Source: Candidatus Aminicenantales bacterium (GTDB taxonomy: Bacteria > Acidobacteriota > Aminicenantia > Aminicenantales > UBA4085). From it: a DNA stretch of 64,000 nucleotides. How positions within the stretch are numbered: the first letter of the stretch is position 1; each line of letters starts with the position of its first letter. The translations under genes and the position numbers were made by a program. The notes beneath the pieces were generated by a model that was not told the origin of the DNA, searched no databases, and saw only the letters and a list, made by a program, of their open reading frames with translations. Shown in pieces: positions 1 through 64,000 of this stretch. The stretch is from NCBI GenBank assembly GCA_049515535.1, contig JBEKTZ010000003.1, positions 124,001 through 188,000 of the forward strand, written 5' to 3'.

Positions 1-388
1 AGGTCTCCCCGGGATGGATCCCGAGTTTTTGTTCGAAATGTTCAAGGACCGTGGCTGCGCCGCGGACGTGGCAAGCCGTCCCCATACAGACCGTGCAGAT
101 ATGGCGCCCCCGGGGTTTCAGGCTGAAAGATCTGTAAAAGGTGGCGACGCTGTAGACATGAGCCAAAGGAATGTCCAGATCACGCGCCACCTCATCGAGG
201 ATTTCCGGCGAGAGCCACCGGAAGTGATCCTGGATGTCCTGAAGGATGGGGATCAAGGCCCGCTTTTGGCCCTGGTATTTCGCGATAACGCGTCGGACTT
301 TGGCCTGTATCGAAACCGCCTCATCTTTTTTCTTCGGGGATCTGTTTCCCTTCGGGGGCGTTCGGGAGAGTCCCTGTTTCTGCGCCAT
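1..388 (-). CDS. NADH-quinone oxidoreductase subunit E / HydC-like [2Fe-2S] subunit (runs off the window)
   Basis: Manual translation of the minus strand: MAQKQG...ALIPILQDIQDHFRWLSPE...VYSVATFYRSFSLKPRGRHICTVCMGTACHVRGA. This is the NuoE-type CxGTAC motif. Not in the ORF track because the ORF is open at the window edge. Confidence 0.85.
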   Translation of the reverse strand, partial: MAQKQGLSRTPPKGNRSPKKKDEAVSIQAKVRRVIAKYQGQKRALIPILQDIQDHFRWLSPEILDEVARDLDIPLAHVYSVATFYRSFSLKPRGRHICTVCMGTACHVRGAATVLEHFEQKLGIHPGET

Positions 389-411
389 ACGGTTCTATGA
401 TTTTTCGCCCG

Positions 412-996
412 TCAGCGGCACCGCTGCCAGTCGGATTCGCTGAACGTGCGGTCCAGCTCTCTCCACAGGTCTTTCACGTCGCAGGTCATGACGATCAGGT
501 CCTGAGCGCCGCCTTTGATATCCTTGACGAAGTCGGGCAGCAACGTTTCCTCGCGGAAACCGAGCCGGCGGAAGATCTTCTGAGCCCCAACCTGGGGCCG
601 CATCATCCGGGCCACGATCGTCGTGATCTGGTTCTGGACGGCGATGAAATAGAGCTCGCGGATCATAATCGTTCCCAAGCCCCGGTGATGAAAAGGCCGG
701 GCGATTATCACGCGGATTTCCCCCTGGTGCTTGCTCCAGGCTTCCCCCGAGAGCTCCAGGGCTCCGCTGGCCACGATCACTCCGCCGTGGACGGCCACGA
801 TCCGGATGTCATCGCCGGAGTCGATGCGCCGGAGTCTCTTGGCCACGACTTTCCGGTCTGTGACGTCGAACTTCAGGTATTTCCGGTCCTCTTCGGGCAG
901 GGAGCTGTAAAAGTCCATCAGCCGGTCGAGGTCGTCCATGGTGAGCCTGCGGACCGTCACCTCCGTGCCGTCTCTTATTTTTTCTGTTTTTTCCAT
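412..996 (-). CDS. GNAT family N-acetyltransferase
   Basis: Acetyl-CoA binding motif FHHRGLGT and C-terminal FRRLGF, 194 aa. Confidence 0.8.
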   Translation of the reverse strand: MEKTEKIRDGTEVTVRRLTMDDLDRLMDFYSSLPEEDRKYLKFDVTDRKVVAKRLRRIDSGDDIRIVAVHGGVIVASGALELSGEAWSKHQGEIRVIIARPFHHRGLGTIMIRELYFIAVQNQITTIVARMMRPQVGAQKIFRRLGFREETLLPDFVKDIKGGAQDLIVMTCDVKDLWRELDRTFSESDWQRCR

Positions 997-1043
997 GAGC
1001 GGTCAGTCCTTTTCTGCCGGATGCCTCGCATCAATCTGGCTTC

Positions 1044-1072
1044 ACTATAGAAAGGGGCCGGGGAATTGTCAA
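1044..1072 (-). promoter_or_regulatory. Sigma70-type promoter for the GNAT/nuoE-like genes
   Basis: Minus strand TTGACA-17 nt-TATAGT. Confidence 0.65.
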
Positions 1073-1075
1073 GCA

Positions 1076-1360
1076 GTACTGTCAAGCATTTTGTGTGAAT
1101 TCGGCCAAAGGGACTCTTTGGAAGATCGGCAGATTATAGGTTACTTTTCCTGTAGGATTTTTTTTCCAATGCATCTCCATCTTTAGGCTGATGAGCGCCA
1201 GGAGACGATAACAGGCGTTCTCCCCGGCGATGATCTCCATAGTTTTGGTCCTTCGTTTGAACTCCTTGTTGAGCCGCTCAATGATATTCGTCGTCCGGAG
1301 CGCCTGCCATTCCTCCGGAGGAAACGAGATCTTCCGCCCCAATAACTGCTTCGAGATCAT
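1076..1360 (-). mobile_element. IS256-family transposase 3' remnant with its right end
   Basis: FPPEEWQALRTTNIIERLNKEFKRRTK is the IS256 C-terminal motif. The terminus gtactgtcaagcattttgtgtgaa resembles IS256 inverted repeats. Most of the transposase is missing. Confidence 0.8.
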
Positions 1361-1446
1361 CGACTGGCCAGGGTCTTTTTCTCTTTGTAATCGTAAGCGC
1401 GGTATTTGACGGAAGAGCTTCCACAATTGGGGGATAGAATAATCAT
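1357..1446 (-). pseudogene. ackA: Acetate kinase N-terminal remnant (29 aa)
   Basis: RBS aggag, then MIILSPNCGSSSVKYRAYDYKEKKTLASR*. Contains the acetate kinase NxGSSSxK signature and lies directly downstream of pta. Confidence 0.8.
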
Positions 1447-1473
1447 GGGGTTCTCCTTTTCGGCTCTTCGAGA

Positions 1474-2472
1474 TTACAGCCCGCCGGCCTGCACGGATGT
1501 GATCGCCACGAGGTGGACGATATCGTCCACGGAACAGCCGCGCGACAGGTCGTTGACCGGCTTGGCGATGCCCTGAAGGATGGGCCCGACGGCCTGGGCC
1601 TTGGCCAGCCGCTCGACCAGCTTATAGGCGATGTTCCCGGACTGGAGGTCGGGGAAGACGAGCACGTTGGCCTGGCCGGCGATGGGGCTGTTCGGGGCCT
1701 TGGACTTGCCGACCTTCGGGATGATGGCCGCGTCGGCTTGCATTTCCCCGTCGATCTTGAGGCCGGGGGCCTTTTCCTTGGCGATGGCCACGGCGTTCTT
1801 CACTTTATCGACGAGTTCGTGCTTGGCGCTGCCGCAGGTCGAAAAGGACAGCATCGCCACCTTGGGGTCCATACCGCACAGCACGCGGCCGGTTTCGGCC
1901 GAAGCGATGGCGATCTCGGCCAGCTCTCTTTCATTCGGGTTGGGCATCACGGCGCAGTCGGCGAAGATGAACATCCCCTTGTCGCCGAACTCGCAGTCGG
2001 GGACGATCATGATGAAGGAACTGGAGACGATGTTGATGCCCGGCTTGGTTTTGATGGTCTGGAGCGCGGGCCGGATCGTGTCGCCGGTCGAATGCTCGGC
2101 GCCGGACACGAGGCCGTCCGCCTCGCCCTTGTAGACCATCATCGTGCCGTAGAAGACCGTGTCTTTCATGATCTTCCGGGCTTCCTCGACGGTCATGCCC
2201 TTGGCCTTGCGCAGCTCAAAATAGGTTTGGGCGTACTCTTCGAAATTTTTCGCCGTTTCGGGGTCGATGGACGGGACGGCGCCGATATCGACACCCTGCT
2301 CCTTGGCCACGGCCTCGATCTTCGCCCGGTTCCCGATCAGGGTGACGCGGGCGAGTTTTTCCTTGGTGATGATCGCCGCCGCCTTGACCGTTCTCGGTTC
2401 CTGGCCTTCGGGCAGGACGATTTTTTTGGGATTCTTTTTGGCCTTCTCTTTCAGGCTCTCAAGCAAATTCAT
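1474..2472 (-). CDS. pta: Phosphate acetyltransferase
   Basis: IVLPEG, ADCAVMPNP, DGEMQADAA, FPDLQSGNIAYK and DLSRG motifs. Confidence 0.95.
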   Translation of the reverse strand: MNLLESLKEKAKKNPKKIVLPEGQEPRTVKAAAIITKEKLARVTLIGNRAKIEAVAKEQGVDIGAVPSIDPETAKNFEEYAQTYFELRKAKGMTVEEARKIMKDTVFYGTMMVYKGEADGLVSGAEHSTGDTIRPALQTIKTKPGINIVSSSFIMIVPDCEFGDKGMFIFADCAVMPNPNERELAEIAIASAETGRVLCGMDPKVAMLSFSTCGSAKHELVDKVKNAVAIAKEKAPGLKIDGEMQADAAIIPKVGKSKAPNSPIAGQANVLVFPDLQSGNIAYKLVERLAKAQAVGPILQGIAKPVNDLSRGCSVDDIVHLVAITSVQAGGL

Positions 2473-2577
2473 GCCTCGGCTCCTTTGATGAAAAATGCTC
2501 CTAAGTTGGATATATTAAAAAATTTAGGAAGCGATATTTTCTTCCTGACGGGGGATAAAGTCAAGGGGGGTAGCGAG

Positions 2578-2943
2578 CTGGCCGTCGAACAGTTTAATCC
2601 ACGTTGGATCCCATTTGATGAGGAGAACGGGTCCTGCCGCCGACCAGCCCCAGCGGCCTCGCTCATCACCCTGACGAGGGTCCCATTTCGCTTCGTCCTC
2701 TGGGGCGCCCCGGTCGGCGTCACCCGTTCTCCTCGCTTAATTTCTTATGTCAGAAAAGCAAAGGATATGCTGCTCGGAACCCGTCCGAGCGCGAGAGCGG
2801 GCATGGTTCGGAAAAACGCAGTTTTTCCGAGAGCTCGAGAGCGAGGCCGAGCGGATTTTCCGCGCTGGGGAAAATCCGCGTGGTGACGAGCAGCGTATCC
2901 TTTGCGTTCCCCGACGGGGATGGTAGAACTGTTCGACGGTCAG
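2578..2943. repeat. Family C composite structured element (MITE-like or ncRNA-like, about 366 nt)
   Basis: 17-bp terminal inverted repeat (2578-2594/2927-2943, one G-T pair) enclosing 13-bp and 19-bp internal stems. The core 2778-2884 is homologous to 21679-21780. Confidence 0.75.
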
Positions 2944-3030
2944 GGGGATAAAAAATAAGTTTGGGAAGAGATTAAAAGATCAGCCTATCGGAGATGCAGC
3001 AAATGGAGACAGGGATTCGCCCCCGCTTCC

Positions 3031-4509
3031 TTAAAAAGGATTTTCCGCCTTGTACAACATCCCCGCCGGGCGGTTGAACCCGATGTCCTCAACCCCGAGC
3101 ATCCGCGCCGCCGCGAACAGCGCTTTTCCGGCGTGGGCGAAGGCGACTGCGGTGTGGTGCGGGAACCGCTTTTCGATCAGGACATGACGGTAGAAGCGGC
3201 CCATCTCCTTGATCGCGAGCACGCCGATGCCGCCGAACGACTTTGGGTCGATGTCGAGCACTTCTCCCTCCGCGACGTAGGAGCGCAGGACCGCGTCCGC
3301 CGTGGACTGCAGCCGGAAAATCGTGACGTCGCCGGCCTTGATCCGGCCTTCGAGCGTCCCGCGGGTGATATCGGGTTTTTGGCCGGGCTCCATGAGGCGA
3401 TGCATGATGAGTTGGTATTTGAGCCCGCCGCCGATCAGGCACGTCGACGAAGTGTTGCCGCAATGGAACCCCATGAACAGATCGGTGGACTTGTAATCGC
3501 CGACGGTTTTTTTCGCGGTCCTGGCCATGTCGTAAGGCACGGTGTTGTTGATGTCGAGGAGGGTCGCCGGCCGCTCGGTCGCGCAAGTGCAGATATATTC
3601 GCTCAGCGCGCCGTAGATGTCCACTTCGCAGGCGACCGGAATCCCGCGCGTCGCCAGCCTTGAATTGACATAACAGGGGACGAAACCGAAATAGGACTCA
3701 AAGGCGGGCCAGCATTTGTTGGCGAAGATCCCGTACGCGGAGGCGCCCAGATTGTTTTCCATGAATCGTGTCAGGGCCACTTCGTATTGGGCGAGCTTGT
3801 CCAGCAGATCGGGGTAGGCGTTGCCCGCGCCCAGCTCCCTGGCCATGTCTTTCGCCACGGCCTTGATCGCCGGGTCGCCCTTCGTCTTGAGGAACGTATC
3901 GTAGAGGTCGAGCTCGCTGTTCTCCATGATCTCGACGCCGATGTCGTAAAGCGGCTTGATCGGCGCGTTGCAGGCGAGGAAATCCTGAGGACGCGGCCCG
4001 AAGCCGAAGATCTTGAGCCTTCTCAGGCCGAGGACGATCCGGGCCGCGGGAATGAACTCCGCGATCATGTCCGCGACCTCGCCCGGCGTGCCGACGGGAT
4101 ATTCGGGGATGTGGAGACTGAGTTTGCGGAGGCCGATGTTGTAAGACGCGTTGAGCATGCCGCAATACGCGTCGCCCCGGCCTCCGATGAGGTTCTGGCC
4201 CGTCTCCTCGGCCGCCGCGGCGATCATCACCGGACCGCCGAATCTTTGGGCGAGGATGGTCGTCGGCCCTTCGGGCCCGAAATTCCCGAGATAGAGGACG
4301 AGAGCGTTGACGTCGCGCGCGCGCAATTCCTCGAGGGCCTTGAGGGCGTCCTTTTCGTTCTCGACGACGGTCTTGATCTCGACGATGGGCATGGCCTTGG
4401 CCCGGCATTCCTTGACGACCGCGATTCTTCGTTTGCGCGAGAGTTCGATGGGAAAGCAGTCGCGGCTGACGGCCACGATCCCGAGTTTCACTTTCGGCAC
4501 ATTCTTCAT
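3031..4509 (-). CDS. L-fucose/L-arabinose isomerase family (FucI-like) protein
   Basis: Likely start MKNVPKVKL, overlapping the araD stop. Motifs GDAYCG, ANKCWP, ACEVD, GFHCGN and FPHH. Confidence 0.85.
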   Translation of the reverse strand: MKNVPKVKLGIVAVSRDCFPIELSRKRRIAVVKECRAKAMPIVEIKTVVENEKDALKALEELRARDVNALVLYLGNFGPEGPTTILAQRFGGPVMIAAAAEETGQNLIGGRGDAYCGMLNASYNIGLRKLSLHIPEYPVGTPGEVADMIAEFIPAARIVLGLRRLKIFGFGPRPQDFLACNAPIKPLYDIGVEIMENSELDLYDTFLKTKGDPAIKAVAKDMARELGAGNAYPDLLDKLAQYEVALTRFMENNLGASAYGIFANKCWPAFESYFGFVPCYVNSRLATRGIPVACEVDIYGALSEYICTCATERPATLLDINNTVPYDMARTAKKTVGDYKSTDLFMGFHCGNTSSTCLIGGGLKYQLIMHRLMEPGQKPDITRGTLEGRIKAGDVTIFRLQSTADAVLRSYVAEGEVLDIDPKSFGGIGVLAIKEMGRFYRHVLIEKRFPHHTAVAFAHAGKALFAAARMLGVEDIGFNRPAGMLYKAENPF

Positions 4510-5213
4510 TTTTTTTGGCTCCTTGGTTTCTGCCCGTAGGTGGCGAGCGGGCCGTGTTTCCTGAGAAAATGTTTTCGGAGGATATATGTCGGAAGGTCCT
4601 TGATTTTCGGATCGATCAGGCGCGCCATGACCGCCATCCTGGCCACGGCTTCGAGGGCCAGGCTGTTCTTGACGGCCTCGGCCGGCGTTTTTCCCCAGCA
4701 GAAAGGCCCATGGCCGGCGACGAGAACGGCGGGCGCGGCGAGGGGATCGAGTCGGGCGAACCGTTCGATGATGACCTCGCCGGTTTCGGCTTCGTAGTCG
4801 CCGCGGACTTCCTTGGCGGTCAGGAACCGGGTGACCGGGACCGGGCCCTTGAAATGGTCGGCGTGCGTCGTCCCGAGGCAGGGGATTTCCCTGGCGGCTT
4901 GGGCGAACGCGGTCGCGCATTCGCTGTGCGCATGGGCGATCCCGCCGACGCCCTGAAAAGCCTTATAAAGGGCGAGGTGCGTCGGCGTGTCGGACGACGG
5001 GCTCAATCTCCCTTCGACGACCTTCCCGTCGAGATCGACAAGGACGATGTCCGCGGACCGCATCTTTTCATAAGATACGCCGCTGGGCTTGATGGCCATG
5101 ATCCCTTTGATCCGGTCGATGCCGCTCGCATTGCCGAACGTCAGCATCACCAGGCCGTGTTTCACCAGGTCCAGATTGGCCCGCCAGACTTGGACTTTGA
5201 GGTCGGTCAGCAT
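4506..5213 (-). CDS. araD: L-ribulose-5-phosphate 4-epimerase
   Basis: TFGNASG, IKPSGV, PSSDTPTH, HAHS, GTTHADHF and HGPF class II aldolase motifs. Confidence 0.92.
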   Translation of the reverse strand: MLTDLKVQVWRANLDLVKHGLVMLTFGNASGIDRIKGIMAIKPSGVSYEKMRSADIVLVDLDGKVVEGRLSPSSDTPTHLALYKAFQGVGGIAHAHSECATAFAQAAREIPCLGTTHADHFKGPVPVTRFLTAKEVRGDYEAETGEVIIERFARLDPLAAPAVLVAGHGPFCWGKTPAEAVKNSLALEAVARMAVMARLIDPKIKDLPTYILRKHFLRKHGPLATYGQKPRSQKK

Positions 5214-5251
5214 TTTGATATCCTCGAAAAGAAAAGCATGAGACGGTGTCC

Positions 5252-6946
5252 TTATTTCGATAATTGTCCGTCGCGGATCTCGAGCAGCTCCTTCATCACA
5301 TTATACAACGAACCCGATCCTTCCGCGGTCCCGAACGCATCGTGAAGCTGTCGATATAATTTATAGAGCCGGTCATAGATGACGTAATCGGAGGGGACGG
5401 GTTTGAACGACTTTTTCCTGGTCCCGCACATCGCGGCCTGGGCCTCCGCGAACGTCGCGTATCCGCCGGTCCCCGCGCCCGCGACCACCGCGCCGGCGAT
5501 GGCCGAGCCGAGGGCGCACGTCTGGGCCGAACGGGCGATCTTCATCTCCTTGCCGATGATGTCCGCGTAGATCTGCATGACCAGCGGATTTTTCTCGGCG
5601 ATTCCGCCGCAGGCGATGATCTCGTCGATCCTGACGCCGTATTCCTCGAACCGCTTGACGATCGTCAGCGCGCCGAAGGCCGTGGCTTCGATCAGAGCCC
5701 GGTAGATCTCTTCCGGCTTCGTGTGCAGCGTCTGGCCGAGGAGAAGGCCGGTCAGGCGCTGATCGACGAGGACGGTTCGGTTGCCGTTGTTCCAATCAAG
5801 GGCGAGGAGCCCGGACTGGCCGGGCTTGAGCTTCGCGGCCTTTTTCGTCAGCGCCGCGTGCGTGCCCTTGGCCGGGCCTCCGGGCTGAACGTATTCGACG
5901 AACCAGTTAAAGATGTCGCCGACGGCGGACTGTCCGGCTTCGAGGCCGAAATAGCCGGGCAGAACGGAGCCATCCACGATGCCGCACAGGCCGGGAATGT
6001 CGGCGAGAGGCCGGTCGTTCGGCCAGACGCAGACGTCGCAGGTGCTCGTGCCGATGATCTTCACGAATTTTCCTAGAAAAACCCCCGAGCCGACCGCTCC
6101 GAGATGGGCGTCGAAAGCGCCGACGGCGATGGGAATGGCGCGGGGAAGGCCGAGCTTTTCAGCCCAGGCCGGAGAGAGCCGGCCCGCCGCGACGTCGGAC
6201 GTATGGGTCTTGTCGTAGAGCCGGTCGCGGAGCGCGCCGAGCTTGGGATCGAGCTTCGCCAGAAACTCCTTGGCCGGCAGGCCGCCCCATGCGGAGTTGA
6301 ACATGGCCTTATGGCCGGCCGCGCAGCGGCCGCGCAGGATCTTGTCCGGCCGCGTTTCTCCGGCGAGGACGGCCGGGACATAATCGCAGGCCTCGACCCA
6401 GCTCCAGGCCGCGTCGAACACCTCGGGATCGGCGCGCCGGCAGTGAAGGATTTTGCTGAAGAACCATTCCGAGGAATAGGTGCCGCCGCATTTGGCCAGA
6501 TACTCGGGGCGCTCTTTGGCGGCGAGGGCCGTGATCTCCGCGGCTTCGGCAAAACCCGTGTGGTCCTTCCACAGCCAGGCCATGGCCGCGGGGTTCTTCC
6601 TGAATTCCCGGTGAAAACAGAGCGGCGTGCCGTCCTTGTCCACGGGGATTGGGGTCGAGCCCGTCGTATCGACGCCGACGCCGATGACGAGAGACGGATC
6701 GAACCGCCTGTCCGCTTTTTTTGCGCGGGAGAGCGTCCGCCGGACCGCGGCTTCCATGCCCTTCAAATAATCGGCGGGGTTCTGCCGGGCGAGATCGGGG
6801 TTTTTGGGATCGAGGATGATGCCCGCTTGCCCCGACTCATAATCATGGATGGCCGTAGCCGCTTCGCGCCCGGTCCTGACGTCCACGAGCAGCGCCCGGA
6901 CGGAGTTCGTCCCGAAATCGAGGCCGAGAGCGTATGGGACTTTCAT
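5252..6946 (-). CDS. araB: Ribulokinase
   Basis: GLDFGTNSVR, DTTGST, WKDH, YSSEWF, GTSTCD, EAGQSAVGD and LDWNNGNR motifs. Confidence 0.92.
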   Translation of the reverse strand: MKVPYALGLDFGTNSVRALLVDVRTGREAATAIHDYESGQAGIILDPKNPDLARQNPADYLKGMEAAVRRTLSRAKKADRRFDPSLVIGVGVDTTGSTPIPVDKDGTPLCFHREFRKNPAAMAWLWKDHTGFAEAAEITALAAKERPEYLAKCGGTYSSEWFFSKILHCRRADPEVFDAAWSWVEACDYVPAVLAGETRPDKILRGRCAAGHKAMFNSAWGGLPAKEFLAKLDPKLGALRDRLYDKTHTSDVAAGRLSPAWAEKLGLPRAIPIAVGAFDAHLGAVGSGVFLGKFVKIIGTSTCDVCVWPNDRPLADIPGLCGIVDGSVLPGYFGLEAGQSAVGDIFNWFVEYVQPGGPAKGTHAALTKKAAKLKPGQSGLLALDWNNGNRTVLVDQRLTGLLLGQTLHTKPEEIYRALIEATAFGALTIVKRFEEYGVRIDEIIACGGIAEKNPLVMQIYADIIGKEMKIARSAQTCALGSAIAGAVVAGAGTGGYATFAEAQAAMCGTRKKSFKPVPSDYVIYDRLYKLYRQLHDAFGTAEGSGSLYNVMKELLEIRDGQLSK

Positions 6947-8379
6947 CGCGTCAACTCCTTTTCGATCTCTTCGAGGGTCTTGCCCTTTGTCTCCGGCAGG
7001 CGCCGTTCGATGAAGAAGAAACCCGCGACGCAGATCGCGGCGTAAAGCCAGAACGTGCCAGCCGGACCGACTCTTTTATTCAACAGCGGAAACGTGTAGG
7101 TCAACACGAAACAGGCGATCCATAGCGAAGCGGTGGCGACGGACATGGCCGCCCCGCGATTGCGGTTGGGAAAGATTTCCGAAATGACGACCCACGTGAC
7201 CGGGGCGAGGGACATGGCATAGCAGCCGATGGCCGCGACGACCAGGATCAGCATGTGCGGACCGTGGCTGTGCGCCTGGTAGCCGGAGCCCAAAAGAGTG
7301 TAAATGACGGCCAAACCGGCCGCTCCGATCAGCATCAGCTTCCGCCGGCCGGCGCGGTCCACGGCGGCGATGGCGATGAACGTGAAAATCAGGTTGACCG
7401 CGCCGGTGACGACGATGGCGAACAGAATGTCGGAAACTTTGTATCCGGCCGCGGCGAACACTTCCTCGGCGTAATTGAAGATGACGTTAATGCCGCACCA
7501 TTGTTGAAAGACCGCCAGCCCGACGCCGAGGAGCAGGATCTTCATCAGGCTCGGCTCGACGAGGTCCCGCCATCTCGTTTTTCGATTTTCTTCGCGGAGC
7601 GTGGCTTCGATCTCGGCCAGGGACCGGGCCGCGTATGTTTCGCCGCCGATCCTGGCCAGAACGTCGCGCGCCCGTTCGCGCGAGCCGTTCTTGGCCAGCC
7701 AGCGCGGGCTTTCGGGCACGGCGAACATCCCGATGAAAAAGAATGCGGCGGGAATCGCGGTTACGCCGAACATCCAGCGCCAGCCGATCTGGCCGTTCCA
7801 CGAGTTCAGGATCTGCCGGGCGGTGAAGTCCGGCGGGACCTTGTCGGCGATGAGCCAGTTGTCGACCTGGGCCAGCAGGATGCCGATGACGATCGTCAGC
7901 TGGTTGATGGATACGAGCTTGCCGCGCACGTTCGCCGGCGCGACCTCGGCGATATACATCGGCGACAGGTTGGAGGCCATTCCGATCGCCGTCCCTCCCG
8001 CGATCCGCCACGCGACGAAAGCGGGAAGACCGTGCGCCAGGGCGGTTCCGAGCGACGAGACGGCGAACATGAACGCGGAGAGGATCAGCAGCCGTTTGCG
8101 GCCGAATCGATCGCTCAGCGCTCCGGAGGCCAGCGCGCCGGCCAGACAGCCGACGAGCGCACAGCTCATCGCCCAGCCTTGCCGGGCGGGGTCGGCAAGG
8201 GCGAAGAACTTTTCGTAGAACGGTTTCGCGCCGCCGATGACCACCCAGTCATAGCCGAAGAGCAAGCCGCCCATCGCCGCGACCAGGGAGATAAACCAGA
8301 TAAAGGCCAAATTAAAATTCGTCGGGGAACGGGGAGACAGCGTTTCGGCGGAGGGGATCATAGCCGGCATTCTTCGCAA
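6943..8379 (-). CDS. Sugar porter family MFS transporter (AraE/XylE-like)
   Basis: GGLLFGYD, DRFGRK, PESPRWL, QQWCGIN and PETKG motifs with multiple hydrophobic segments. Confidence 0.92.
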   Translation of the reverse strand: MRRMPAMIPSAETLSPRSPTNFNLAFIWFISLVAAMGGLLFGYDWVVIGGAKPFYEKFFALADPARQGWAMSCALVGCLAGALASGALSDRFGRKRLLILSAFMFAVSSLGTALAHGLPAFVAWRIAGGTAIGMASNLSPMYIAEVAPANVRGKLVSINQLTIVIGILLAQVDNWLIADKVPPDFTARQILNSWNGQIGWRWMFGVTAIPAAFFFIGMFAVPESPRWLAKNGSRERARDVLARIGGETYAARSLAEIEATLREENRKTRWRDLVEPSLMKILLLGVGLAVFQQWCGINVIFNYAEEVFAAAGYKVSDILFAIVVTGAVNLIFTFIAIAAVDRAGRRKLMLIGAAGLAVIYTLLGSGYQAHSHGPHMLILVVAAIGCYAMSLAPVTWVVISEIFPNRNRGAAMSVATASLWIACFVLTYTFPLLNKRVGPAGTFWLYAAICVAGFFFIERRLPETKGKTLEEIEKELTR

Positions 8380-8547
8380 CTATATCGCCGGGCGTTTCTT
8401 TCTGTCAATAGCCCGACGCTATGCCGTCGACGTTCGGCCGCGGCTTCGCTATTTTCTCTCCCGTTTCTTTCCAATCATCGAAAGGTATGATATATAAAAT
8501 ATCACTGCTAAGTTTTTACGGGCAATCCGCATGACCCAGGAGGACCG

Positions 8548-11277
8548 ATGTTCAAAAAACGCCTCATGTGTTTCTTCGCCCTCATTTTTATCCTGATCTT
8601 CTCGGCCGGGACCGCGGCCGGCCAGGACAGTTTTAATGTCGATCTGCTGAGGAATTTCGCGTTCCGCAACCTCGGCCCATTCCGGGCCGGGTCGTGGGTG
8701 ACATCGTTCGCCGTCCCCGCCGCGCCTCTTAAGGAACATCTTTACACGTTCTACGTCGGGACGCGAAACGGCGGCGTGTGGAAGACCGTGAACAACGGCA
8801 CGACGTTCGAGCCTGTCTTCGACGGGCAGGCCAAACTTTCGATCGGCGCCGTGGCCGTTGCGCCGTCCGACGCGAAGGTCGTCTGGGTCGGAACGGGCGA
8901 GGCGTATTGCGCCCGGAGCTCGAACTCGGGGGACGGAATCTATAAATCCTCGAACGCGGGCAAGACATGGACGAACATGGGCCTCGAAGACTCCCATCAT
9001 ATCGCCCGGATCGCCATTCATCCCAGGAACCCGGATATCGTTTACGTCGCGGCGATGGGGCATCTCTTCTCGAACAACGCCGAGCGCGGCGTGTTCCGGA
9101 CGCGGGACGGCGGCCGGACCTGGGACAAAGCGCTTTATATCAGCGACAAGATCGGCGCCGTCGATCTCGTGATGGCCAATGCCGATCCCAACGTCCTCTA
9201 CGCGGCCATGTACGACAAGGTCCGCCTGCCCTGGCATTACGAGATGGGCGGGCCCGAGAGCGGGATCTACAAGACGGTCGATGGCGGGAAATCGTGGAAA
9301 AGGCTCGCCGGCGGGTTGCCGTCCGGCAAGGTAGGCCGCATCGGACTCGACGTCTTTCAAAAAAATCCCGATATCCTGTACGCGGTCGTCGAGAACGGAA
9401 ACCGCCGGCCGCCGACGCAGCAGGAACTTGATCAGGCCAAGAGGCGCGGGACCGAGCCGGGCGAGCAGACGGTCGGGAACGAAGTCTACCGCACGGACGA
9501 CGGAGGGAGGAGCTGGCGGAAGGTGAACGCGGGCTACGAAGCGGCCCTCAACAAGGCGCCCTATTCCTTCAACGAGCTCAAGATGGACCAGAACGACCCG
9601 AATACGGTTTACATAACGGGGCAGTCTCTCGCCAGCACCAACGACGGCGGGAAAACGTGGAACGGCCTGAGCTGGCCGTCGAATGGCGTTTTCCAGAAGG
9701 CGTTCGGCGACTGGCGCTGCCTTTGGATCGATCCTCAGAATTCCGACCGGCTGATCTTCGGCAGCGACGGCGGCGTGAACATATCCTACGACCGCGGCCG
9801 GACCTGTCACCACTTTTACAACATCCCTCTCGGAGAGTTTTACGCCGTCGGTGTGGACATGGAAGACCCCTACAATATCTACGGCGGATTGCAGGACCAT
9901 GACTCCTGGAAAGGGCCGTCGAACGCATGGGCCGGCGAGATCACGCTCACGGACTGGGTGACGGTCGGCAGCGGCGACGGCATGTACAACGGCGTCGATC
10001 CGACGGACAGCCGCTGGATCTATAACAACCGCGAGATGGGCACGATGTGGCGCCTCGATCAGAAGCTGGGCATCCAGACGCCGATCATGCCGCGGCGCGA
10101 GCCCGGGAAAGAGGCCCTGCGCTTCAACTGGACGCCGCCGATCATGCTTTCGCCGCATAATTCCGCGATCATCTATACGGGCGCCCAGGTGTTGTTCCGG
10201 TCACTCGACCGCGGCGATCACTGGACGGAAATCAGCCCCGACCTGACGTCGAACGAGAAGACGAAACAGGGCGGCGCGGGCAATATTTCGTATTGCACCA
10301 TCACCACGATCTCGGAATCGCCGGCCAGGCCGGGAATCATCTGGGTCGGCACGGACGACGGCAAGGTGCAGGTGACGACGGACGGCGGCGCGGCATGGAA
10401 AGACCGAACGGCGAAGCTCGCGGCCGCCGGAGGCCCGGATAACTTCTGGGTCAGCCGCGTGCTGGCCTCGCCCCACGATTCGGGCACGGCCTTCGTGGCC
10501 AAAACGGGGCTCCGCCTCGACGATTTCCGGGCCTGTCTTTATAAGACCACGGATTACGGCGAGACATGGACGGCCCTGGGCGCCGGCCTGCCCGAGAAGC
10601 CGGTCAACGTCGTCGTCCAGGACCGTAAAAACGCGAACCTTCTCTTCGTCGGGACCGAGCAGGGCGTCTATGTCTCGATCGACGGCGGCGGGAAATGGAT
10701 TCCGTTCAAGAACAACATGCCCTCGGTGAAGGTCACGGACCTGGTCGTTCATCCGCGCGAAAACGATTTGATCGTGGCTTCCTACGGCCGCGGCCTCTGG
10801 ATCACGAACATCACGCCCCTCCAGGAACTGAAGGCGAACGTCCTCGAGCAGGACGTCTATTTATTCGAGATCAAGCCGCAAGTCCAGCGGATCGCGGGCG
10901 TCGGCGGCAGCAATTACCAGCTCCTGGGCGACAGCCATCTGATGACGCCCAACGAGCCCAACGCCGTCGTCATCAACTATTATTTGAAGGAGAAGACCGC
11001 CGGCAAGGTGAATATCCGGGTGACCGATCCTTATGGAAAGCTCCTGCGGGAGCTGACCGGGAAAGGCGAAGCGGGGATGAACTCCGTGTCATGGGACATG
11101 CGCCTGCCGAGAACCCAGGGACAAACCCCGGGATTCGGCGGTTTTGGCGGCGGGATGGTGGATCCGGGCGAATACGTCGTGACGCTCGAACTCGGGGACA
11201 AGAAATTCACGAAAAAAGCCGTGATCCCGAAACGCATGGGTTGGGCCATCGGGCCGTTCCCAAGCGTCATCAAATAG
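8548..11277 (+). CDS. Secreted BNR/VPS10-like beta-propeller protein
   Basis: Signal peptide, many (S/T)xDGGxTW Asp-box repeats and an Ig-like C-terminus (PGEYVVTL). Confidence 0.85.
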   Translation: MFKKRLMCFFALIFILIFSAGTAAGQDSFNVDLLRNFAFRNLGPFRAGSWVTSFAVPAAPLKEHLYTFYVGTRNGGVWKTVNNGTTFEPVFDGQAKLSIGAVAVAPSDAKVVWVGTGEAYCARSSNSGDGIYKSSNAGKTWTNMGLEDSHHIARIAIHPRNPDIVYVAAMGHLFSNNAERGVFRTRDGGRTWDKALYISDKIGAVDLVMANADPNVLYAAMYDKVRLPWHYEMGGPESGIYKTVDGGKSWKRLAGGLPSGKVGRIGLDVFQKNPDILYAVVENGNRRPPTQQELDQAKRRGTEPGEQTVGNEVYRTDDGGRSWRKVNAGYEAALNKAPYSFNELKMDQNDPNTVYITGQSLASTNDGGKTWNGLSWPSNGVFQKAFGDWRCLWIDPQNSDRLIFGSDGGVNISYDRGRTCHHFYNIPLGEFYAVGVDMEDPYNIYGGLQDHDSWKGPSNAWAGEITLTDWVTVGSGDGMYNGVDPTDSRWIYNNREMGTMWRLDQKLGIQTPIMPRREPGKEALRFNWTPPIMLSPHNSAIIYTGAQVLFRSLDRGDHWTEISPDLTSNEKTKQGGAGNISYCTITTISESPARPGIIWVGTDDGKVQVTTDGGAAWKDRTAKLAAAGGPDNFWVSRVLASPHDSGTAFVAKTGLRLDDFRACLYKTTDYGETWTALGAGLPEKPVNVVVQDRKNANLLFVGTEQGVYVSIDGGGKWIPFKNNMPSVKVTDLVVHPRENDLIVASYGRGLWITNITPLQELKANVLEQDVYLFEIKPQVQRIAGVGGSNYQLLGDSHLMTPNEPNAVVINYYLKEKTAGKVNIRVTDPYGKLLRELTGKGEAGMNSVSWDMRLPRTQGQTPGFGGFGGGMVDPGEYVVTLELGDKKFTKKAVIPKRMGWAIGPFPSVIK

Positions 11278-11314
11278 CCCTTTTCCCGACGGGGGGACGC
11301 CGTCCCCGGTTCTC

Positions 11315-11419
11315 GACGGCGGCCGGGGCCCCGGGCTTTACCCGGGGGTCCACTTCCGCCGTACTCGCCCGTGGATATAAGCCACGGGCGAGTGGCGAGC
11401 CGAAGACTCGTCCCTTGAT
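11315..11419 (-). repeat. Family A palindromic element, long form (105 nt), intergenic
   Basis: Near-identical to 18994-19098 and 27503-27607. Lies between convergent genes. Confidence 0.95.
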
Positions 11420-11446
11420 GATATTTTTTCGCTTAAGCGGATTCGA

Positions 11447-12643
11447 TCAAATCAGCCCGAATTCCTTCCCGACTTTCCTGAAGGCCTCCAGAATCTTGTC
11501 CATGTGCTCCTGCTTGTAGGTCCCGATGAGACTGAGCCTGATCAGCTGCATGCCCTGAGGGACACCCGGCGAGATGACGGCGTTGGCGAATACGCCCTCG
11601 TCCATGAGCCTCCTCCAGAAACGGAAGGTCCCCATGTCGTCTCCGATGATGACGGGCAGGATGGGCGTGATGCTCTCGATGAGCTTGAATCCCTGGCTCT
11701 TCAGGCCGTCGCGCATCTCCATGGAGATCTTGCGCAGCCGTTCAACCCTTTCCGGCTCCCGCCGGATGATCCGCAGGGAGGCGCGCACGGCGCCCACGCT
11801 GCCGGGAGCCATGCTGGCGCTGAAACGGAAGGCCTGGGAATTGTATTTGATGTAATCGACGACTTGTCTTTCTCCGGCGACGAAACCGCCCAGGGAGGCG
11901 AAGGACTTGCTGAACGTCCCCATCGTCAGATCGATGTCTTTGTTGTTTTTCAGACCGAAGTGGCTGCACGTCCCGCGGCCGCCTTCTCCGAGCACGCCCG
12001 CGGAGTGCGCTTCGTCGAGCATCACCCGGGCTCCATAGGCCTTGGCCAGACGCGTGAGCTCGGGAAGGTTGACGATCCGGCCGGACATGCTGAAGACGCC
12101 GTCGCTGACGATGAACTTCGGCGCGCCCTCGGGCGCTTTTTTCAGCATCGCCTCCAGGGCGGACATGTCATTCGTCGTATACCTGAGAACGTGGCCGCCC
12201 CGGGCTCTGACGATCCAAGCCCCGGCCACGATGCTGGCGTGATTATCGTCGTCGGAAAGCAGGTATTCGCCGCGCTCGACGAGCGTGGCGATGACGCCCT
12301 GGTTCGTCAGAAAACCAGTTGTGAAGGCGAGGCAGGCCTCGACGCCGAGGAAATCCGCCAACTCTTCTTCCAGTTTCGTGTGGAGGATCGACGTGCCGTT
12401 CAGGAACCTCGAGCCGGAACAGCTCGACCCGAACGCTTTGGTAGCGGCGACGGCGGCTTCGATCACTTCGGGGTGCTGGGACAGCCCCAGGTAATCGTTG
12501 CTGCCGGCCATGATGATGTCCTTCCCCCCCATTTTCACGACCGGTCCGTGATTTTCCTCGATGATCTGAAAATAGGGGAGGAGTCCGGCTTTGATGACTT
12601 CCTGCGGTCTCGAGAACTTATAACATTTGTCGAATAGATCCAT
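11447..12643 (-). CDS. PLP-dependent alpha-oxoamine synthase (serine palmitoyltransferase / AONS family)
   Basis: SNDYLGL, GSRFLNGT, DGVFSMSG, DEAH and GTFSKSFASLGG motifs. Confidence 0.85.
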   Translation of the reverse strand: MDLFDKCYKFSRPQEVIKAGLLPYFQIIEENHGPVVKMGGKDIIMAGSNDYLGLSQHPEVIEAAVAATKAFGSSCSGSRFLNGTSILHTKLEEELADFLGVEACLAFTTGFLTNQGVIATLVERGEYLLSDDDNHASIVAGAWIVRARGGHVLRYTTNDMSALEAMLKKAPEGAPKFIVSDGVFSMSGRIVNLPELTRLAKAYGARVMLDEAHSAGVLGEGGRGTCSHFGLKNNKDIDLTMGTFSKSFASLGGFVAGERQVVDYIKYNSQAFRFSASMAPGSVGAVRASLRIIRREPERVERLRKISMEMRDGLKSQGFKLIESITPILPVIIGDDMGTFRFWRRLMDEGVFANAVISPGVPQGMQLIRLSLIGTYKQEHMDKILEAFRKVGKEFGLI

Positions 12644-12663
12644 GGTTTTTTCCTCCTATAGAA

Positions 12664-13296
12664 TTATGCGGCCTTGCTCTTCTGGCCGATCAAGATGATT
12701 TCGAAGCCGGTGCCGATCAGGCGGTCGAGGTCCCCGTCCTTGATCTGTCGCGACTCGACCAATTGGATGATCCCGTTGATCATTCCCCATAAGACCAGGC
12801 TGATTTGGGCGGTCGGCCGGCGGCCCGCGGCGATCTCCCCGGCTTTCAGGCCTTCTTTGACCACGTTTTGCACCTCGAGGAGACAGGCGATCTTCCGGAC
12901 CGTGATTTCCTTCAACAAGGCGTCCGGGATGCGATAGCGGTCGCCGACCATATCGATGAAGAACAGGAGCTTGAAATATTCGCGGTTCTCCCGGTAGAAC
13001 CGGATATAAGCCTTGGCCGAATTTCTCAGCCTCTCCGAAGTGTCGCGGCCCGTCTTGGCGGCCTCCTTGAGATAGGACAGGAGAATGCTCAGGTGCTCGA
13101 GGAGAATCCAGGCGTAGATTTCTTCCTTGCTTCCGAAGTGGTTGTAGATGGTTCCCTTGCTGAACTCGATGGCCGAGGCGATATCGTCGAGCGTGACTCC
13201 GGCGAAGCTTTTCTTGATGAACAGATCTTTCGCCGCGGCGAGAATGAGCTTCCGTCGTGTCTCGATCTCCCTCTCTTTCCGCTCCCTGGTGCCCAT
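12664..13296 (-). CDS. TetR/AcrR family regulator
   Basis: N-terminal HTH (TLDDIA...SKGTIYNHFGSKEEI). Confidence 0.9.
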   Translation of the reverse strand: MGTRERKEREIETRRKLILAAAKDLFIKKSFAGVTLDDIASAIEFSKGTIYNHFGSKEEIYAWILLEHLSILLSYLKEAAKTGRDTSERLRNSAKAYIRFYRENREYFKLLFFIDMVGDRYRIPDALLKEITVRKIACLLEVQNVVKEGLKAGEIAAGRRPTAQISLVLWGMINGIIQLVESRQIKDGDLDRLIGTGFEIILIGQKSKAA

Positions 13297-13299
13297 AAG

Positions 13300-13330
13300 T
13301 GACTCCTGGTAAGTAAATGACTATCAGTCA
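13300..13330. promoter_or_regulatory. Candidate TetR operator(s)
   Basis: Palindrome TGACT-ATC-AGTCA at 13318-13330 and an imperfect copy TGACTCCTGGTAA at 13300-13312, between the promoter and the start codon. Confidence 0.6.
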
Positions 13331-13337
13331 AAAATAA

Positions 13338-13366
13338 ATTATAAGTCAATAATAGGCTTGTGTCAA
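13338..13366 (-). promoter_or_regulatory. Consensus sigma70 promoter for the tetR and SPT-like genes
   Basis: Minus strand TTGACA-17 nt-TATAAT. Confidence 0.8.
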
Positions 13367-13535
13367 GGCGCCGCCTTGCCCTGTCGCATGTTCATCGAGC
13401 AGAAAGACCCCCATTCCTCCGAGGAAGAACACAAGGCGGGAATCGTCAAGCGCGTGGCCGTTCTCAAGAAAAGATGAAAAGCCGGCCGGTTTTCCGGCGG
13501 ATCTCGAACAGAGGCGCGGCGCTTGCGGGCCGCAA

Positions 13536-15707
13536 TTAAAACGCGAATCCTTTCTTCCGGAAAAGTTTGAGGCAAGCATCGACCACGCTCTCGTCATAGA
13601 GGACGCCTCTGTTCTTGGCGATTTCTTCGAGGGCCTTGTCGATGCCCGGAGACAGCCGGTAGGGACGATGAGAGGACATCGCTTCGACGACATCCGAAAC
13701 GGCCAGACATTTGGCTTCGATGCAGATCGCTTCTCCTTTAAGGCCGTCGGGATATCCCGATCCGTTGATCCTTTCATGGTGTTGCCGTATCATTTCGGCG
13801 ACGACGGGGGAGAAATCGATCTTTTTTATGATTTCGTAGCCGACTTGCGGATGTGTTTTAATCATACTGAATTCGATTTCGGATAACTTCCCGGGCTTGG
13901 ACAGGATTTCCGACGGAACGTAGATTTTGCCAAGATCATGAAGCATGCCGCCGATGTTGATGTCTTCGATGATTTCCGGCGGAAGGCAAATCTCCTCGGC
14001 GATGGCGCAGGCGAGTTTGGCGACCCTCTTCTGATGGCCCGCGGTGTAAGGGTCCCTTTGTTCGATGATGGCGGCCATGGCCTCGACCGTCGAGAGGAGC
14101 ATTTTCTCGATTTTTTCGAAGCTCTTTCTCAGGCGTTCTTCGGCTTCTCGCCTTTCCGTGACGTCCCGGCTGTAACCCAAGACTCCGTAAATGTCTCCGT
14201 TGGTTGCGCGCAACGGCATTTTGATCGTATCAAAAACACGGACGGACCCGTCGCTCATGGCCGTTATGTTATTGGGATCATGAAAGATACCCCCGGCGCG
14301 GACATCGTCGTCCTCGGCGTGATATCCCCGGATTCCCAGGCTCGCGTTGCCGAGGCATAAATCCTCGGACAAGAATTCCGTATCTGCCCGGCCGATCATG
14401 TCCTGGGGCACAAGATATTGGGACTTGGCGAAGCTCTTATTGACGAGAGTATAACGATAGCTCTGGTCTTTGACGAATATCCAATCCGGCGTCGCGTCCA
14501 CGACGGTCTGGAGAAGCTTCTTGGATTTCATGACGGCATCTTCCGTACGCTTGCGTTCGGTGATGTCGATGACAATTCCTCGGAGCCCGATTGACCGGCC
14601 GTCCTTCATAAAGGGACGCGAGGTGATCAAGGCGGCGAACGTGCTGCCGTCTTTGCGACGAGCCGTGTATTCTCCGGACGAAATAACGCCGGTGGTCAGG
14701 ATTTGCCGGAGGTTCTCTCCGCTCCGCTGCCAATCCTCTTCGGCCAGGAGTTGGGTAAAGCCGATGCCGGATTGAACATCCATTTCGGAATATCCGAATC
14801 CATCGATAGCCGTCTTGTTCGCGAATTTGATCTGTCCCTTCAAGTCCGTCTCGAAAACGCACAAGGGCAGCTCGTTCACCAATTCCCGGTACTTCAGCTC
14901 GCTCTGGAGGAGCGCCTCTTCCGCGAGCTTGCGTTCGGTGATGTCGGTGAACGTTGTATAGACTTCGAACGGCGCGGACTCGCCGGGGCGGAATTGCGGA
15001 ACGGCATTGACCACGATCCAGCGATAACGCTCTTCCCGGGGACGAAAAACGCCCATCATCGCCTCGAATACCGGCCGTCCGGTGCGCAAGGCTATCATCG
15101 CGGGGTGATCCTCTCCCGGGAAAAATGAGCCGTCTTCATGGATGGCCTGCCAACGCGGATCCATCGATGTTCTGCCGAGCATCTGGTCAAGCGATAGGCC
15201 AAGGATCCGTTCAGCGGCGGGATTCGCGGTAATGATCCGTCCGGAGGCATCTTGATAGACGACGCCTTGGGCCATCGTCTCGAACAATGAGTGGAACCTG
15301 GATTCCGCTTCTTTCTTTGTGCGCCTCAAAAAGGTTTCGCGCAGTTCCCGCTCGATGGCCGGAACCAGGCGCGCTTTGTTGTCCTTCATGACATAGTCAT
15401 GCGCCCCGCGGACCATCACCTCCGCCGCGATGTCTTCGCCTATGACGCCGGATAAAAGAATGAAAGGAATATCCAGTCCGGAAGCTCTATAGATCTCCAG
15501 CGCTTCCATTCCGTTGAAGCCGGGCATGGAATAATCGGAGATGATGATGTCCCAAGTTTCTTCTTTGAGGCTCAGGCGCACGGCCGGCGCCGTATCCACT
15601 CGCCTCACATACGGTTCGTATCCTCCGCGCTTCAGCTCCAGTTCCAGGAGCTCGATATCCTCCCGGGAATCTTCTATCGCCAGCACGCGCAAGGAAGTCG
15701 CCATCAT
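13536..15707 (-). CDS. Response regulator with PAS domains and an HD-GYP phosphodiesterase domain
   Basis: REC domain (IEDS, SDYSMP), three PAS/PAC domains, RDPYTAGH, LHDLGK and HHERINGSGYP. Confidence 0.92.
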   Translation of the reverse strand: MMATSLRVLAIEDSREDIELLELELKRGGYEPYVRRVDTAPAVRLSLKEETWDIIISDYSMPGFNGMEALEIYRASGLDIPFILLSGVIGEDIAAEVMVRGAHDYVMKDNKARLVPAIERELRETFLRRTKKEAESRFHSLFETMAQGVVYQDASGRIITANPAAERILGLSLDQMLGRTSMDPRWQAIHEDGSFFPGEDHPAMIALRTGRPVFEAMMGVFRPREERYRWIVVNAVPQFRPGESAPFEVYTTFTDITERKLAEEALLQSELKYRELVNELPLCVFETDLKGQIKFANKTAIDGFGYSEMDVQSGIGFTQLLAEEDWQRSGENLRQILTTGVISSGEYTARRKDGSTFAALITSRPFMKDGRSIGLRGIVIDITERKRTEDAVMKSKKLLQTVVDATPDWIFVKDQSYRYTLVNKSFAKSQYLVPQDMIGRADTEFLSEDLCLGNASLGIRGYHAEDDDVRAGGIFHDPNNITAMSDGSVRVFDTIKMPLRATNGDIYGVLGYSRDVTERREAEERLRKSFEKIEKMLLSTVEAMAAIIEQRDPYTAGHQKRVAKLACAIAEEICLPPEIIEDINIGGMLHDLGKIYVPSEILSKPGKLSEIEFSMIKTHPQVGYEIIKKIDFSPVVAEMIRQHHERINGSGYPDGLKGEAICIEAKCLAVSDVVEAMSSHRPYRLSPGIDKALEEIAKNRGVLYDESVVDACLKLFRKKGFAF

Positions 15708-15728
15708 CTTCCCCTTATCCGATAAGAG

Positions 15729-18026
15729 TCATATTCGGCCATTGCCCCTCCTCCTTTTCGGCGACTCCATGACCGGGGTCAATGTGAAATAAAACGCGGC
15801 GCCTCGTTCGACGGCTCCTTCGGCCCATACACTGCCGCCGTGACGGCGGATGATCCGCTGAACCATGGCCAGGCCGACGCCGGTCCCCTCGAACTCTTCG
15901 AAGCGATGGAGCCGTTGGAATACGCCGAAGAGCTTGCCGGCGAAAGCATTGTCGAAGCCGGCGCCGTCGTCGCGGACGAAATAAACCGGCTGCCCGTCCC
16001 GTTCGCGAACGCCGAACTCAATGCGGGCGGAAGGATGCTTGGACGTGAACTTCCAGGCGTTCTCCAAAAGGTTTCTCAGTGCGACTTCGAGCAAACGGGC
16101 GTCGCCGTCGGCCGTCATGCCCGGCGCGATGATCCAGTCCACCGCGCGATCCGGCCGGGATTCCTTCAGTTCGGCCGCTATCTTTTCGACCAATCGGCTG
16201 AGATTCACATCGGCGAAGATCATTTCGCTGCGCGTCAGCCGCGAAAGCTTGAGCAGGTCCTCGATTTCCAGGCCCATTTGCCCGGTGGCGGAGCGCACCC
16301 GGTCCAGGTAATGACGGCCGCGCTCGTCGAGCCGGCCGCCGTATTCTTCGAGCAGAGCAAGGCTGAAACCGTCGATGCTGCGCAGCGGCGCTCGCAGGTC
16401 GTGGGAGACCGAATAGACGAAGGCTTCGAGCTCCTTGTTTGAGGATTCCAATTGGATGGTCCGTTCCCTGACGCGGCGCTCGAGCTCGGCGTTGAGCCGA
16501 CGGATCTCGTCTTCAGCCTGCCGGCGCTCGGTGATGTCCTCGCCGGAACTCAAGCTGGCATAGATACGGCCCGATTCATCGGTGAGGATCTTATTATGCC
16601 AGGCGATAAGTCTCTCGTCTCCGGCCCGGGTCAGGACGGTGTTTTCATGATATTCCACGGGAGCGATTTCACCGGCCATCAAGCGGCTAAAAACTTTTTT
16701 GACTTCTTCCCGGCTCGCAGGCGGAAGGAAATGGTTGAACCAGTTGCGGCCGACGATTTCCCCCTCCGGATATCCCAGGACCTCACAGCCGTTTTTATTG
16801 ATGAGAGAGATGGTCTGGTCGGTATTGATGACGATCATGATCACCCCGGCCATATCAAGATAGGTCCTGGCCCGGTCCCGCTCCTGCCGGACCATCTCAT
16901 CCATCCGGAGGCGCTCAGTGATATCGCGAATGAAGGTGCACATCACCTTTCGGTCTTTTAAGCGGAAATCGCAAACGGAGATCTCCACGGGCACGATGGT
17001 CCCGTCCCTTTTTCTGTGATAGCGAAGCGGGATCCTGAAGGATTTCCCGCCCTCGGCTTTTTTAACGGCGGCCAGGGATTTTTCCGGCTCCGCGCTGATG
17101 TCCGGCAGTGTCAGCTTGAGGAACTCTTCCCGCGCATAGCCGTAGAGGCGGAGGGCGCTGTCGTTCGCGTCGATCATGCGCAAGGTATCGACGTCCATGA
17201 CGAAAATGGCATCCGATATCGTCGAAAAAAGCTGCCGGTACTTCTCCTCGCTCTCTTGGACCCCCTTCTCCGCCATCTTACGCTCCGTGATGTCTGTACA
17301 GGTGCCGAGGATGGCCTCGATCCTCTCCCCGTTTTTGCGAACAATGGCGTATTCGAATGGAAGAGCCTCTTTCCCCTTCAAATGATCGCCGAAATTCCTT
17401 TTCAATATGTCCTTGAATTCCGGCGCGATGAGGACGAGAAAATCGAATTCGGGCGAGTAAAGCTCCTCTCTTTGATATCCCAGAATCTCTTCACATTTGG
17501 CATTGGCATAAACGACTCGGCCTTTCTTGTTGATGAAGATTATGTTTGGGGATTGCTCCGCGAGATTCCGGAATTTCTCCTCGCTTTGGCGCAGCCCCTT
17601 TTCCGCGTTTTTCCGTTCCGTGATGTCGCTGGCGCTGATCATGATGCCCGCCGTCCTCCCGTTCTCGTGAAGGGGGGTGGAGCCTTCGGCCACGCACAAA
17701 TATCGGATCTCCCCGGCTTTCGTTTTCGCTTGAACTTCCAATTCCGGGTGAGGGCGGCCGAGGAATTCCTGAGCGATCGCGGAGAGCGCTCTTCGAATGC
17801 TGCCTTTCGTCAAGAAAGAAGCGATGGATCTTCCGATCATTTCCCGTTGGGTGTAGCCGAAGATGTCCGACGTCCTTTTGTTGGCAAAAGCGATTTTTCC
17901 TCTTTTGTTGAGGATGAGAATAATGTCTTTCGAATGGTCGACGAGGTAGCGATATCTTTGTTCGCTTTCCGAGGCCCGTTGTTCGGCCGGCACGGCCAGG
18001 ACTTCGCTCGGTTTCGACGCAGCCAT
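15729..18026 (-). CDS. Multi-PAS sensor histidine kinase
   Basis: Four PAS domains, H box SHDLRAPL, N box NAWKFT, DDGAGF and GTGVGL. Confidence 0.92.
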   Translation of the reverse strand: MAASKPSEVLAVPAEQRASESEQRYRYLVDHSKDIILILNKRGKIAFANKRTSDIFGYTQREMIGRSIASFLTKGSIRRALSAIAQEFLGRPHPELEVQAKTKAGEIRYLCVAEGSTPLHENGRTAGIMISASDITERKNAEKGLRQSEEKFRNLAEQSPNIIFINKKGRVVYANAKCEEILGYQREELYSPEFDFLVLIAPEFKDILKRNFGDHLKGKEALPFEYAIVRKNGERIEAILGTCTDITERKMAEKGVQESEEKYRQLFSTISDAIFVMDVDTLRMIDANDSALRLYGYAREEFLKLTLPDISAEPEKSLAAVKKAEGGKSFRIPLRYHRKRDGTIVPVEISVCDFRLKDRKVMCTFIRDITERLRMDEMVRQERDRARTYLDMAGVIMIVINTDQTISLINKNGCEVLGYPEGEIVGRNWFNHFLPPASREEVKKVFSRLMAGEIAPVEYHENTVLTRAGDERLIAWHNKILTDESGRIYASLSSGEDITERRQAEDEIRRLNAELERRVRERTIQLESSNKELEAFVYSVSHDLRAPLRSIDGFSLALLEEYGGRLDERGRHYLDRVRSATGQMGLEIEDLLKLSRLTRSEMIFADVNLSRLVEKIAAELKESRPDRAVDWIIAPGMTADGDARLLEVALRNLLENAWKFTSKHPSARIEFGVRERDGQPVYFVRDDGAGFDNAFAGKLFGVFQRLHRFEEFEGTGVGLAMVQRIIRRHGGSVWAEGAVERGAAFYFTLTPVMESPKRRRGNGRI

Positions 18027-18199
18027 TATGTCTTCCTTTCCCGGACGGTCGGCGTTTAGATGCCGTCTCCTGCCGGGTCTTCCGGATAGGGATATCTTGT
18101 CTTAAGGGCGCGCGGCTGTTAATCGCTTCCGAGAATGAACCGGGGGGTGATTTTTCGGGCGTTCTTATAACCCCTAGAGGGGATGCCCGAACGGCGAGA

Positions 18200-18328
18200 G
18201 TCAATTTGGAGGGGGAACCCGCTTCGCGTTTCCCCCTTCCAACGGGCACACCGTTTTGTACTCTAGGGTACAAAACGGCGTCGCCCTGCCTCCCTTTCTC
18301 GGGCGGGGCATGAAACCCCGCCCTGCGA
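18200..18328 (-). repeat. Family B modular structured repeat, copy 1
   Basis: About 100 nt near-identical to the reverse complement of 48693-48794. First hairpin resembles the one in the 44827-45010 copy. Confidence 0.9.
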
Positions 18329-18394
18329 TGGCGGACGCGGCCGCCCGGCTTGTTTTTAGGGCGTCCTTGGGACGCTCTCCGCACCGACCAAAGG

Positions 18395-18964
18395 CTATCT
18401 CACGAGGCCGACGGCGATAAGCTCCTTGGGCGTGATGATGAAAGAATCCAATTTGATCTCGCTCTTCGGCGTGAACTGGATCACCGCATCCTGATAAATT
18501 TTTCCATTTCCATTGAATTCTTTGTCCAGGAACAATTCCACGACAAGGAAGCGATCCGGGCCGAATCTTCTTTGATTCGCTCCCGGCTCCACGGTCTGGC
18601 TTTCGGCGAGGAGCTGGATCTTGAGACCTTTCTCGTTCGGTATCTCCATGGCGCCATGGAGTGGAATGTTCAAGCCCATCCCTCCGAAAAAGCGGATTTC
18701 CCCTTTTTTCATGGATCGGAAGGCCGTCAGAAAACCGCTCTGGTTTCCATCGACCAGAAACTGCTGCAGCGTCCGGACTTCGTCTTCCGTCGTATAATTT
18801 TCGATGATGATCCTGACGTTGACGGCTTGCGGCGTATTGACTCCGCCCGAGCCCGTTAAGAGCCGCCCCCGGAATTCCACCTTGGCCCACAGAGATGAGC
18901 CGAAAACCAGGCAGCCCGCGATGAAGACGATGACAGCGATATTCCGGCCGGTGAGCTTTTTCAT
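18395..18964 (-). CDS. Hypothetical secreted protein
   Basis: RBS aaggaggga and a signal peptide ending LWA. No recognised domain. Confidence 0.7.
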   Translation of the reverse strand: MKKLTGRNIAVIVFIAGCLVFGSSLWAKVEFRGRLLTGSGGVNTPQAVNVRIIIENYTTEDEVRTLQQFLVDGNQSGFLTAFRSMKKGEIRFFGGMGLNIPLHGAMEIPNEKGLKIQLLAESQTVEPGANQRRFGPDRFLVVELFLDKEFNGNGKIYQDAVIQFTPKSEIKLDSFIITPKELIAVGLVR

Positions 18965-18993
18965 CCGTCCCTCCTTATGGAAAATTCATGGTC

Positions 18994-19098
18994 CACGGCG
19001 GACGGGGCCCCGGGCTTTGCCCGGGGGTCCACTTCCGCCGTACTCGCCCGTGGATATAAGCCACGGGCGAGTGGCGAGCCGAAGGCTCGTCCCTTGAT
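18994..19098 (-). repeat. Family A palindromic element, long form (105 nt), intergenic
   Basis: Near-identical to the other long copies. Lies between divergent genes. Confidence 0.95.
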
Positions 19099-19226
19099 AA
19101 TCTCTCGGGAAGATTTTAAGGGATTTCGCGAATAAAAGAAAGCGCCATCACGGGGCAAAGGCGCGGCTTGTTTCCGGCGGCGGCGTGTAATATATTAATT
19201 GATAAAAAAGGAAAGGAGTCCAAGGG

Positions 19227-21653
19227 ATGAACCATCGACACATGCGGATCTGTCCTGTCGTTCTGGCATTCGTTCTGGCCGCCGTTCCGGCCTGCTCGCA
19301 AAAGCCGAAATCGGATTATGCCGTCAAAGCCGTGCCGCTCGCCGCGGTCAAATTCGCCGGCGGTTTTTGGGCCCGGCGGCAGGCGACCGACATCGCTGTG
19401 ACCATCCGCCACGAAATGAAGGAAGCCGAAGAGACCAACCGCATCAAAAACTTCGAGACGGCGGCCGCCGCTCTGCGGGGCGAGAAGGGCGGCAAATTCG
19501 CCACGGTCTATCCCTTCGACGACTCCGATGTCTATAAGATCATCGAAGCCGCAGCCTACACGCTGCTGCTGCATCCCGATGCCGAGCTCGAAAAGGCGCT
19601 GGATGCGTGGATCGCCAAGATCGGCGCGGCCATGGAGCCCGACGGCTATATTTACACGGCGCGGACGATCGATCCCAAGAAGCCGCCCCGGATGTCCGGC
19701 CCGGAGCGCTGGACAAACGAAAGGAACAGCCATGAGCTCTACAACGCCGGGCATATGTACGAGGCGGCCGCAGCCCACTTCCAGGCGACGGGGAAGAGGA
19801 TTTTCCTCGACCTCGCCCTGAAGAACGCGGACTTCGTCGCCAAGACGTTCGGGCCGGGCAAAGGTCAGCTCAAGTTCGTGCCCGGGCACGAGGTGATCGA
19901 AATGGGCCTGGTCAAGCTTTTCCGCGTCACGGGCAAAATGAAATACCTCGACCTGGCCAAGTTTTTCATCGACGAGCGCGGCAACGCCGCCGGGCACAAG
20001 CTCTACGGCGAATACAACCAGGATCATAAGCCGGTCATCGAGCAAACCGAGGCCGTGGGACACGCCGTCCGGGCGGCTTACCTGTATGCCGGCGTCACGG
20101 ACGTCGCGGCGCTCACCGGCGACCGCCGCTACATGGACGCCATGGACAAGATCTGGGACGACATCGTCTCGAAAAAACTCTATCTCACCGGCGGCATCGG
20201 CGCCGCGGGCGGCATCGAAGGCTTCGGCCCGGCCTATGACCTTCCGAACCCGAGCGGCTACGCCGAGACCTGCGCCACGATCGCCTACGCCCTCTGGAAC
20301 TACCGGATGTTCCTGTATTACGCCGACGCGAAATACATGGACCTCTTCGAGCGCGCCGCCTACAACGCATTTCTCTCGGGATACGGCTTCAGCGGCGATC
20401 GTTTCTTTTATCCCAACCCTCTGGCCTCTTACGGCCAGCATGAGCGGACCGCCTGGTTCACTTGCGCCTGCTGCCCGCCCAATGTGGCCCGCTTCATCGC
20501 CGAGCTCGGCGGGTTCGCTTACGGGGTCGAGGCCGATAAGGTCTTCGTGAACCTCTATACCCAGGGGACGGCCGAGATCGAAACGAAGGCCGGTAAAGTC
20601 GTCCTCGAACAGACGACGGAATATCCATGGAAGGGAGAAATCAAGCTCCGCGTCACGCCAGAGAAAGCCGCGGCCCTCGCCCTGATGGTCCGCATTCCCG
20701 GCTGGGCGCAGGGCCGGCCGCTGCCGAGCGATCTCTACCGGGACGCCGAAGACATCAAAGATCAGCCCGTCGTCAAAGTGAACGGAGAGGCGGTGCCCCT
20801 GAAGATCGAGAAGGGATATGCCCCTCTCGTCCGCACCTGGCAGAAGGACGATCTGGTCGAGATCCATTTGCCGATGCCCGTACGGCGCGTTCTGGCGAAC
20901 GAGAACGTCAAAGACGACATCGGACGGGTCGCGGTCGAGCGCGGACCGCTCGTCTATTGCGCCGAATGGCCGGACAACAACGGCGCCGTGAGCAACCTCG
21001 TCCTCGACGATAAAGCGGTTCTGACGGCCGAGCCGCAGCCGAATCTCCTGAACGGCGTCACGGTGATCTCGGGCGACGCGACGGCTTATCGCTACAAACA
21101 GGGCAAGCTCGTCCGCGAAAACAGGAAGTTGACGCTGATCCCGTATTACGCCTGGGCGCACCGCGGCCGAGGCGAGATGGAAGTCTGGCTCGCCCGCGAA
21201 CCGCAAAAAGCCCGGGCCATTCCCGAACCGACGCCGGCCTCGACGGCGAAGGCCAGCTCATCGGAAGGGGGGAAGGGCGTCAACGCCATCCACGATCTTT
21301 TCGAGCCGGAAAACTCCGGCGATCACGGCCACGGCTATCTCCACTGGTGGCCGAAGAAAGGCACCGTCGAGTGGGTCCAATATGATTTCGCGGCGCCTTT
21401 GACCGTTTCCGAAACGTCCTTGTACTGGTTCGACGACACGGGCGGCGGAGAATGCCGCGTGCCCGCTTCCTGGAAAGCGCTTTATAAGGCGGGCGATAAA
21501 TGGATCCCGGTGAAAAACGCCGGGCCGTTCGGCGTGGACAAGGACAAATACAACACCGTCAAATTCGCGCCCGTCCGGACCTCGGCCCTGCGGCTCGAAA
21601 TCCGGCTTCCGGAAAAGTTCTCGGCGGGCATTCAGGAATGGAAGGTGAAATAA
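19227..21653 (+). CDS. GH127 beta-L-arabinofuranosidase-like lipoprotein with a C-terminal discoidin/CBM-like domain
   Basis: Lipobox-like VPAC, DSDVYK, HELYNAGH, GHAVRA, ETCA and CACCPPN motifs. Confidence 0.88.
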   Translation: MNHRHMRICPVVLAFVLAAVPACSQKPKSDYAVKAVPLAAVKFAGGFWARRQATDIAVTIRHEMKEAEETNRIKNFETAAAALRGEKGGKFATVYPFDDSDVYKIIEAAAYTLLLHPDAELEKALDAWIAKIGAAMEPDGYIYTARTIDPKKPPRMSGPERWTNERNSHELYNAGHMYEAAAAHFQATGKRIFLDLALKNADFVAKTFGPGKGQLKFVPGHEVIEMGLVKLFRVTGKMKYLDLAKFFIDERGNAAGHKLYGEYNQDHKPVIEQTEAVGHAVRAAYLYAGVTDVAALTGDRRYMDAMDKIWDDIVSKKLYLTGGIGAAGGIEGFGPAYDLPNPSGYAETCATIAYALWNYRMFLYYADAKYMDLFERAAYNAFLSGYGFSGDRFFYPNPLASYGQHERTAWFTCACCPPNVARFIAELGGFAYGVEADKVFVNLYTQGTAEIETKAGKVVLEQTTEYPWKGEIKLRVTPEKAAALALMVRIPGWAQGRPLPSDLYRDAEDIKDQPVVKVNGEAVPLKIEKGYAPLVRTWQKDDLVEIHLPMPVRRVLANENVKDDIGRVAVERGPLVYCAEWPDNNGAVSNLVLDDKAVLTAEPQPNLLNGVTVISGDATAYRYKQGKLVRENRKLTLIPYYAWAHRGRGEMEVWLAREPQKARAIPEPTPASTAKASSSEGGKGVNAIHDLFEPENSGDHGHGYLHWWPKKGTVEWVQYDFAAPLTVSETSLYWFDDTGGGECRVPASWKALYKAGDKWIPVKNAGPFGVDKDKYNTVKFAPVRTSALRLEIRLPEKFSAGIQEWKVK

Positions 21654-21661
21654 GAGGGCTT

Positions 21662-21797
21662 GGGGCATGCCGATCAAAACCGCGCGGATTTTCCCCGGCG
21701 AGGAAAGTCCGCTCGACTTCGTTCTCGCACTCTCGGAAATTTTATTTCCGAACCGTGCCCGCTCCGTCCTCAGACGGGTTTTGATGCGGCATGCCCC
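21662..21797. repeat. Family C structured repeat, copy 2
   Basis: Closing stem ggggcatgccg-atcaaaacc / ggttttgat-g-cggcatgcccc. The core is homologous to the reverse complement of 2778-2884. Confidence 0.8.
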
Positions 21798-21841
21798 TCG
21801 CCCCGGTGATAAAAGCAAAGGGAGAAGGAGGCTGGAGGGGT

Positions 21842-24232
21842 ATGAAAAATAAAACTCGGGTCATCGTGGGATTCGGTCTGCTTATTTCTATCCTGGCCGT
21901 TGGGGGTGCTTTTTCTTCGGCCTGGCCCCAAAAGGCGGCCGGAGGGGGGAACGCCGTCCTCAATCCCTCGTTCGAGGACATGGCCGGCGATGGTCCCGCG
22001 GGCTGGCGCAAGGTGACGCATCAGCCCCGGGGGAACTTCGAGATCGACGAGACCGTCGCCCACACGGGAAAGCACAGCGCTAAAATCTCCTCGGCCGAGG
22101 GCGGCGATATCTCCTGGAGCGCCGTCGCGCCCGTCCGGCCGTATTCCCGATACAAGCTGAGCGGATGGATCAAAACGCAAGACGTCAAACCCATTGGCGG
22201 GGCCCGGGGCGCGCTGTTCAACATCCAGGGCCTCGAGCGCCTGCAGACGAAACCCGTTACTGGGACCGAGGACTGGACGAACGTCGAGATCATGATCGAG
22301 ACCGAGGGAAACGATGCCCTGCAGATCAATTGCCTTTTCGGGGGATGGGGCAGGGCCACGGGCACGGCCTGGTACGACGACGTCCGGCTCGAGCTCGTTT
22401 CCTCGAAGGAGCTCAACCCGAGGGCCGCGATCGATACGACGCAAACGCTCGCCCCGATCTCGAAATACATCTACGGCCAGTTCATCGAGCACCTGGGCCG
22501 CTGCATCTACCAGGGCATCTGGGCCGAGATGCTCGAGGACCGGAAGTTCTATTATCCCGTCGCCGACAAGGAATCGCCGTGGAAGATCATCGGCGATTCG
22601 CGCAACGTCCGGATGAACCCCATCGTCCCCTACGTCGGCGTCCACGCGCCGGAAATCCGTTTGAGAGGAAATGGCGACGCCGGCGGCCTCTTTCAGGAAA
22701 ACCTCGCTGTGGTCAAAGGCCAAAGCTATGAGGGCCGGATCGTCATCGCCGCCGATCCTGGGGCGCAGCCCATCCAGGTTTCGCTCATATGGGGGCCCGG
22801 CCCGGGCGAGCGCCGGACGGTCGATCTCTCCGGGCTCGATGCGAGTTATCGGACGATTCCGCTGAATTTCACGGCCGACGGTTCGAGCGAGAACGCCCGG
22901 CTCGAAATCACGAGCAAGGGGACGGAATCCTTTCGCGTGGGCACATTGTCGCTCATGCCGGCCGACAACGTCGACGGATTCCGGTCCGAGGTCTTGAGCG
23001 TCCTCAAGGACCTCGATGCTCCGGTCTATCGCTGGCCGGGCGGGAACTTCGTCAGCGGCTATGACTGGAAAGACGGCCTCGGCGACCCCGATCGGCGTCC
23101 CCCGCGCAAGAACCCGGCCTGGCTCGGCGTCGAACACAACGACGTCGGCCTCCACGAGTTCTTGAATTTCTGCCGGATCATCGGCACGGACCCTTACATC
23201 TCCGTAAACAGCGGACAGGGAAACGAAATGCTGGCCGGCGAGGAAGTCGAATACGTCAACGGCGGCGCCGGCACGCCGATGGGCCAATGGCGCGCCCGGA
23301 ACGGCCGGACCGAACCGTGGGGCGTCAAGTTCTGGTCGATCGGCAACGAAATGTACGGGAACTGGCAGCTCGGACATATGCCGCTCCAGGATTACGCGAA
23401 GAAGCACAACCGCTTCGCCCAGGCCATGCGGGCCAAAGACCCTTCGATCAAGCTGATCGCGGTCGGGGCGATCGGCGCCTGGAGCGAGGGCATGCTGGCG
23501 TCGAACGCCGAAGCCATGGACTATATGAGCGAGCACTTTTATTGCGGCGAACTGCCCGGTCTCATGGGCCACGTCGCCCAGATCCCGCGCCAGGTGCGGC
23601 GCATCGCCGAGGCCCATCGTAAATACCGGACGACGATCCCGGCGCTCAAAGGCAGGAACATCCTCGTCGCGCTCGACGAGTGGAACTATTGGTACGGGCC
23701 GTACATCTACGGCGAGCTGGGGACGCGCTATTTTTTGAAAGACGCGCTCGGGATCGCGGCGGGGCTGCACGAGTATTTCCGGCAGAGCGACATCATCTTT
23801 ATGGCCAATTACGCCCAGACGGTGAACGTCATCGGCGCGATTAAGACGACGAAGACCGCGGCCGAGCTGGAGACGACGGGGCTCGCGCTCAAGCTTTACC
23901 GGGCGCACTTCGGGACGATCCCGGTGACGGTGAGCGGCGCGCCGGAGCCGTTGGATGTCGCGGCGGCCTGGAAGGACGGAAAGAAGGTCCTGACTTTGGC
24001 CGTGGTCAACCCGACCAAAACGGCGCAGACGCTTCCTCTGTCGTTCAAGGGCGTCAGCGTGCCGAAATCGGCGAAGCTGTATTTGATCGCGGGCGGCGAT
24101 GAGAACGCCTACAACGAGCCGGGCAAAGAGCCGGCCGTGAAAATCCAGGAAATTTCCGGCGCGCCGTTCGGTGCGAAGTTGACGCTACCCCCGATCAGCA
24201 TCTCGTTGTACGAGATCCAGATCGGGAAATAG
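21842..24232 (+). CDS. GH51 alpha-L-arabinofuranosidase with N-terminal CBM4/9-like domain
   Basis: Signal peptide, NPSFE, YGQFIEHLGR, RWPGGN, IGNE, DEWN and AQTVNV motifs. Confidence 0.9.
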   Translation: MKNKTRVIVGFGLLISILAVGGAFSSAWPQKAAGGGNAVLNPSFEDMAGDGPAGWRKVTHQPRGNFEIDETVAHTGKHSAKISSAEGGDISWSAVAPVRPYSRYKLSGWIKTQDVKPIGGARGALFNIQGLERLQTKPVTGTEDWTNVEIMIETEGNDALQINCLFGGWGRATGTAWYDDVRLELVSSKELNPRAAIDTTQTLAPISKYIYGQFIEHLGRCIYQGIWAEMLEDRKFYYPVADKESPWKIIGDSRNVRMNPIVPYVGVHAPEIRLRGNGDAGGLFQENLAVVKGQSYEGRIVIAADPGAQPIQVSLIWGPGPGERRTVDLSGLDASYRTIPLNFTADGSSENARLEITSKGTESFRVGTLSLMPADNVDGFRSEVLSVLKDLDAPVYRWPGGNFVSGYDWKDGLGDPDRRPPRKNPAWLGVEHNDVGLHEFLNFCRIIGTDPYISVNSGQGNEMLAGEEVEYVNGGAGTPMGQWRARNGRTEPWGVKFWSIGNEMYGNWQLGHMPLQDYAKKHNRFAQAMRAKDPSIKLIAVGAIGAWSEGMLASNAEAMDYMSEHFYCGELPGLMGHVAQIPRQVRRIAEAHRKYRTTIPALKGRNILVALDEWNYWYGPYIYGELGTRYFLKDALGIAAGLHEYFRQSDIIFMANYAQTVNVIGAIKTTKTAAELETTGLALKLYRAHFGTIPVTVSGAPEPLDVAAAWKDGKKVLTLAVVNPTKTAQTLPLSFKGVSVPKSAKLYLIAGGDENAYNEPGKEPAVKIQEISGAPFGAKLTLPPISISLYEIQIGK

Positions 24233-24433
24233 GCCGCCGGGGCCAAACTCATCAAGTGCATCAAGGGCGAGTTGACCGTTCGCTTCGTCGCGCCGGCCAA
24301 GACGGGCGAGCGCTACAAAATCGTCGGCCGCGTGATCGAGGAGAAGGGCAGGATCGTTCTCGCGGAAAGCGAGCTGACCGATGCCGGAGGCCGGCGGATC
24401 GTCCGCGCCCATGGAAAGCTGTTCAAGATTTGA
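24233..24433 (+). pseudogene. 5'-truncated PaaI/hotdog thioesterase remnant
   Basis: Manual translation AAGAKLIKCIKGELTVRFVAPAKTGERYKIVGRVIEEKGRIVLAESELTDAGGRRIVRAHGKLFKI*. No RBS or ATG start. Confidence 0.65.
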
Positions 24434-24441
24434 GGTGGGAC

Positions 24442-26445
24442 ATGAATCCAAGGAATGATCCAAAGAATTTGATCGCCTTTTCCATGCTCGTTCTGATGGC
24501 CCTCGCCGCCGGCTGCGCCGGGCACAAAAAAGATTATCCGGTCACGCCCGTGAGCTTCACCCAGGTCCGGGTCAACGACGCTTTCTGGGCGCCGAAGCTC
24601 GAAACGAATCGAGCCGTGACCGTGCCTTTCGCCCTGCAGAAAAACGAAGAGACCGGCCGCGTGGACAATTTCCGAAAGGCCGCGCGCTTGATGGCCGGCG
24701 CTTATCAGGGCAAGCGCTATAACGATTCGGATGTCTATAAGGTCATGGAGGGCGCGGCGTATACTCTGATGCTCCATCCGGACCCGCAGCTCAAGAAGCG
24801 GCTCGACGACCTGATCGCCGTCATCGGCAAGGCCCAGGAGCCGGACGGCTATCTTTATACGACGCGCACGATCGATCCCGGAAATCCGGCGCCGGGAGCC
24901 GGCAAAGAGCGCTGGTCCAACCTGCGCGTGAGCCACGAGCTCTACAACGTCGGCCACATGTATGAAGCCGCCGTGGCCCATTTCCAGGCGACGGGCGAGC
25001 GGAGTTTCCTGGACGTCGCGATCAAGAACGCCGACCTTCTTGTCCGCACGTTCGGGCCCGGAAAGCGCCGCGGGTTTCCCGGCCACCAGGAGGTCGAGAT
25101 CGGCCTATCCAAGCTCTATCGCCTCACCGGCAATCCGGCCTATCTCGATTTGGCCAAATTCTTTCTCGACGAGCGAGGGCATTATTTCGGCGGCGAGAGG
25201 CACGACCCAAAAGATCCCTTCGCCGTCTACGACTCGGACGAATACCTGCAGAACCACAAGCCCGTCCTCGAGCAGGACGAAGCGGTCGGCCACGCCGTCC
25301 GGGCGATGTACATGTTTGCCGGCATGGCCGACATCGCGGCGCTCGGCGGATTTCCCGAGTACGTCCAAGCCATCGACCGCCTCTGGGAGAACGTCGTCGG
25401 GAAAAAGATGTATTTGACCGGCGGGGTGGGGGCGCGCGACACATCCGAGGCTTTCGGCGACGCTTACGAGCTTCCGAATGCGAGCGCCTACACTGAGACC
25501 TGCGCGGCCATCGGCAACGCCCTCTGGCAGGAGCGGCTGTTTCTGTTGCACGGCGACGCGAAATACGCCGACGCGCTCGAGCGCGTCATGTACAACGGCT
25601 TGATCTCCGGCGTCTCGCTCGACGGCATGTCGTTTTTCTATCAGAACCCGCTCGAATCGGCCGGCGGATACGGCCGCAGCGCGTGGTTCGAAGTCGCCTG
25701 CTGCCCGCCGAACATCACCCGCTTCCTGCCCTCGGTCCCAGGGTACGTTTACGCCGTGAAAGGCGAAGCGCTTTACGTGAATTTATTCATCGGAAACACG
25801 GCCGCGGTCGAGGTCAATGGGCGGACCATCGACCTCAAACAGGAGACGCGCTACCCCTGGGACGGCGCGGTCAAGATCGCGGTCGGACCCGATAAGCCGG
25901 TCGAATTCACGGTCAATGTCCGCATTCCCGGATGGGCTCAACATCGGCCCGTCCCGGGCGATCTTTATGAGTTCGCGGACACGAGCGATGAGCCGATCGC
26001 CCTGAGCATGAACGGCGCCGCCGTCTCGCTCGAGATGGACCGGGGCTACGCGCGGATCAAGCGAACGTGGAAGAAAGGCGACGTCATCGATCTCCTGCTG
26101 CCCATGCCGGTCCGCCGCGTCGTCGCCCATGCCTCCGTGAAAGCCGATGCCGGGAGGATCGCCCTCCAGCGCGGGCCGATCGTGTTTTGCGCCGAGGGGA
26201 TCGATAACGGAGGGAAAGTCCTGAACTTGGCCCTCTCCGATCGCGCCGTTTTCCGGGCCGAATTCCGGCCCGATCTTCTGAACGGCGTCGTCGTCCTCAG
26301 GGGGAAAGCCCGGACCGAGAACCCCTCTGAGGGCGGAAAGATTTCATTACCCAAAGAACGGGATTTCCTCGCGATCCCGTATTACGCCTGGGCCAACCGC
26401 GGCGCCGGCGAAATGGAAGTCTGGTTCCCGCGAATCAAGGATTGA
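24442..26445 (+). CDS. GH127 beta-L-arabinofuranosidase-like lipoprotein (paralog)
   Basis: Lipobox AAGC, DSDVYK, HELYNVGH, ETCA and ACCPPN motifs. Confidence 0.88.
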   Translation: MNPRNDPKNLIAFSMLVLMALAAGCAGHKKDYPVTPVSFTQVRVNDAFWAPKLETNRAVTVPFALQKNEETGRVDNFRKAARLMAGAYQGKRYNDSDVYKVMEGAAYTLMLHPDPQLKKRLDDLIAVIGKAQEPDGYLYTTRTIDPGNPAPGAGKERWSNLRVSHELYNVGHMYEAAVAHFQATGERSFLDVAIKNADLLVRTFGPGKRRGFPGHQEVEIGLSKLYRLTGNPAYLDLAKFFLDERGHYFGGERHDPKDPFAVYDSDEYLQNHKPVLEQDEAVGHAVRAMYMFAGMADIAALGGFPEYVQAIDRLWENVVGKKMYLTGGVGARDTSEAFGDAYELPNASAYTETCAAIGNALWQERLFLLHGDAKYADALERVMYNGLISGVSLDGMSFFYQNPLESAGGYGRSAWFEVACCPPNITRFLPSVPGYVYAVKGEALYVNLFIGNTAAVEVNGRTIDLKQETRYPWDGAVKIAVGPDKPVEFTVNVRIPGWAQHRPVPGDLYEFADTSDEPIALSMNGAAVSLEMDRGYARIKRTWKKGDVIDLLLPMPVRRVVAHASVKADAGRIALQRGPIVFCAEGIDNGGKVLNLALSDRAVFRAEFRPDLLNGVVVLRGKARTENPSEGGKISLPKERDFLAIPYYAWANRGAGEMEVWFPRIKD

Positions 26446-26497
26446 CGAAGCTTGCCTTCTGCGCCCGGGAAGCGGATTAGGCCGCGGGGGCAAGACC

Positions 26498-27643
26498 TCA
26501 GACGACCGTCTTTTTGCCCTCTTTCCGAAGTCGATATTGTCCTTCGATCCAGGCATAGGTCTTCCGCATGCCGACGCGCAGAGGCGTATCCGGCTCCCAG
26601 CCGAGAACGCGCTTGATCATGGTGTTGTCGCTGTTGCGGCCGGCGACACCTTTGGGCGCGGTCGGGTCGTATTTTCGCTTGAACATCGCTCCGGCGATCC
26701 CTTCGACGAGGCTGACGAGGTCTTTGACCGAAATGAGCTCGCTTGTGCCCAAGTTGATGGGTGTCGCGATCAGGCCGTCGAAATGGGTGATCATATCAAT
26801 GCCCTTGACGCAGTCGTCGATATACATGAAGCTCCGCGTCTGCGTCCCGTCGCCCCATATTTCGAGCTCTTTCTTGCCCTGGTCCTTGGCGGCGATGACC
26901 TTGCGGCAGAGGGCGGCCGGCGCTTTCTCGCGGCCGCCGTCCCAGGTGCCCCAGGGACCGTAGACGTTGTGGAAGCGGGCGATGAACGTCTGCATCCCCC
27001 GCTCGGCCCAATATTCCTGACAGAGCATCTCCGACACCAGTTTTTCCCAGCCGTAGCCCCGCTCGGCCATGGCCGGGTAAGCGTCCGACTCTTTGAGGGC
27101 CCGGACATTCGGGTCTTTCTGGAGATCGGTGTTATAGACGCAGGCCGAGGAGGAATAGAAATAGCGATCCACTCCGGCCCTGTAAGCGGATTCGATCATG
27201 TGCGTGTTGATGAGGACGCTGCGCAGACACTCGATGCGGAACCGCTCGATGAAGCCCATCCCGCCCATGTCGGCCGCGAGCTGATAAACCTCGCTCGCGC
27301 CTTCCACCGCCCGGCGGCAGTTTTTTTCTTGGCTCAGGTCGAGGCAGAGGCACTCGGCGCCCCGCACGCGCTGGTACCATTCGGACAGGGGCTTTTTGTC
27401 GACGGCGCGGATGCGGGTGAAGCCTTTATCATGAAAATAGCGGGCCAGTGACCCGCCGATGAATCCGCCGCCTCCGGCGATGACGATCTGGATGTCCTTG
27501 TCGACGGCGGACGGGGCCCCGGGCTTTGCCCGGGGGTCCACTTCCGCCGTACTCGCCCGTGGATATAAGCCACGGGCGAGTGGTGAGCCGGAGGCTCGTC
27601 CCTTGACCGCTTGTTTTTTCACGGGGGCTTTTTTCTCGGCCAT
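26498..27643 (-). CDS. NAD-dependent epimerase/dehydratase (GDP-mannose 3,5-epimerase-like) carrying an in-frame family A insert
   Basis: RBS ggagg, GGGGFIG, ADMGGMGFI, YGWEK, RFHNVYGP and REKAPAA motifs. Confidence 0.88.
   Translation of the reverse strand: MAEKKAPVKKQAVKGRASGSPLARGLYPRASTAEVDPRAKPGAPSAVDKDIQIVIAGGGGFIGGSLARYFHDKGFTRIRAVDKKPLSEWYQRVRGAECLCLDLSQEKNCRRAVEGASEVYQLAADMGGMGFIERFRIECLRSVLINTHMIESAYRAGVDRYFYSSSACVYNTDLQKDPNVRALKESDAYPAMAERGYGWEKLVSEMLCQEYWAERGMQTFIARFHNVYGPWGTWDGGREKAPAALCRKVIAAKDQGKKELEIWGDGTQTRSFMYIDDCVKGIDMITHFDGLIATPINLGTSELISVKDLVSLVEGIAGAMFKRKYDPTAPKGVAGRNSDNTMIKRVLGWEPDTPLRVGMRKTYAWIEGQYRLRKEGKKTVV
27503..27607 (-). repeat. Family A element, long form, in frame inside the epimerase
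   Basis: Encodes VKGRASGSPLARGLYPRASTAEVDPRAKPGAPSAV just before the Rossmann motif. Confidence 0.95.
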
Positions 27644-27755
27644 GCGTTCCTCCCTGTCGGTTGACGATGAAGTCATATCCAATGTAAATGAAACGGCGCC
27701 CGGCGTCAACAGAATCGGCGCTGACCGTTATCGATGCCTGTCATGAAGGCGAGAT

Positions 27756-28319
27756 TCACATCCCCGCCCGGCGGCCCGCTTTGATTCTTTTCAGGGTCTC
27801 GGCGACGCGGCGCGCCCGCGTTTCAGGGCGCTTCGCGCTCTCGATCCACCAGGAATAGAGCTTCTTTTGAGAGGGCGGCATCCGCTCGAATTTTTTCTTG
27901 ATGGCGGGGCGACCGTTCAGCGCCTTCAGGAGGTCCGGAGGAACCTCTTTCGGCAGATCGATCCGGTCGCGTTTCGTCCAGGAACCGTTGCGCTTGGCGA
28001 TTTCGATCTTGGCCAATCCGGGCGCGGCCATGCGTCCTTCCGCGATCAATTTTTCCACCCGCGCCTTGTTCGCGGCCGACCAGACCGTTTTTTCTTTTCG
28101 CGGAGTCCATTTCTGCATGAAGCGGTCGTCGTCAAGTTTATTGACCGTGGAATCGATCCAGCCGTAGCCAAGAGCTTCTTCGAGCGCCTCTATGTAAGTG
28201 ATGGAAGTCTTTCCTGAAGCTTTTTTGTAGTAGGCGAGCCAGATCTCTTTTTCCTTATCGTGGTTCCGCTCGAGCCAGGAACGCCAGGCCGCCCGGTTTT
28301 TGAAAAGCTTGATCTTCAT
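27756..28319 (-). CDS. YdeI/OmpD-associated family protein
   Basis: AWRSWLE, ALGYGWID, WSAANK and AKRPETR motifs. Confidence 0.88.
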   Translation of the reverse strand: MKIKLFKNRAAWRSWLERNHDKEKEIWLAYYKKASGKTSITYIEALEEALGYGWIDSTVNKLDDDRFMQKWTPRKEKTVWSAANKARVEKLIAEGRMAAPGLAKIEIAKRNGSWTKRDRIDLPKEVPPDLLKALNGRPAIKKKFERMPPSQKKLYSWWIESAKRPETRARRVAETLKRIKAGRRAGM

Positions 28320-28420
28320 GGGCTTTCTTCCTTTTTATCATTGTATCTATTTGATGTCAAACATGTTAGGCTTTATCTTGTCCTATGTCGAAAGTGGATT
28401 CTGTGGTTTGGAGGAAACCC

Positions 28421-29161
28421 ATGAACCCGAAAATTCTGATCGCCGGTCCGGAAGCCAATGCCGGATACCTTCAGCCTTACGCGGACGCCGTGAGCGGAGC
28501 CGGCGGCGAAGTCGAGCTGGATCTGCCGGCGAAAGAAACGACAAATGATGAGAACGCGCTGAAGGAGTTCCTGCGTCCATTTCAAGGAGTTCTCCTGCCG
28601 GGGGGCACGGATATCGAGCCCGGGCGCTACGGCGAAGGCCCCCATGAGCGGCTGAAACCGCCCGACTGCGGATTGGACGAAAGCCAACTGGCCATCGCCC
28701 GTTTCGTCTTGCGGCATGATCTCCCGACGCTGGCCATCTGCCGCGGCCTCCAGATTTTGGCCGTCGCCGTCGGATTCGACCTCTTTCAGGATTTGTCGAG
28801 CCAGCGGCCTTCGAGCGTGAATCATCTCATGAGCGGGCCCGAAAACAAGAATAAGATGGCTCATGAGGTCGTCCTGGACGAGAACAGCCGGTTGGCGCGC
28901 CTCAGCGGATCCGCGCGGTTCCAGGTCAACAGCCGGCACCACCAGGCGATTCGCGAACGCGACGCAACGGGCTGGGCTGGGCCGTTCAAAGTGGTTGCCC
29001 GGGCGCCGGACGGCGTCGTGGAAGGCATGGAACATCCCGCTCAGCCGTTTCTTGTCGCCGTCCAGTGGCATCCGGAGAATCTGACGGCCGACCATTCGCC
29101 TTCCCAAGGTCTTTTTCGCGGCTTCATCGAAGCCGCCGGTCGAGCCCATAAAAGTCGATAA
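28421..29161 (+). CDS. Gamma-glutamyl-gamma-aminobutyrate hydrolase family (peptidase C26) glutamine amidotransferase
   Basis: LPGGTDI, ICRGLQ, VNSRHHQA and QWHPE motifs. Confidence 0.88.
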   Translation: MNPKILIAGPEANAGYLQPYADAVSGAGGEVELDLPAKETTNDENALKEFLRPFQGVLLPGGTDIEPGRYGEGPHERLKPPDCGLDESQLAIARFVLRHDLPTLAICRGLQILAVAVGFDLFQDLSSQRPSSVNHLMSGPENKNKMAHEVVLDENSRLARLSGSARFQVNSRHHQAIRERDATGWAGPFKVVARAPDGVVEGMEHPAQPFLVAVQWHPENLTADHSPSQGLFRGFIEAAGRAHKSR

Positions 29162-29274
29162 GTCATGGCGCCGTCGCCCGGACATGAGCGACGCGGCGGA
29201 TGGAAAGCGTCGAGCCGGAATATTCGCGGGTGATCGTCACATAAGCCGACGCAGAGTCTCGGCCTCGCGGTTTT

Positions 29275-30432
29275 TCACAACCCGAAATATCTCTTCAGTT
29301 CGGCCGCTTTGTCTTTCTTTTCCCAGGTGAACTCAGGGAGTTCGCGGCCGAAATGCCCGTAGGCGGCCGTTTTCTTGTAGATCGGGCGCCTCAGATCGAG
29401 CATATCGATCATGCCCTTGGGCGTGAGCTTGAAGATTTTCCTGACGGCCTTTTCCGCCTCATGTTCTTCCACTTTGCTTTGGCCGTGAAGGTTGAGCATC
29501 AGGGAGGTCGGCTCTTTGATGCCGATCGCGTAGGATAGTTGGACGGTGCAGAGGTCGGTCAAGCCCGCGGCGACGATGTTCTTGGCGATGTAGCGGGCGG
29601 TGTAGGCGGCGGAGCGGTCGACCTTCGTGGGGTCTTTCCCGGAGAAGGCGCCGCCGCCGTGCGGGCAGCTCCCGCCGTAGGTGTCCACGATGATTTTGCG
29701 GCCGGTCAGACCGGTGTCTCCCAGGGGCCCGCCGATATAGAAGTTGCCTGAAGGGTTGATGAGATAGGCGATGTCCTTGGCGATGAGAGGGACCGGGATA
29801 ACAGGTTCAATGACGTATTTCATGACCGTTTTCTCGATTTCGGCGTGGGAGACTCCTTCCGCGTGCTGCGTCGAAAGGACCACCCGCTCCAGGGCCACCG
29901 GACGATGTCCCTTGTAGCGGATCGAGACCTGAGACTTGGCGTCGGGCCGCAGCCAGGGCACGAGGCCGGACTTCCGGACCTCGGACAGCTTTTGAAGTAA
30001 GCGGTGAGCGAGCATGATCGGCAGGGGCATGAGCTCGGGCGTCTCGGTGCAGGCGAAGCCGAACATCAGGCCCTGGTCGCCCGCGCCGATTTCTCCGTCC
30101 TCCTTGATGACGGCGGCGGCGATGTTGGCCGATTGCCCGTGAAGCAGATTCTCGATCGCGCACGTTTTATAGTCGAACCCGTGAGACGGGTCGGAATAGC
30201 CGATCTCCTTGACCGTTTCGCGAACGATCTCTTCGACGGGGATCTTCGCCTCCGTGCCGAGTTCGCCGGCGACGATGGCCTTGTTCTCGGTCAAAAGCGT
30301 CTCGCAGGCCACCCGGCCGTGGGGATCCTGTTTAAAGATCGCGTCCAGGATCGCGTCCGAGATCAGGTCGGCCATCTTATCGGGATGGCCTTCCGATACG
30401 GATTCCGAAGTGAACAGATAATCTTTTTCCAT
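29275..30432 (-). CDS. metK: S-adenosylmethionine synthetase
   Basis: [17 protein letters not shown] and GGGAFSGKD motifs. Confidence 0.97.
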
Positions 30433-30461
30433 GGGTTTGAAACCTCCTTTTTTATGAGTGT

Positions 30462-30562
30462 AAAAAAAAAGCCCGGCGCTAAAGATCTAGCACCGGGCTT
30501 CAGGTTGGTTTCGTCTTTGAGGAGACAAAAAAACCTGGGCTAAATCGACCTTAGCTCCAGGC
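30462..30562 (-). terminator. Two tandem intrinsic terminators in the metK leader
   Basis: Minus strand cctggagctaa...ttagcccagg-T7 and gcccggtgcta...tagcgccgggc-T9, both upstream of the metK RBS. Confidence 0.7.
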
Positions 30563-30747
30563 TACCGGTTTTTTAGCACCTTTTTTTTCGCGGCTGCAAT
30601 ATACCTCAAATCAGTCCCGCGTTCGATTGTCGAAAGAACTTTTCTCCAAGCTCCCGAAGAAACTTGAGAAGGTCATTAATTAGCACCGAACGGCGAAAAT
30701 GTCAAGAATAAATTAGAGATCGTGGGCGAGATGGGCTTGGATTTTGA

Positions 30748-32430
30748 TCACGCTTCGATCTCCCCGTATCTCCGTTCGGCGTATTTCAGGAGAACTCTCA
30801 AGCTCGCCGACCCAAGAACAGCCAGGATCAAGAACAGAACGATCAACAGGGCGTTCCGTGAGATCCCGGTCTTGATGAGACGCGACGATAAATATCCCAG
30901 GATGACCAAGATCCCGATGTCGGCCAGGATGCCGAAGAGGACGTTCAGATTTTGCTTAATCGCTTTCTGAGGATTGGTCCAATCGAGAAGCGGGCGGGCC
31001 AGGTCGATGATCATTCCCAGCGCGGTCATCGGAACGGATCCGGCCAGGGCCAGGAGCCAGGCCGGGGCCAGGGTTCCGAGCTTGAGATGGAGAAACGCGA
31101 CAAAGACGATCGTCGAGGCCGCGATGCCAAGAAGGGCGATCATATAGGAATGGAGGAATTTGGCGGTCACCTGTTCCCTCGGCGAAACGGGGATGATCTT
31201 CGATATCCAGAATTGCGCGCCTTCGCGCGAGAAGGTGGAGGAGGCCGTCCCGTTCAGGCTGCTGCAGACAGCCATGAAACAGGCCGCAACCAGAGTGGCG
31301 AGGAGGGGATTGGCCGATGTCAGGGCGTTCAGGATAGAGGCGTTGTCCCCCCTGCCCATTCCCGTTTTGGCCATGATGACGAACAGGAGAGGGACGATGA
31401 CGACGACCAGCACGCCATTCAGCAGGAAAATGGGCGTGCGGTTCATGATCCGCCACTCTCTCATGAAGATCGCCCGCACGGGGCGGCGACCCGACGTGAC
31501 CCGGCGGGACATTTCCGTCCGGGAGAGCGCTTTTTTCCGTCCGGAGATCTCGCCGATGCCGATCAGGCCGCGATAGAACAGCCTCTCGGAGATGACGACA
31601 ATGCCGATGAAAAAGAGGAGGGAGACTCCGGCATAGAGGAAAAGATTCGTCAGGCCGGATTTTGTCCATCCTCCGGCGAGCGCTTTCGTCGCCCAGATGC
31701 TGGGAGGGAAGCTCGCTCCGATCTTGTTCAGCAGACTGTCCGGGGACGTGAAAAATCTGATCATGGCTTGGGGGTCGGACTGGGAATTCCCGGATCTGTT
31801 TAAGACGAACTGCAGCCCGATTCCCGCCGTCATCAGGAGGAGGCTGCCGACGATGATCAGCGCGTCTTTTTTCCGGCTGAGATTGACCGCGCGCATCATG
31901 CCGATGACCAGAATCGAGACGACGGCCAGCGGGATGACCGGCATGAAGAGATAGACGACCAGTGCTTGGAGCCAGTAGGGGAGGCCGGCTTTTGACAGGA
32001 TCCCGTAATAGACGATGACCGGCAGGACGAAGGCCATGATCGTCAGGTATTCATTGACCAGAATGACCACGAATTTGGAGAGCATGACTTGGAACGGCTT
32101 GAACGGCAGAGGGACGAGCATTTCCAAATCCTTGGAGAAATAAAACGCCGAAATCACGTAGTAGAGGCCGAAGAGCAGGACGAGAAATTGACCGGTCAGG
32201 ATGCCGAACGTCAGGATAGCCGGCTGCTGTCCCAGCGGACGGAGGCCGCCATATACGTTCTTGATGAGCTTGAAGTAGCCATAGAGCGTGGGAACCAAAC
32301 CGATCAGCCCCAGGCCCACGAGGGGGACGAGCCAGATGTCCTTTTTCTCCTTGAACAGCCGATGATGGAGGACCGCGAGGCCGAAATTCGCTTTGAGGCT
32401 GACGCGGATGAGAGACGGGAGCTTGTTCAC
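30748..32430 (-). CDS. ABC-2 type transporter permease
   Basis: Many transmembrane segments, SKDLEMLVPLP and FSREG motifs. Coupled to an ATPase gene. Confidence 0.85.
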   Translation of the reverse strand: MNKLPSLIRVSLKANFGLAVLHHRLFKEKKDIWLVPLVGLGLIGLVPTLYGYFKLIKNVYGGLRPLGQQPAILTFGILTGQFLVLLFGLYYVISAFYFSKDLEMLVPLPFKPFQVMLSKFVVILVNEYLTIMAFVLPVIVYYGILSKAGLPYWLQALVVYLFMPVIPLAVVSILVIGMMRAVNLSRKKDALIIVGSLLLMTAGIGLQFVLNRSGNSQSDPQAMIRFFTSPDSLLNKIGASFPPSIWATKALAGGWTKSGLTNLFLYAGVSLLFFIGIVVISERLFYRGLIGIGEISGRKKALSRTEMSRRVTSGRRPVRAIFMREWRIMNRTPIFLLNGVLVVVIVPLLFVIMAKTGMGRGDNASILNALTSANPLLATLVAACFMAVCSSLNGTASSTFSREGAQFWISKIIPVSPREQVTAKFLHSYMIALLGIAASTIVFVAFLHLKLGTLAPAWLLALAGSVPMTALGMIIDLARPLLDWTNPQKAIKQNLNVLFGILADIGILVILGYLSSRLIKTGISRNALLIVLFLILAVLGSASLRVLLKYAERRYGEIEA

Positions 32431-33152
32431 TTGTCGGTCAGCTCCAGAAAGATGTTTTCAAGCGACTGTTCGGACCGGTCCATTTTTTTCAGCTCCTCCA
32501 TGGTCCCGCAAGCGACGAGCTTTCCCTTGTTGATGATCCCGATGCGGTCGCAGAGCTTTTCCGCGACCTCCATGATGTGCGTCGAGAAGAAAAGCGTCTT
32601 TCCCTGGTCGCAGTGCTCGCGCATGAGCTCTTTCAACTGGTGGGCCGCCCGCGGATCCAGCCCGACCATGGGCTCGTCGAGGACCATCACCCGGGGGGCC
32701 GGCAGGAGCGCCGCGGTCAGGACGATTTTCTGCTTCATGCCGTGGGAGTAGCTCTGGATGGGACTCGTTACGACTGCCGTGAGTTCGAAGATCGCGAGCC
32801 ATTTCTCGATCCGGCGCAGCCGTTCCGCCTTGGGCACGCCGTAGACGTCTCCGATGAAATTCAGGTACTCCAGGCCGGTCAGCCGCTCGTACACGGAGGG
32901 ATAATCCGGGACATAGGTGGTCATCTCCTTGCATTTCAGGGGATCTTTCCGCGTATCGAGACCGTTGATGGTGATTGTCCCGGCGTCCGGTTTGAGAAGG
33001 CTCACGATCATTTTGATCGTCGTCGTCTTGCCTGCGCCGTTGGGTCCGAGAAAGCCGAAGATTTCTCCGGGCCGGACGATCAGACTGAGATCGTCGACGG
33101 CCTTGATCTTGCCCTTGTTGTAGCTTTTGGAGACGCGATCGATTTGGATCAT
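32427..33152 (-). CDS. ABC transporter ATP-binding protein
   Basis: GPNGAGKT, YSHGMKQK and LDEP motifs. Confidence 0.95.
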   Translation of the reverse strand: MIQIDRVSKSYNKGKIKAVDDLSLIVRPGEIFGFLGPNGAGKTTTIKMIVSLLKPDAGTITINGLDTRKDPLKCKEMTTYVPDYPSVYERLTGLEYLNFIGDVYGVPKAERLRRIEKWLAIFELTAVVTSPIQSYSHGMKQKIVLTAALLPAPRVMVLDEPMVGLDPRAAHQLKELMREHCDQGKTLFFSTHIMEVAEKLCDRIGIINKGKLVACGTMEELKKMDRSEQSLENIFLELTDK

Positions 33153-33285
33153 GGGCCGCTCCTTGTTCGGAATTCTTATAACACAGATGCGGAAAAAATT
33201 CTAAGCGAAGCGAGGGGGTCATATTGACTTTTCCTTTTCATGTCGAATATTCTAACATCCACACCCGGAAGGGAGGGCCGATGCC

Positions 33286-33969
33286 GTGATCAACAAGCCG
33301 CTCTTGAACATCAAATCTCTCAAGGAACAGGTCTATGAATTTCTCCGTGAACGGATGCGGACGGGAGACATCCTTCCCGGTTCGGTCATCGATATGGAGG
33401 AAACCTCGAAAAAGCTGGGCGTGAGCAAGACGCCCCTGCGGGACGCGCTCCTTCAGCTCGAGATGGAGGGTTTTGTCACGATCCTTCCCCGCCGCAAAGT
33501 CGTCGTCAACACCCTTTCGCTCCAGGACATCCGGAATTATTACGAAATCATCGGGGCCCTGGAAAGCGCGGCTTTAGCGGCGGCCTTCCCCCGCATCCGG
33601 GCGGCCGACATCGCATTTATCGAGACGCTGAACGCCGGGATGAAGGACGCCATCGAGCAGAACAATTTCGACCTTTATTACGACAAAAACCTCCAGTTCC
33701 ACAACGTCTTTCTCAGCCGATGCGGCAACGAGAACCTGATCAAGCTCGTCCATACGTTGAAAAAACGGCTCTACGATTTTCCGCGCCAGCAGGGGTTCGT
33801 CAAGGAATGGGAACAGGCGTCGATCGGCGAGCACGCCGCGCTCATCGACCTCATCAAGCGGAAGAAAGAAAACGAGGCCGGCCTTTTCATCCGCGACGTC
33901 CATTGGTCGTTCAAGGTCCAGGAAAAATACATCTGCAAATATTACTTGCGGGCGTCCTCCGTCATTTGA
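33286..33969 (+). CDS. GntR family regulator (FCD domain)
   Basis: LGVSKTPLRDAL winged HTH and FH...H metal site. Confidence 0.9.
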   Translation: MINKPLLNIKSLKEQVYEFLRERMRTGDILPGSVIDMEETSKKLGVSKTPLRDALLQLEMEGFVTILPRRKVVVNTLSLQDIRNYYEIIGALESAALAAAFPRIRAADIAFIETLNAGMKDAIEQNNFDLYYDKNLQFHNVFLSRCGNENLIKLVHTLKKRLYDFPRQQGFVKEWEQASIGEHAALIDLIKRKKENEAGLFIRDVHWSFKVQEKYICKYYLRASSVI

Positions 33970-34068
33970 GAAGAAGATCCGCGGCCGGAGCGCGGCCCGG
34001 CCCCGGCGATCGGATCCGATCGCCATGCGCGGCTTGCTTTTCGCCGATCAAAGAATTATTTTGAGAAG

Positions 34069-36168
34069 GTGAGCGGATTTTCTAGCCTGATCGCCGTTCG
34101 GCATCGCCGGCGCTGCCTCATCGTCCTGGCCTGCCTCGCGACGGCCTGTTTTCCGCTCGCGAGCCGGGCAGCCGCCCAGAAACCCAAGCTTCCCGACGCG
34201 CACCAAAAGTGGCTGGACGAAGACGTCGCTTATATCATCGCCCCGCTCGAGAGGGACGTCTTTTTAAAACTCCGCACGGACAGGGAACGGGACCTTTTCA
34301 TAGAAGCCTTCTGGAAGCACCGGGATCCGACGCCCGAGACGCCGTTGAACGAGTTCAAGAATGAGCACTATAGGCGGATGAGCTATGCCGACCGCAATTT
34401 CGGCCGCTCCGCGCCCGTCCCGGGCTGGAAAACGGACCGCGGACGGGTTTATATCATTCTCGGCGAGCCGAACGACGTCCAGAAATTCGAAGGGAAAGCA
34501 AGCCTTTATCCCGCCGAAATCTGGTTCTACCAGAACAAGGACGGCCTCGGTCTGCCGGCGGGTTTTCATCTCGTTTTCTATCAGGACGGAGGCCTGGGGG
34601 ATTACAAGCTTTACAGTCCCGCAAAGGACGGGCCCCGGGCGCTTATGAGCGGTTACTTCGGCGACCCCCTGGATTACCGGAAGGCTTACCAGGCTCTCAA
34701 GGAGATCGAACCGAACCTGGCCGATGTCTCCCTGTCTTTGATCCCCGGAGAAAGCGCGTCGAGCTCGGGACGGCCTACCCTGGCCTCGGATATGTTGATC
34801 CAAAAGGTCGAGAACGCTCCGCGGAGCCGGCTCGAAACAACGTACGCTCAAAAATTTCTTGAATACAAGGACGTCGTGGAGGTGGAATACTCGACGAATT
34901 ACCTTGACAGCGAGTCCCTGGTCAAGCTTGCGAAAGATCCGTCCGGGATCTATTTCGTCCATTATGCCATAGAGCCGAAAAAGCTCTCGGTGAACGCGGT
35001 CGGTGATAAATACTACACGACCATCAAGCTCAACGGCAAAGCGGCCACGCTCGATGGAAAGACGATTTACCAATTCGAGAAAACGGCGAGCGTGAACATG
35101 GATGAGGCCCGGGTGAAGGCCGTCCATCTCCAACCGTTCGATCTTCATGATCTGTTTCCCTTGATCCCGGGGACCTACAAACTTTCCATCCTCCTCAAGA
35201 ACGAGGTTTCCAAGGAATTCTCATCCCTTGAGCGGACGCTGGTTGTTCCCGGCGAATCGCCGGCCTTGCAGATGACATCGCCCATCCTGGGCTACATGGT
35301 GACCAACGCGGACGGCGCGAAAAAAGCGATCAAGCCTTTTCAATTCGGCGGCCGGCAGATCTACTGCCAACCGAATCGCGTGTTCACCAGGAACGATACG
35401 CTGGCCGTGGCCTTTCAGGTCTTCGGCCTCACGCCGCGGCAGCGCGAAGAGGGCCGGATCAAGTTCGTTTTTCAAAAGAACGGCCAGCCGGACTTGGCCG
35501 AGTCCCGGGGCGTCGGGGAATACGGCGAATTCCCCGACGTTCTCGAGAGATTTCCGCTCGGGAAATTCGTGCCGGCGCATTACAACCTCAGGGTTTCCGT
35601 TGTCGCGGAGGAGCGGGAACTGATCGCCGCGACCGAGGAGTTCGACGTTTCGTATCTGGAAACCGTGCCTCGTCCCTGGTTCTATTCCAAGCTCATGCCC
35701 GATGCTTCCGATCCCGTTTATGCTCAGATCATCGGGAGCCAGCTCTTCGCCGCCGGCCGCCTCGACGAAGCCAGGCCTTATTTGGAGAAAGCACTTGGGC
35801 AGATGCCGGATTCGCCGGACGCGGCCTTGGCTCTGGCCCGGCTCTGCCTGGCTTTGAATGATGCCGACAAAATCCCGGCGATCCTGTCCCGCTTCGTCGA
35901 TCCGTCCCGGCCCCCGAATTATGAGATTTATTTTCTCGCCGGACGGGCGCACCAGATCCGGGGAGAGTTCGCCATGGCTTTGGATCTGTTCGATCGGGCG
36001 CTCACCCATTTCGGGGTCAACACGAATCTCCTCAACGCCGTCGGTGAATGTCGGCTCCGATTAGGCCGTCCGGCGGAGGCCTTGGCCGCCTGGGAGAACT
36101 CCCTGCGGATCGACCCCGGCCAGCCCGATATCCAGAAAAAGGCGGACGCCCTGAAGGAGAAAAAATGA
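34069..36168 (+). CDS. GWxTD domain protein with C-terminal TPR repeats
   Basis: FWKHRDP, GWKTDRGRVYI and TPR-like helices. Confidence 0.88.
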   Translation: MSGFSSLIAVRHRRRCLIVLACLATACFPLASRAAAQKPKLPDAHQKWLDEDVAYIIAPLERDVFLKLRTDRERDLFIEAFWKHRDPTPETPLNEFKNEHYRRMSYADRNFGRSAPVPGWKTDRGRVYIILGEPNDVQKFEGKASLYPAEIWFYQNKDGLGLPAGFHLVFYQDGGLGDYKLYSPAKDGPRALMSGYFGDPLDYRKAYQALKEIEPNLADVSLSLIPGESASSSGRPTLASDMLIQKVENAPRSRLETTYAQKFLEYKDVVEVEYSTNYLDSESLVKLAKDPSGIYFVHYAIEPKKLSVNAVGDKYYTTIKLNGKAATLDGKTIYQFEKTASVNMDEARVKAVHLQPFDLHDLFPLIPGTYKLSILLKNEVSKEFSSLERTLVVPGESPALQMTSPILGYMVTNADGAKKAIKPFQFGGRQIYCQPNRVFTRNDTLAVAFQVFGLTPRQREEGRIKFVFQKNGQPDLAESRGVGEYGEFPDVLERFPLGKFVPAHYNLRVSVVAEERELIAATEEFDVSYLETVPRPWFYSKLMPDASDPVYAQIIGSQLFAAGRLDEARPYLEKALGQMPDSPDAALALARLCLALNDADKIPAILSRFVDPSRPPNYEIYFLAGRAHQIRGEFAMALDLFDRALTHFGVNTNLLNAVGECRLRLGRPAEALAAWENSLRIDPGQPDIQKKADALKEKK

Positions 36169-37142
36169 GAGAACGTTCAGGCCGGGCCCTGGTCTTGGCC
36201 GCTCTGGTTGGTTTGTCTTTTTGCTCCGCTTGCCGCCTCGTCAATCTGGAGCGGAATCTCGGCCCGGTCAACGCCGATTTCCTGAGCAAGGTCCGCTATA
36301 TCATAACCCGCGACGAACGGAAGATCTTTCTCGAGCTTCCGGATTCTGAAAAGCCGCGATTCATCGAGGAATTTTGGAAACGCCGGGACCCCGACCCGTC
36401 CACGGAGGAGAACGAATTCAAGATCGAATACTTCATCCGGATCGAGGTGGCCACGAAATTGTTCCGTGGCGAGGGCCTGGCGGGCTGGATCACGGATCGC
36501 GGTCGGATTTACGTTATCTTCGGGCCGCCGAACGAGCGGCTCACTTACCTTCAGCCTACGGGCGGCATCGTTTCCACTGGCTGTCAGGAAGTCTGGTATT
36601 ACGGCGATTTTCCCGTCGTTTTCATCGATCAGACATGCACCGGAACTTATAAACTCGCGACCTACGATCTTGGTTCTCTCCGGGACATCAATTCGATGTT
36701 CCAGCCGGGAGCGAATAAGGCCGGAGTCGAGGCCTGGAACACGCTCTCGGAAGGGCGGGCGTTCTTCGATTTCGAGGCGAGCCTCAAGATCACGGCGCGA
36801 GACGGAGGAAGGATCGAGGGCCTCCTTTCCTTGGAAGTTCCCTACGAGCGCATCTGGTACAAATCCGAAGGGAAAAAAATGTGGACGACGCTTCAGGTCG
36901 GGCTTGAACTGCGGGACGCGAAGAAAGCTCCCGTCTGGCAGAACAAGGCCGGCTTCGACATCAAACTCGATGAAGGCGAGCTTGACCGGATGACGGGGAA
37001 AAAATATATCATGGATATCGCGATCAAGATCCAGGATGAGGAGAAGATCGGCCGCCTGAGCCAGGGCGGGAGTTTCCTTTATATCACGCTGACCAACACG
37101 ACGGGAAACGAGGTTCTCAGAAAAAACCTGGAATTCAAGTAG
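36165..37142 (+). CDS. GWxTD domain lipoprotein
   Basis: ATG overlaps the upstream stop. Lipobox-like CSAC, FWKRRDP and GWITDRGRIY. Confidence 0.85.
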   Translation: MRERSGRALVLAALVGLSFCSACRLVNLERNLGPVNADFLSKVRYIITRDERKIFLELPDSEKPRFIEEFWKRRDPDPSTEENEFKIEYFIRIEVATKLFRGEGLAGWITDRGRIYVIFGPPNERLTYLQPTGGIVSTGCQEVWYYGDFPVVFIDQTCTGTYKLATYDLGSLRDINSMFQPGANKAGVEAWNTLSEGRAFFDFEASLKITARDGGRIEGLLSLEVPYERIWYKSEGKKMWTTLQVGLELRDAKKAPVWQNKAGFDIKLDEGELDRMTGKKYIMDIAIKIQDEEKIGRLSQGGSFLYITLTNTTGNEVLRKNLEFK

Positions 37143-40116
37143 GATCCGCCGTCTTATCGGATTTCAGCCGTTTGATGACCTTGGGAGGTGCCGCGGATCG
37201 GTTCGTCCCGATGGTCGGCGCGGCTGCGCGAGGGCTTGAGGCCGCCGTGATCGAGAAGATACTATCGCTCATATCCGTGGGACTCCCGGTATCCGCCTCG
37301 CTGATTTGCACCAGGCAGATATCGGACACGGCATCCGGCACTATCCACTCGTAGGTCCCGTAATTTTCGGTTGAAGCCACGATTTCGACCCATGTCGTGC
37401 CGGCATCCGTCGAGTACTCGATTTTTACGTTCGTATCCACGCCCATCGATATCCAGGTGATGTTTTGCGTCGATCCTACGGTCCAGCTTTCACCGCCGTT
37501 CGGGGATGTCACGACGATGATCGGGGCGTCCGAGACCGTGAAAACCGCGTCGCTCGTATCCGAGGGATCCCCCGTTTCCGCCTCGCTGACGCGGATCAGG
37601 CCACTCGTGGATACCGCTTCCTCGGGCACGAACCAAGCGTAGGTTCCGTCATTTTCGGTCGACGACACAATCTCCGTCCAAGTCGTGCCGTCATCCGGCG
37701 AATATTCGATTTTCACGTTGCCGACTTTGCCCGACGTCAGCCAGGTGATGTTCTCTGTAAATCCCACGTGCCAGCTTTCTCCGCCGTTCGGAGACGTCAC
37801 GTCAACGGAGATTTCATTGATTTTAGCGACGAAGGCATCCCGGTTGCCGTTATAGGTCAGATCCGGGCCGGAAGTGACGGGAAAGGTCGTTTCCGTCGAA
37901 TAAGTATTTCCCGTCAGGTAGATATTTCCCGAACCATCCGTATCAAGGGCGATGCCCATGCCCAGGTCCGAGTTGGAACCGCCGACGTACCCGCAAAACT
38001 CGAGCGATGCGCCGGTGATGTCCACCTTCGCCACAAAAGCATCATAGCTGCCGCTGAGCGTCAAACTCGGGCCACCCTTGACAGGGAAGGTCCCTTCGGC
38101 CGAAGACGTATAGCCCGTGACGAAAGCGTAACCCCGGCCGTCCACCGCGATGCCGGTTCCGACGTCGTACCCGAGACCGCCGATGTATCCGCAATAGAGC
38201 AATGAATAGCCCTCGGCCCGGACCTTGGCCACGAAAGCGTCATAAAACCCGCCGTTATAAACCAGATCCGGACCCCCGCTCACGGGGAAGGAACTCGCGC
38301 TCGAGTCGTCTGTATATCCCGTGACATAAGCGCAGCCCGAGGGATCCACGGCGATCGCTGTTCCGACGTCTTCGCCGGACCCGCCGATGTACCCGCAATA
38401 CACAAGAGATGCGCCTTGCGGGTCCACCTTGGCCACAAAGGCGTCGAAGCCTCCGTTTTCGGTGATATCGGATCCGCCGGAGACCGGAAACGTGGACTCC
38501 GTCGAATTCGTGTATCCGGTGATATAGGCATTGCCCGAAGTGTCCACGGCGATGCCCCGGCCGTAATCCTGCAACGCACCGCCGATGTAGCCGCAATAAT
38601 CGAGGGCCGTGCCGTCGGCGTTGACCTTGGCCACGAAGGCGTCAAAGTTGCCGCCATGGATGAGCGACGGCCCCCCGACGACCGGAAACGTGGACTCCGT
38701 CGAATTCGTATATCCGGTGATATACGCGTTGCCCGAAGCGTCCACGGCGATGCCCCGGCCGTAATCCTGCAACGCACCGCCGATATAGCCGCAATAGTCG
38801 AGCGCCGTGCCCCCGGCGTTGACCTTGGCCACAAAGGCGTCATAGTTGCCACTGTGGATGAGGCTAGGTCCCTTGGCGACCGGAAAGGTGCGTTGCGTCG
38901 AATTCGTGTAGCCCGTGACATAAGCATTGCCGGAGGCGTCCACCGCAATGCCGTATCCGTAATCATCGCCCGAACCGCCGATATAGCCGCAGTAATTCAG
39001 GGCCGTCCCATCCGCGGTCAATTTGGCCACGAAAACATCCGTGTTTCCGCCGTTGAAGGTCCGATCCGGCCCGACCTTGGCCGGAAATCCGGGAGCCGTC
39101 GAATAGGTGTAACCCGTGACGTAGGCGCAACCGTCTTTATCCGCCGCAATGCCGTAGCCGTAATCGTAACTCGGGCCGCCGATATAGCCGCAATAAATCA
39201 AAATCATCGGATCCAGGACGAGGGTCCGGGTCCGGTCGTAGCTCCCGACCGAAAAACCGTAGGTGACGGCCGCCCCTTCATTTTCTCCGGCGGTGTCATG
39301 GTCCGCGCTTCCAACAGCATGATCCAGGATCTTATAGGCCAGCGGCACGTTCATCCGATTTCCGGAATTTTCCTGGTAAGCGACGGGAACGCCGTCCTCG
39401 AATCCGCCCGCCGGCGTCGAGACGGCCAATCTTCCCGCGTCATTAATCGCAACGGAACTTGCGCCCCGGTAGGTTAAACGGATTCGCGACGGGTCCGCGC
39501 CGGGATGAACGATGAATTCGTATTTCAGCTTATCCATGGTTCCCGAATAGACGAGGTCGATCCCCGGCCAGAGATTGGCATAAACGATCCGGGAATATGG
39601 AGAAAGCCCTGTCTTCCAGTTTCCGCGCTCGCCCTGGAAATACGAAATCACGGTTCCCGTTTTGTCCGTCCCGACGGGTTTCACCGCGGGAGCGGCATCC
39701 ACGAAATCCAGCTTCACCACCCAACGCGAAGCTTCTCCAGGGCGGCGGTCCGTCAAGGGCGCCAGAGCGTTCATTCGGTCCGGCGGGATTCTTTTCCCTG
39801 GCTCTCCGCTTTCCGGGATTCCCGCCGCCTTCTTCTCGTCCGCTCCGGCCAGAGCGAAGGTCACCCCGTTAGCCCCGAAGTAGATCGCTTTATCTTTTCC
39901 CTGGATATAATAATCGACTTCGCCGTCCAGTTGGCCCATGTTTGGAATGAGAACGACCGGCATGTCGCCGAAATGAGGCTGGACCTGAAGGATTCTATTC
40001 GCGAGGGCGGAAGGCGGATGAGAAATCCGCCCCGCGACCGCGGGGATTCCGTTCCCGGGGGTCAAAAAAGAAATACAAGCTATCAAGAAGGTGCCGGCTA
40101 GGACTCTTTTTCCCAT
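37135..40116 (-). CDS. Secreted SBBP-repeat beta-propeller protein with two C-terminal Ig-like (SPNGGE) domains
   Basis: Seven ~66-aa units of YCGY(I/V)GG...G.GIA.D..G.AY.TG.T...DAFVAK, and TSPNGGESW twice. Confidence 0.88.
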   Translation of the reverse strand: MGKRVLAGTFLIACISFLTPGNGIPAVAGRISHPPSALANRILQVQPHFGDMPVVLIPNMGQLDGEVDYYIQGKDKAIYFGANGVTFALAGADEKKAAGIPESGEPGKRIPPDRMNALAPLTDRRPGEASRWVVKLDFVDAAPAVKPVGTDKTGTVISYFQGERGNWKTGLSPYSRIVYANLWPGIDLVYSGTMDKLKYEFIVHPGADPSRIRLTYRGASSVAINDAGRLAVSTPAGGFEDGVPVAYQENSGNRMNVPLAYKILDHAVGSADHDTAGENEGAAVTYGFSVGSYDRTRTLVLDPMILIYCGYIGGPSYDYGYGIAADKDGCAYVTGYTYSTAPGFPAKVGPDRTFNGGNTDVFVAKLTADGTALNYCGYIGGSGDDYGYGIAVDASGNAYVTGYTNSTQRTFPVAKGPSLIHSGNYDAFVAKVNAGGTALDYCGYIGGALQDYGRGIAVDASGNAYITGYTNSTESTFPVVGGPSLIHGGNFDAFVAKVNADGTALDYCGYIGGALQDYGRGIAVDTSGNAYITGYTNSTESTFPVSGGSDITENGGFDAFVAKVDPQGASLVYCGYIGGSGEDVGTAIAVDPSGCAYVTGYTDDSSASSFPVSGGPDLVYNGGFYDAFVAKVRAEGYSLLYCGYIGGLGYDVGTGIAVDGRGYAFVTGYTSSAEGTFPVKGGPSLTLSGSYDAFVAKVDITGASLEFCGYVGGSNSDLGMGIALDTDGSGNIYLTGNTYSTETTFPVTSGPDLTYNGNRDAFVAKINEISVDVTSPNGGESWHVGFTENITWLTSGKVGNVKIEYSPDDGTTWTEIVSSTENDGTYAWFVPEEAVSTSGLIRVSEAETGDPSDTSDAVFTVSDAPIIVVTSPNGGESWTVGSTQNITWISMGVDTNVKIEYSTDAGTTWVEIVASTENYGTYEWIVPDAVSDICLVQISEADTGSPTDMSDSIFSITAASSPRAAAPTIGTNRSAAPPKVIKRLKSDKTADPT
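38483..39076. repeat. 198-nt tandem coding repeats within the SBBP gene
   Basis: Units start at 38483, 38681 and 38879. The first two are highly similar at DNA level. Confidence 0.8.
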
Positions 40117-40383
40117 GACGAACTCCTACAGCTAAAAACAATAGCTTATCCGAATTGGTTGCATTAAGCAACATCCAAAATCTTTGATGGGCCGCGCTTT
40201 TTTCAAAATTATTGTTATGTTCACGGGAATTCTTGTGCTAAAATGGCGCCTTGTCGCCTGTGTAACGAAAGCGTTCCGGTCGATGTTTATATATTCATGA
40301 TAGGGTTTGACCTTGGCGAGCATCGCGCTCCGGCTATCACACGGGAGATCGCGGCTTCCGCCGGCAATCCCAGGAGGACCGAC

Positions 40384-43300
40384 TTGAGAAAAGCGATCGC
40401 CGCCTTTATGATATATTTGATCTTCTTCGTCAGCGGGGTATCGTTCGTTCGAGCGCAAGACCATACCGGATCTATCCAGGGAAGGGTCACGGATAATTCC
40501 GATAAAGTCCTCGTCGAGGCCACCGCGTATTTATCCTCGCCGGCCATTCTTGGACAGATGATCGCGACGACCGGAAAAACCGGACGTTTCGGCTTTTCCG
40601 CTCTGGCTTCCGGAATCTATACCCTGTCCGTGGAAATGCCCGGGTTCCAAACCATCGTCCGCGATGGGATCGTTCTTGGCACGGGGATGTCGTTCTCCTT
40701 CAATTTCGCATTGTCCGTATCGGAGTCGGAGATCGATATCCCGTCCCTGATCCCTCCACCCGTCCTTGACGCGATTTCCGCCAAAACCGCGTTTATCATT
40801 GATCGGGCCCAGCTGCATAACCTTCCCCTGGCCCGCGATCTCAGCCATGTCTTAAGCTTGGCTCCCGGCGCCGTTTCGGCCGGATTCTTTTTTGATAAGG
40901 ACCCCTCCATTTATGGCGGAACGGTCAGCGACAATGTCTATGCCCTGGACGGGGTCAACATGACCGATATGTTCATGAGCACGCCTCTCGCCGGTCTCAA
41001 CTTCGATCTGATGGAGGAAATCGAATTTATCTCCGCCGGGCAGCCCGTTTCCCAGATTCCCGCGCTGGGCTCTTATGTGAATGTGATCAGCAAATCGGGA
41101 GGCAACTCGTCTTCCGGAGAATTGAGCCTATTTTTCATGAAGGACGGCTGGAACAAGGACCTGTGGACGCCATCTCAAATCCAGGATCTTGGCGTCGGCC
41201 GGCCGGCGGGGGAGAAGGATTTCGTCGAACCTTCTTTTAGCTTGGGCGGCCCCATCATGGTCGATCGCGCCTGGTATTTTCTTTCCGCGCGACGCTTCTC
41301 GGAATCCAAGATCGGCACGTTCCTCGGCCCCTACGTGGATATCTGGGAAAGAGAACACGACAGCTATGATTGGACCCGCAAGGAATTCTCGGGGTTTTTC
41401 AAACTCACGATCCGGCCCGTCTCCAACGCCAAGTTCACGACCTGGGTCAACCTGGGCGACGTTTATCAACCGGTCTACGAAGACCCTTCACCCCGCCTGC
41501 CTTTCATCTCCACCCACGTCTTGGATCATGAAAAAAACTTCGCCGTCAACGGAATGTTGAACTATGATCTCAACCAAAACACTCAGGTCTACCTCCGGGC
41601 CGCGTATATCAGCAGGAGTACGCCCACCTATCTTCAGGGGGATGCGCTCAGCCTTCCCTGGACGGATGACGCCGCAGACCTCTATGGACCCCTGAGCGGC
41701 GCCGATTATAATTCCATCGTCAAGAGGCAGCGAATTCAGGTCGATGCCTCGCTCCGGGTTTTCGCTGAAGACGTTCTCGGCATGTCCCATACGCTCAACG
41801 TCGGCGCGGACGTTGACGACTCCGGCTCGAATATCGACTGGTGGAGAAGAGACAATATGCTCTGGTACCTGGACAGCCGCAACCCGAACGGCTATTATTA
41901 TCCGGACCGCGGGCTGCTGGGCTTCTGGCTGTGCGGCATTCAGCAAGGCTCCACCGTCATCTCAGGACAGACGGTGCGATTGGGGATTTACGCGACAGAC
42001 ACTTTCTCCGTTACCAAGCGTCTGACGTTCACCCTCGGGCTCCGCTTCGAGCGTTCCTGGGGTTGGTTTCCTACGGGCTCCAAAACGATATCCGGAGACG
42101 CCCTTTCCATTTTCCTCGGAGATGCGGTGCTCAGCCCTTATGTGGCATCGGCCTATCCTGATGATTTTTCCAATGGTTTCAATCCCTGGAATGCGTTCAC
42201 TTTGGGCGGAGGGGCCAATGTCCTATCCTGGAATGCTCTTTCCCCGCGGGTCGGACTGGCCTTCGACATCCTGGGAACCGGGAAAACCATCCTCAAGGCC
42301 GGCTATGCCCGCTATGCGGATGCCCTCTCTCACCGTTATTTAATGCCTCTCAATCCACTGTATCCTCAATATATTTCTTTTTACTGGCTGGATGCCAACG
42401 GCGACGGCCAGCCCGACCAAGAAGATGAATTCAGCCTTCCCAATATTGACTATCGGTATCTTTCCAGTTCCTTCAGTCAGCATCGGGTGGCCGACGGGAT
42501 CAAGGCGCCGAGCACGGATGAATTTTCGATCGGCCTCGAGCATGAGCTCTTCAAGGATTTTACCATGGGCCTTCATGCGGTCTCCAAGGTGCAGACGAAT
42601 ATCCTCGAAGATGTCCTTTACGCTCCGGATACCGGAGAATATTGGTATTCGCCGGATCAAGCGGCCAGCAGCCGATATTGGGTTCCTTTCACGACCACCG
42701 TCCCCGGCACCGGCTCTCTTTCCAGCCAAACCCTGACGTTTTACGCCAAATCCCTTCAAGCTCCTCAGGCCTTCCTTCAATTGCGAAACGTTCCTGAACT
42801 CAAGCGGAGTTACCGGGCCCTGGAGTTCTCTTTTCGCAAACGCATGGCCCGAGGCTGGCAGCTGTCCGGTTCGCTGATCCTGAGCAAAGCCGAAGGGAAT
42901 ATCGGCGGTGAAACCGATGAAACCACGGCTTATACGGAGGCGGCCAACAGCCCCAATTATTTCATCAACCGGGACGGGGCGCTGGACACGGACAGACCTT
43001 TACAGATCAAGCTCTTCGGCACAGTGGAACTTCCCTTCGGATTCGATCTCAGCGCCTATTATCATTATCAGAGCGGCCGTCCCTGGCAGAGATGGGCTCT
43101 GATTCTCCCGCCGGCCGACTGGTGCGCGGCCCACGATGTCGAATGGACCTACTACTCCATCAATCTTGAGACTCCGGGGGCGCAGAGGGAAAAAGCCTGG
43201 TCGTCTCTCGACCTGCGGCTGGAAAAGCAATGGTCTCTGGGCGCTTCGAGCAAAATGGCGGTGTATGCCGATGTCACCAATCTGCTGGGTTTTACGGCTT

Positions 43301-43452
43301 CCCTCGCGGGCCTGAACGATATTTACAGTTGGGCCCCAGCCGCCGAGGGCGCGGGGAAATCCGGCCTGACATTATTGCGATCCGACTACCAGGTCACGAG
43401 CACCCTCTACGGCAAACGCACGGTCAGTCTCGGACTCAGATTGACTTTTTAA
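40384..43452 (+). CDS. TonB-dependent receptor-like outer membrane protein with carboxypeptidase-regulatory-like N-terminal domain
   Basis: RBS aggagg before a TTG start, signal peptide, GSIQGRVTD, KSGGN, LGGPI, SPRVGLAFD and terminal LRLTF. Confidence 0.85.
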   Translation: MRKAIAAFMIYLIFFVSGVSFVRAQDHTGSIQGRVTDNSDKVLVEATAYLSSPAILGQMIATTGKTGRFGFSALASGIYTLSVEMPGFQTIVRDGIVLGTGMSFSFNFALSVSESEIDIPSLIPPPVLDAISAKTAFIIDRAQLHNLPLARDLSHVLSLAPGAVSAGFFFDKDPSIYGGTVSDNVYALDGVNMTDMFMSTPLAGLNFDLMEEIEFISAGQPVSQIPALGSYVNVISKSGGNSSSGELSLFFMKDGWNKDLWTPSQIQDLGVGRPAGEKDFVEPSFSLGGPIMVDRAWYFLSARRFSESKIGTFLGPYVDIWEREHDSYDWTRKEFSGFFKLTIRPVSNAKFTTWVNLGDVYQPVYEDPSPRLPFISTHVLDHEKNFAVNGMLNYDLNQNTQVYLRAAYISRSTPTYLQGDALSLPWTDDAADLYGPLSGADYNSIVKRQRIQVDASLRVFAEDVLGMSHTLNVGADVDDSGSNIDWWRRDNMLWYLDSRNPNGYYYPDRGLLGFWLCGIQQGSTVISGQTVRLGIYATDTFSVTKRLTFTLGLRFERSWGWFPTGSKTISGDALSIFLGDAVLSPYVASAYPDDFSNGFNPWNAFTLGGGANVLSWNALSPRVGLAFDILGTGKTILKAGYARYADALSHRYLMPLNPLYPQYISFYWLDANGDGQPDQEDEFSLPNIDYRYLSSSFSQHRVADGIKAPSTDEFSIGLEHELFKDFTMGLHAVSKVQTNILEDVLYAPDTGEYWYSPDQAASSRYWVPFTTTVPGTGSLSSQTLTFYAKSLQAPQAFLQLRNVPELKRSYRALEFSFRKRMARGWQLSGSLILSKAEGNIGGETDETTAYTEAANSPNYFINRDGALDTDRPLQIKLFGTVELPFGFDLSAYYHYQSGRPWQRWALILPPADWCAAHDVEWTYYSINLETPGAQREKAWSSLDLRLEKQWSLGASSKMAVYADVTNLLGFTASLAGLNDIYSWAPAAEGAGKSGLTLLRSDYQVTSTLYGKRTVSLGLRLTF

Positions 43453-43467
43453 AATGCCGGAGAATCG

Positions 43468-44520
43468 TCAAGCTTTCGTGCCGACGGCGGCGTAATTCGG
43501 CGCGGCGAAAAGAAGGCCGTTCAGCCGGTCGATGTCGCGATTCATGATGGTCGCCGCGGCATCGGCGCCCGGAAGGTTCTGCAGCCGTTCATCCCCGAGT
43601 TCCGCGGAATATTTGATTTCCACGTCGCTGAAGCCCGCGGATTCCATCAGGAATTTGAGCGCCTGCGGATGGACGGGACGATGGTGCGTGACGTCCAGGA
43701 AATAGATCTGGACCAGGGCGAAAACAGAGGTGGGGTTGACCGTTTCGAGAAGGAGCACGCCGCCCGGGACGAGCTTGGCGCGGCAGAGCTCGATCATTTT
43801 TTTGAAATACGACGGCGGCAGATGTTCAATGACCTGGGAAGAGAAAATTCCGTCGAGCGATCCGTCCGGCCATTCCGCGAGTTTCTCCAGGAGATCCCCC
43901 GCTTGACAGTTCAGCCCTTTGTCCCGGCACCTCTCGACCATTTGGCTGTTGCCGTCCACGCCGAACCCCTCGATTCCGTTCGTCTTGAGGAGATCGAGAA
44001 ATTCGCCGCGGCCGCAGCCGAGATCCATGACTTTGCCGCCGGGGCGAAAATAGGAAAGGTAAGGCGCCTGCTGCCTCCTGACGTCGTCCTCGGAGCCGCG
44101 GAACCGGTTTTCGAATTCCGTGTATGGGCCATCCGCGAGGGGTTCGAGAATTTCCCTGACCGCCGCGGATGAAGGCATTTTCTTTTCTTCGAGAACGGCC
44201 AGGAGACGGTCCAATTGATCCTTGAGCCGGATGAACCTTTTCATCAGGATTTGGACGTCTTCGTAAGCCGCGGCGAGCTTGTCCACCCGCCATTCCATGC
44301 TTTTGAAGATCAGCCCGACATGATGGCTGGCCAGGGCGTCCCATTCCTTATCCTTGGCGTCGGTCAGGGCGTTTTGGAGTTCGAGGAGGCCGGCCAGGGC
44401 ATCGGCCAGACCCTTACTCTCGGAGGCTTGGGCGCGCTCCTTAAGCTCAAGAAGCTTGTCGGAGAAGGCTTGTTCTTTTTCCCGCCGTTCCTGGGCGAGT
44501 TTTTCGATCGTTCGTTTCAT
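43468..44520 (-). CDS. Class I SAM-dependent methyltransferase with N-terminal coiled coil (surface-glycan associated)
   Basis: FENRFRGS, DLGCGRGE, QVIEHL and ETVNP motifs. Confidence 0.82.
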   Translation of the reverse strand: MKRTIEKLAQERREKEQAFSDKLLELKERAQASESKGLADALAGLLELQNALTDAKDKEWDALASHHVGLIFKSMEWRVDKLAAAYEDVQILMKRFIRLKDQLDRLLAVLEEKKMPSSAAVREILEPLADGPYTEFENRFRGSEDDVRRQQAPYLSYFRPGGKVMDLGCGRGEFLDLLKTNGIEGFGVDGNSQMVERCRDKGLNCQAGDLLEKLAEWPDGSLDGIFSSQVIEHLPPSYFKKMIELCRAKLVPGGVLLLETVNPTSVFALVQIYFLDVTHHRPVHPQALKFLMESAGFSDVEIKYSAELGDERLQNLPGADAAATIMNRDIDRLNGLLFAAPNYAAVGTKA

Positions 44521-44717
44521 CAGTCCTTGGAAGGAGGCTGAGTTTTATCGTCGTGAACGTTTTTATCTTTGTCCTTGCCGCCCAAGGAGTTTTTGAAGTT
44601 CTTGATTCCCTCGCCCATGGATTTGCCGAGATCCGGCAGCTTTTTAGCGCCGAAAATGATGACGACGATCAATAAAATGATAAGCAGTTCCGGGAGTCCG
44701 AGCGGGCCTAGACGCAT
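44520..44717 (-). CDS. tatA: Twin-arginine translocase subunit TatA/E
   Basis: [33 protein letters not shown]. Confidence 0.93.
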
Positions 44718-44826
44718 ATATTCCTCCTTTGCAGGCGTTATATCGAACCTGATAAGGCCTGTAAATCTCTATTAAAAGTACTTCTTTCGGCTCGAAAAGT
44801 CAATCGCCGTCAAAGTCGTTTCGACA

Positions 44827-45010
44827 TTGACGAGCGGCGAATATGCCCCGCGGCTTGCCGCGGGGAGCCGCTCGTGGGGGTTCCAGAGGGGGCATGCCCC
44901 CTTGGTCGCAGGGCGGGGTCCATGCCCCGCCCGAGAAGGGGGGCAGGGCGACCGGGTCTTCCCGGTGCTCGTTGGAGGGGGAACGCGAAGCGGTCCCCCC
45001 CAAAGTTGAC
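44827..45010 (+). repeat. Family B modular structured repeat, copy 2
   Basis: Bounded by TTGAC direct repeats. Same scaffold as 48608-48794 with different hairpin inserts. Confidence 0.85.
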
Positions 45011-45066
45011 TTCACCCAGATGCGATGATATATCTTGTCCCTGATATTCGGGGAAGGAGAATCGTC

Positions 45067-46326
45067 ATGATATCGCGGCGTCATTTTATTAAAACAGGAG
45101 GCCTGGTGGTCTCCCTATCCGGTTTCGTTCAGAACTTTTTTTCGCAGACGAAGCCGGCGGTCCAGGCCAAGCTCGAGAACATGACGGCCGGGGTTAAGCC
45201 GCTGAGCCCGGAGGATTACGAAGCCCGGGTGGCGAAGGCCCAGAAGCTCATGGCCGACCATAAGATCGACGGGCTCCTTCTAACCGGAGGCGCCAACCTC
45301 GTCTATTTCACGACCGTGAGATGGGGCGTGAGCGAGAGGACGTTCGGCGCGGTCCTATCCCGAAAGGGCAAGCCCGTTTGGGTCTGCCCGGCCTTCGAGC
45401 TGGAGCGGGCCAAGGAACTCATTCCCCAAGGCCAGGAAATCCGGGCCTGGGAAGAACACGAGAGTCCTTACAAGCTCATCGGCGGGATCCTCGGCGACCA
45501 GGGCGCGCGGACCGGCCGGCTGGGCATCGGCCCTTCGACGAACGCGTTCGTGTTTTACGGTATCCGTCAGGACGCGCCGGGTCTCGAGCTTGTGGATGGG
45601 GCGGTCGTCACCGAGGGATGCCGCGGGACGAAAACGGCCAAAGAAATCGCCTACATAGACCTGGCCAATAAGATCACCAAGCTTGCCTATATCGAAGGAT
45701 TCGCAAAAATCCGCGAAGGCATGAGCCAACGCGACCTGTCCGGCGCCATCAGCGCCGCTCACGCGCAGCTCGGCGCGAGCGGAAGCGGCGGACCGCAATT
45801 CGGGCCGGGCACCGCGTTCCCGCACGGAACCCGCGTTCCCCGCGCGCTCCAGAAGGGAGACGTCATCATGGTGGACGGCGGATGCAGTGTGGAAGGGTTC
45901 CAATCGGACGTCACCCGGACGATCGTTTTCGGCGCGCCCTCCGACAAACAGCGGAAAGTCTGGGGCATCGTCAAGAACGCCCAGACCGCGGCGCTCAAGG
46001 CCGCCAAGCCCGGCGCGGCTTGCGAAGTCGTGGACGCCGCGGCGCGCAAGGTCATCGAAGACGCGGGCTACGGCCCCGGCTATAAATATTTCGCCCACCG
46101 CCTCGGCCACGGCATCGGCATGGAAGGCCACGAGTATCCCTACCTCGTGAAAGGCAATACGCTCAAGATCGAACCCGGAATGACGTTCAGCAATGAACCG
46201 GGCGTTTATATCTATGGAGAATTCGGCATCCGGACCGAGGACTGCATGGTCGTCACGGCCGACGGCGCGCGGCTGCTGGGCGGCATGGAAGCCGTCGCGA
46301 TCGAGCGGCCGTTCGCGAACGCGTAA
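45067..46326 (+). CDS. Xaa-Pro peptidase (M24 family) with Tat signal peptide
   Basis: SRRHFIK, SDVTRT, HRLGHGIG, NEPG and RTED motifs. Confidence 0.9.
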   Translation: MISRRHFIKTGGLVVSLSGFVQNFFSQTKPAVQAKLENMTAGVKPLSPEDYEARVAKAQKLMADHKIDGLLLTGGANLVYFTTVRWGVSERTFGAVLSRKGKPVWVCPAFELERAKELIPQGQEIRAWEEHESPYKLIGGILGDQGARTGRLGIGPSTNAFVFYGIRQDAPGLELVDGAVVTEGCRGTKTAKEIAYIDLANKITKLAYIEGFAKIREGMSQRDLSGAISAAHAQLGASGSGGPQFGPGTAFPHGTRVPRALQKGDVIMVDGGCSVEGFQSDVTRTIVFGAPSDKQRKVWGIVKNAQTAALKAAKPGAACEVVDAAARKVIEDAGYGPGYKYFAHRLGHGIGMEGHEYPYLVKGNTLKIEPGMTFSNEPGVYIYGEFGIRTEDCMVVTADGARLLGGMEAVAIERPFANA

Positions 46327-46429
46327 CGATCCGGAGCGCGATGCGGCCCTCTCGTCGATCAGCCCTGCGGCCCAATACACGCCGTGGCTCGTCGAATTTT
46401 AAACGGGGACGGACCGCTCCCGATTTGAG

Positions 46430-47464
46430 GTGATGATGCTTCCGACGATCGAATGGCGCGAAGGCAAGGTCATCATGATCGACCAGCGCAAGCTGCCCGG
46501 CGAGGAGGTCTATATCGAATGCCGGACCCATGAGGACGTGGCTGAGGCCATCGAAAAGATGGTCATCCGCGGAGGTCCGGCCATCGGCGTGGCCGCGGCG
46601 TTCGGCCTCGCCCTGGGTTTTTCGCGGATCAAGGACGCCGCCGGCGCGAACGCCGAGTTCGACCGCATCTCCGCCCGGCTTTCCAGGACCCGTCCTACCG
46701 CGCGCAATCTCTTCTGCGCCCTGGAGCGGATGAAGGCGGTTCAGACGAAGCATAAGGGTCTCCCGCTCGACGAACTCAAGCGGCGATTGATCGATGAAGC
46801 CCTGACCATCGAACGGGAGGACGCCGACATCAATCGCCGGATCGGACGATTCGGCGCCGATCTCGTCAAGGACGGGGACACGATCCTGACGCACTGCAAC
46901 GCGGGCGGCCTGGCCACGGCCGCTTACGGGACGGCCGTCGGCGTCATCCGCGCCGCTTTCGAACAGGGCCGGAAGATCCGCGTATTCGCCGACGAAACGC
47001 GGCCATTTCTTCAGGGCGCGCGCCTCACGGCCTGGGAGCTCGAGAAACTCGGCGTCCCGTATTTCGTTATAACGGACAGCATGGCGGGCTGGATGATGAA
47101 GACAGGAGAGATCAGCCTGGCGGTCGTCGGCGCGGACCGGATCGCGGCGAACGGCGATACGGCCAATAAGATCGGCACCTATTCCGTGGCCGTTCTGGCA
47201 AAGGAGAACGGCATCCCGTTCTACGTGGCCGCGCCGCTGAGCACGTTCGATTTCGCCCTCGAGACGGGCGATCGGATTCCCATCGAAGAGCGTTCGCCGC
47301 AGGAAGTCAAGGAGATCAACGGCAAGCTGATCACGCCGCCGGGCGCGAGGGTCCACAACCCCGCCTTTGACGTGACGCCTGCCCGTTTGATCACGGCGAT
47401 CATCACCGAAAAGGGCGTCATACGACCGCCCTACGAGAAGACCCTGGCCGTTTTGAAGAAATGA
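46430..47464 (+). CDS. mtnA: S-methyl-5-thioribose-1-phosphate isomerase
   Basis: [28 protein letters not shown] and NPAFDVTP motifs. Confidence 0.95.
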
Positions 47465-47480
47465 GGAAACATCCTTTTTC

Positions 47481-47546
47481 CACGGCGGACGGGGCCTCGG
47501 GCTTTGCCCGGGGGTCCACTTCCGCCGTGAAGGCTCGTCCCTTGAC
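47481..47546 (-). repeat. Family A element, short form (66 nt), intergenic
   Basis: Equals the long form minus the 39-nt internal hairpin module. Confidence 0.95.
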
Positions 47547-47591
47547 TCTCATGGGAAAGAGAGCCGAGAGAAATATTTTCTGAAGCAAAGC

Positions 47592-48611
47592 ATGCGCCTG
47601 TTAGCCATCGAAACATCCTGCGACGAGACCGCGGCGGCCGTTCTCGACGGAGACGCGTCGATCCTGAGCAATATCGTCCTCTCCCAGGACGAGATCCACG
47701 CGCCCTTCGGCGGCGTTGTCCCGGAGCTGGCCTCGCGACAACACCTGAAATCGATCGATTTCATCGTCCGCGAAAGCCTGGCCGCGGCGGGCGTCGCTCT
47801 CGGGCAAATCGATCATTTTGCGGTGACCCAGGGACCGGGCCTCATCGGCTCGCTGCTCGTCGGCCTCTCTTTCGCCAAAGGGCTGGCCTATTATCACCGG
47901 AAGCCGCTCGTCGGCATCGACCATGTCCAGGCCCATATCGAGGCCGCGTTCCTCGAAAACAAGGATATCGCTTTTCCGGTCCTTGCCCTGATCGTCTCCG
48001 GCGGACACACGTCGCTCTTCTTTCTGAAGAAAAAGCTCAGTTTCAAACTCCTCGGCCGGACGCGCGACGACGCCGCCGGCGAAGCGCTCGACAAGATCGC
48101 GAAATTCCTTGACCTGGGATATCCCGGGGGGCCCGTCATTCAGAGGATCGCCGAGTCGGGCGACCCGGGCCGATTCGAATTCGCGCTGCCCCGCATGACC
48201 GACCGCAGCCTGGATTTCAGCTTCAGCGGATTGAAAACCGCGGCCATCCGGATCATCCGGGAAAACAAAATCTCCAAGGACGATCGCCGGTTCCCGGATT
48301 TTCTGGCCTCCTTCGAGAACGCTGTCGTCCGCGCGCTCCTCGGGAACATGGTCCTGGCCGCCGAACGGACGGCGCCGAAATCCCTTCTTATCTGCGGCGG
48401 CGTCGCGCGGAACAAGCGGCTCCGCCTGGAGTTCGAACGGCGGGCGCAAGCCGCGCATCTGCGATCGTACATTCCTTCGCCCAAGCTCTGCACGGACAAT
48501 GCGGCCATGATCGGGGGGTTGGCCCTGGCCCGGATCGCTGCCGAAAAGAAGGGGCGGAGAAAACCCTTATTTTCGCTCGACTTGGACGCCTATCCCCGAA
48601 TGCCGGTTTGA
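47592..48611 (+). CDS. tsaD: tRNA N6-adenosine threonylcarbamoyltransferase
   Basis: IETSCDET, GGVVPELASR, HVQAH, SGGHT, DDAAGE and TDNAAMI motifs. Confidence 0.96.
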   Translation: MRLLAIETSCDETAAAVLDGDASILSNIVLSQDEIHAPFGGVVPELASRQHLKSIDFIVRESLAAAGVALGQIDHFAVTQGPGLIGSLLVGLSFAKGLAYYHRKPLVGIDHVQAHIEAAFLENKDIAFPVLALIVSGGHTSLFFLKKKLSFKLLGRTRDDAAGEALDKIAKFLDLGYPGGPVIQRIAESGDPGRFEFALPRMTDRSLDFSFSGLKTAAIRIIRENKISKDDRRFPDFLASFENAVVRALLGNMVLAAERTAPKSLLICGGVARNKRLRLEFERRAQAAHLRSYIPSPKLCTDNAAMIGGLALARIAAEKKGRRKPLFSLDLDAYPRMPV

Positions 48612-48794
48612 CAAGCGGGGCACCGCTCGTAGAGGGATCCGAGGGGGAGCCGCCCCCTTGGCCTTAGTCGCAGTCCTATGCGGAGCATAGGGCGAGAAAG
48701 GGAGGCAGGGCGACGCCGTTTTGTACCCTAGAGTACAAAACGGCGTGTCCGTTGGAAGGGGGAAACGCGAAGCGGGTTCCCCCTCCAAATGGAC
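48608..48794 (+). repeat. Family B modular structured repeat, copy 3
   Basis: Bounded by TTGAC...TGGAC. Begins at the tsaD stop codon. Confidence 0.9.
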
Positions 48795-48853
48795 GGCGCG
48801 GATAACGGGGACTTCACGTTTTTTTCCGGGAGCACGATCCGGCCCGGTTTGTT

Positions 48854-51340
48854 TCAGCGGAGAGGGACGATCTGCAGGAGATACGGGTCGACTTTCAAGT
48901 TTTCGCCGGATTTTTTCACGAACTCGAAATTGATCTCGTAGACATAGAGATTTCGGAAAAGGACATAGGCTTCCGGCTTCAGGATCAATTCCTTCTTTTC
49001 GCGCGTCGTCCGGCCTTCGAAGACCGGCCGGTCGAAGAGGGCGGCTTTCACGTCGTGCTCACCGGCCTCCGAGCCGAAGACGAGTTTGATTTTTTCGAGC
49101 TTTTCCCTGGAGCCGAAGACGACGTCATAGGCGCGGTCGTCGTGGAGATAGAGTTCGCCTTCATTTTTCGCCACGACGTCTTTTCCCAGCGGGAAAAGAT
49201 AAAGCCCGATCTGCTGCTGCGTGGAATATGTGAAGATCTGAGCGGGGTAGAGAACGGTCCTGGGAAATAAGATCCAGAGCCAAACCGCCGCGCCCAGAAG
49301 GCCGACGGCCGCCCCCAAACGGAGGCCGGCTCTCTCCGCGGCGGACGGGGCCCCGGGCTTTGCCCGGGGGTCTACTTCCGCCGCGAAGGCTCGTCCCTTG
49401 ACCGCCGGCCGCCTGGCTTTGAAGACGACATAGGCGATGACGAACAAGACGATGGCTGCGATCCAGGCATAGTTCGGCCCATAGCCGAGATTATTGATTT
49501 TGATGAAGGACGGCAGGTATTGCGGCAGAAAAATATGCATGTTGCTCAGGAAGATAAAGAACTCGCCGGCCCTCTGCGTGACTTCGTGGGTCGTGGGCTG
49601 GTAAAGAAACGAGGGATGAAAGAGCAAGAGCGCCGTCATCGCCAACGTCGCCAGCCCGGCCGCCCAGAACAGGGTCGTAAAGATCTTGCGGCGGTTGAAC
49701 GCCAGAAAATAGCCGATCAGCAGCGCGCCGATCCAGGACAGCGGAGCCAGCACGCGCGCCTGGGGACAGGCGCCCTGCCGGTGGGTGAAGAACGCGTAAT
49801 TCAAGAGAAAAGGGAGCGACAAAAAGAGGAGAATAAAGAGATCGCGCTTCGATTTCCGAAAAACCTCGACGAGGCCGAGAAACATGAAAAAATACAGGGG
49901 CGAATAGAGGAGCAGGCCGTCGCGCTGGTCCAGAAAATAATCGAAGAACGTGTCCGACCGCGCCCAGAGAGGGTAGCTGAGCCAGGCTTCCTTGAGGGCC
50001 TGGGCCTGTTCGGGCGAGATGATGCCCTCATAGACGGCGAACGGCGAGATCGTGCCGTACAGGCTGAATACGAAATAATAGAAAAGGACCGCGCCGAGGA
50101 GGGGGAAGAGGAGAAACAGAAGGATCCTGGCCCTCATTTTGTGCCGGGTCCATAGAAAATACAGGCAGACGAGGAGAAGCGGCCAGAAAATGAGGTTATA
50201 TTTCAGCCCGAACCAGAAAAACGTGCCGAGCAGGAATCCCAGGAAGAGAAGAAGCCCGTTGGAGAGAGGCCTGCCGGAAGAAATTTTCCGGAAAACGTAG
50301 ATCGAAAAGAGGGCGATCGGGATTTCCGGATAAAGATGGACGGCGTAAAAGAGGACGGGCGTGCTGAAGGAATAGAAGAGCCAGATCGTCAAGGCCAGGT
50401 TTTCCTTGCGCCAAAGCTCTCGGGCAAGGAGAAAGATCTGCAGCCCGAGGAGAACCGCCCAGATGGAAAGACTGCTTTTTAGGACGAACGTCAGCCACTT
50501 GCCCTTGAGGAGCTGGCCGACTCCGTACCAGGGCAGCATGAGCACCGAGATCCCCGGCAGGTTGATCGGATAGATGTAGTCTTTTCCTTTTTTTCCGTAC
50601 CGGCCGTAGATGCCCAGTCTCAGGCGGGGGTTGTTTTCCCGGGAATAAAAATGAAAATAATCCTCGTTGGCGTAATTGTTGGCCAGGTTGATGTCCTTGT
50701 CGTAGAGGAGGCTGTGGGTCGTGAGGAGGTAATAAGGCTCATCGCCGGTGAAGGTGACGTCCTGCGACACGAGCGCGAACGCGCAGAGGTTGTAAATGAT
50801 GAATGCCGCGAAGAAGAGAACGACGAGTTTTTTCCGGAGGGAGAGGGCGTGGAATCGGGCCGTCCATTTTTTGAGAGCGTTGGGCCGGTCCTTGAGCAGC
50901 GGCGAAAGCCCGGCGATCTTGAGATAGAAAACGGCGAGGGCGACGAAAACGCCGAGCAGGCCGAGGCGGACCTGGAAATCCGATCGCGTCATGTAGTGCG
51001 CGTGAAGGAGCGGGGACAGCAGGAAGAAAAGGAACGGCGCGGCGGCGTGCGCGTTGAGTCTGAGCCGCTCTTCGAGTTCGGCGCCGAGCTTTTTCGTCTC
51101 GATCCTTGCGGAAATCCTTATCCCCGCCGTGAGCAGGATGAAGAAAAAAGCCCAAAAAAAGAAAAACAGGATCAGGGGCGGACCAACCATCCGAAATCCG
51201 TGGCTGAGGATCGTATAGGACCCCGATTGAAGAATGCTGTTGAGATAAGTCGAGAGGCCGGCCGATCCGAATAAGGCACGGATCGTCGCCGGCAGACCGC
51301 GCCTGCCTTTCATGGCTTGAGGTATATTCGACTTGCCCAT
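48854..51340 (-). CDS. Polytopic membrane protein, putative GT-C glycosyltransferase, carrying an in-frame family A insert
   Basis: GDEPYYLL acidic loop motif, DQRDGLL and many transmembrane segments. Paralog of 52148-54523. Start uncertain. Confidence 0.7.
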   Translation of the reverse strand: MGKSNIPQAMKGRRGLPATIRALFGSAGLSTYLNSILQSGSYTILSHGFRMVGPPLILFFFFWAFFFILLTAGIRISARIETKKLGAELEERLRLNAHAAAPFLFFLLSPLLHAHYMTRSDFQVRLGLLGVFVALAVFYLKIAGLSPLLKDRPNALKKWTARFHALSLRKKLVVLFFAAFIIYNLCAFALVSQDVTFTGDEPYYLLTTHSLLYDKDINLANNYANEDYFHFYSRENNPRLRLGIYGRYGKKGKDYIYPINLPGISVLMLPWYGVGQLLKGKWLTFVLKSSLSIWAVLLGLQIFLLARELWRKENLALTIWLFYSFSTPVLFYAVHLYPEIPIALFSIYVFRKISSGRPLSNGLLLFLGFLLGTFFWFGLKYNLIFWPLLLVCLYFLWTRHKMRARILLFLLFPLLGAVLFYYFVFSLYGTISPFAVYEGIISPEQAQALKEAWLSYPLWARSDTFFDYFLDQRDGLLLYSPLYFFMFLGLVEVFRKSKRDLFILLFLSLPFLLNYAFFTHRQGACPQARVLAPLSWIGALLIGYFLAFNRRKIFTTLFWAAGLATLAMTALLLFHPSFLYQPTTHEVTQRAGEFFIFLSNMHIFLPQYLPSFIKINNLGYGPNYAWIAAIVLFVIAYVVFKARRPAVKGRAFAAEVDPRAKPGAPSAAERAGLRLGAAVGLLGAAVWLWILFPRTVLYPAQIFTYSTQQQIGLYLFPLGKDVVAKNEGELYLHDDRAYDVVFGSREKLEKIKLVFGSEAGEHDVKAALFDRPVFEGRTTREKKELILKPEAYVLFRNLYVYEINFEFVKKSGENLKVDPYLLQIVPLR
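49337..49402 (-). repeat. Family A element, short form, in frame inside the membrane protein
   Basis: Encodes VKGRAFAAEVDPRAKPGAPSAA between two hydrophobic segments. Confidence 0.95.
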
Positions 51341-51405
51341 TTCTGTCAAGAGGCCTCGAATTTCAAAACTCGCCCGAAGAAATGAATTTATGGTATAAGG
51401 TACCC

Positions 51406-52185
51406 ATGGACCCGACGCCGAAGCGGACACAGAAGGTGATCGTCGTCATGCCCGCGTTCAACGCCGAGAAGACGCTCGAACGGACGCTCAACGACATTCC
51501 CCGCGAATGGGTGGACGAGATCATCCTCGTCGACGATCGAAGCCGGGACGGAACGGTGGCGCTGGCCCGCCGGCTGGGCTTGCGCGTGTTCGTCCATGAG
51601 CGGAACAGGGGGTACGGACGAAACCAGAAGACCTGCTACACCGAAGCGCTGAATCTGGGCGGCGACATCATGATCATGGTCCATCCGGACCACCAATACG
51701 ATCCCATGGTCATTCCCCAACTCGTCCGGCCTTTGCTCGACGGGGAATGCGACGCGGTGTTCGGGTCAAGGATGCTGGGCGGCCGTCCGCTCGAGGGCGG
51801 CATGCCCAAGTGGAAGTACCTGGCCAACATTTTTCTGACGGCGATCGAGAACGCGACGTTCTATATGTATTTAACGGAATACCATTCCGGGCTCCGCGCC
51901 TATTCGCGCCGCTATCTCGAGACCGTGAATTTCATGGCGAATTCCGACGATTTTGTCTTCGATTCCGAGGTCATCGCCCAGGGCGTGCTCCATAAGATGC
52001 GGATTCGCGAGATCCCGATCGCGACCCGCTACTTCCCCGAGGCCTCGCAAATCGGACTCGGCCGGAGCCTCGTCTATGGTTTTTCGATCCTCGTGACCCT
52101 CGTCAAATTCAAGCTCCATAAAAAAGGGTGGGCGAGGTTCGTGATGTTCAACGGACGGGCTGGATCGATAGAGTGTAAGGGTTGA
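51406..52185 (+). CDS. GT2 glycosyltransferase (polyprenol-phosphate sugar synthase-like)
   Basis: VMPAFNAE, VDDRSRDGT, NRGYG, HPDHQY and GSR motifs. Confidence 0.88.
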   Translation: MDPTPKRTQKVIVVMPAFNAEKTLERTLNDIPREWVDEIILVDDRSRDGTVALARRLGLRVFVHERNRGYGRNQKTCYTEALNLGGDIMIMVHPDHQYDPMVIPQLVRPLLDGECDAVFGSRMLGGRPLEGGMPKWKYLANIFLTAIENATFYMYLTEYHSGLRAYSRRYLETVNFMANSDDFVFDSEVIAQGVLHKMRIREIPIATRYFPEASQIGLGRSLVYGFSILVTLVKFKLHKKGWARFVMFNGRAGSIECKG

Positions 52186-54523
52186 CGCCGGTCCGGACGT
52201 CCGATGTTTTTTCCAAATGGACCGTGAGATCGTAGAGGTATGACGTTTTCCAGCGGTAGGCTGGCGGATTATCCAGAATTCTGTCCTTCATCTCCCGCCG
52301 CGTGACGTCGGCGAAGAGGGGGGCGTCGAACATCTTCAGCTCCAGATGATAATCGCCTTGCAGGGAGCCGAACTCGATTTTGAGCTTGTCGAAGGGCTTG
52401 CCCGAGGCATAATAAAAATGATAATCCCGATTGTCTTCAACCAGTGAAAATCCGCCGCCTTCCCTCAAAAGGGCCGCGCGGGAAAGGGAATAAAAAGTCA
52501 TCTTTTCGCCGGAGGGGAGGGCGACTTTGCGGGGCGGGCCGAGCGTGAGCCGCGGATAAAAAGCGAACCAGATGAAAAACAGAATCAACCCCGCGGCCGT
52601 CAGCGCTCGATGCTGAGCGAATCTCAAGGAAAACGCATGGTTCCGGACGAGAAGATCGGTCGCTACGAACGCCAGAATCAGTGCGGGCCAGACGAAATTC
52701 GGCAACCAGCGCCATTCCGCGATTTTGATGAAGGAGGGGAGGATGTTCGGAATATAGAAATGAAGATGGCTGAGAATGTAGAAGAGATCCCCCCCGCGTT
52801 CCGTGGTTCCGGATGTTGTCTCTTGATAAAGGGCGAGGGGATTCCAACAAAGGAGCCAGACATTGATGAAGCTGAGGCCGATCGCGAAATTCATCAAATA
52901 AGCGAAAATCTTTTTCCCGTTATAAGCCAGGAAATAGCCGAGGAGGATCGCCGGTCCCCAGGCGACGGCGACGAGAGGTCGGGCCTGGGGAGCATAGCTT
53001 CCCCTCTGGGTGAGGAATGCCCAAATGAGGACATAGGGTCCGGTGATGAACATCAGAAGCCAAAAATCCGCGCTTTTCTTCCGAATCATTTCGACGAGTC
53101 CGAGAAAGGCGAAAAAATAGATCGGGGCGTAAAACAGGAGGCCGTCCCGCTGGTCCAGGAAATAGTTGAGGAGCGTGTCCAACCGGAACCGGAAAGGGAT
53201 TCCCGTGAAAAGGGACTTGAGATATCCAATGGTTTGTTTCTCATCCATGGCCACTTGGATGGGGAGGGCCGTCGGGTTGAGCGAGCCGTAGAGCGAGTAC
53301 TGGAAATAGAAATACGGGATAAAAACGACCGCCGCCGGCCCCAGGAAATAAAGAAGATCCCAACGGAGACGATGCTTTTTGATGAGGACCCACAGGGCAT
53401 AGAGACAAAGAGGCCCCAGGATGAAGAAATATTTCAGGGCATGGAACCAAATGAACGAAAACAGGAGGAATCCGCAGAGGACGAGCCTGGGCCTTGACAG
53501 CCGGGGGGAAAACCGGAGCAGCCGGAACACCGTGAGCGAGAAAAGGGCGATGACGATTTCGGAATAGACGTGGATCGAATAGAAAAAGATGGGCGACGTG
53601 AAACTGAAAAGAAGCCAGATTCCCAGGGCGAGACGTTCCTTCCCCCATTCCTGCCGGGCGAAGAGATACATCTGGACGCCGAGCAGGGCTCCGAAAAGAC
53701 TCATCCCGAAGCGGACGAGGAAAAGCAGGGCGCTCTTTCCAAGCCACGTTCCCAGCGCGTAGAAGGGAAGCATCAAAAAGGAGATCCCCGGGGAATGGAA
53801 CGAATACTGGCTTCCAGGGGTCCGGCCGGGCATGGCATGGGCGCGGACGGTCGCCCCGGGAGGCAGATAACGCGAATAATCCTGCGCCGCGTAGTTATTG
53901 GCCAGGTCGAAGTCGCCGTCCTCGAGGAGGCTGTGAGTGATCAGAAGATAATGGGGCTCGTCGCCGGAAAAGAAGATCCCTCGCGAGGTCATAATCATGG
54001 ATCCGGCGTTATATATGACAAGGGCGGCGAGAAAGAGAAGGAGCATCCGACGGGGCACGGAAAGCGAGAAAAATTTGCGCGTCCACAGAAGCCAAGGCGG
54101 CGCTTGCTCCCGGACTTCGTGAACGGCCTGGACGGCCTTGAGATAGAGAATGGAAAAAATTACGGCCGTCAGGAATAATCCCAGCCTCTGGCGCAGATCA
54201 TCGAACGTCAAGTAGTGGACGAGCGTCAAGGGTGTCAACGCGAAAAAAAGGAGAGGAAAATACGTCGAGAGGTCCGCATCGAGCGCTTTTTCATAGGGGA
54301 TCCGGAAGGCCTTCGCGATCACGGCCGAAAACAGAGCCCAGACTCCGTTGAGAAGGATGAACACGGCCGCCGCGGACAGGATCAACGATCCCGGACCGAT
54401 GCCGTAAACGTGGCGGAGAAAGGTGAACGAAGGGACCTGGCCGCGGCATTGAAGAAAGAGAGCCAGGCCAAGGGCGCATAGAAAGAGAAATATCTGGTGG
54501 CCGATTTTTTGCGCCTTTGACAT
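52148..54523 (-). CDS. Polytopic membrane protein, putative GT-C glycosyltransferase
   Basis: GDEPHYLL, DQRDGLL and LPSFIKI motifs shared with 48854-51340. Confidence 0.7.
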   Translation of the reverse strand: MSKAQKIGHQIFLFLCALGLALFLQCRGQVPSFTFLRHVYGIGPGSLILSAAAVFILLNGVWALFSAVIAKAFRIPYEKALDADLSTYFPLLFFALTPLTLVHYLTFDDLRQRLGLFLTAVIFSILYLKAVQAVHEVREQAPPWLLWTRKFFSLSVPRRMLLLFLAALVIYNAGSMIMTSRGIFFSGDEPHYLLITHSLLEDGDFDLANNYAAQDYSRYLPPGATVRAHAMPGRTPGSQYSFHSPGISFLMLPFYALGTWLGKSALLFLVRFGMSLFGALLGVQMYLFARQEWGKERLALGIWLLFSFTSPIFFYSIHVYSEIVIALFSLTVFRLLRFSPRLSRPRLVLCGFLLFSFIWFHALKYFFILGPLCLYALWVLIKKHRLRWDLLYFLGPAAVVFIPYFYFQYSLYGSLNPTALPIQVAMDEKQTIGYLKSLFTGIPFRFRLDTLLNYFLDQRDGLLFYAPIYFFAFLGLVEMIRKKSADFWLLMFITGPYVLIWAFLTQRGSYAPQARPLVAVAWGPAILLGYFLAYNGKKIFAYLMNFAIGLSFINVWLLCWNPLALYQETTSGTTERGGDLFYILSHLHFYIPNILPSFIKIAEWRWLPNFVWPALILAFVATDLLVRNHAFSLRFAQHRALTAAGLILFFIWFAFYPRLTLGPPRKVALPSGEKMTFYSLSRAALLREGGGFSLVEDNRDYHFYYASGKPFDKLKIEFGSLQGDYHLELKMFDAPLFADVTRREMKDRILDNPPAYRWKTSYLYDLTVHLEKTSDVRTGVNPYTLSIQPVR

Positions 54524-54688
54524 GTTTCAGACTATTAGCCCACTTGCAAGCCAAAGTCAAGAGCGCGAGAACTTTCGTCTTTCCCATCCGTATATTAAGG
54601 ATGAGGGCGCATATTTCGGTATTTTTTAGGAGTGCTTTCTGATACACTTCTTGGTTAACATGAGCGATTTTTCTCCAGGAGGAGAGAC

Positions 54689-56248
54689 GTGAAGACAAAA
54701 ACAAGCCCGATTCTCATTCTGATCCTGGCCCTGCTTCTGTCCGGCTCGGGTCTGGCGCAGGAAAGACAGCCGCTGAGACTCAGCCTCGAGGACTGCATCG
54801 CCAAGGCCCTGAAAAACAACCTGAACGTAGCCGTCGAACAGATGAACCCGGAACTGGCCGACATCTCCATTACCCGGGCCAAGGAAATGTTCCTGCCCCG
54901 TTTCGAGCTGAGCTACGGTTCCGATCATCAGGAGACTCCTTCTTATTGGTGGCTCCAAGGCCAAGGCACAAGCCTCAACAAGATGTGGGATTACGGTCTT
55001 TCCATCGTAGAGGCGGTCCCGACCGGCGCCAGCGTCTCGTTATCGCTCCAAAGCTACAAGTCGGACACCAACCAGGCGTTCCAGCTCATCAACCCGCGCT
55101 ACGGCAGCACGCTCCGCCTCGATTTCAGCCAGCCCCTGCTCAAGGATTTCGGGCCGAAGATCGCCCGTCGCCAGGTCCTTCTGGCCGAGAACAACCTCGA
55201 TATTTCCCAGCTCCAGCTTCGGAGCACGATGATGGACACGGTTTATCTCGTCCAGGAAGCCTACTGGAATTATGTCTTTGCCATTGAAAATTACGACGTG
55301 AAGAAGCAGTCTCTCCAGCTCGGCCGGGACCTCCTGAATAAAAGCCGGAAAGAAGTCGAGTTCGGACAGCTCGCGCCGATCGAAGTGCTGAGCGCCGAGT
55401 CCATCGTCGCCTCGCGCGACGCAGACCTCATCCAAGCCGAAGGGCTCATCGCCCGAAGCGAAGAAGTCCTCAAGTCGATCATCAACCTGGCCGCCGAAGG
55501 CGACTCCCGCTTGATGAAGGTCGTCCCCATCGACAAACCCGAGTACAAAGAGATGCCCGTCGGCTTTGACCAGGCTTTTAAAGACGCCATGGAACGCCGG
55601 CCCGATTTGAAAGTCCTGCAGAAATCCATAGAGGCGAAAGATCTTAATCTGAGCGTGGCCAGAAACCAGACCCTGCCCGCCCTGGATTTGAAGCTGTCTT
55701 ACTGGAGCCCCGGCCTCGGCGGCGACCGGCTGCTCTATCTGAATGATGATCCGTTCGCGGGCGTCATTGTCGGCAAACAGCCGGGCAGCCCCGGCGACGC
55801 GCTCAAGGATGCCCTCAAATTCCGATATTCGAACTGGAACGTCGGCCTGACTCTTTCAATCCCGTTGAGTACGTTCACGACCAAAGCCGACTTGACCTAT
55901 GCCAAAATGGATCTCGGCCAAAGCCAGGTCAGGTTGAAAAGCCTGGAACAGCAGGTGGCGCTCGACGTCAGCGACGCCGTGCGGACGATCGAGACCAACG
56001 CCAAGAGAGTCGAGGCGTATCGCGTGGCGCGCGATCTCGCCGAAAAAAGCCTGGACGCCGAGGAGAAAAAGCTCAAGGTCGGGCTATCGACGAATTATTT
56101 CGTCCTCGATTTCCAGGAGAAGCTGGCCAATGCCCGCTCCGCGGAAGTCAAGGCGAAGATCGACTACATCCTGTCCGTGGAGAGGCTCGAGAGAGCCAGG
56201 GGCTTGAGCCTCGACAAGCAGACGATCAAAATCGAAGGCTCGGACTGA
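54689..56248 (+). CDS. TolC family outer membrane protein
   Basis: Signal peptide, LSLEDCIAKALKNN, RRPDL and two OEP-like halves. Confidence 0.88.
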   Translation: MKTKTSPILILILALLLSGSGLAQERQPLRLSLEDCIAKALKNNLNVAVEQMNPELADISITRAKEMFLPRFELSYGSDHQETPSYWWLQGQGTSLNKMWDYGLSIVEAVPTGASVSLSLQSYKSDTNQAFQLINPRYGSTLRLDFSQPLLKDFGPKIARRQVLLAENNLDISQLQLRSTMMDTVYLVQEAYWNYVFAIENYDVKKQSLQLGRDLLNKSRKEVEFGQLAPIEVLSAESIVASRDADLIQAEGLIARSEEVLKSIINLAAEGDSRLMKVVPIDKPEYKEMPVGFDQAFKDAMERRPDLKVLQKSIEAKDLNLSVARNQTLPALDLKLSYWSPGLGGDRLLYLNDDPFAGVIVGKQPGSPGDALKDALKFRYSNWNVGLTLSIPLSTFTTKADLTYAKMDLGQSQVRLKSLEQQVALDVSDAVRTIETNAKRVEAYRVARDLAEKSLDAEEKKLKVGLSTNYFVLDFQEKLANARSAEVKAKIDYILSVERLERARGLSLDKQTIKIEGSD

Positions 56249-56313
56249 TCGCCGCGACACGGAAAGGGAACATAGTCTTGTGTCCTCATTTTTTTTTGTG
56301 CTAAGATGGCGGG

Positions 56314-57087
56314 GTGAAGATATCGGCGGTCGTCATCACCTTCAACGAAGAAGACCGGATTGAATCCGCCCTCGAGAGCCTGACCGGCGTCGCCGACGAA
56401 ATCATCGTCGTCGACAGCCACAGCACGGACAGGACCGTCAAGCTGGCCCGCAAGCATACCGACCGCGTCTTCGAACGTCCATGGACGAGCTACGCCGACC
56501 AGAAGAATTTCGCGAATTCCCAGGCGTCGCATCCGTGGATTTTCTCGCTCGACGCGGACGAACGCCTTTCGCCCGAGCTGCGCGAAGAGCTTATCACCCT
56601 GAAAAATGACGAGCCGATTTACTCCGGTTTCACCGTCTCCCGGCGGGTCTTTTATCTCGGCCGCTGGATCAGACATTCCGGCTGGTATCCCGACCGCCGG
56701 GTCAGACTCTTCCGCGGCGACCGCGCCCGTTGGGAAGGCGAGTTCGTCCACGAGAAACTCGTCTTCAGCGGAGAAGCCGGAACGTTGAAGGGCGTCGTCC
56801 AGCATTACACCTATAAAAACATCGGCGAGCACTTGGATAGAATCAACCAATTCTCGAGCCTCGGCGCGCAGAAACTCTACGCGGCGAAAAAGAAATGCCG
56901 CTGGTATCATCTCGCCGTCCTGCCCTGTTCGCGATTTCTGAAATCGTACGTTCTCAAGCTCGGCGTCCTCGACGGGTTCGCCGGGCTCGTCGTTTCTGTC
57001 CTCAACGGTTATGCCATTTTCGTCCGGTACGCGAAGCTCCGGGAGATATGGAAAAAAGGAGAGCGACTTGAGCCTTTTCCAGATTGA
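56314..57087 (+). CDS. GT2 glycosyltransferase (LPS core beta-glucosyltransferase LgtF/KdtX-like)
   Basis: ITFNEE, DSHSTD, LDADE, YPD and VHE motifs. Confidence 0.88.
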   Translation: MKISAVVITFNEEDRIESALESLTGVADEIIVVDSHSTDRTVKLARKHTDRVFERPWTSYADQKNFANSQASHPWIFSLDADERLSPELREELITLKNDEPIYSGFTVSRRVFYLGRWIRHSGWYPDRRVRLFRGDRARWEGEFVHEKLVFSGEAGTLKGVVQHYTYKNIGEHLDRINQFSSLGAQKLYAAKKKCRWYHLAVLPCSRFLKSYVLKLGVLDGFAGLVVSVLNGYAIFVRYAKLREIWKKGERLEPFPD

Positions 57088-58180
57088 CGCGGGCAAGGAG
57101 TGGCGGGGAGGGCAGAGGCAGTCGCTTTTTCTCGCCCGAGAGCTAAGAAAAATGGGCTATCCTTTCAAGTTCGTCGTCCAGCCCGACAGCCCGCTTCATC
57201 AGAAGGCCGCCGAGGAGGGGCTCCCTGTCTTTCCGCTCCGGATCAAGAGCGAGCTGCACCTCGGGGCGTTGTATCGATTGTCCCGGGCCATGAAACGCGC
57301 CGGCTGCACGCTGGCTCATTTTCACGACGCCCACGCGGTCTCGGTCGGCCGGCGCGCCGCGAGCCGGGCCCGCGTTCCCATCCGGGTCATCTCCCGGCGC
57401 GTGGATTTCCCGCTGAAAAAAAACCCGTTTTCCCGTAAAAAATACAAGGACGACGTGGACGTCATCATTGCCATTTCCGAGGGCGTGAAGAGCGTTTTGA
57501 TCAAAGGCGGCATCGACCCGGCGGCGATCGAAGTCGTACCGTCAGGTATCGATTTCTCGCCGTTCGACGAGGTCAAGTCCAGGGACTTCCTCCGCAAGGA
57601 GTTCCGTTTCGCTCCGGACGATTATCTCGTCGGCATCGTCGCGGCGCTCGAGGACCATAAAGGGCACCGGGATCTGATCGAGGCAGCGCGGTGGATCAAG
57701 TTTCACGCGCCGAGGGTCAGGATCATCATCGTCGGTAAGGGCTCGCTCGAAATGGAGCTCGACCAGAAGGCGCGCGCTCTTCAAGTGGACGACGTGGTTT
57801 ATTTTCTGGGATTCCGGGAGGACATCCCGCGCATTCTCGCCTCGCTCGATCTGTTCGTCCTGTCGTCCCACCTGGAAGGCCTGGGGACGTCGATCATGGA
57901 CGCCATGGCCTGCCGGCTGCCGGTCGTGGCGACCGAAGTCGGCGGAATTCCCGAGGTCGTCATCGACAATGAGACCGGCCTCCTCGTTCCTCCGCGCAAC
58001 CCGCAGGCCCTGGCCGAAGCCATCGTCCGCCTCTACTACGAAAGGCTCCTGGCCGCCCGCCTCGGCAACCGCGGCTACGAGGTCGTCCACGAAAAGTTCT
58101 CGGCCGAGGCGATGGCCCGCCGCATCATCGCCGTCTACGAAAGAATAGCCGCCCGAAAAGGAATCCGACTTCGTGGATAA
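57068..58180 (+). CDS. GT4 glycosyltransferase
   Basis: WRGGQRQ, HKGH, EGLGTSIMDAM and GGIPE motifs. TTG start inferred. Confidence 0.88.
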   Translation: MSLFQIDAGKEWRGGQRQSLFLARELRKMGYPFKFVVQPDSPLHQKAAEEGLPVFPLRIKSELHLGALYRLSRAMKRAGCTLAHFHDAHAVSVGRRAASRARVPIRVISRRVDFPLKKNPFSRKKYKDDVDVIIAISEGVKSVLIKGGIDPAAIEVVPSGIDFSPFDEVKSRDFLRKEFRFAPDDYLVGIVAALEDHKGHRDLIEAARWIKFHAPRVRIIIVGKGSLEMELDQKARALQVDDVVYFLGFREDIPRILASLDLFVLSSHLEGLGTSIMDAMACRLPVVATEVGGIPEVVIDNETGLLVPPRNPQALAEAIVRLYYERLLAARLGNRGYEVVHEKFSAEAMARRIIAVYERIAARKGIRLRG

Positions 58181-59054
58181 GGTGAACGTCCGCCCGCTGC
58201 GAAGTTTCGGGGATTACGAAGGCTGCGTCGAAATCCAACGCGAGGTCTGGGGCCATGCCGATCTCGACATCACCCCCGTCCATCAGTTCTGCATTTCCGT
58301 CCAGACGGGCGCCGTTCTCCTGGGGGCGTTCGTCGGAAAAAAGTTGGCCGGCTACGTCTATTCCTTCCCGGCCGCATTCGGCCGGAAACACTGTCAACAT
58401 TCGGACCATCTCGCCGTCCTTCCGGACTATCAGGGCTACGGCATCGGCAAGAAACTGAAACAAGCCCAACGGGAGGAAGCCTTGAGGGCCGGCTACGATC
58501 TCGTGACCTGGACCTATGACCCGATGCAGGCCCGCAACGCCAATCTCAATCTCCACACGCTCGGCGCCGTGGGCAAGACCTACCTCGACGATTTTTACGG
58601 ACGCACTCCGAGCCTGAGCCTCGATACCGGCGTTCCGACCGACCGGCTGCTCGTCGAATGGTGGATCAAATCGGCGCGGGTCCGCCGCAAAATGAACCGC
58701 AAAGACGAGCCGCCGGATACGGGCCGGTTCGCTGCGGCCGTCAAGGGACGAGCCTTCGCGGCAGAAGTGGAACCCCGGGCAAAGCCCGGGGCCCCGGCCG
58801 CCGTCGAGCGGAAGCCGGGCGGAAAATATCCGGACATCGCCCCGGCGCGGCCGATCCTGACTCTCAAAGGGCCGCACATCCTGGTCGAATTGCCGAAGAA
58901 CATTCGCGATCTCAAGCCGTTGCCCGGCGCGATCGGCCGCTGGCAAAAAGCCGTCCGAACGGCCCTCAAGCATTATTTTTCCCATGGCTACCGGCTCGAG
59001 GATTTCATCTTCGGCGAGCGGTGCTATTACGTCCTCAAGAAGTCGGGATCTTAA
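58173..59054 (+). CDS. GNAT family acetyltransferase carrying an in-frame family A insert
   Basis: YQGYGIGKKLK, WTYDP, NANLN and TDRLLVEW motifs. Confidence 0.85.
   Translation: MDKVNVRPLRSFGDYEGCVEIQREVWGHADLDITPVHQFCISVQTGAVLLGAFVGKKLAGYVYSFPAAFGRKHCQHSDHLAVLPDYQGYGIGKKLKQAQREEALRAGYDLVTWTYDPMQARNANLNLHTLGAVGKTYLDDFYGRTPSLSLDTGVPTDRLLVEWWIKSARVRRKMNRKDEPPDTGRFAAAVKGRAFAAEVEPRAKPGAPAAVERKPGGKYPDIAPARPILTLKGPHILVELPKNIRDLKPLPGAIGRWQKAVRTALKHYFSHGYRLEDFIFGERCYYVLKKSGS
58740..58805 (+). repeat. Family A element, short form, in frame inside the GNAT gene
   Basis: Encodes VKGRAFAAEVEPRAKPGAPAAV. Confidence 0.95.
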
Positions 59055-59109
59055 AAGCTCCGAGCCGCCCATCCGCCATCGCCCCCGGGATGAGACCTTT
59101 TGACCTAAC

Positions 59110-59343
59110 GTGAAACCGATATTCCCGGTCCTCTTCCCGAAGCTCCTCCCCGGCATGATGCCCAAAGTGATGCCGGCCATGCTGGAGCGCGTCGGGGCCA
59201 TGATCCCGATGCCGGATTACATGAAAGAGCAGATGCCCGCGCTCATGCCTAAGGTCATGGACAGCTTGATGCCCCACATGCTGCCGGACGTCGTGCCGCT
59301 GGTCGTGCCGAAGATGATCGCGTATCTGCGCGGCCGGGCGTAA
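59110..59343 (+). pseudogene. Met/Pro-rich 77-aa ORF, probably the C-terminal remnant of a larger gene
   Basis: Coding-like codon usage, repeated MPK/MPA/MPH units and no clear RBS. Confidence 0.5.
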
Positions 59344-59346
59344 TTT

Positions 59347-59533
59347 ATCGTTACATCTTCGTCCTGGCGGACGAAATGCAGCGCATGCGCTGCGCGCGGC
59401 GGAGCCGGACGTTCGGCGATCGGCGCGAGCGGACTGGGTCCTTCTGTCGCGGATCGTCGGCCAGCTGTTCCTCCGTTCGACGGAGCGGGCCGAGCGCATC
59501 TATGCGGCCATGTCCGCCCGGGGATGGAAATGA
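59347..59533 (+). pseudogene. cbiQ: ECF transporter T-component 3' remnant, frameshifted
   Basis: YRYIFVLADEMQRMRCARRSR, then a frameshift to IVGQLFLRSTERAERIYAAMSARGWK*. Confidence 0.8.
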
Positions 59534-60282
59534 CCAGGACCGCCGTCGAAGTGAAAAACCTCGGCTTCGCCTACGAAGACGGCCGCGTCGCCCTTCGCGA
59601 CGTCAGCCTGGCAATCGCCGAAGGGGAGACCGTGGGCTTGATCGGGCCCAACGGCGCGGGCAAGTCGACTCTGCTCCTGCACTTGAACGGGATCCTGCCG
59701 GAGGACGGCCGGGGCGGCACGTCGGTTTGGATTCACGGCCTGCCCGTGATCAAACCCAATCTGCCGGACATCCGGCGCGACGTCGGGCTGCTTTTCCAGG
59801 ACCCGGAGGACCAGCTGTTCTGCCCCACGGTCTTCGAGGACATTGCGTTCGGCCCGCGGCAGTTCGGTTCGGGGGAGGGGGACGTCGAGGGCATCGTCCG
59901 GGAGGCTTTGGCGAAAGTCGGGCTTTCGGGATTCGAGCGGCGTTCCCCCCATCACCTGAGCAGCGGAGAGAAACAGCGGGTCTGCCTGGCCGGCCTCCTG
60001 GCCTGCCGGCCGAGGGTCCTGGCCCTGGACGAACCGACGCGGGGTCTCGATCCCCGGGGAAAGCGGCTGCTGAAGACGCTGCTCCGGACGATCGAGGCCA
60101 CGAAAATCATCGCCACCCACGATTTGGAGCTCGTCGCCGAGCTGTGCACGCGGGCCGTGGTCATGGACGAGGGGACGGTCGTGGCCGACGGTCCGGCGCT
60201 GTCCATCCTCTCCGACGAAGACCTGATGCTCAAGCACGGACTCGAGAAGCCGCACATCCTGCGACATTCCCACCCGCATTGA
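59530..60282 (+). CDS. cbiO: ECF (Co/Ni) transporter ATPase
   Basis: GPNGAGKS, FQDPEDQLF, LSSGEKQR, LDEPT and His-rich tail HSHPH. Confidence 0.88.
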   Translation: MTRTAVEVKNLGFAYEDGRVALRDVSLAIAEGETVGLIGPNGAGKSTLLLHLNGILPEDGRGGTSVWIHGLPVIKPNLPDIRRDVGLLFQDPEDQLFCPTVFEDIAFGPRQFGSGEGDVEGIVREALAKVGLSGFERRSPHHLSSGEKQRVCLAGLLACRPRVLALDEPTRGLDPRGKRLLKTLLRTIEATKIIATHDLELVAELCTRAVVMDEGTVVADGPALSILSDEDLMLKHGLEKPHILRHSHPH

Positions 60283-60378
60283 CCCCGGCCGGCGCTCGAC
60301 CTCTCGATTTTAGTTTCTTGGTTTCCAAGTAAGACCTTCTGAAATACTGTTCTCCTATAGAAAAGACTATAGAAAGAC

Positions 60379-60407
60379 TTGACAAACGCTACTGTGCGTC
60401 ATACACT
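60379..60407 (+). promoter_or_regulatory. Sigma70-type promoter for the padR-like operon
   Basis: TTGACA-17 nt-TACACT. Confidence 0.7.
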
Positions 60408-60433
60408 ATACAACGCAATGTATAAGCGGAGAA

Positions 60434-60790
60434 GTGAGCGGCATGACCAACGATCAATTCGATAACCTCCGGCTCGAGCTGCGGCGAGGCTGCGTCCCCC
60501 TGGCTGCGCTGGCCGAGCTCCGTGTCGAACGCTACGGATACACCTTGCGCAAGGCCCTGGCGGAGAAGGGAATGGCTGTTGATGAGGGGACGCTCTATCC
60601 TCTTCTCCGGCGGCTGGAGAGCCAGGGTCTTCTGGTCAGCGATTGGCGGGAGGAGGACAAGCGTCCCAAGCGCTTCTACCGCCTGACCTCGGAGGGCCGG
60701 CGGATTTTCGATCAATTATCGGCCGAGTGGGAGTCGATCACGTCCTCACTGAAAGAAATCATGAAGGAGCCGCGCCATGGAACTCGTTGA
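60434..60790 (+). CDS. PadR family regulator
   Basis: ELRRG, YGY, EGTLYPLLRRLE and YRLTSEG motifs. Confidence 0.92.
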   Translation: MSGMTNDQFDNLRLELRRGCVPLAALAELRVERYGYTLRKALAEKGMAVDEGTLYPLLRRLESQGLLVSDWREEDKRPKRFYRLTSEGRRIFDQLSAEWESITSSLKEIMKEPRHGTR

Positions 60791-61850
60791 ACGCTATTTG
60801 AACGCCATCCGTTTCTGGCTGCCAAAAAACCAAAAGGCGGACGTCATCGCCGAGCTTGCGGAAGACATCCGTTCCCAGATCGAAGAACAGGAGTCCGAGC
60901 TTGGCCGGACCTTGAATGAGGAGGATCTTTCCTCCCTGCTCAAGCGGAGGGGGAGCCCGTTCTCGGTCGCCGGAAAATTCCTTGCCCCGCGCTACCTGAT
61001 CGGTCCGGCCTTGTTTCCCGTCTATGTGTTCGTCCTGAAGCTCGCGACCGGATTCTATCTCATTCCCTGGCTGGCCGTTTGGCTGGGCCTCGTGGCTTTT
61101 TCCCCGTCCTATCGGGCGGCTCATCCCGGATTCGCCCTCCTTGAGACCTTGGGCGGACTTTGGAATTCGGCGTTCATTACTTACGGGCTGATCACGCTCG
61201 GCTTCGCCGTGGGCGAGCGCGCCCGGGGCAAATCGGCGGCCCGCAACGATTGGGACCCCGGCCGCCTGCCGGCCGTCCGGGATGTCCTGAAGATCCCACG
61301 GTTTTCATCCGTGGCCGGCATCGTGGTCAATATCATTTTCCTGACATGGTGGATGGGAGGCTACCGCTTCCCGGCCGCGCTGGCCTCGGACGGCACCAAG
61401 CTCATCCTTTGGCCGGTCGCGCTCTGGGCTGATTTCCGAAGCCGGTTTCTTCTCCCCATCGCCGTCATCGTCCTGGCCGCGACGGCCCTGGCCGCGTTCA
61501 ACCTGATCCGGCCGTATTGGACTCGGCTGCGTCTGGGCGTGCGGGCGGCGCTTAACGCGGCTGCCGCGGCCGTCTCGATCGCCTTCCTTGGCGACCACTC
61601 CGCGGAGATTTGGGCGGCTTGGGAAAAGGTGAAGGACGGTGTCGCGGGCTTGTCCGGGGCCGAAAAGCTCCACGCCTGGGCCGGCCTTTCCGTGGCCATC
61701 ACATTGGCCTGCGTCGCGTTCGGATGTCTGCTGGCCGTCGTCCTCGGGCTCATCCGCATCGCCCGATGGGAGACCTTGCGCGCCCGGGCGGTTCCTGCCC
61801 CAATATATTCGGGGGACACTAACCATAACTCTTCGAGGAGGAATAATTAG
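60777..61850 (+). CDS. PadR-associated membrane protein
   Basis: N-terminal LVERYL..I...LP...DVIAEL helical domain, LIGP motif and several transmembrane segments. Confidence 0.75.
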   Translation: MELVERYLNAIRFWLPKNQKADVIAELAEDIRSQIEEQESELGRTLNEEDLSSLLKRRGSPFSVAGKFLAPRYLIGPALFPVYVFVLKLATGFYLIPWLAVWLGLVAFSPSYRAAHPGFALLETLGGLWNSAFITYGLITLGFAVGERARGKSAARNDWDPGRLPAVRDVLKIPRFSSVAGIVVNIIFLTWWMGGYRFPAALASDGTKLILWPVALWADFRSRFLLPIAVIVLAATALAAFNLIRPYWTRLRLGVRAALNAAAAAVSIAFLGDHSAEIWAAWEKVKDGVAGLSGAEKLHAWAGLSVAITLACVAFGCLLAVVLGLIRIARWETLRARAVPAPIYSGDTNHNSSRRNN

Positions 61851-61868
61851 GGTAAGTGTCCCCAGAAT
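61807..61868. repeat. Short REP-like inverted repeat element
   Basis: attcgggggacact / agtgtccccagaat, 14 bp with one mismatch. Confidence 0.6.
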
Positions 61869-62033
61869 TTACGCAGAAGCAAAGAAACTAGCTATTTTCG
61901 CCTATATTGAATCGAAATCAAGCGAAAAAAACGGACGCCGCTTTTTCGCTGAGGACGAAGTGATTTTGGTTATACCATAAGAAAAAATAAAACAGCAAAG
62001 GAAACCAATAACGTGCAGTCGCCACATACTACA

Positions 62034-63719
62034 TCATATAGGCCAAGCTTTAAGAGCCAACTTGGCGAGGTCAGCTTGCCTGCTACAAATGGCTTTCACG
62101 TTCCACTCAGATAAAGAAGCGACCTGTGCCGTTAATACATATCCATGAGTTCGGAAGATCGGCTGTTTTGTTGACCAGGATGCGCTCTTCAAATCGGAAT
62201 TGGGTTTATGTCCCAGCAGAACAAGGTTACCTATACGTTTGCTGTAAGTGTCGACTTCATCAGAAGTGAATTGAGGCCAATCTTTTTCCGGTTTCTTCGG
62301 CAAAATGTGCTCCAAAGTAACTATTTCCTTGTCATCGTTAACAATGAACAAAGGATCGGGGTCCTTCTTAGCAACCTTTTCTAACGCCCGTAGATAATAC
62401 CGCGCGAGGGGTCCGTCAGAGACCGTGGCAATCGCGAATGCTTGCCGAAATCTCTCATTAGTGGGGATAATATCATTCAGTTCCTTCTTTAACTCCAACG
62501 TAGTTGTAATTTTGCCGATAAAAATCTTGTTTGCGGCCTTCGCCAACGTCTCTTCAATAGTACCACTTCGAGTACTCGAAGCAATCAGCAACCTGACACC
62601 GAGTGAGATAAGCAGGCCAAACGCCTTAATCGTCTCTCGTGGCGAGAACTTGGCCGCAATTGAAAGCAACACCGGTCGAAAAGGATGGACGTTAAAGAAA
62701 TTCAGCGTCGCAATCGCTGGTCGCACTGCGTCCGGATAGAGAGCCCATTTCTCGTGGTCGCGGTAGAACGTGGAGACGTAGGCGACAGATAGACTCTCGG
62801 TCTTCTTAAGAAACCCAACAGCAGCCTGTGGCCCCTTCCCATTTCGCTGAACTGCATCGTAGACTTCGCCCTTCCTTAGGAATCCCTGAATGGCCATAAG
62901 TTCGTGGCGTAGGAAAGCCACGGTGATATCCTCTTTCTCTTCTTCCTGAAGAGCTTCCAGAGCTCCGCGCATCAATGCCCATGAGCTTTCAGCTTCTTGC
63001 AACCGGTCACCGGCCTGACTAAAGAGGTAGTTCTTAACAAGATCGGCCTGCGTGGTTTTAAGTCCTCGATCGTTTAACGTCTCAAACATTCTATATGCGT
63101 TTCCGCCTGATGGAACCTGAAGGAGGATGACGTCGGCCCGAGACTCTATAAAGTTTATCCACTTGTTCAATTCGTCGCCGTGTGCCTTCTTATCAAATCC
63201 GGCTACGATCTTGTTGATGTAATGGGACGCTTCTTTGAAAGCTGCCGCGATCAGTTTGTGCGACTTGAGCGCAGTTGGCATGGGGGAACTCTGATCGTCG
63301 CAAAGCATTGCCCTGAAGAACTCGTTGTCGGAATGGTTCAACGTCAGCCGCGGGACAATAGCCCGAAGGTTTCGATCGGTATAAAACAGGAAAGACTTTA
63401 AGTCGTCTGCGATTAAGGTGTCCTTGTCTACAAGATAACGGCGGATCTGACAAAGCAGAATTGAAATCGTGGCGAGACGCTGCTGGCCATCTATGACTTC
63501 GAACTTTCCGGATGGGCCGGGGATTGTAACAATTGTGCCAAGAAAATACCCCGGCTCATTATCGGAAATGGCCTTTGCCAAGTCTTGGAGAAGCGTTGTA
63601 ACTTCTAGGTCCGTCCAAGAGTAGTCTCTCTGGTGCGATGGTACCTGGAGGGTAAAGTCCTTGAGGATTTTGCCGATTCCGATTTGATCGACTTTAATCT
63701 GTGATTTTTGATTACTCAT
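62034..63719 (-). CDS. GmrSD-type (DUF262 + DUF1524/HNH) putative modification-dependent restriction endonuclease
   Basis: QRDYSW, DGQQR, FETLNDRG and EHILP...GNLVLL...N motifs. Visibly lower GC than the rest of the window. Confidence 0.88.
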   Translation of the reverse strand: MSNQKSQIKVDQIGIGKILKDFTLQVPSHQRDYSWTDLEVTTLLQDLAKAISDNEPGYFLGTIVTIPGPSGKFEVIDGQQRLATISILLCQIRRYLVDKDTLIADDLKSFLFYTDRNLRAIVPRLTLNHSDNEFFRAMLCDDQSSPMPTALKSHKLIAAAFKEASHYINKIVAGFDKKAHGDELNKWINFIESRADVILLQVPSGGNAYRMFETLNDRGLKTTQADLVKNYLFSQAGDRLQEAESSWALMRGALEALQEEEKEDITVAFLRHELMAIQGFLRKGEVYDAVQRNGKGPQAAVGFLKKTESLSVAYVSTFYRDHEKWALYPDAVRPAIATLNFFNVHPFRPVLLSIAAKFSPRETIKAFGLLISLGVRLLIASSTRSGTIEETLAKAANKIFIGKITTTLELKKELNDIIPTNERFRQAFAIATVSDGPLARYYLRALEKVAKKDPDPLFIVNDDKEIVTLEHILPKKPEKDWPQFTSDEVDTYSKRIGNLVLLGHKPNSDLKSASWSTKQPIFRTHGYVLTAQVASLSEWNVKAICSRQADLAKLALKAWPI

Positions 63720-64000
63720 TTGGTCCTTTGGGTATTGAATAAAACTGTTCGTCTAATGGATGGAGGAGCCATCGTAGACTTTTTTCGATCGTTAGGCCAA
63801 TTGAGAGGAGGATTTTCATAAAATAGTTCCTTCTTCACTTCAATTCAGACATACTTAAATGTTGGCTTAATATCATATGCTCACTTAGTTTATTCAATAA
63901 TATATTTAGGAACACCTTATAAACCCATACGGATCATTCATTAGGAAAACGATTTGTCGTTAATTTCTTCAAACGCGTTGAATCAACAAGTCTATTTAGC

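Follow-up and report, generated by a model that had tools for sequence, protein, structure and literature searches.

Family A, a short palindromic repeat dispersed through an Aminicenantes genome, is probably a palindrome-associated transposable element (PATE), a miniature and non-autonomous form of the IS200/IS605 type, that moves, and is purged from genes, in the manner modeled below. The evidence supports the view that it adds peptides to otherwise conserved proteins, their translation being inferred. Peptide-donating palindromes are already known beyond Rickettsia, as RPEs and as intragenic REPs (PMC3733652, PMC2229807, in the portions available); new here are the strand bias, the same-site allelic series and the genome census.

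The window, a stretch of 64,000 nt from this genome, contains six family A copies at the positions given by an earlier sequence-only reading, and their 44-nt core, present six times, did not occur in any of 20 shuffles. The lengths of 66 and 105 nt assigned by that reading need correction to 63 and 102 nt, because their final 3 nt are target sequence, seen also in empty sites; the corrected lengths are still multiples of three. The mobile unit is thus 63 or 102 nt long, the bases beyond it represent a GT(C/G)GA target, and the cut can be placed to within 1 nt. The short form (63 nt) has one hairpin only and the long form (102 nt) has three; both strands fold much more stably than shuffled sequences (z = -7.3/-8.0 for the long and -3.9 for the short form). 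Rfam returned no match in the window at the gathering score and four weak matches far below threshold, and neither Rfam nor a literature search matched family A to a described family.

As originally read, three of the copies are intergenic and three reside inside stop-free ORFs for an NDP-sugar epimerase, a membrane protein and a GNAT protein. The intergenic set comprises two long forms, one between convergent genes (11318..11419, minus strand; target GTCGA at 11313-11317) and one between divergent genes (18997..19098, minus strand; target GTGGA at 18992-18996), and a short form (47484..47546, minus strand; target GTGGA at 47479-47483). The remaining long form (27506..27607, minus strand; 34 codons; target GTCGA at 27501-27505) lies in frame within the N-terminal extension of an NAD-dependent epimerase/dehydratase (26498..27643, minus strand), 12 codons past an ATG (27643) that has a ribosome-binding site ahead of it; a promoter-like site is located at 27709-27681. 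A 21-codon short form (49340..49402, minus strand; target GCGGA at 49335-49339) is inserted in frame into a naturally variable loop of a conserved multi-pass membrane protein (ORF 48854..51430, minus strand; the start chosen by the gene caller is 51313) without a Pfam or NCBIfam match. The other (58740..58802, plus strand; 21 codons; target GTCGA at 58803-58807) is in frame inside the gene for a GNAT-family acetyltransferase (58173..59054, plus strand), for which a sequence search found no solved structure. Orthologs lack the peptide throughout (19 of 19 for GNAT, 15 of 15 for the membrane protein and 15 of 15 for the epimerase).

Across the 3.45-Mb source genome we counted 108 full-length copies and 19 other matches to the 5' end, a density of about one per 30 kb and not the one per 10 kb noted for the window. 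The family is also present in 13 of 40 relatives, with a patchy distribution among genera. A sample of 300 genomes from the phylum yielded one convincing match, in the same order, and five others of 23-38 nt that we took as chance; an exact-pattern search of IMG/VR and a distant search of PLSDB each gave no matches. According to our own crude gene model (85% coding), called genes hold 31 of the 108 copies, leaving 71% intergenic. Copies occupy 77 of 1,513 intergenic targets and 31 of 17,656 genic ones, so that per target site they are about 30-fold rarer in genes than between them. Each of the 16 copies positioned well inside genes is in frame and stop-free; both orientations and three frames are used, so that the sense orientation and single frame claimed earlier hold for the three ORF copies of the window and not genome-wide. 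The three frames yield three unrelated peptides. One and the same peptide is present in 39 database proteins, in 34 of them at an internal position, and the hosts of family A are functionally unrelated; the antisense-frame peptide of GltX, used as a query, returned solely GltX itself (one of 34 candidates, the survey of antisense-frame inserts covering the source genome). Frame-shifting copies number six of 108 and were all called intergenic, a small count that is partly circular with our own gene calling.

The ends of the element are asymmetric, with one or more palindromes near the termini and no terminal inverted repeats. The 5' flank is random, and the end motif reads RTCAA in 100 of 108 copies; at the other flank, 64 of 108 show GT(C/G/T)GA and the others a degenerate sequence, as a host target should. 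The same end pattern was seen in 64 GTDB loci. Read on the top strand, opposite to the peptide strand, the order is a target of 4-5 nt, TC(C/G)A(C), one to three hairpin modules and a TTGA(C) end. In alpha-galactosidase alleles the target is intact whether the site is empty or filled, indicating precise insertion without duplication; nested copies interrupt a GGAA|GTGGA site that belongs to the element itself, and no covariation was seen between the dinucleotides at the 5' and 3' sides. At the 1-nt boundary, two observations favor a host-derived base: A-ended copies share no sub-lineage variants, and the empty site of one ortholog (about 80% identity) has an A. A classical MITE of the DDE type was rejected for want of terminal inverted repeats and of a target duplication.

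The orientation of family A tracks replication, not transcription. In 81 of 108 copies the TTGAC-ending top strand lies on the G-rich, replication-leading strand (P = 1.9e-7; target-motif control, 47%), and this bias persists where the flanking or host genes are on the other strand (24 of 30). GC skew is weak in the source genome (0.01-0.06), and the strand polarity rests on this skew and on dnaA, which is located at the skew switch and supports the G-rich strand as leading. IS200 insertions show the same strand bias (PMC3971601, in the text available).

Collectively, precise insertion without duplication, asymmetric ends and strand bias fit a non-autonomous IS200/IS605 derivative; TAM/TEM ends and absent target duplication are traits of IS200/IS605 (PMC10055086, available part). 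The IS200 of the source genome has TTGAC, the end common to family A, at both boundaries, and its hairpin recurs with at most two mismatches in eight sibling miniatures. A 179-nt sibling miniature of the window (44832..45010, plus strand) carries the exact subterminal hairpin of this IS200, and TTGAC both precedes the element and forms its end; its empty allele is present in runs X2 and X3, and in run X4 a family A end is joined beside it. The window also contains a sibling of family B/C (48613..48794, plus strand) and a partial one (18200..18328, minus strand) with a TTGAC end at 18200. In 3 of 30 loci, members of a second IS200 clade, the right-end hairpin is identical to that of family A at 19 of 20 nt; this match is short (E = 0.02), the termini differ, and hairpins of this kind often occur at IS200 ends. 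Counting against the model, the tnpA gene of the source genome carries an internal TAA, and the short form has a single hairpin in place of the usual two ends. Likewise, the 30 IS200 loci studied from the order included no autonomous element with family A termini, and four of five element-rich relatives (drafts, 86-98% complete) had only RAYT-like Y1 genes and no IS200-type one. TnpB (PF07282) was not found in the 94%-complete source genome, nor was IscB (PF14239), the search for which was also silent in the controls and thus says little. The sequence-only reading of family A as an independent peptide-donating repeat stands insofar as the repeat is dispersed, lineage-restricted and absent from orthologs; the likely IS200/IS605 TnpA mobilizer had escaped it.

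Described PATEs share with family A the lack of terminal inverted repeats and target duplication, subterminal palindromes, a size too short for a transposase gene, a target motif on one side with a conserved terminal oligonucleotide on the other, and nesting, and terminal-only PATEs can be as short as 52 bp (PMC3119063, PMC10055086, in the parts available). Family A differs in that a parent IS sharing its termini was not found, in a sequence unrelated apart from the hairpin, in its triplet-length modules, and in that about a quarter of its copies are in frame in genes, a trait absent from the available parts of the PATE accounts.

In the model that we favor, a Y1 HUH transposase (TnpA) supplied in trans would excise family A as single-stranded DNA, which would be pasted into the lagging-strand template. 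Because the modules (63, +39, +78, -30 and nested +102 nt) are multiples of three and the GC-rich sequence is mostly stop-free, a genic insertion would often keep the frame. Most genic insertions would be purged, and those in termini, linkers and surface loops would survive, their 21-34 extra residues, if translated, being tolerated as near-neutral passengers. Occupied loops would then grow or shrink in frame through nested insertion, module exchange and deletion.

Several host genes (gltX, bamA, iPGM and ribBA) have no paralog that we could find in the assembly, and gltX with its insert, present on 12 contigs, is the only GluRS gene found. The modeled inserts of GNAT (residues 179-205) and GltX (residues 232-257) are low-confidence loops with pLDDT below 50, a value also expected where the alignment lacks the residues. 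Between two filled alleles dN/dS is 0.23, compared with 0.15-0.20 for empty pairs, the filled value coming from one pair that is possibly mosaic. At one site of GNAT, close homologs carry inserts of 21, 34 or 65 residues; the same-site lengths are 21 or about 60 in NagA and 33, 20, 5 or 0 in alpha-galactosidase. Such alleles reveal how protein loops arise, grow and erode in frame. A precedent for near-neutrality is an RPE insert in guanylate kinase, which stays active (PMC10969869, PMC2229807, available text).

Every major length class of family A (63, 72, 102, 141 and 165 nt) keeps the frame, unlike those of a sibling family, of which 8 of 19 copies have a triplet length and none was called within a gene. 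For this reason one might speculate, although we hold it to be doubtful, that family A was selected as an element lineage for protein compatibility and, with scarless excision by TnpA, acts as a reversible modular donor of loops of 21-65 residues in essential enzymes. If true, an RPE-like element would for the first time have an identified transposase, which would suggest that "protein-coding palindromes" as a class are IS200/IS605 miniatures. Unusual stop-freeness was considered and rejected, as 43-52% of shuffles are equally open.

We consider it unlikely that a RAYT-like tyrosine transposase (TnpA-REP/TIRYT), and not IS200 TnpA, spreads family A as a repeat of the REP/REPIN type, its in-frame copies arising in the way of intragenic GTAG/CGTC REPs. 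A single hairpin can be enough for REPs, and an intact RAYT-like Y1 gene (L002) is present in the source genome, as in five of five relatives tested. A CGTC end, like the tag that marks CGTC REPs and RPEs, is seen in many copies, and in-frame intragenic REPs of 20-30 residues are on record, for instance in Opitutus terrae; GC-rich hairpins and the Y1 HUH enzyme class are likewise shared (PMC3733652, PMC6006769, in the portions available). However, none of 11 Y1 loci has a family A copy within 1.5 kb, where the earlier reading had suggested looking for a flanking transposase, and unrelated inverted repeats flank L002, which resembles, by similarity and not by tree, subclass 2.1 (TIRYT), a subclass without REPs (PMC6006769, available part). 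The GTC part of the tag is target sequence seen in empty sites, and family A occurs as single copies with a direction and not as inverted doublets. Stem and loop are unlike those of the CGTC families described in the accessible part of PMC3733652, a GTAG foot and a RAYT neighbor are missing, and the CGTC repeats of that account have no dedicated transposase.

Family A shares with RPEs and Wolbachia repeats the character of a dispersed hairpin repeat found between genes and in frame in conserved proteins (PMC10969869, PMC2229807, as far as available). Its 63/102-nt forms lack terminal inverted repeats, whereas RPEs of 105-150 nt have them, and target duplication is marked "?" for RPEs (PMC2229807, available text). 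The family further differs in its occurrence in Aminicenantes, a peat/sediment lineage of another phylum, in its defined target and replication-strand bias, and in the use of three frames; it is set apart from RPEs by description, not by sequence. The reviews, to the extent available, do not settle the mechanism by which RPE-like palindromes that donate peptides move. In family A such an element is tied to a mode of movement that can be tested in vitro, because it offers a defined target, no duplication, strand bias and candidate TnpA enzymes.

Very improbable, in our judgment, is the alternative that family A was domesticated for regulation (as part of a promoter, as a terminator or as an mRNA-stabilizing RNA) and that the host favors its spread, with the genic copies as by-products. 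The intergenic excess, strong hairpins, an end resembling a -35 box and weak Rfam matches far under gathering scores would suit it; yet such an excess is also expected from the purging of genic insertions, orientation follows replication, and presence among genera is patchy. Promoter donation was rejected: of 47 copies with TTGAC toward a gene start, none is followed at 16-18 nt by a -10 box, against a background of 7%. Still less do we credit an adaptive peptide, i.e., a selected interaction or linker motif common to many proteins. Its recurrence in the 39 database proteins, mostly internal, and its unchanged state in seven alpha-galactosidases (95-100% identical) speak for this idea, against which stand the three unrelated peptides, the unrelated hosts, stop-freeness at chance level and the range of 0 to 65 residues at one site. 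The least credible alternative, that the copies in genes stem from faulty assembly or lie in dead genes, draws on the draft state of the genome and on the breaking of short-read contigs by repeats, and is opposed by contigs from two other studies (runs X2 and X4) that span the boundary between gene and element at 58740 and on the 49402 side, by the contigs with inserted GltX as sole GluRS, by intact ORFs and by purifying selection that continues between filled alleles. Joints lacking the element were not seen among the 15 listed of 96 joints (runs X2-X5), contigs being informative on presence, not absence.

The inserts map insertion-tolerant sites in GluRS, BamA, iPGM and others. The shared peptide also makes unrelated Aminicenantes proteins appear homologous and can thereby mislead annotation.

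Family A is a real element. All six copies that the sequence-only reading had placed in the window were recovered, and their 44-nt core, present six times there, occurs in none of 20 shuffles. The hairpin folding was likewise confirmed, on both strands, with one main hairpin in the short form and three in the long form (z-scores −3.9 to −8.0); no family A match reached the gathering score of Rfam. The expectation of many more copies genome-wide proved correct: in the 3.45-Mb, 94%-complete genome, the 18-nt end of the element has 127 matches. Of these, 108 are full-length and ungapped (59 short, 49 long); the other 19, whether nested, composite, truncated or due to chance, are excluded from all later counts. 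The long form is present in 13 of 40 relatives (those named are Candidatus Aminicenantes), one with up to 188 first-look candidates, and a phylum-wide sample of 300 genomes gave a convincing match in one only, of the same order. An exact 34-nt pattern retrieved 64 GTDB loci: 58 from Aminicenantes, two from 'Acidobacteria' and four on single contigs of other phyla, two of which have flanks ~70% like the source genome and may be misbinned. On a contig labelled Elusimicrobia (L158/P0037), whose flanks are without match to the source genome, a hydrolase contains an in-frame variant whose 5' module differs, a possible case of transfer between phyla. On a contig labelled Sedimentisphaerales (L132:1113-1442), a roughly 315-nt repeat adjoins a family A copy; several 81-86% copies of this repeat lie in the source genome (contigs C10, C12).

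Read on the peptide strand, the 5' flank of the 108 copies is random, RTCAA forms the start of 100 of them, and GT(C/G/T)GA follows the 3' end in 64, with near variants in the remainder. This flank is the target: in an alpha-galactosidase gene it is intact in empty alleles and stands after the element in filled ones, a comparison that revealed no duplication at the insertion, and several copies are nested within another copy's own GGAA|GTGGA site, which they split. The unit is therefore 63 or 102 nt, so that of the lengths first proposed (66 and 105 nt) the triplet character stands while the remainder is target. Among the GTDB copies with both ends, 62 of 63 measure 63 or 102 nt; the 72-, 141- and 165-nt variants likewise keep a triplet length. 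The boundary is defined to within 1 nt, and weak evidence favours a host-derived terminal purine. In X4, a sequencing run of another study, a family A end is joined (one junction each shown) at window positions 45006 and 54664, both empty in the window and preceded by TCGAC and TTAAC, respectively.

Genes were called with a home-made Markov caller on the element-free genome (2,674 genes, 85% coding, some genes missed), which made 77 copies intergenic and 31 genic. Occupied GT(C/G)GA sites number 77 of 1,513 between genes versus 31 of 17,656 within them (odds ratio 30), which indicates that most genic insertions are lost. Twenty-seven of the 31 genic copies introduce no stop, the remaining four lie within six codons of one, and the 16 copies separated from either gene end by 30 codons or more are all open. 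A special stop-freeness of the element was rejected, since its stop-freeness is at chance level. As first read, three window copies lie inside stop-free ORFs in the sense orientation, sharing one frame and peptide; these ORFs encode an NAD-dependent epimerase, a GNAT protein and a membrane protein that belongs to no known family. Genome-wide this uniformity is lost: the 16 internal copies use the sense frame (nine) and two antisense frames (five and two), a modest departure from target availability (P = 0.02), and since they are read in three frames, three unrelated peptides are donated.

Host proteins include GltX, BamA, iPGM, RibBA, an LptA-domain protein, HypD, a LeuC/HacA-type subunit and an aldehyde ferredoxin oxidoreductase, the first six without a paralog in the assembly. 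The inserted gltX appears to encode the sole GluRS found; the other PF00749 gene looks, from its sequence, like one for GlnRS. GltX with the insert is recorded on 12 contigs, and of 19 orthologs retrieved, 17 are without precisely the 21-residue insert and two did not match the motif used. At the best-scoring loci fetched, the peptide is also absent from orthologs of the GNAT protein (19/19, exactly 21 residues missing), the membrane protein (15/15, three of them extended in that loop by unrelated sequence) and the epimerase (15/15). The host folds are preserved in AlphaFold models (mean pLDDT 83 and 86) and the inserts score below 50, a range into which unaligned residues also fall. In two other studies, contigs run across the junctions at each of the window's two mid-gene copies. 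Outside the source genome, the long-form peptide occurs in 39 of 49 candidate proteins, internally in 34, some being alleles of one gene. In-frame insertion is almost certainly tolerated, and the inserts are presumably translated.

The iPGM gene (L251; contig C2:209882-211621 of the source genome) has its halves in swapped order, with a long copy in the linker between them. The window holds two tandem paralogous gene pairs, 19227-21653 with 24256-26445 and 48854-51430 with 52148-54523; in the latter, the membrane-protein pair, family A sits in one member only.

Occupied sites vary in length: 21, 34 or 65 residues at the window's GNAT site among homologs 88-92% identical, 21 or about 60 residues in NagA, and 99, 60, 15 or 0 nt, in frame every time, in the alpha-galactosidase (15 loci aligned of 80 fetched). 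Two filled alpha-galactosidase alleles gave a dN/dS of 0.23 (23.5 N, 33.5 S differences; one pair, possibly mosaic), and empty alleles gave 0.15-0.20. These same-site series and ratios indicate that occupied loops are retained while the host stays under purifying selection, their length altering in frame, although the series may represent independent insertions at a hot spot.

IS200/IS605 elements and their non-autonomous derivatives, PATEs, are defined as inserting precisely next to a short target without duplicating it, with a conserved motif on the opposite side and subterminal hairpins (PMC10055086, PMC3119063); family A shows these traits. Mechanistically, it is probably an IS200/IS605 miniature behaving like a Rickettsia palindromic element (RPE), and would be mobilised by TnpA. 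The single IS200 of the genome has TTGAC at both boundaries, and its hairpin is repeated among the sibling miniatures; the hairpin of family A and the one at the right end of a second IS200 clade in the order are a single base apart. Four observations speak against this origin: none of 30 IS200 loci of the order has family A termini, the local tnpA is interrupted by an internal stop, four of five element-rich relatives showed RAYT-like genes only, and the short form is a single hairpin. The less likely alternative, mobilisation by a RAYT-like enzyme, is weakened by the 11 Y1 loci at which a transposase flanked by the element, as the sequence-only reading had suggested, was sought: none has a copy nearby. 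A promoter role was rejected, since 0 of 47 copies with TTGAC directed towards a gene start have a -10 box at 16-18 nt.

The IS200 with the internal stop (L001:942-2370; contig C9, about 107.4-108.9 kb) splits another ORF, a putative IS1-family transposase; a relative (G014) has an intact, 95%-identical IS200. In its clade (L074-L101), most right ends have a T after them, suggesting that the sequence 3' of the cut influences target choice. A C-terminally extended RAYT-like Y1 gene lies at L002:1353-2428 between inverted repeats of about 27 nt, a TIRYT-like arrangement.

A test independent of end structure agrees with the IS200 likeness: IS200 is oriented with fork movement (PMC3971601), and so is family A. 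In 81 of 108 copies (P = 1.9e-7; 82 by whole-contig skew) it is the G-rich strand that ends in TTGAC, with the target motif itself at 47% as control. The bias is retained when the genes beside or around a copy run on the opposite strand (24/30) and absent in convergent spacers (7/13). dnaA coincides with the switch to positive skew, and the gene for ribosomal L3 also lies on the G-rich strand.

In-frame palindromes are known from RPEs, Wolbachia repeats, and ERIC and Correia fusions (PMC10969869, PMC2229807) and from intragenic REPs (PMC3733652, PMC6006769). Family A works like an RPE, yet is not one, and it agrees with PATEs in four defining features. Searches of the openly accessible literature yielded no description of family A or of in-frame PATEs.

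The sibling modular miniatures (164-204 nt, TTGAC at both boundaries, about 25-30 matches genome-wide) lie in the window at 44832-45010 (179 nt; empty allele in sequencing runs X2 and X3), 48613-48794 and 18200-18328. In some, the hairpin is identical to that of the genome's IS200; 22 of 31 ends are on the leading strand, and 0 of 19 full copies were called within a gene. Another palindromic repeat family, at 2790-2900 and 21679-21739, is represented by about 7-8 similar stretches genome-wide, and a 993-aa ORF at 37135-40116 (minus strand) contains six repeats of about 198 nt.

Follow-up and report, generated by a model that had tools for sequence, protein, structure and literature searches.

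Introduction

Rickettsia palindromic elements (RPEs) are palindromic repeats that lie in frame within open reading frames, with a unit of about 100–150 nt; as presented in PMC10969869, nearly half of the copies are coding in some families. IS200/IS605 elements are described as having no inverted repeats, making no duplication, inserting 3' of a tetra- or pentanucleotide and carrying hairpins at their ends (PMC7290912). Palindrome-associated transposable elements (PATEs) are the subject of PMC3119063. PMC2817692 names, as a defining feature of REP sequences, the placement of a RAYT gene between two REPs in inverted orientation.

Here we describe a hairpin repeat of an Aminicenantes genome and one copy of it in the window, by which we mean the whole 64,000-nt stretch analysed. 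This 63-nt copy is very probably a non-autonomous mobile element that has entered a host gene and is translated with it; translation is read from the open frame and the selection pattern. The features of the locus are:

49339..49401, + strand: short-form copy of the hairpin repeat, 63 nt, delimited by the gap in allele X4, the gap in allele L131 and the family consensus length
49335..49338, + strand: TCCG, presumed target motif, adjoining the element on its 5' side (the family consensus is TC(G/C)A)
48854..51340, − strand: host gene, protein A, 828 aa, predicted GT-C-fold membrane glycosyltransferase with a C-terminal beta-sandwich
49415..49480, − strand: predicted membrane helix before the loop, residues 621–642 (DSSP on the model, hydropathy peak)
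49271..49342, − strand: predicted last membrane helix, after the loop, residues 667–690 (DSSP on the model, hydropathy peak)
52148..54523, − strand: paralog B, 791 aa, 37% identical to protein A (ORF, BLASTP)
51382..52185, + strand: GT2-family glycosyltransferase gene between the paralogs (PF00535, E 6.4e-23)

Like RPEs as described, the repeat is a multi-copy palindrome that occurs in frame in unrelated, often essential genes and is read as a conserved peptide, and in both cases the insertion sites are compatible with the protein fold. It differs from the described RPEs in its phylum, in its shorter units of 63 and 102 nt, and in its coding share (at least 8 of 124 copies), which is far below that reported for some RPE families. 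For this repeat, moreover, both a defined target (a tetranucleotide) and exact empty sites are documented. RPE-like denotes a functional class, not a sequence family; the repeat belongs to that class as a multi-copy palindrome read through in frame. It is a further case of an already known phenomenon, in-gene palindromes, here in Aminicenantes.

With PATEs and ends-only derivatives of IS200/IS605, as far as these are characterized in the sources cited, the repeat shares the lack of terminal inverted repeats and of target duplication. Other traits in common with the PATEs described are a near-terminal palindrome, insertion directly 3' of a conserved 4-nt motif, a length too short for a transposase, highly homogeneous copies and insertion of copies into copies. 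It differs from those descriptions in three respects: our searches found no IS200/IS605-type parent with the same ends, the hairpin begins at the first base, and the short form shows no clear second hairpin beside the strong one at its 5' end, whereas IS200/IS605 elements carry one per end. The genome itself also departs from such systems, with no TnpB (PF07282, PF01385) found at 94% completeness and only two Y1 genes, tied to other palindromes. Since no cognate tnpA/tnpB element was found to share its ends, we claim for the repeat only a resemblance of mechanism to PATE/IS200-IS605 elements and not membership.

With over 100 mostly intergenic, lineage-specific copies of its GC-rich hairpin, the repeat also recalls REP/BIME sequences, but no RAYT gene between two inverted copies, the arrangement given in PMC2817692, was found for this repeat. 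In this genome, two other palindrome families do show a RAYT-like arrangement. Terminal inverted repeats, usually along with target-site duplications, characterize MITEs; the Aminicenantes repeat differs from the classical ones in having neither. What it shares with them, going by the descriptions of ERIC and Correia, is being a small non-autonomous repeat able to fuse in frame with ORFs. A literature search at listing level found no published account of such repeats in Aminicenantes.

The repeat family

The 3.45-Mb genome holds 124 copies of the hairpin repeat in two forms. The short form is 63 nt long in 51 of 59 copies and the long form 102 nt in 44 of 51. Among 62 exact-core loci in other genomes, 20 copies are 63 nt, 40 are 102 nt and 2 are irregular. 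The copy at 49339–49401 matches dozens of others, in its own genome and in other genera, at 95–100% identity. Besides this copy, the window contains:

11317..11418, + strand: long-form copy, 102 nt
18996..19097, + strand: long-form copy, 102 nt, forming three hairpins in a row (−79.5 kcal/mol, z −8.2)
27505..27606, + strand: long-form copy, 102 nt
47483..47545, + strand: short copy between the + strand ORFs 46430..47464 and 47592..48611
58741..58803, − strand: short copy, in frame in the 293-aa ORF 58173..59054 (+), which has a GNAT-domain match

In the 63-nt element, a GC-rich hairpin leads into a short conserved tail with TTGA at its end. The long form folds into three hairpins, whereas the short form has the strong 5' hairpin and a 3' tail with only a weak 4-bp stem. 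Its ends as aligned (5' CGGCGG, 3' CCCTTGA) are non-complementary, so it has no terminal inverted repeats. RNA folding of family copies gave z-scores from −3.3 to −8.2; for 49339–49401 it gave −40.8 kcal/mol (z −3.3) on the coding strand and −45 kcal/mol (z −4.2) on the + strand. GC content is 0.75–0.83 across 49280–49400.

Several other roles were considered for the repeat. Rfam returned no match at gathering score across the whole window, and sub-threshold matches on a long copy (e.g. PyrR, 29.4 against a threshold of 54) are put down to chance. A 5'-UTR role was rejected as too weakly indicated, a start codon following close behind 15 of 108 copies and lying on the other side of 7 of 108. 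A promoter scan of 48700–50000 found no sigma-70-like site, leaving the idea that the element's TTGAC tail acts as a promoter here unsupported.

Empty and filled alleles

The minus-strand gene translates the element as VKGRAFAAEVDPRAKPGAPSA, residues 647–667 of the 828-aa reading, and protein A is longer by these 21 residues. Alleles without them exist in nature. In a contig of metagenome run X4, about 97.7% identical to the window, 49338 is joined directly to 49402 and exactly 63 nt are absent. The same site in L131, a second metagenome locus, shows a clean gap of 63 nt. Two 798-aa proteins of the same 90% cluster, P0125 and P0126 (91% and 94% identical), lack exactly these 21 residues. The filled state is also found elsewhere: locus L130 is a filled allele, the element's ends at this locus recur on contigs of runs X2, X3 and X6, and one 95%-identical strain has a diverged insert that is still in frame, with 12 further residues. 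The ends of the indel agree to the base with those of the repeat family, and the joint itself is ambiguous by 1 nt, with 49340–49402 equally good.

The distance between the anchors flanking the loop is 41 residues in the empty alleles and in 4 of 7 comparable orthologs, and orthologs from four other genera (L012, L013, L014 and L019) have the short loop. In other genera, the loop from PSF to LYP measures 70, 82, 84 and 91 residues. Orthologs in G014 and G008 carry 14 extra residues there; these were considered as a decayed copy, and DNA alignment gave no convincing similarity. The insertion is precise and in frame, and neither near-identical wild alleles nor orthologs in other genera have it. 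The filled and empty alleles, at 91–98% identity, form a natural before-and-after pair for a mobile-element insertion in a gene, and this pair fixes the exact ends of the element, the motif it targets and its lack of target duplication.

An earlier note on this DNA had proposed a clean in-frame insertion at a tolerant site, with paralog B as its empty site. The first part agrees with the empty alleles in X4, L131, P0125 and P0126 and with models that keep the same fold. Neither outcome that the note named as refuting it was seen: orthologs do not normally have a loop about 20 aa longer, and the gap coincides with the element ends to the base in the X4 contig and the family consensus. Its counts of 62 residues from FV to FPR in protein A and 40 from FV to YPR in the paralog are correct by the translations, and BLASTP of protein A against paralog B (37% identity, E 3e-151) places 7 + 14 + 1 = 22 gap positions in the loop. 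However, its element of 22 codons is one too long; the unit is 63 nt, or 21 codons, in 51 of 59 short copies and in the empty alleles. Removing that unit leaves 41 residues, not 40, and the match to the paralog's length is a one-residue coincidence. The paralog therefore approximates the empty site but is not an exact one, its loop falling short of the orthologous one by one residue; the proper empty site is the orthologous allele.

It is very unlikely that the element was ancestrally present here and that X4, L131, P0125 and P0126 lost it by precise excision or deletion. HUH-type excision is indeed precise, and among the SNPs listed 17 alleles unlike the window are common to X4 (empty) and X6 (filled), an apparent grouping. 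These shared alleles are mostly ancestral, however, with 48 outgroup bases matching them and 18 matching the window, and therefore imply no X4+X6 clade; precise excision in X4 was dropped once they had been polarized in this way. The short loop in orthologs of four other genera also speaks against an ancestral element, as does the position of the empty P0125 and P0126 as the most divergent members of their 90% cluster.

The host protein and other coding copies

Protein A is predicted to have a GT-C fold, with a multi-helix membrane domain followed by a soluble C-terminal domain. By title, Foldseek matches at ranks 1–7 and 9–37 are GT-C enzymes (best E 4.6e-7, TM-scores only about 0.3–0.5), among them Emb, ALG12/9/3, OST/PglB/AglB, ArnT, Pmt, AftB and PimE. 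No named sequence family (PMT_2, GT22, GT87, ArnT and the like) is assigned: Pfam, NCBIfam and PDB sequence and profile searches gave no match for protein A, and the leads, PMT_2/GT22/GT87 at 0.96–0.97, are those of a language model (Atlas). One protein-collection source has an alternative start, giving 819 aa from MKGRRGLP at window position 51313. The GT2 gene at 51382..52185 likely makes the lipid-linked sugar donor.

Structure prediction with and without the insert gave the same helices at like confidence. AlphaFold models of the filled protein (pLDDT 89.3, pTM 0.88) and of the empty allele (pLDDT 90.0, pTM 0.88) differ at the loop, which is a coil at residues 643–666 in the former, with pLDDT below 50 at 647–656, and a 9-residue coil in the latter. 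The last membrane helix leads, in the model, into a C-terminal beta domain at residues 700–826. Hydropathy peaks at about 626–640 and 679–692, with a trough at 650–666. The insert is thus modelled as a low-confidence, predicted disordered coil between the last two membrane helices, and the earlier placement of it in a loop between two hydrophobic helices holds in both hydropathy and AlphaFold models. The C-terminal domain of GT-C enzymes is periplasmic, so the insert-bearing loop is probably cytoplasmic.

Other copies also appear to be translated. We scanned 56 ORFs spanning the element; in at least eight, a family match lies N-terminal of the element or spans it in the same open frame, which suggests that at least eight copies are translated inside real genes, including gltX. 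GltX shows 21 gap columns against 8jpv_A, residues 327–351 of AFOR are unmatched against 9mqx_D, and the IPM/aconitase large subunit has a full-length NF001614 match with the insert inside. Further coding copies are found in M28, Phosphodiest, GT2 and GNAT ORFs; in ORF 58173..59054, the Pfam GNAT match precedes the element within one open frame. The count excludes spanning ORFs without family support (e.g. those of 946 and 1038 aa) and those with a match solely downstream of the element (BamA, thioredoxin-reductase-like, histidine kinase). All five well-supported coding copies in opposite orientation share one reading frame. These cases would extend Rickettsia-type selfish palindromes in genes to an uncultured phylum, including the essential glutamyl-tRNA synthetase. 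They also carry a practical warning: inserts lengthen loops, split profile matches in two and break metagenome assemblies at the repeat.

We give very little weight to the idea that the insert has been co-opted, its peptide or RNA hairpin being functional here, for example in regulation or in an interaction at the cytoplasmic face. The single frame of those five coding copies would fit such a role, but the bias can equally mirror which peptides are tolerated. A 95%-identical strain has kept and lengthened the insert; against this stand natural insert-free alleles at 91–98% identity, the predicted disorder of the insert and the presence of the same peptide in unrelated enzymes.

It is highly improbable that the insertion inactivated the gene, leaving a pseudogene or a gene split in two with the repeat untranslated. 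An mRNA hairpin of −40 kcal/mol could hinder ribosomes, but the frame is open across 828 codons, the last helix and the C-terminal domain are integral to the high-confidence model, and the 95%-identical strain retains its diverged in-frame insert with 12 further residues. Strain SNPs in the host gene point the same way, with 29 synonymous and 8 non-synonymous changes (37 classified, from the 40 rows listed of 51), a pattern that takes in the 159 codons downstream of the insert. This classification left out 49373 (other repeat copies), 49761 (second contig, letters only at 49725–49798) and 49745. On this pattern, the host gene is still subject to purifying selection.

An ordinary lineage-specific expansion of the loop by slippage or duplication, with no mobile element, would fit the differing loop lengths among genera and the two relatives with 14 extra residues and no detectable repeat similarity, but it is refuted by the 95–100% identity of the 63 nt to dozens of copies in this genome and other genera and by indel ends that are the repeat family's ends.

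Target site and mobilization

The mobile element at 49339–49401 lies directly 3' of TCCG. The empty X4 allele keeps this tetranucleotide, and L131 reads TCCA there. The target motif pre-exists in empty sites. Left-flank tetranucleotides of the 124 copies are led by TCGA (38), TCCA (23), TCAA (8) and TCCG (6), and TCGA, TCCA and TCAA together adjoin 69 of 124. Three nested copies lie directly after TCCA, and their removal restores an intact short copy. No target-site duplication was found at the two DNA-level empty sites (X4, L131) or the three nested insertions. From these two empty sites and three nested copies, the rule is that family members insert just 3' of a tetranucleotide of the TC(G/C)A type, with neither duplication nor terminal inverted repeats.

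We see about an even chance that an HUH/Y1-type transposase, of the IS200/IS605 or RAYT kind, mobilizes the element in trans and as single-stranded DNA; the element would then be PATE-like. It may persist in genes because its length is divisible by three and stops are absent from most frames, in which case insertions landing in tolerant loops would be close to neutral, an idea already put forward for RPEs. A search for an autonomous partner gave no matches in viral contigs and, among copies without the 3' end in this and other genomes, no copy with an internal ORF. Nine Y1_Tnp loci in six genomes, two of them in this genome and seven in five relatives rich in the repeat, all lack flanking copies of the element. 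The two Y1 genes of this genome are instead flanked by two other palindrome families.

A broader reading, possible but doubtful, is that the 63/102-nt family is a gene-compatible selfish element, with lengths maintained as multiples of three (63, 102 and the 39-nt module between them), most frames without stops, one strongly favoured frame and an HUH-type enzyme acting in trans and encoded beside no copy. On this reading the element would be active at present, given that both filled and empty alleles occur in wild populations, and it would give a steady supply of 21- or 34-residue loop insertions across the Aminicenantes proteome.

Insertion site

Protein A, a membrane glycosyltransferase of GT-C fold, and its paralog B share 37% identity (BLASTP, E 3e-151), with a GT2 gene located between them:

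48854–51340, − strand: protein A, ORF of 828 aa (819 aa as called by one source)
52148–54523, − strand: paralog B, ORF of 791 aa

The BLASTP alignment places 22 gap positions in B directly after the common LPSFIKI motif, and a GC spike of 0.75–0.83 coincides with the extra stretch of A. The earlier note read this stretch as a 22-codon element inserted cleanly and in frame in a tolerant loop, with paralog B as the empty site. Counting the translations bears out its anchor-to-anchor lengths (62 residues in A, 40 in B). The indel itself is 21 codons, residues 647–667 of protein A, because naturally empty alleles lack exactly 63 nt or 21 residues. From anchor to anchor the empty loop is 41 residues long, a length also seen in orthologs, so the 40 of paralog B is a coincidence. 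The clean in-frame insertion stands, with true empty alleles in place of the paralog.

Near-identical DNA of the locus is present in four metagenome runs (X2, X3, X4 and X6). A 1011-nt contig from X4 matches 48900–49338 and then 49402–49522, with 13 differences in 560 nt; it is without exactly 63 nt at the element site, with a 1-nt ambiguity at the joint. The X2, X3 and X6 contigs end within the repeat, yet hold its first or last 27–30 nt at the protein A locus. Another metagenome locus, L131, has a clean 63-nt gap at the same place at the DNA level. Five of the eight members of the 90%-identity cluster of protein A carry a 21-residue insert identical to that of the window (828, 828, 819 and 819 aa, and a 427-aa C-terminal fragment spanning the insert), and two (798 aa; 91% and 94% identity) lack exactly these 21 residues. 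The remaining member, P0124 (831 aa, 95% identity), has a diverged insert with several substitutions and 12 further residues inside, the frame being kept at the protein level. Orthologs in other genera are 59–73% identical to protein A; from PSF to LYP they have 70 residues at four loci, 84 at two and 82 at one, versus 91 in the window.

Two orthologs of one genus (L010 in G014, L011 in G008) carry an additional 14 residues here, which do not clearly resemble either of the repeat families described below. In an ortholog of another genus (L018, G001:C8:37003–37053), the same loop holds a different perfect palindrome, from a second repeat family.

Direction of change

Empty X4 and filled X6 have 17 alleles in common that differ from the window; taken alone, this might point to excision in X4 of an element present earlier. 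At these sites, however, bases from five outgroup orthologs agree with X4/X6 in 48 cases and with the window in 18; the common alleles are therefore mostly ancestral, and one single gain of the element is enough.

Host protein

Of 51 strain differences, 40 were listed and 37 classified. Left out were 49373 (other repeat copies), 49761 (second contig, record 8, with letters only on 49725–49798) and 49745. Synonymous changes account for 29 of the 37 and the other 8 are not synonymous, with the 159 codons past the insert included.

AlphaFold2, run for protein A with an alignment of 78 sequences, gave a filled model (pLDDT 89.3, pTM 0.88) with helices at 621–642 and 667–690 and coil between them (pLDDT <50 at 647–656). 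The model of a natural empty allele, P0126 (pLDDT 90.0, pTM 0.88), has the same two helices, linked by a 9-residue coil. Searching sequence libraries with protein A found no family. Foldseek with the model returned GT-C glycosyltransferases at ranks 1–7 and 9–37 (best E 4.6e-7), with TM-scores of only 0.3–0.5. GT-C enzymes have a periplasmic C-terminal domain, which would place the insert loop on the cytoplasmic side, distant from the active site.

Repeat family

Five more matches to the extra stretch lie in the window, and dozens across the genome. By blastn, the 3.45-Mb assembly yields 140 hits, representing 124 distinct copies. Of 59 short copies, 51 measure 63 nt; of 51 long copies, which have an additional 39-nt hairpin module, 44 measure 102 nt. 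Conservation starts four bases ahead of the first hairpin and stops at a TTGA(C) tail. The protein A copy folds at −40.8 kcal/mol on the coding strand and −45 on the + strand, and a long copy at −79.5 kcal/mol (z across tested folds −3.3 to −8.2). Rfam had no match to the element at gathering score.

Copies are spanned by 56 ORFs, and at least eight are real genes that read through the element. These include protein A, GltX (21 gap columns against 8jpv_A), aldehyde:ferredoxin oxidoreductase and an isopropylmalate/aconitase large subunit. The others are read-through ORFs whose domains are M28-peptidase, phosphodiesterase, GT2 and GNAT, the last being:

58173–59054, + strand: GNAT-match ORF, 293 aa, element in frame at 58741–58803 and read in the frame used by protein A

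Among well-supported copies of opposite orientation, all five share one reading frame, the one yielding VKGRAF... Such elements in genes parallel the Rickettsia palindromic elements, as summarised in PMC10969869; the insertion is a well-documented case and not a new principle.

A 652-aa open frame (L040, G000:C2:209885–211840, − strand) has the C-terminal half of phosphoglycerate mutase (profile 216–504 at residues 92–388), a 102-nt repeat copy directly at its end and an N-terminal iPGM segment beyond (511–641). This odd order may come from genes in tandem, or from rearrangement at the repeat copy.

Within the family, 10 of 27 genomes and 6 of 10 genera were found to carry the element; this survey did not find it in the genus holding the closest empty ortholog. 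The 62 exact-core loci in a species collection are nearly all from Aminicenantes MAGs. MAGs labelled Spirochaetes, Acidobacteria, Sedimentisphaerales and Eubacteriales hold one or two exact cores each (L079, L097, L098, L104, L117), which might reflect mis-binning of Aminicenantes contigs or genuine spread.

Insertion mode

The tetranucleotide left of the element is retained in empty alleles (TCCG in X4, TCCA in L131); among the 124 copies it is TCGA in 38, TCCA in 23, TCAA in 8 and TCCG in 6. Three long copies are nested in short copies, each exactly 3′ of TCCA, and their removal restores an intact short copy. No target duplication is seen at these five sites (X4, L131 and the nested copies), and the element ends are not inverted repeats. 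Tetranucleotide-directed insertion with neither duplication nor inverted ends is a hallmark of IS200/IS605 in PMC7290912, and of their ends-only PATE derivatives in PMC3119063; the element resembles both in these respects. The element flanks none of nine Y1_Tnp loci from six genomes; these are bordered by either of two other palindrome families or by nothing. TnpB was not found in the 94%-complete genome of the window, no copy with an internal ORF was found, and viral contigs gave no match to the element. Because no partner was found, we suggest likeness of mechanism to IS200/IS605 and PATEs and do not claim membership.

The second repeat family has a 14-nt terminal motif, with 12 pairs in G001 and about six small copies in G000, the genome of the window. 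In G000 (C13), perfect inverted repeats of this family, each 27 nt long (L060, 1358–1384 and 2400–2426), enclose an ORF with a Y1_Tnp domain, a RAYT/REP-like arrangement. Strong Y1_Tnp matches (E 1e-39) at L059 (G000:C9:107983–108345) and L061 (G014) have a 20-nt perfect palindrome on either side; the palindrome beside L059 has 23 genome hits. Of the two copies, that at L059 contains an in-frame TAA and that at L061 does not.

The window also holds other repeats:

48693–48794 and 18200–18301: 102-nt inverted repeat pair of another family, 97% complementary
37979–39195: tandem repeats of about 198 nt, 4–6 copies, 64–83% identity
19519–20380 and 24722–25610: stretches about 5.2 kb apart, 70–78% identity over about 860 nt

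The tandem repeats look like a repeat-domain coding region, and the last pair are probably paralogous genes. Each arm of the inverted pair contains a 34-nt palindrome, and one arm lies just 3′ of the protein A stop codon.
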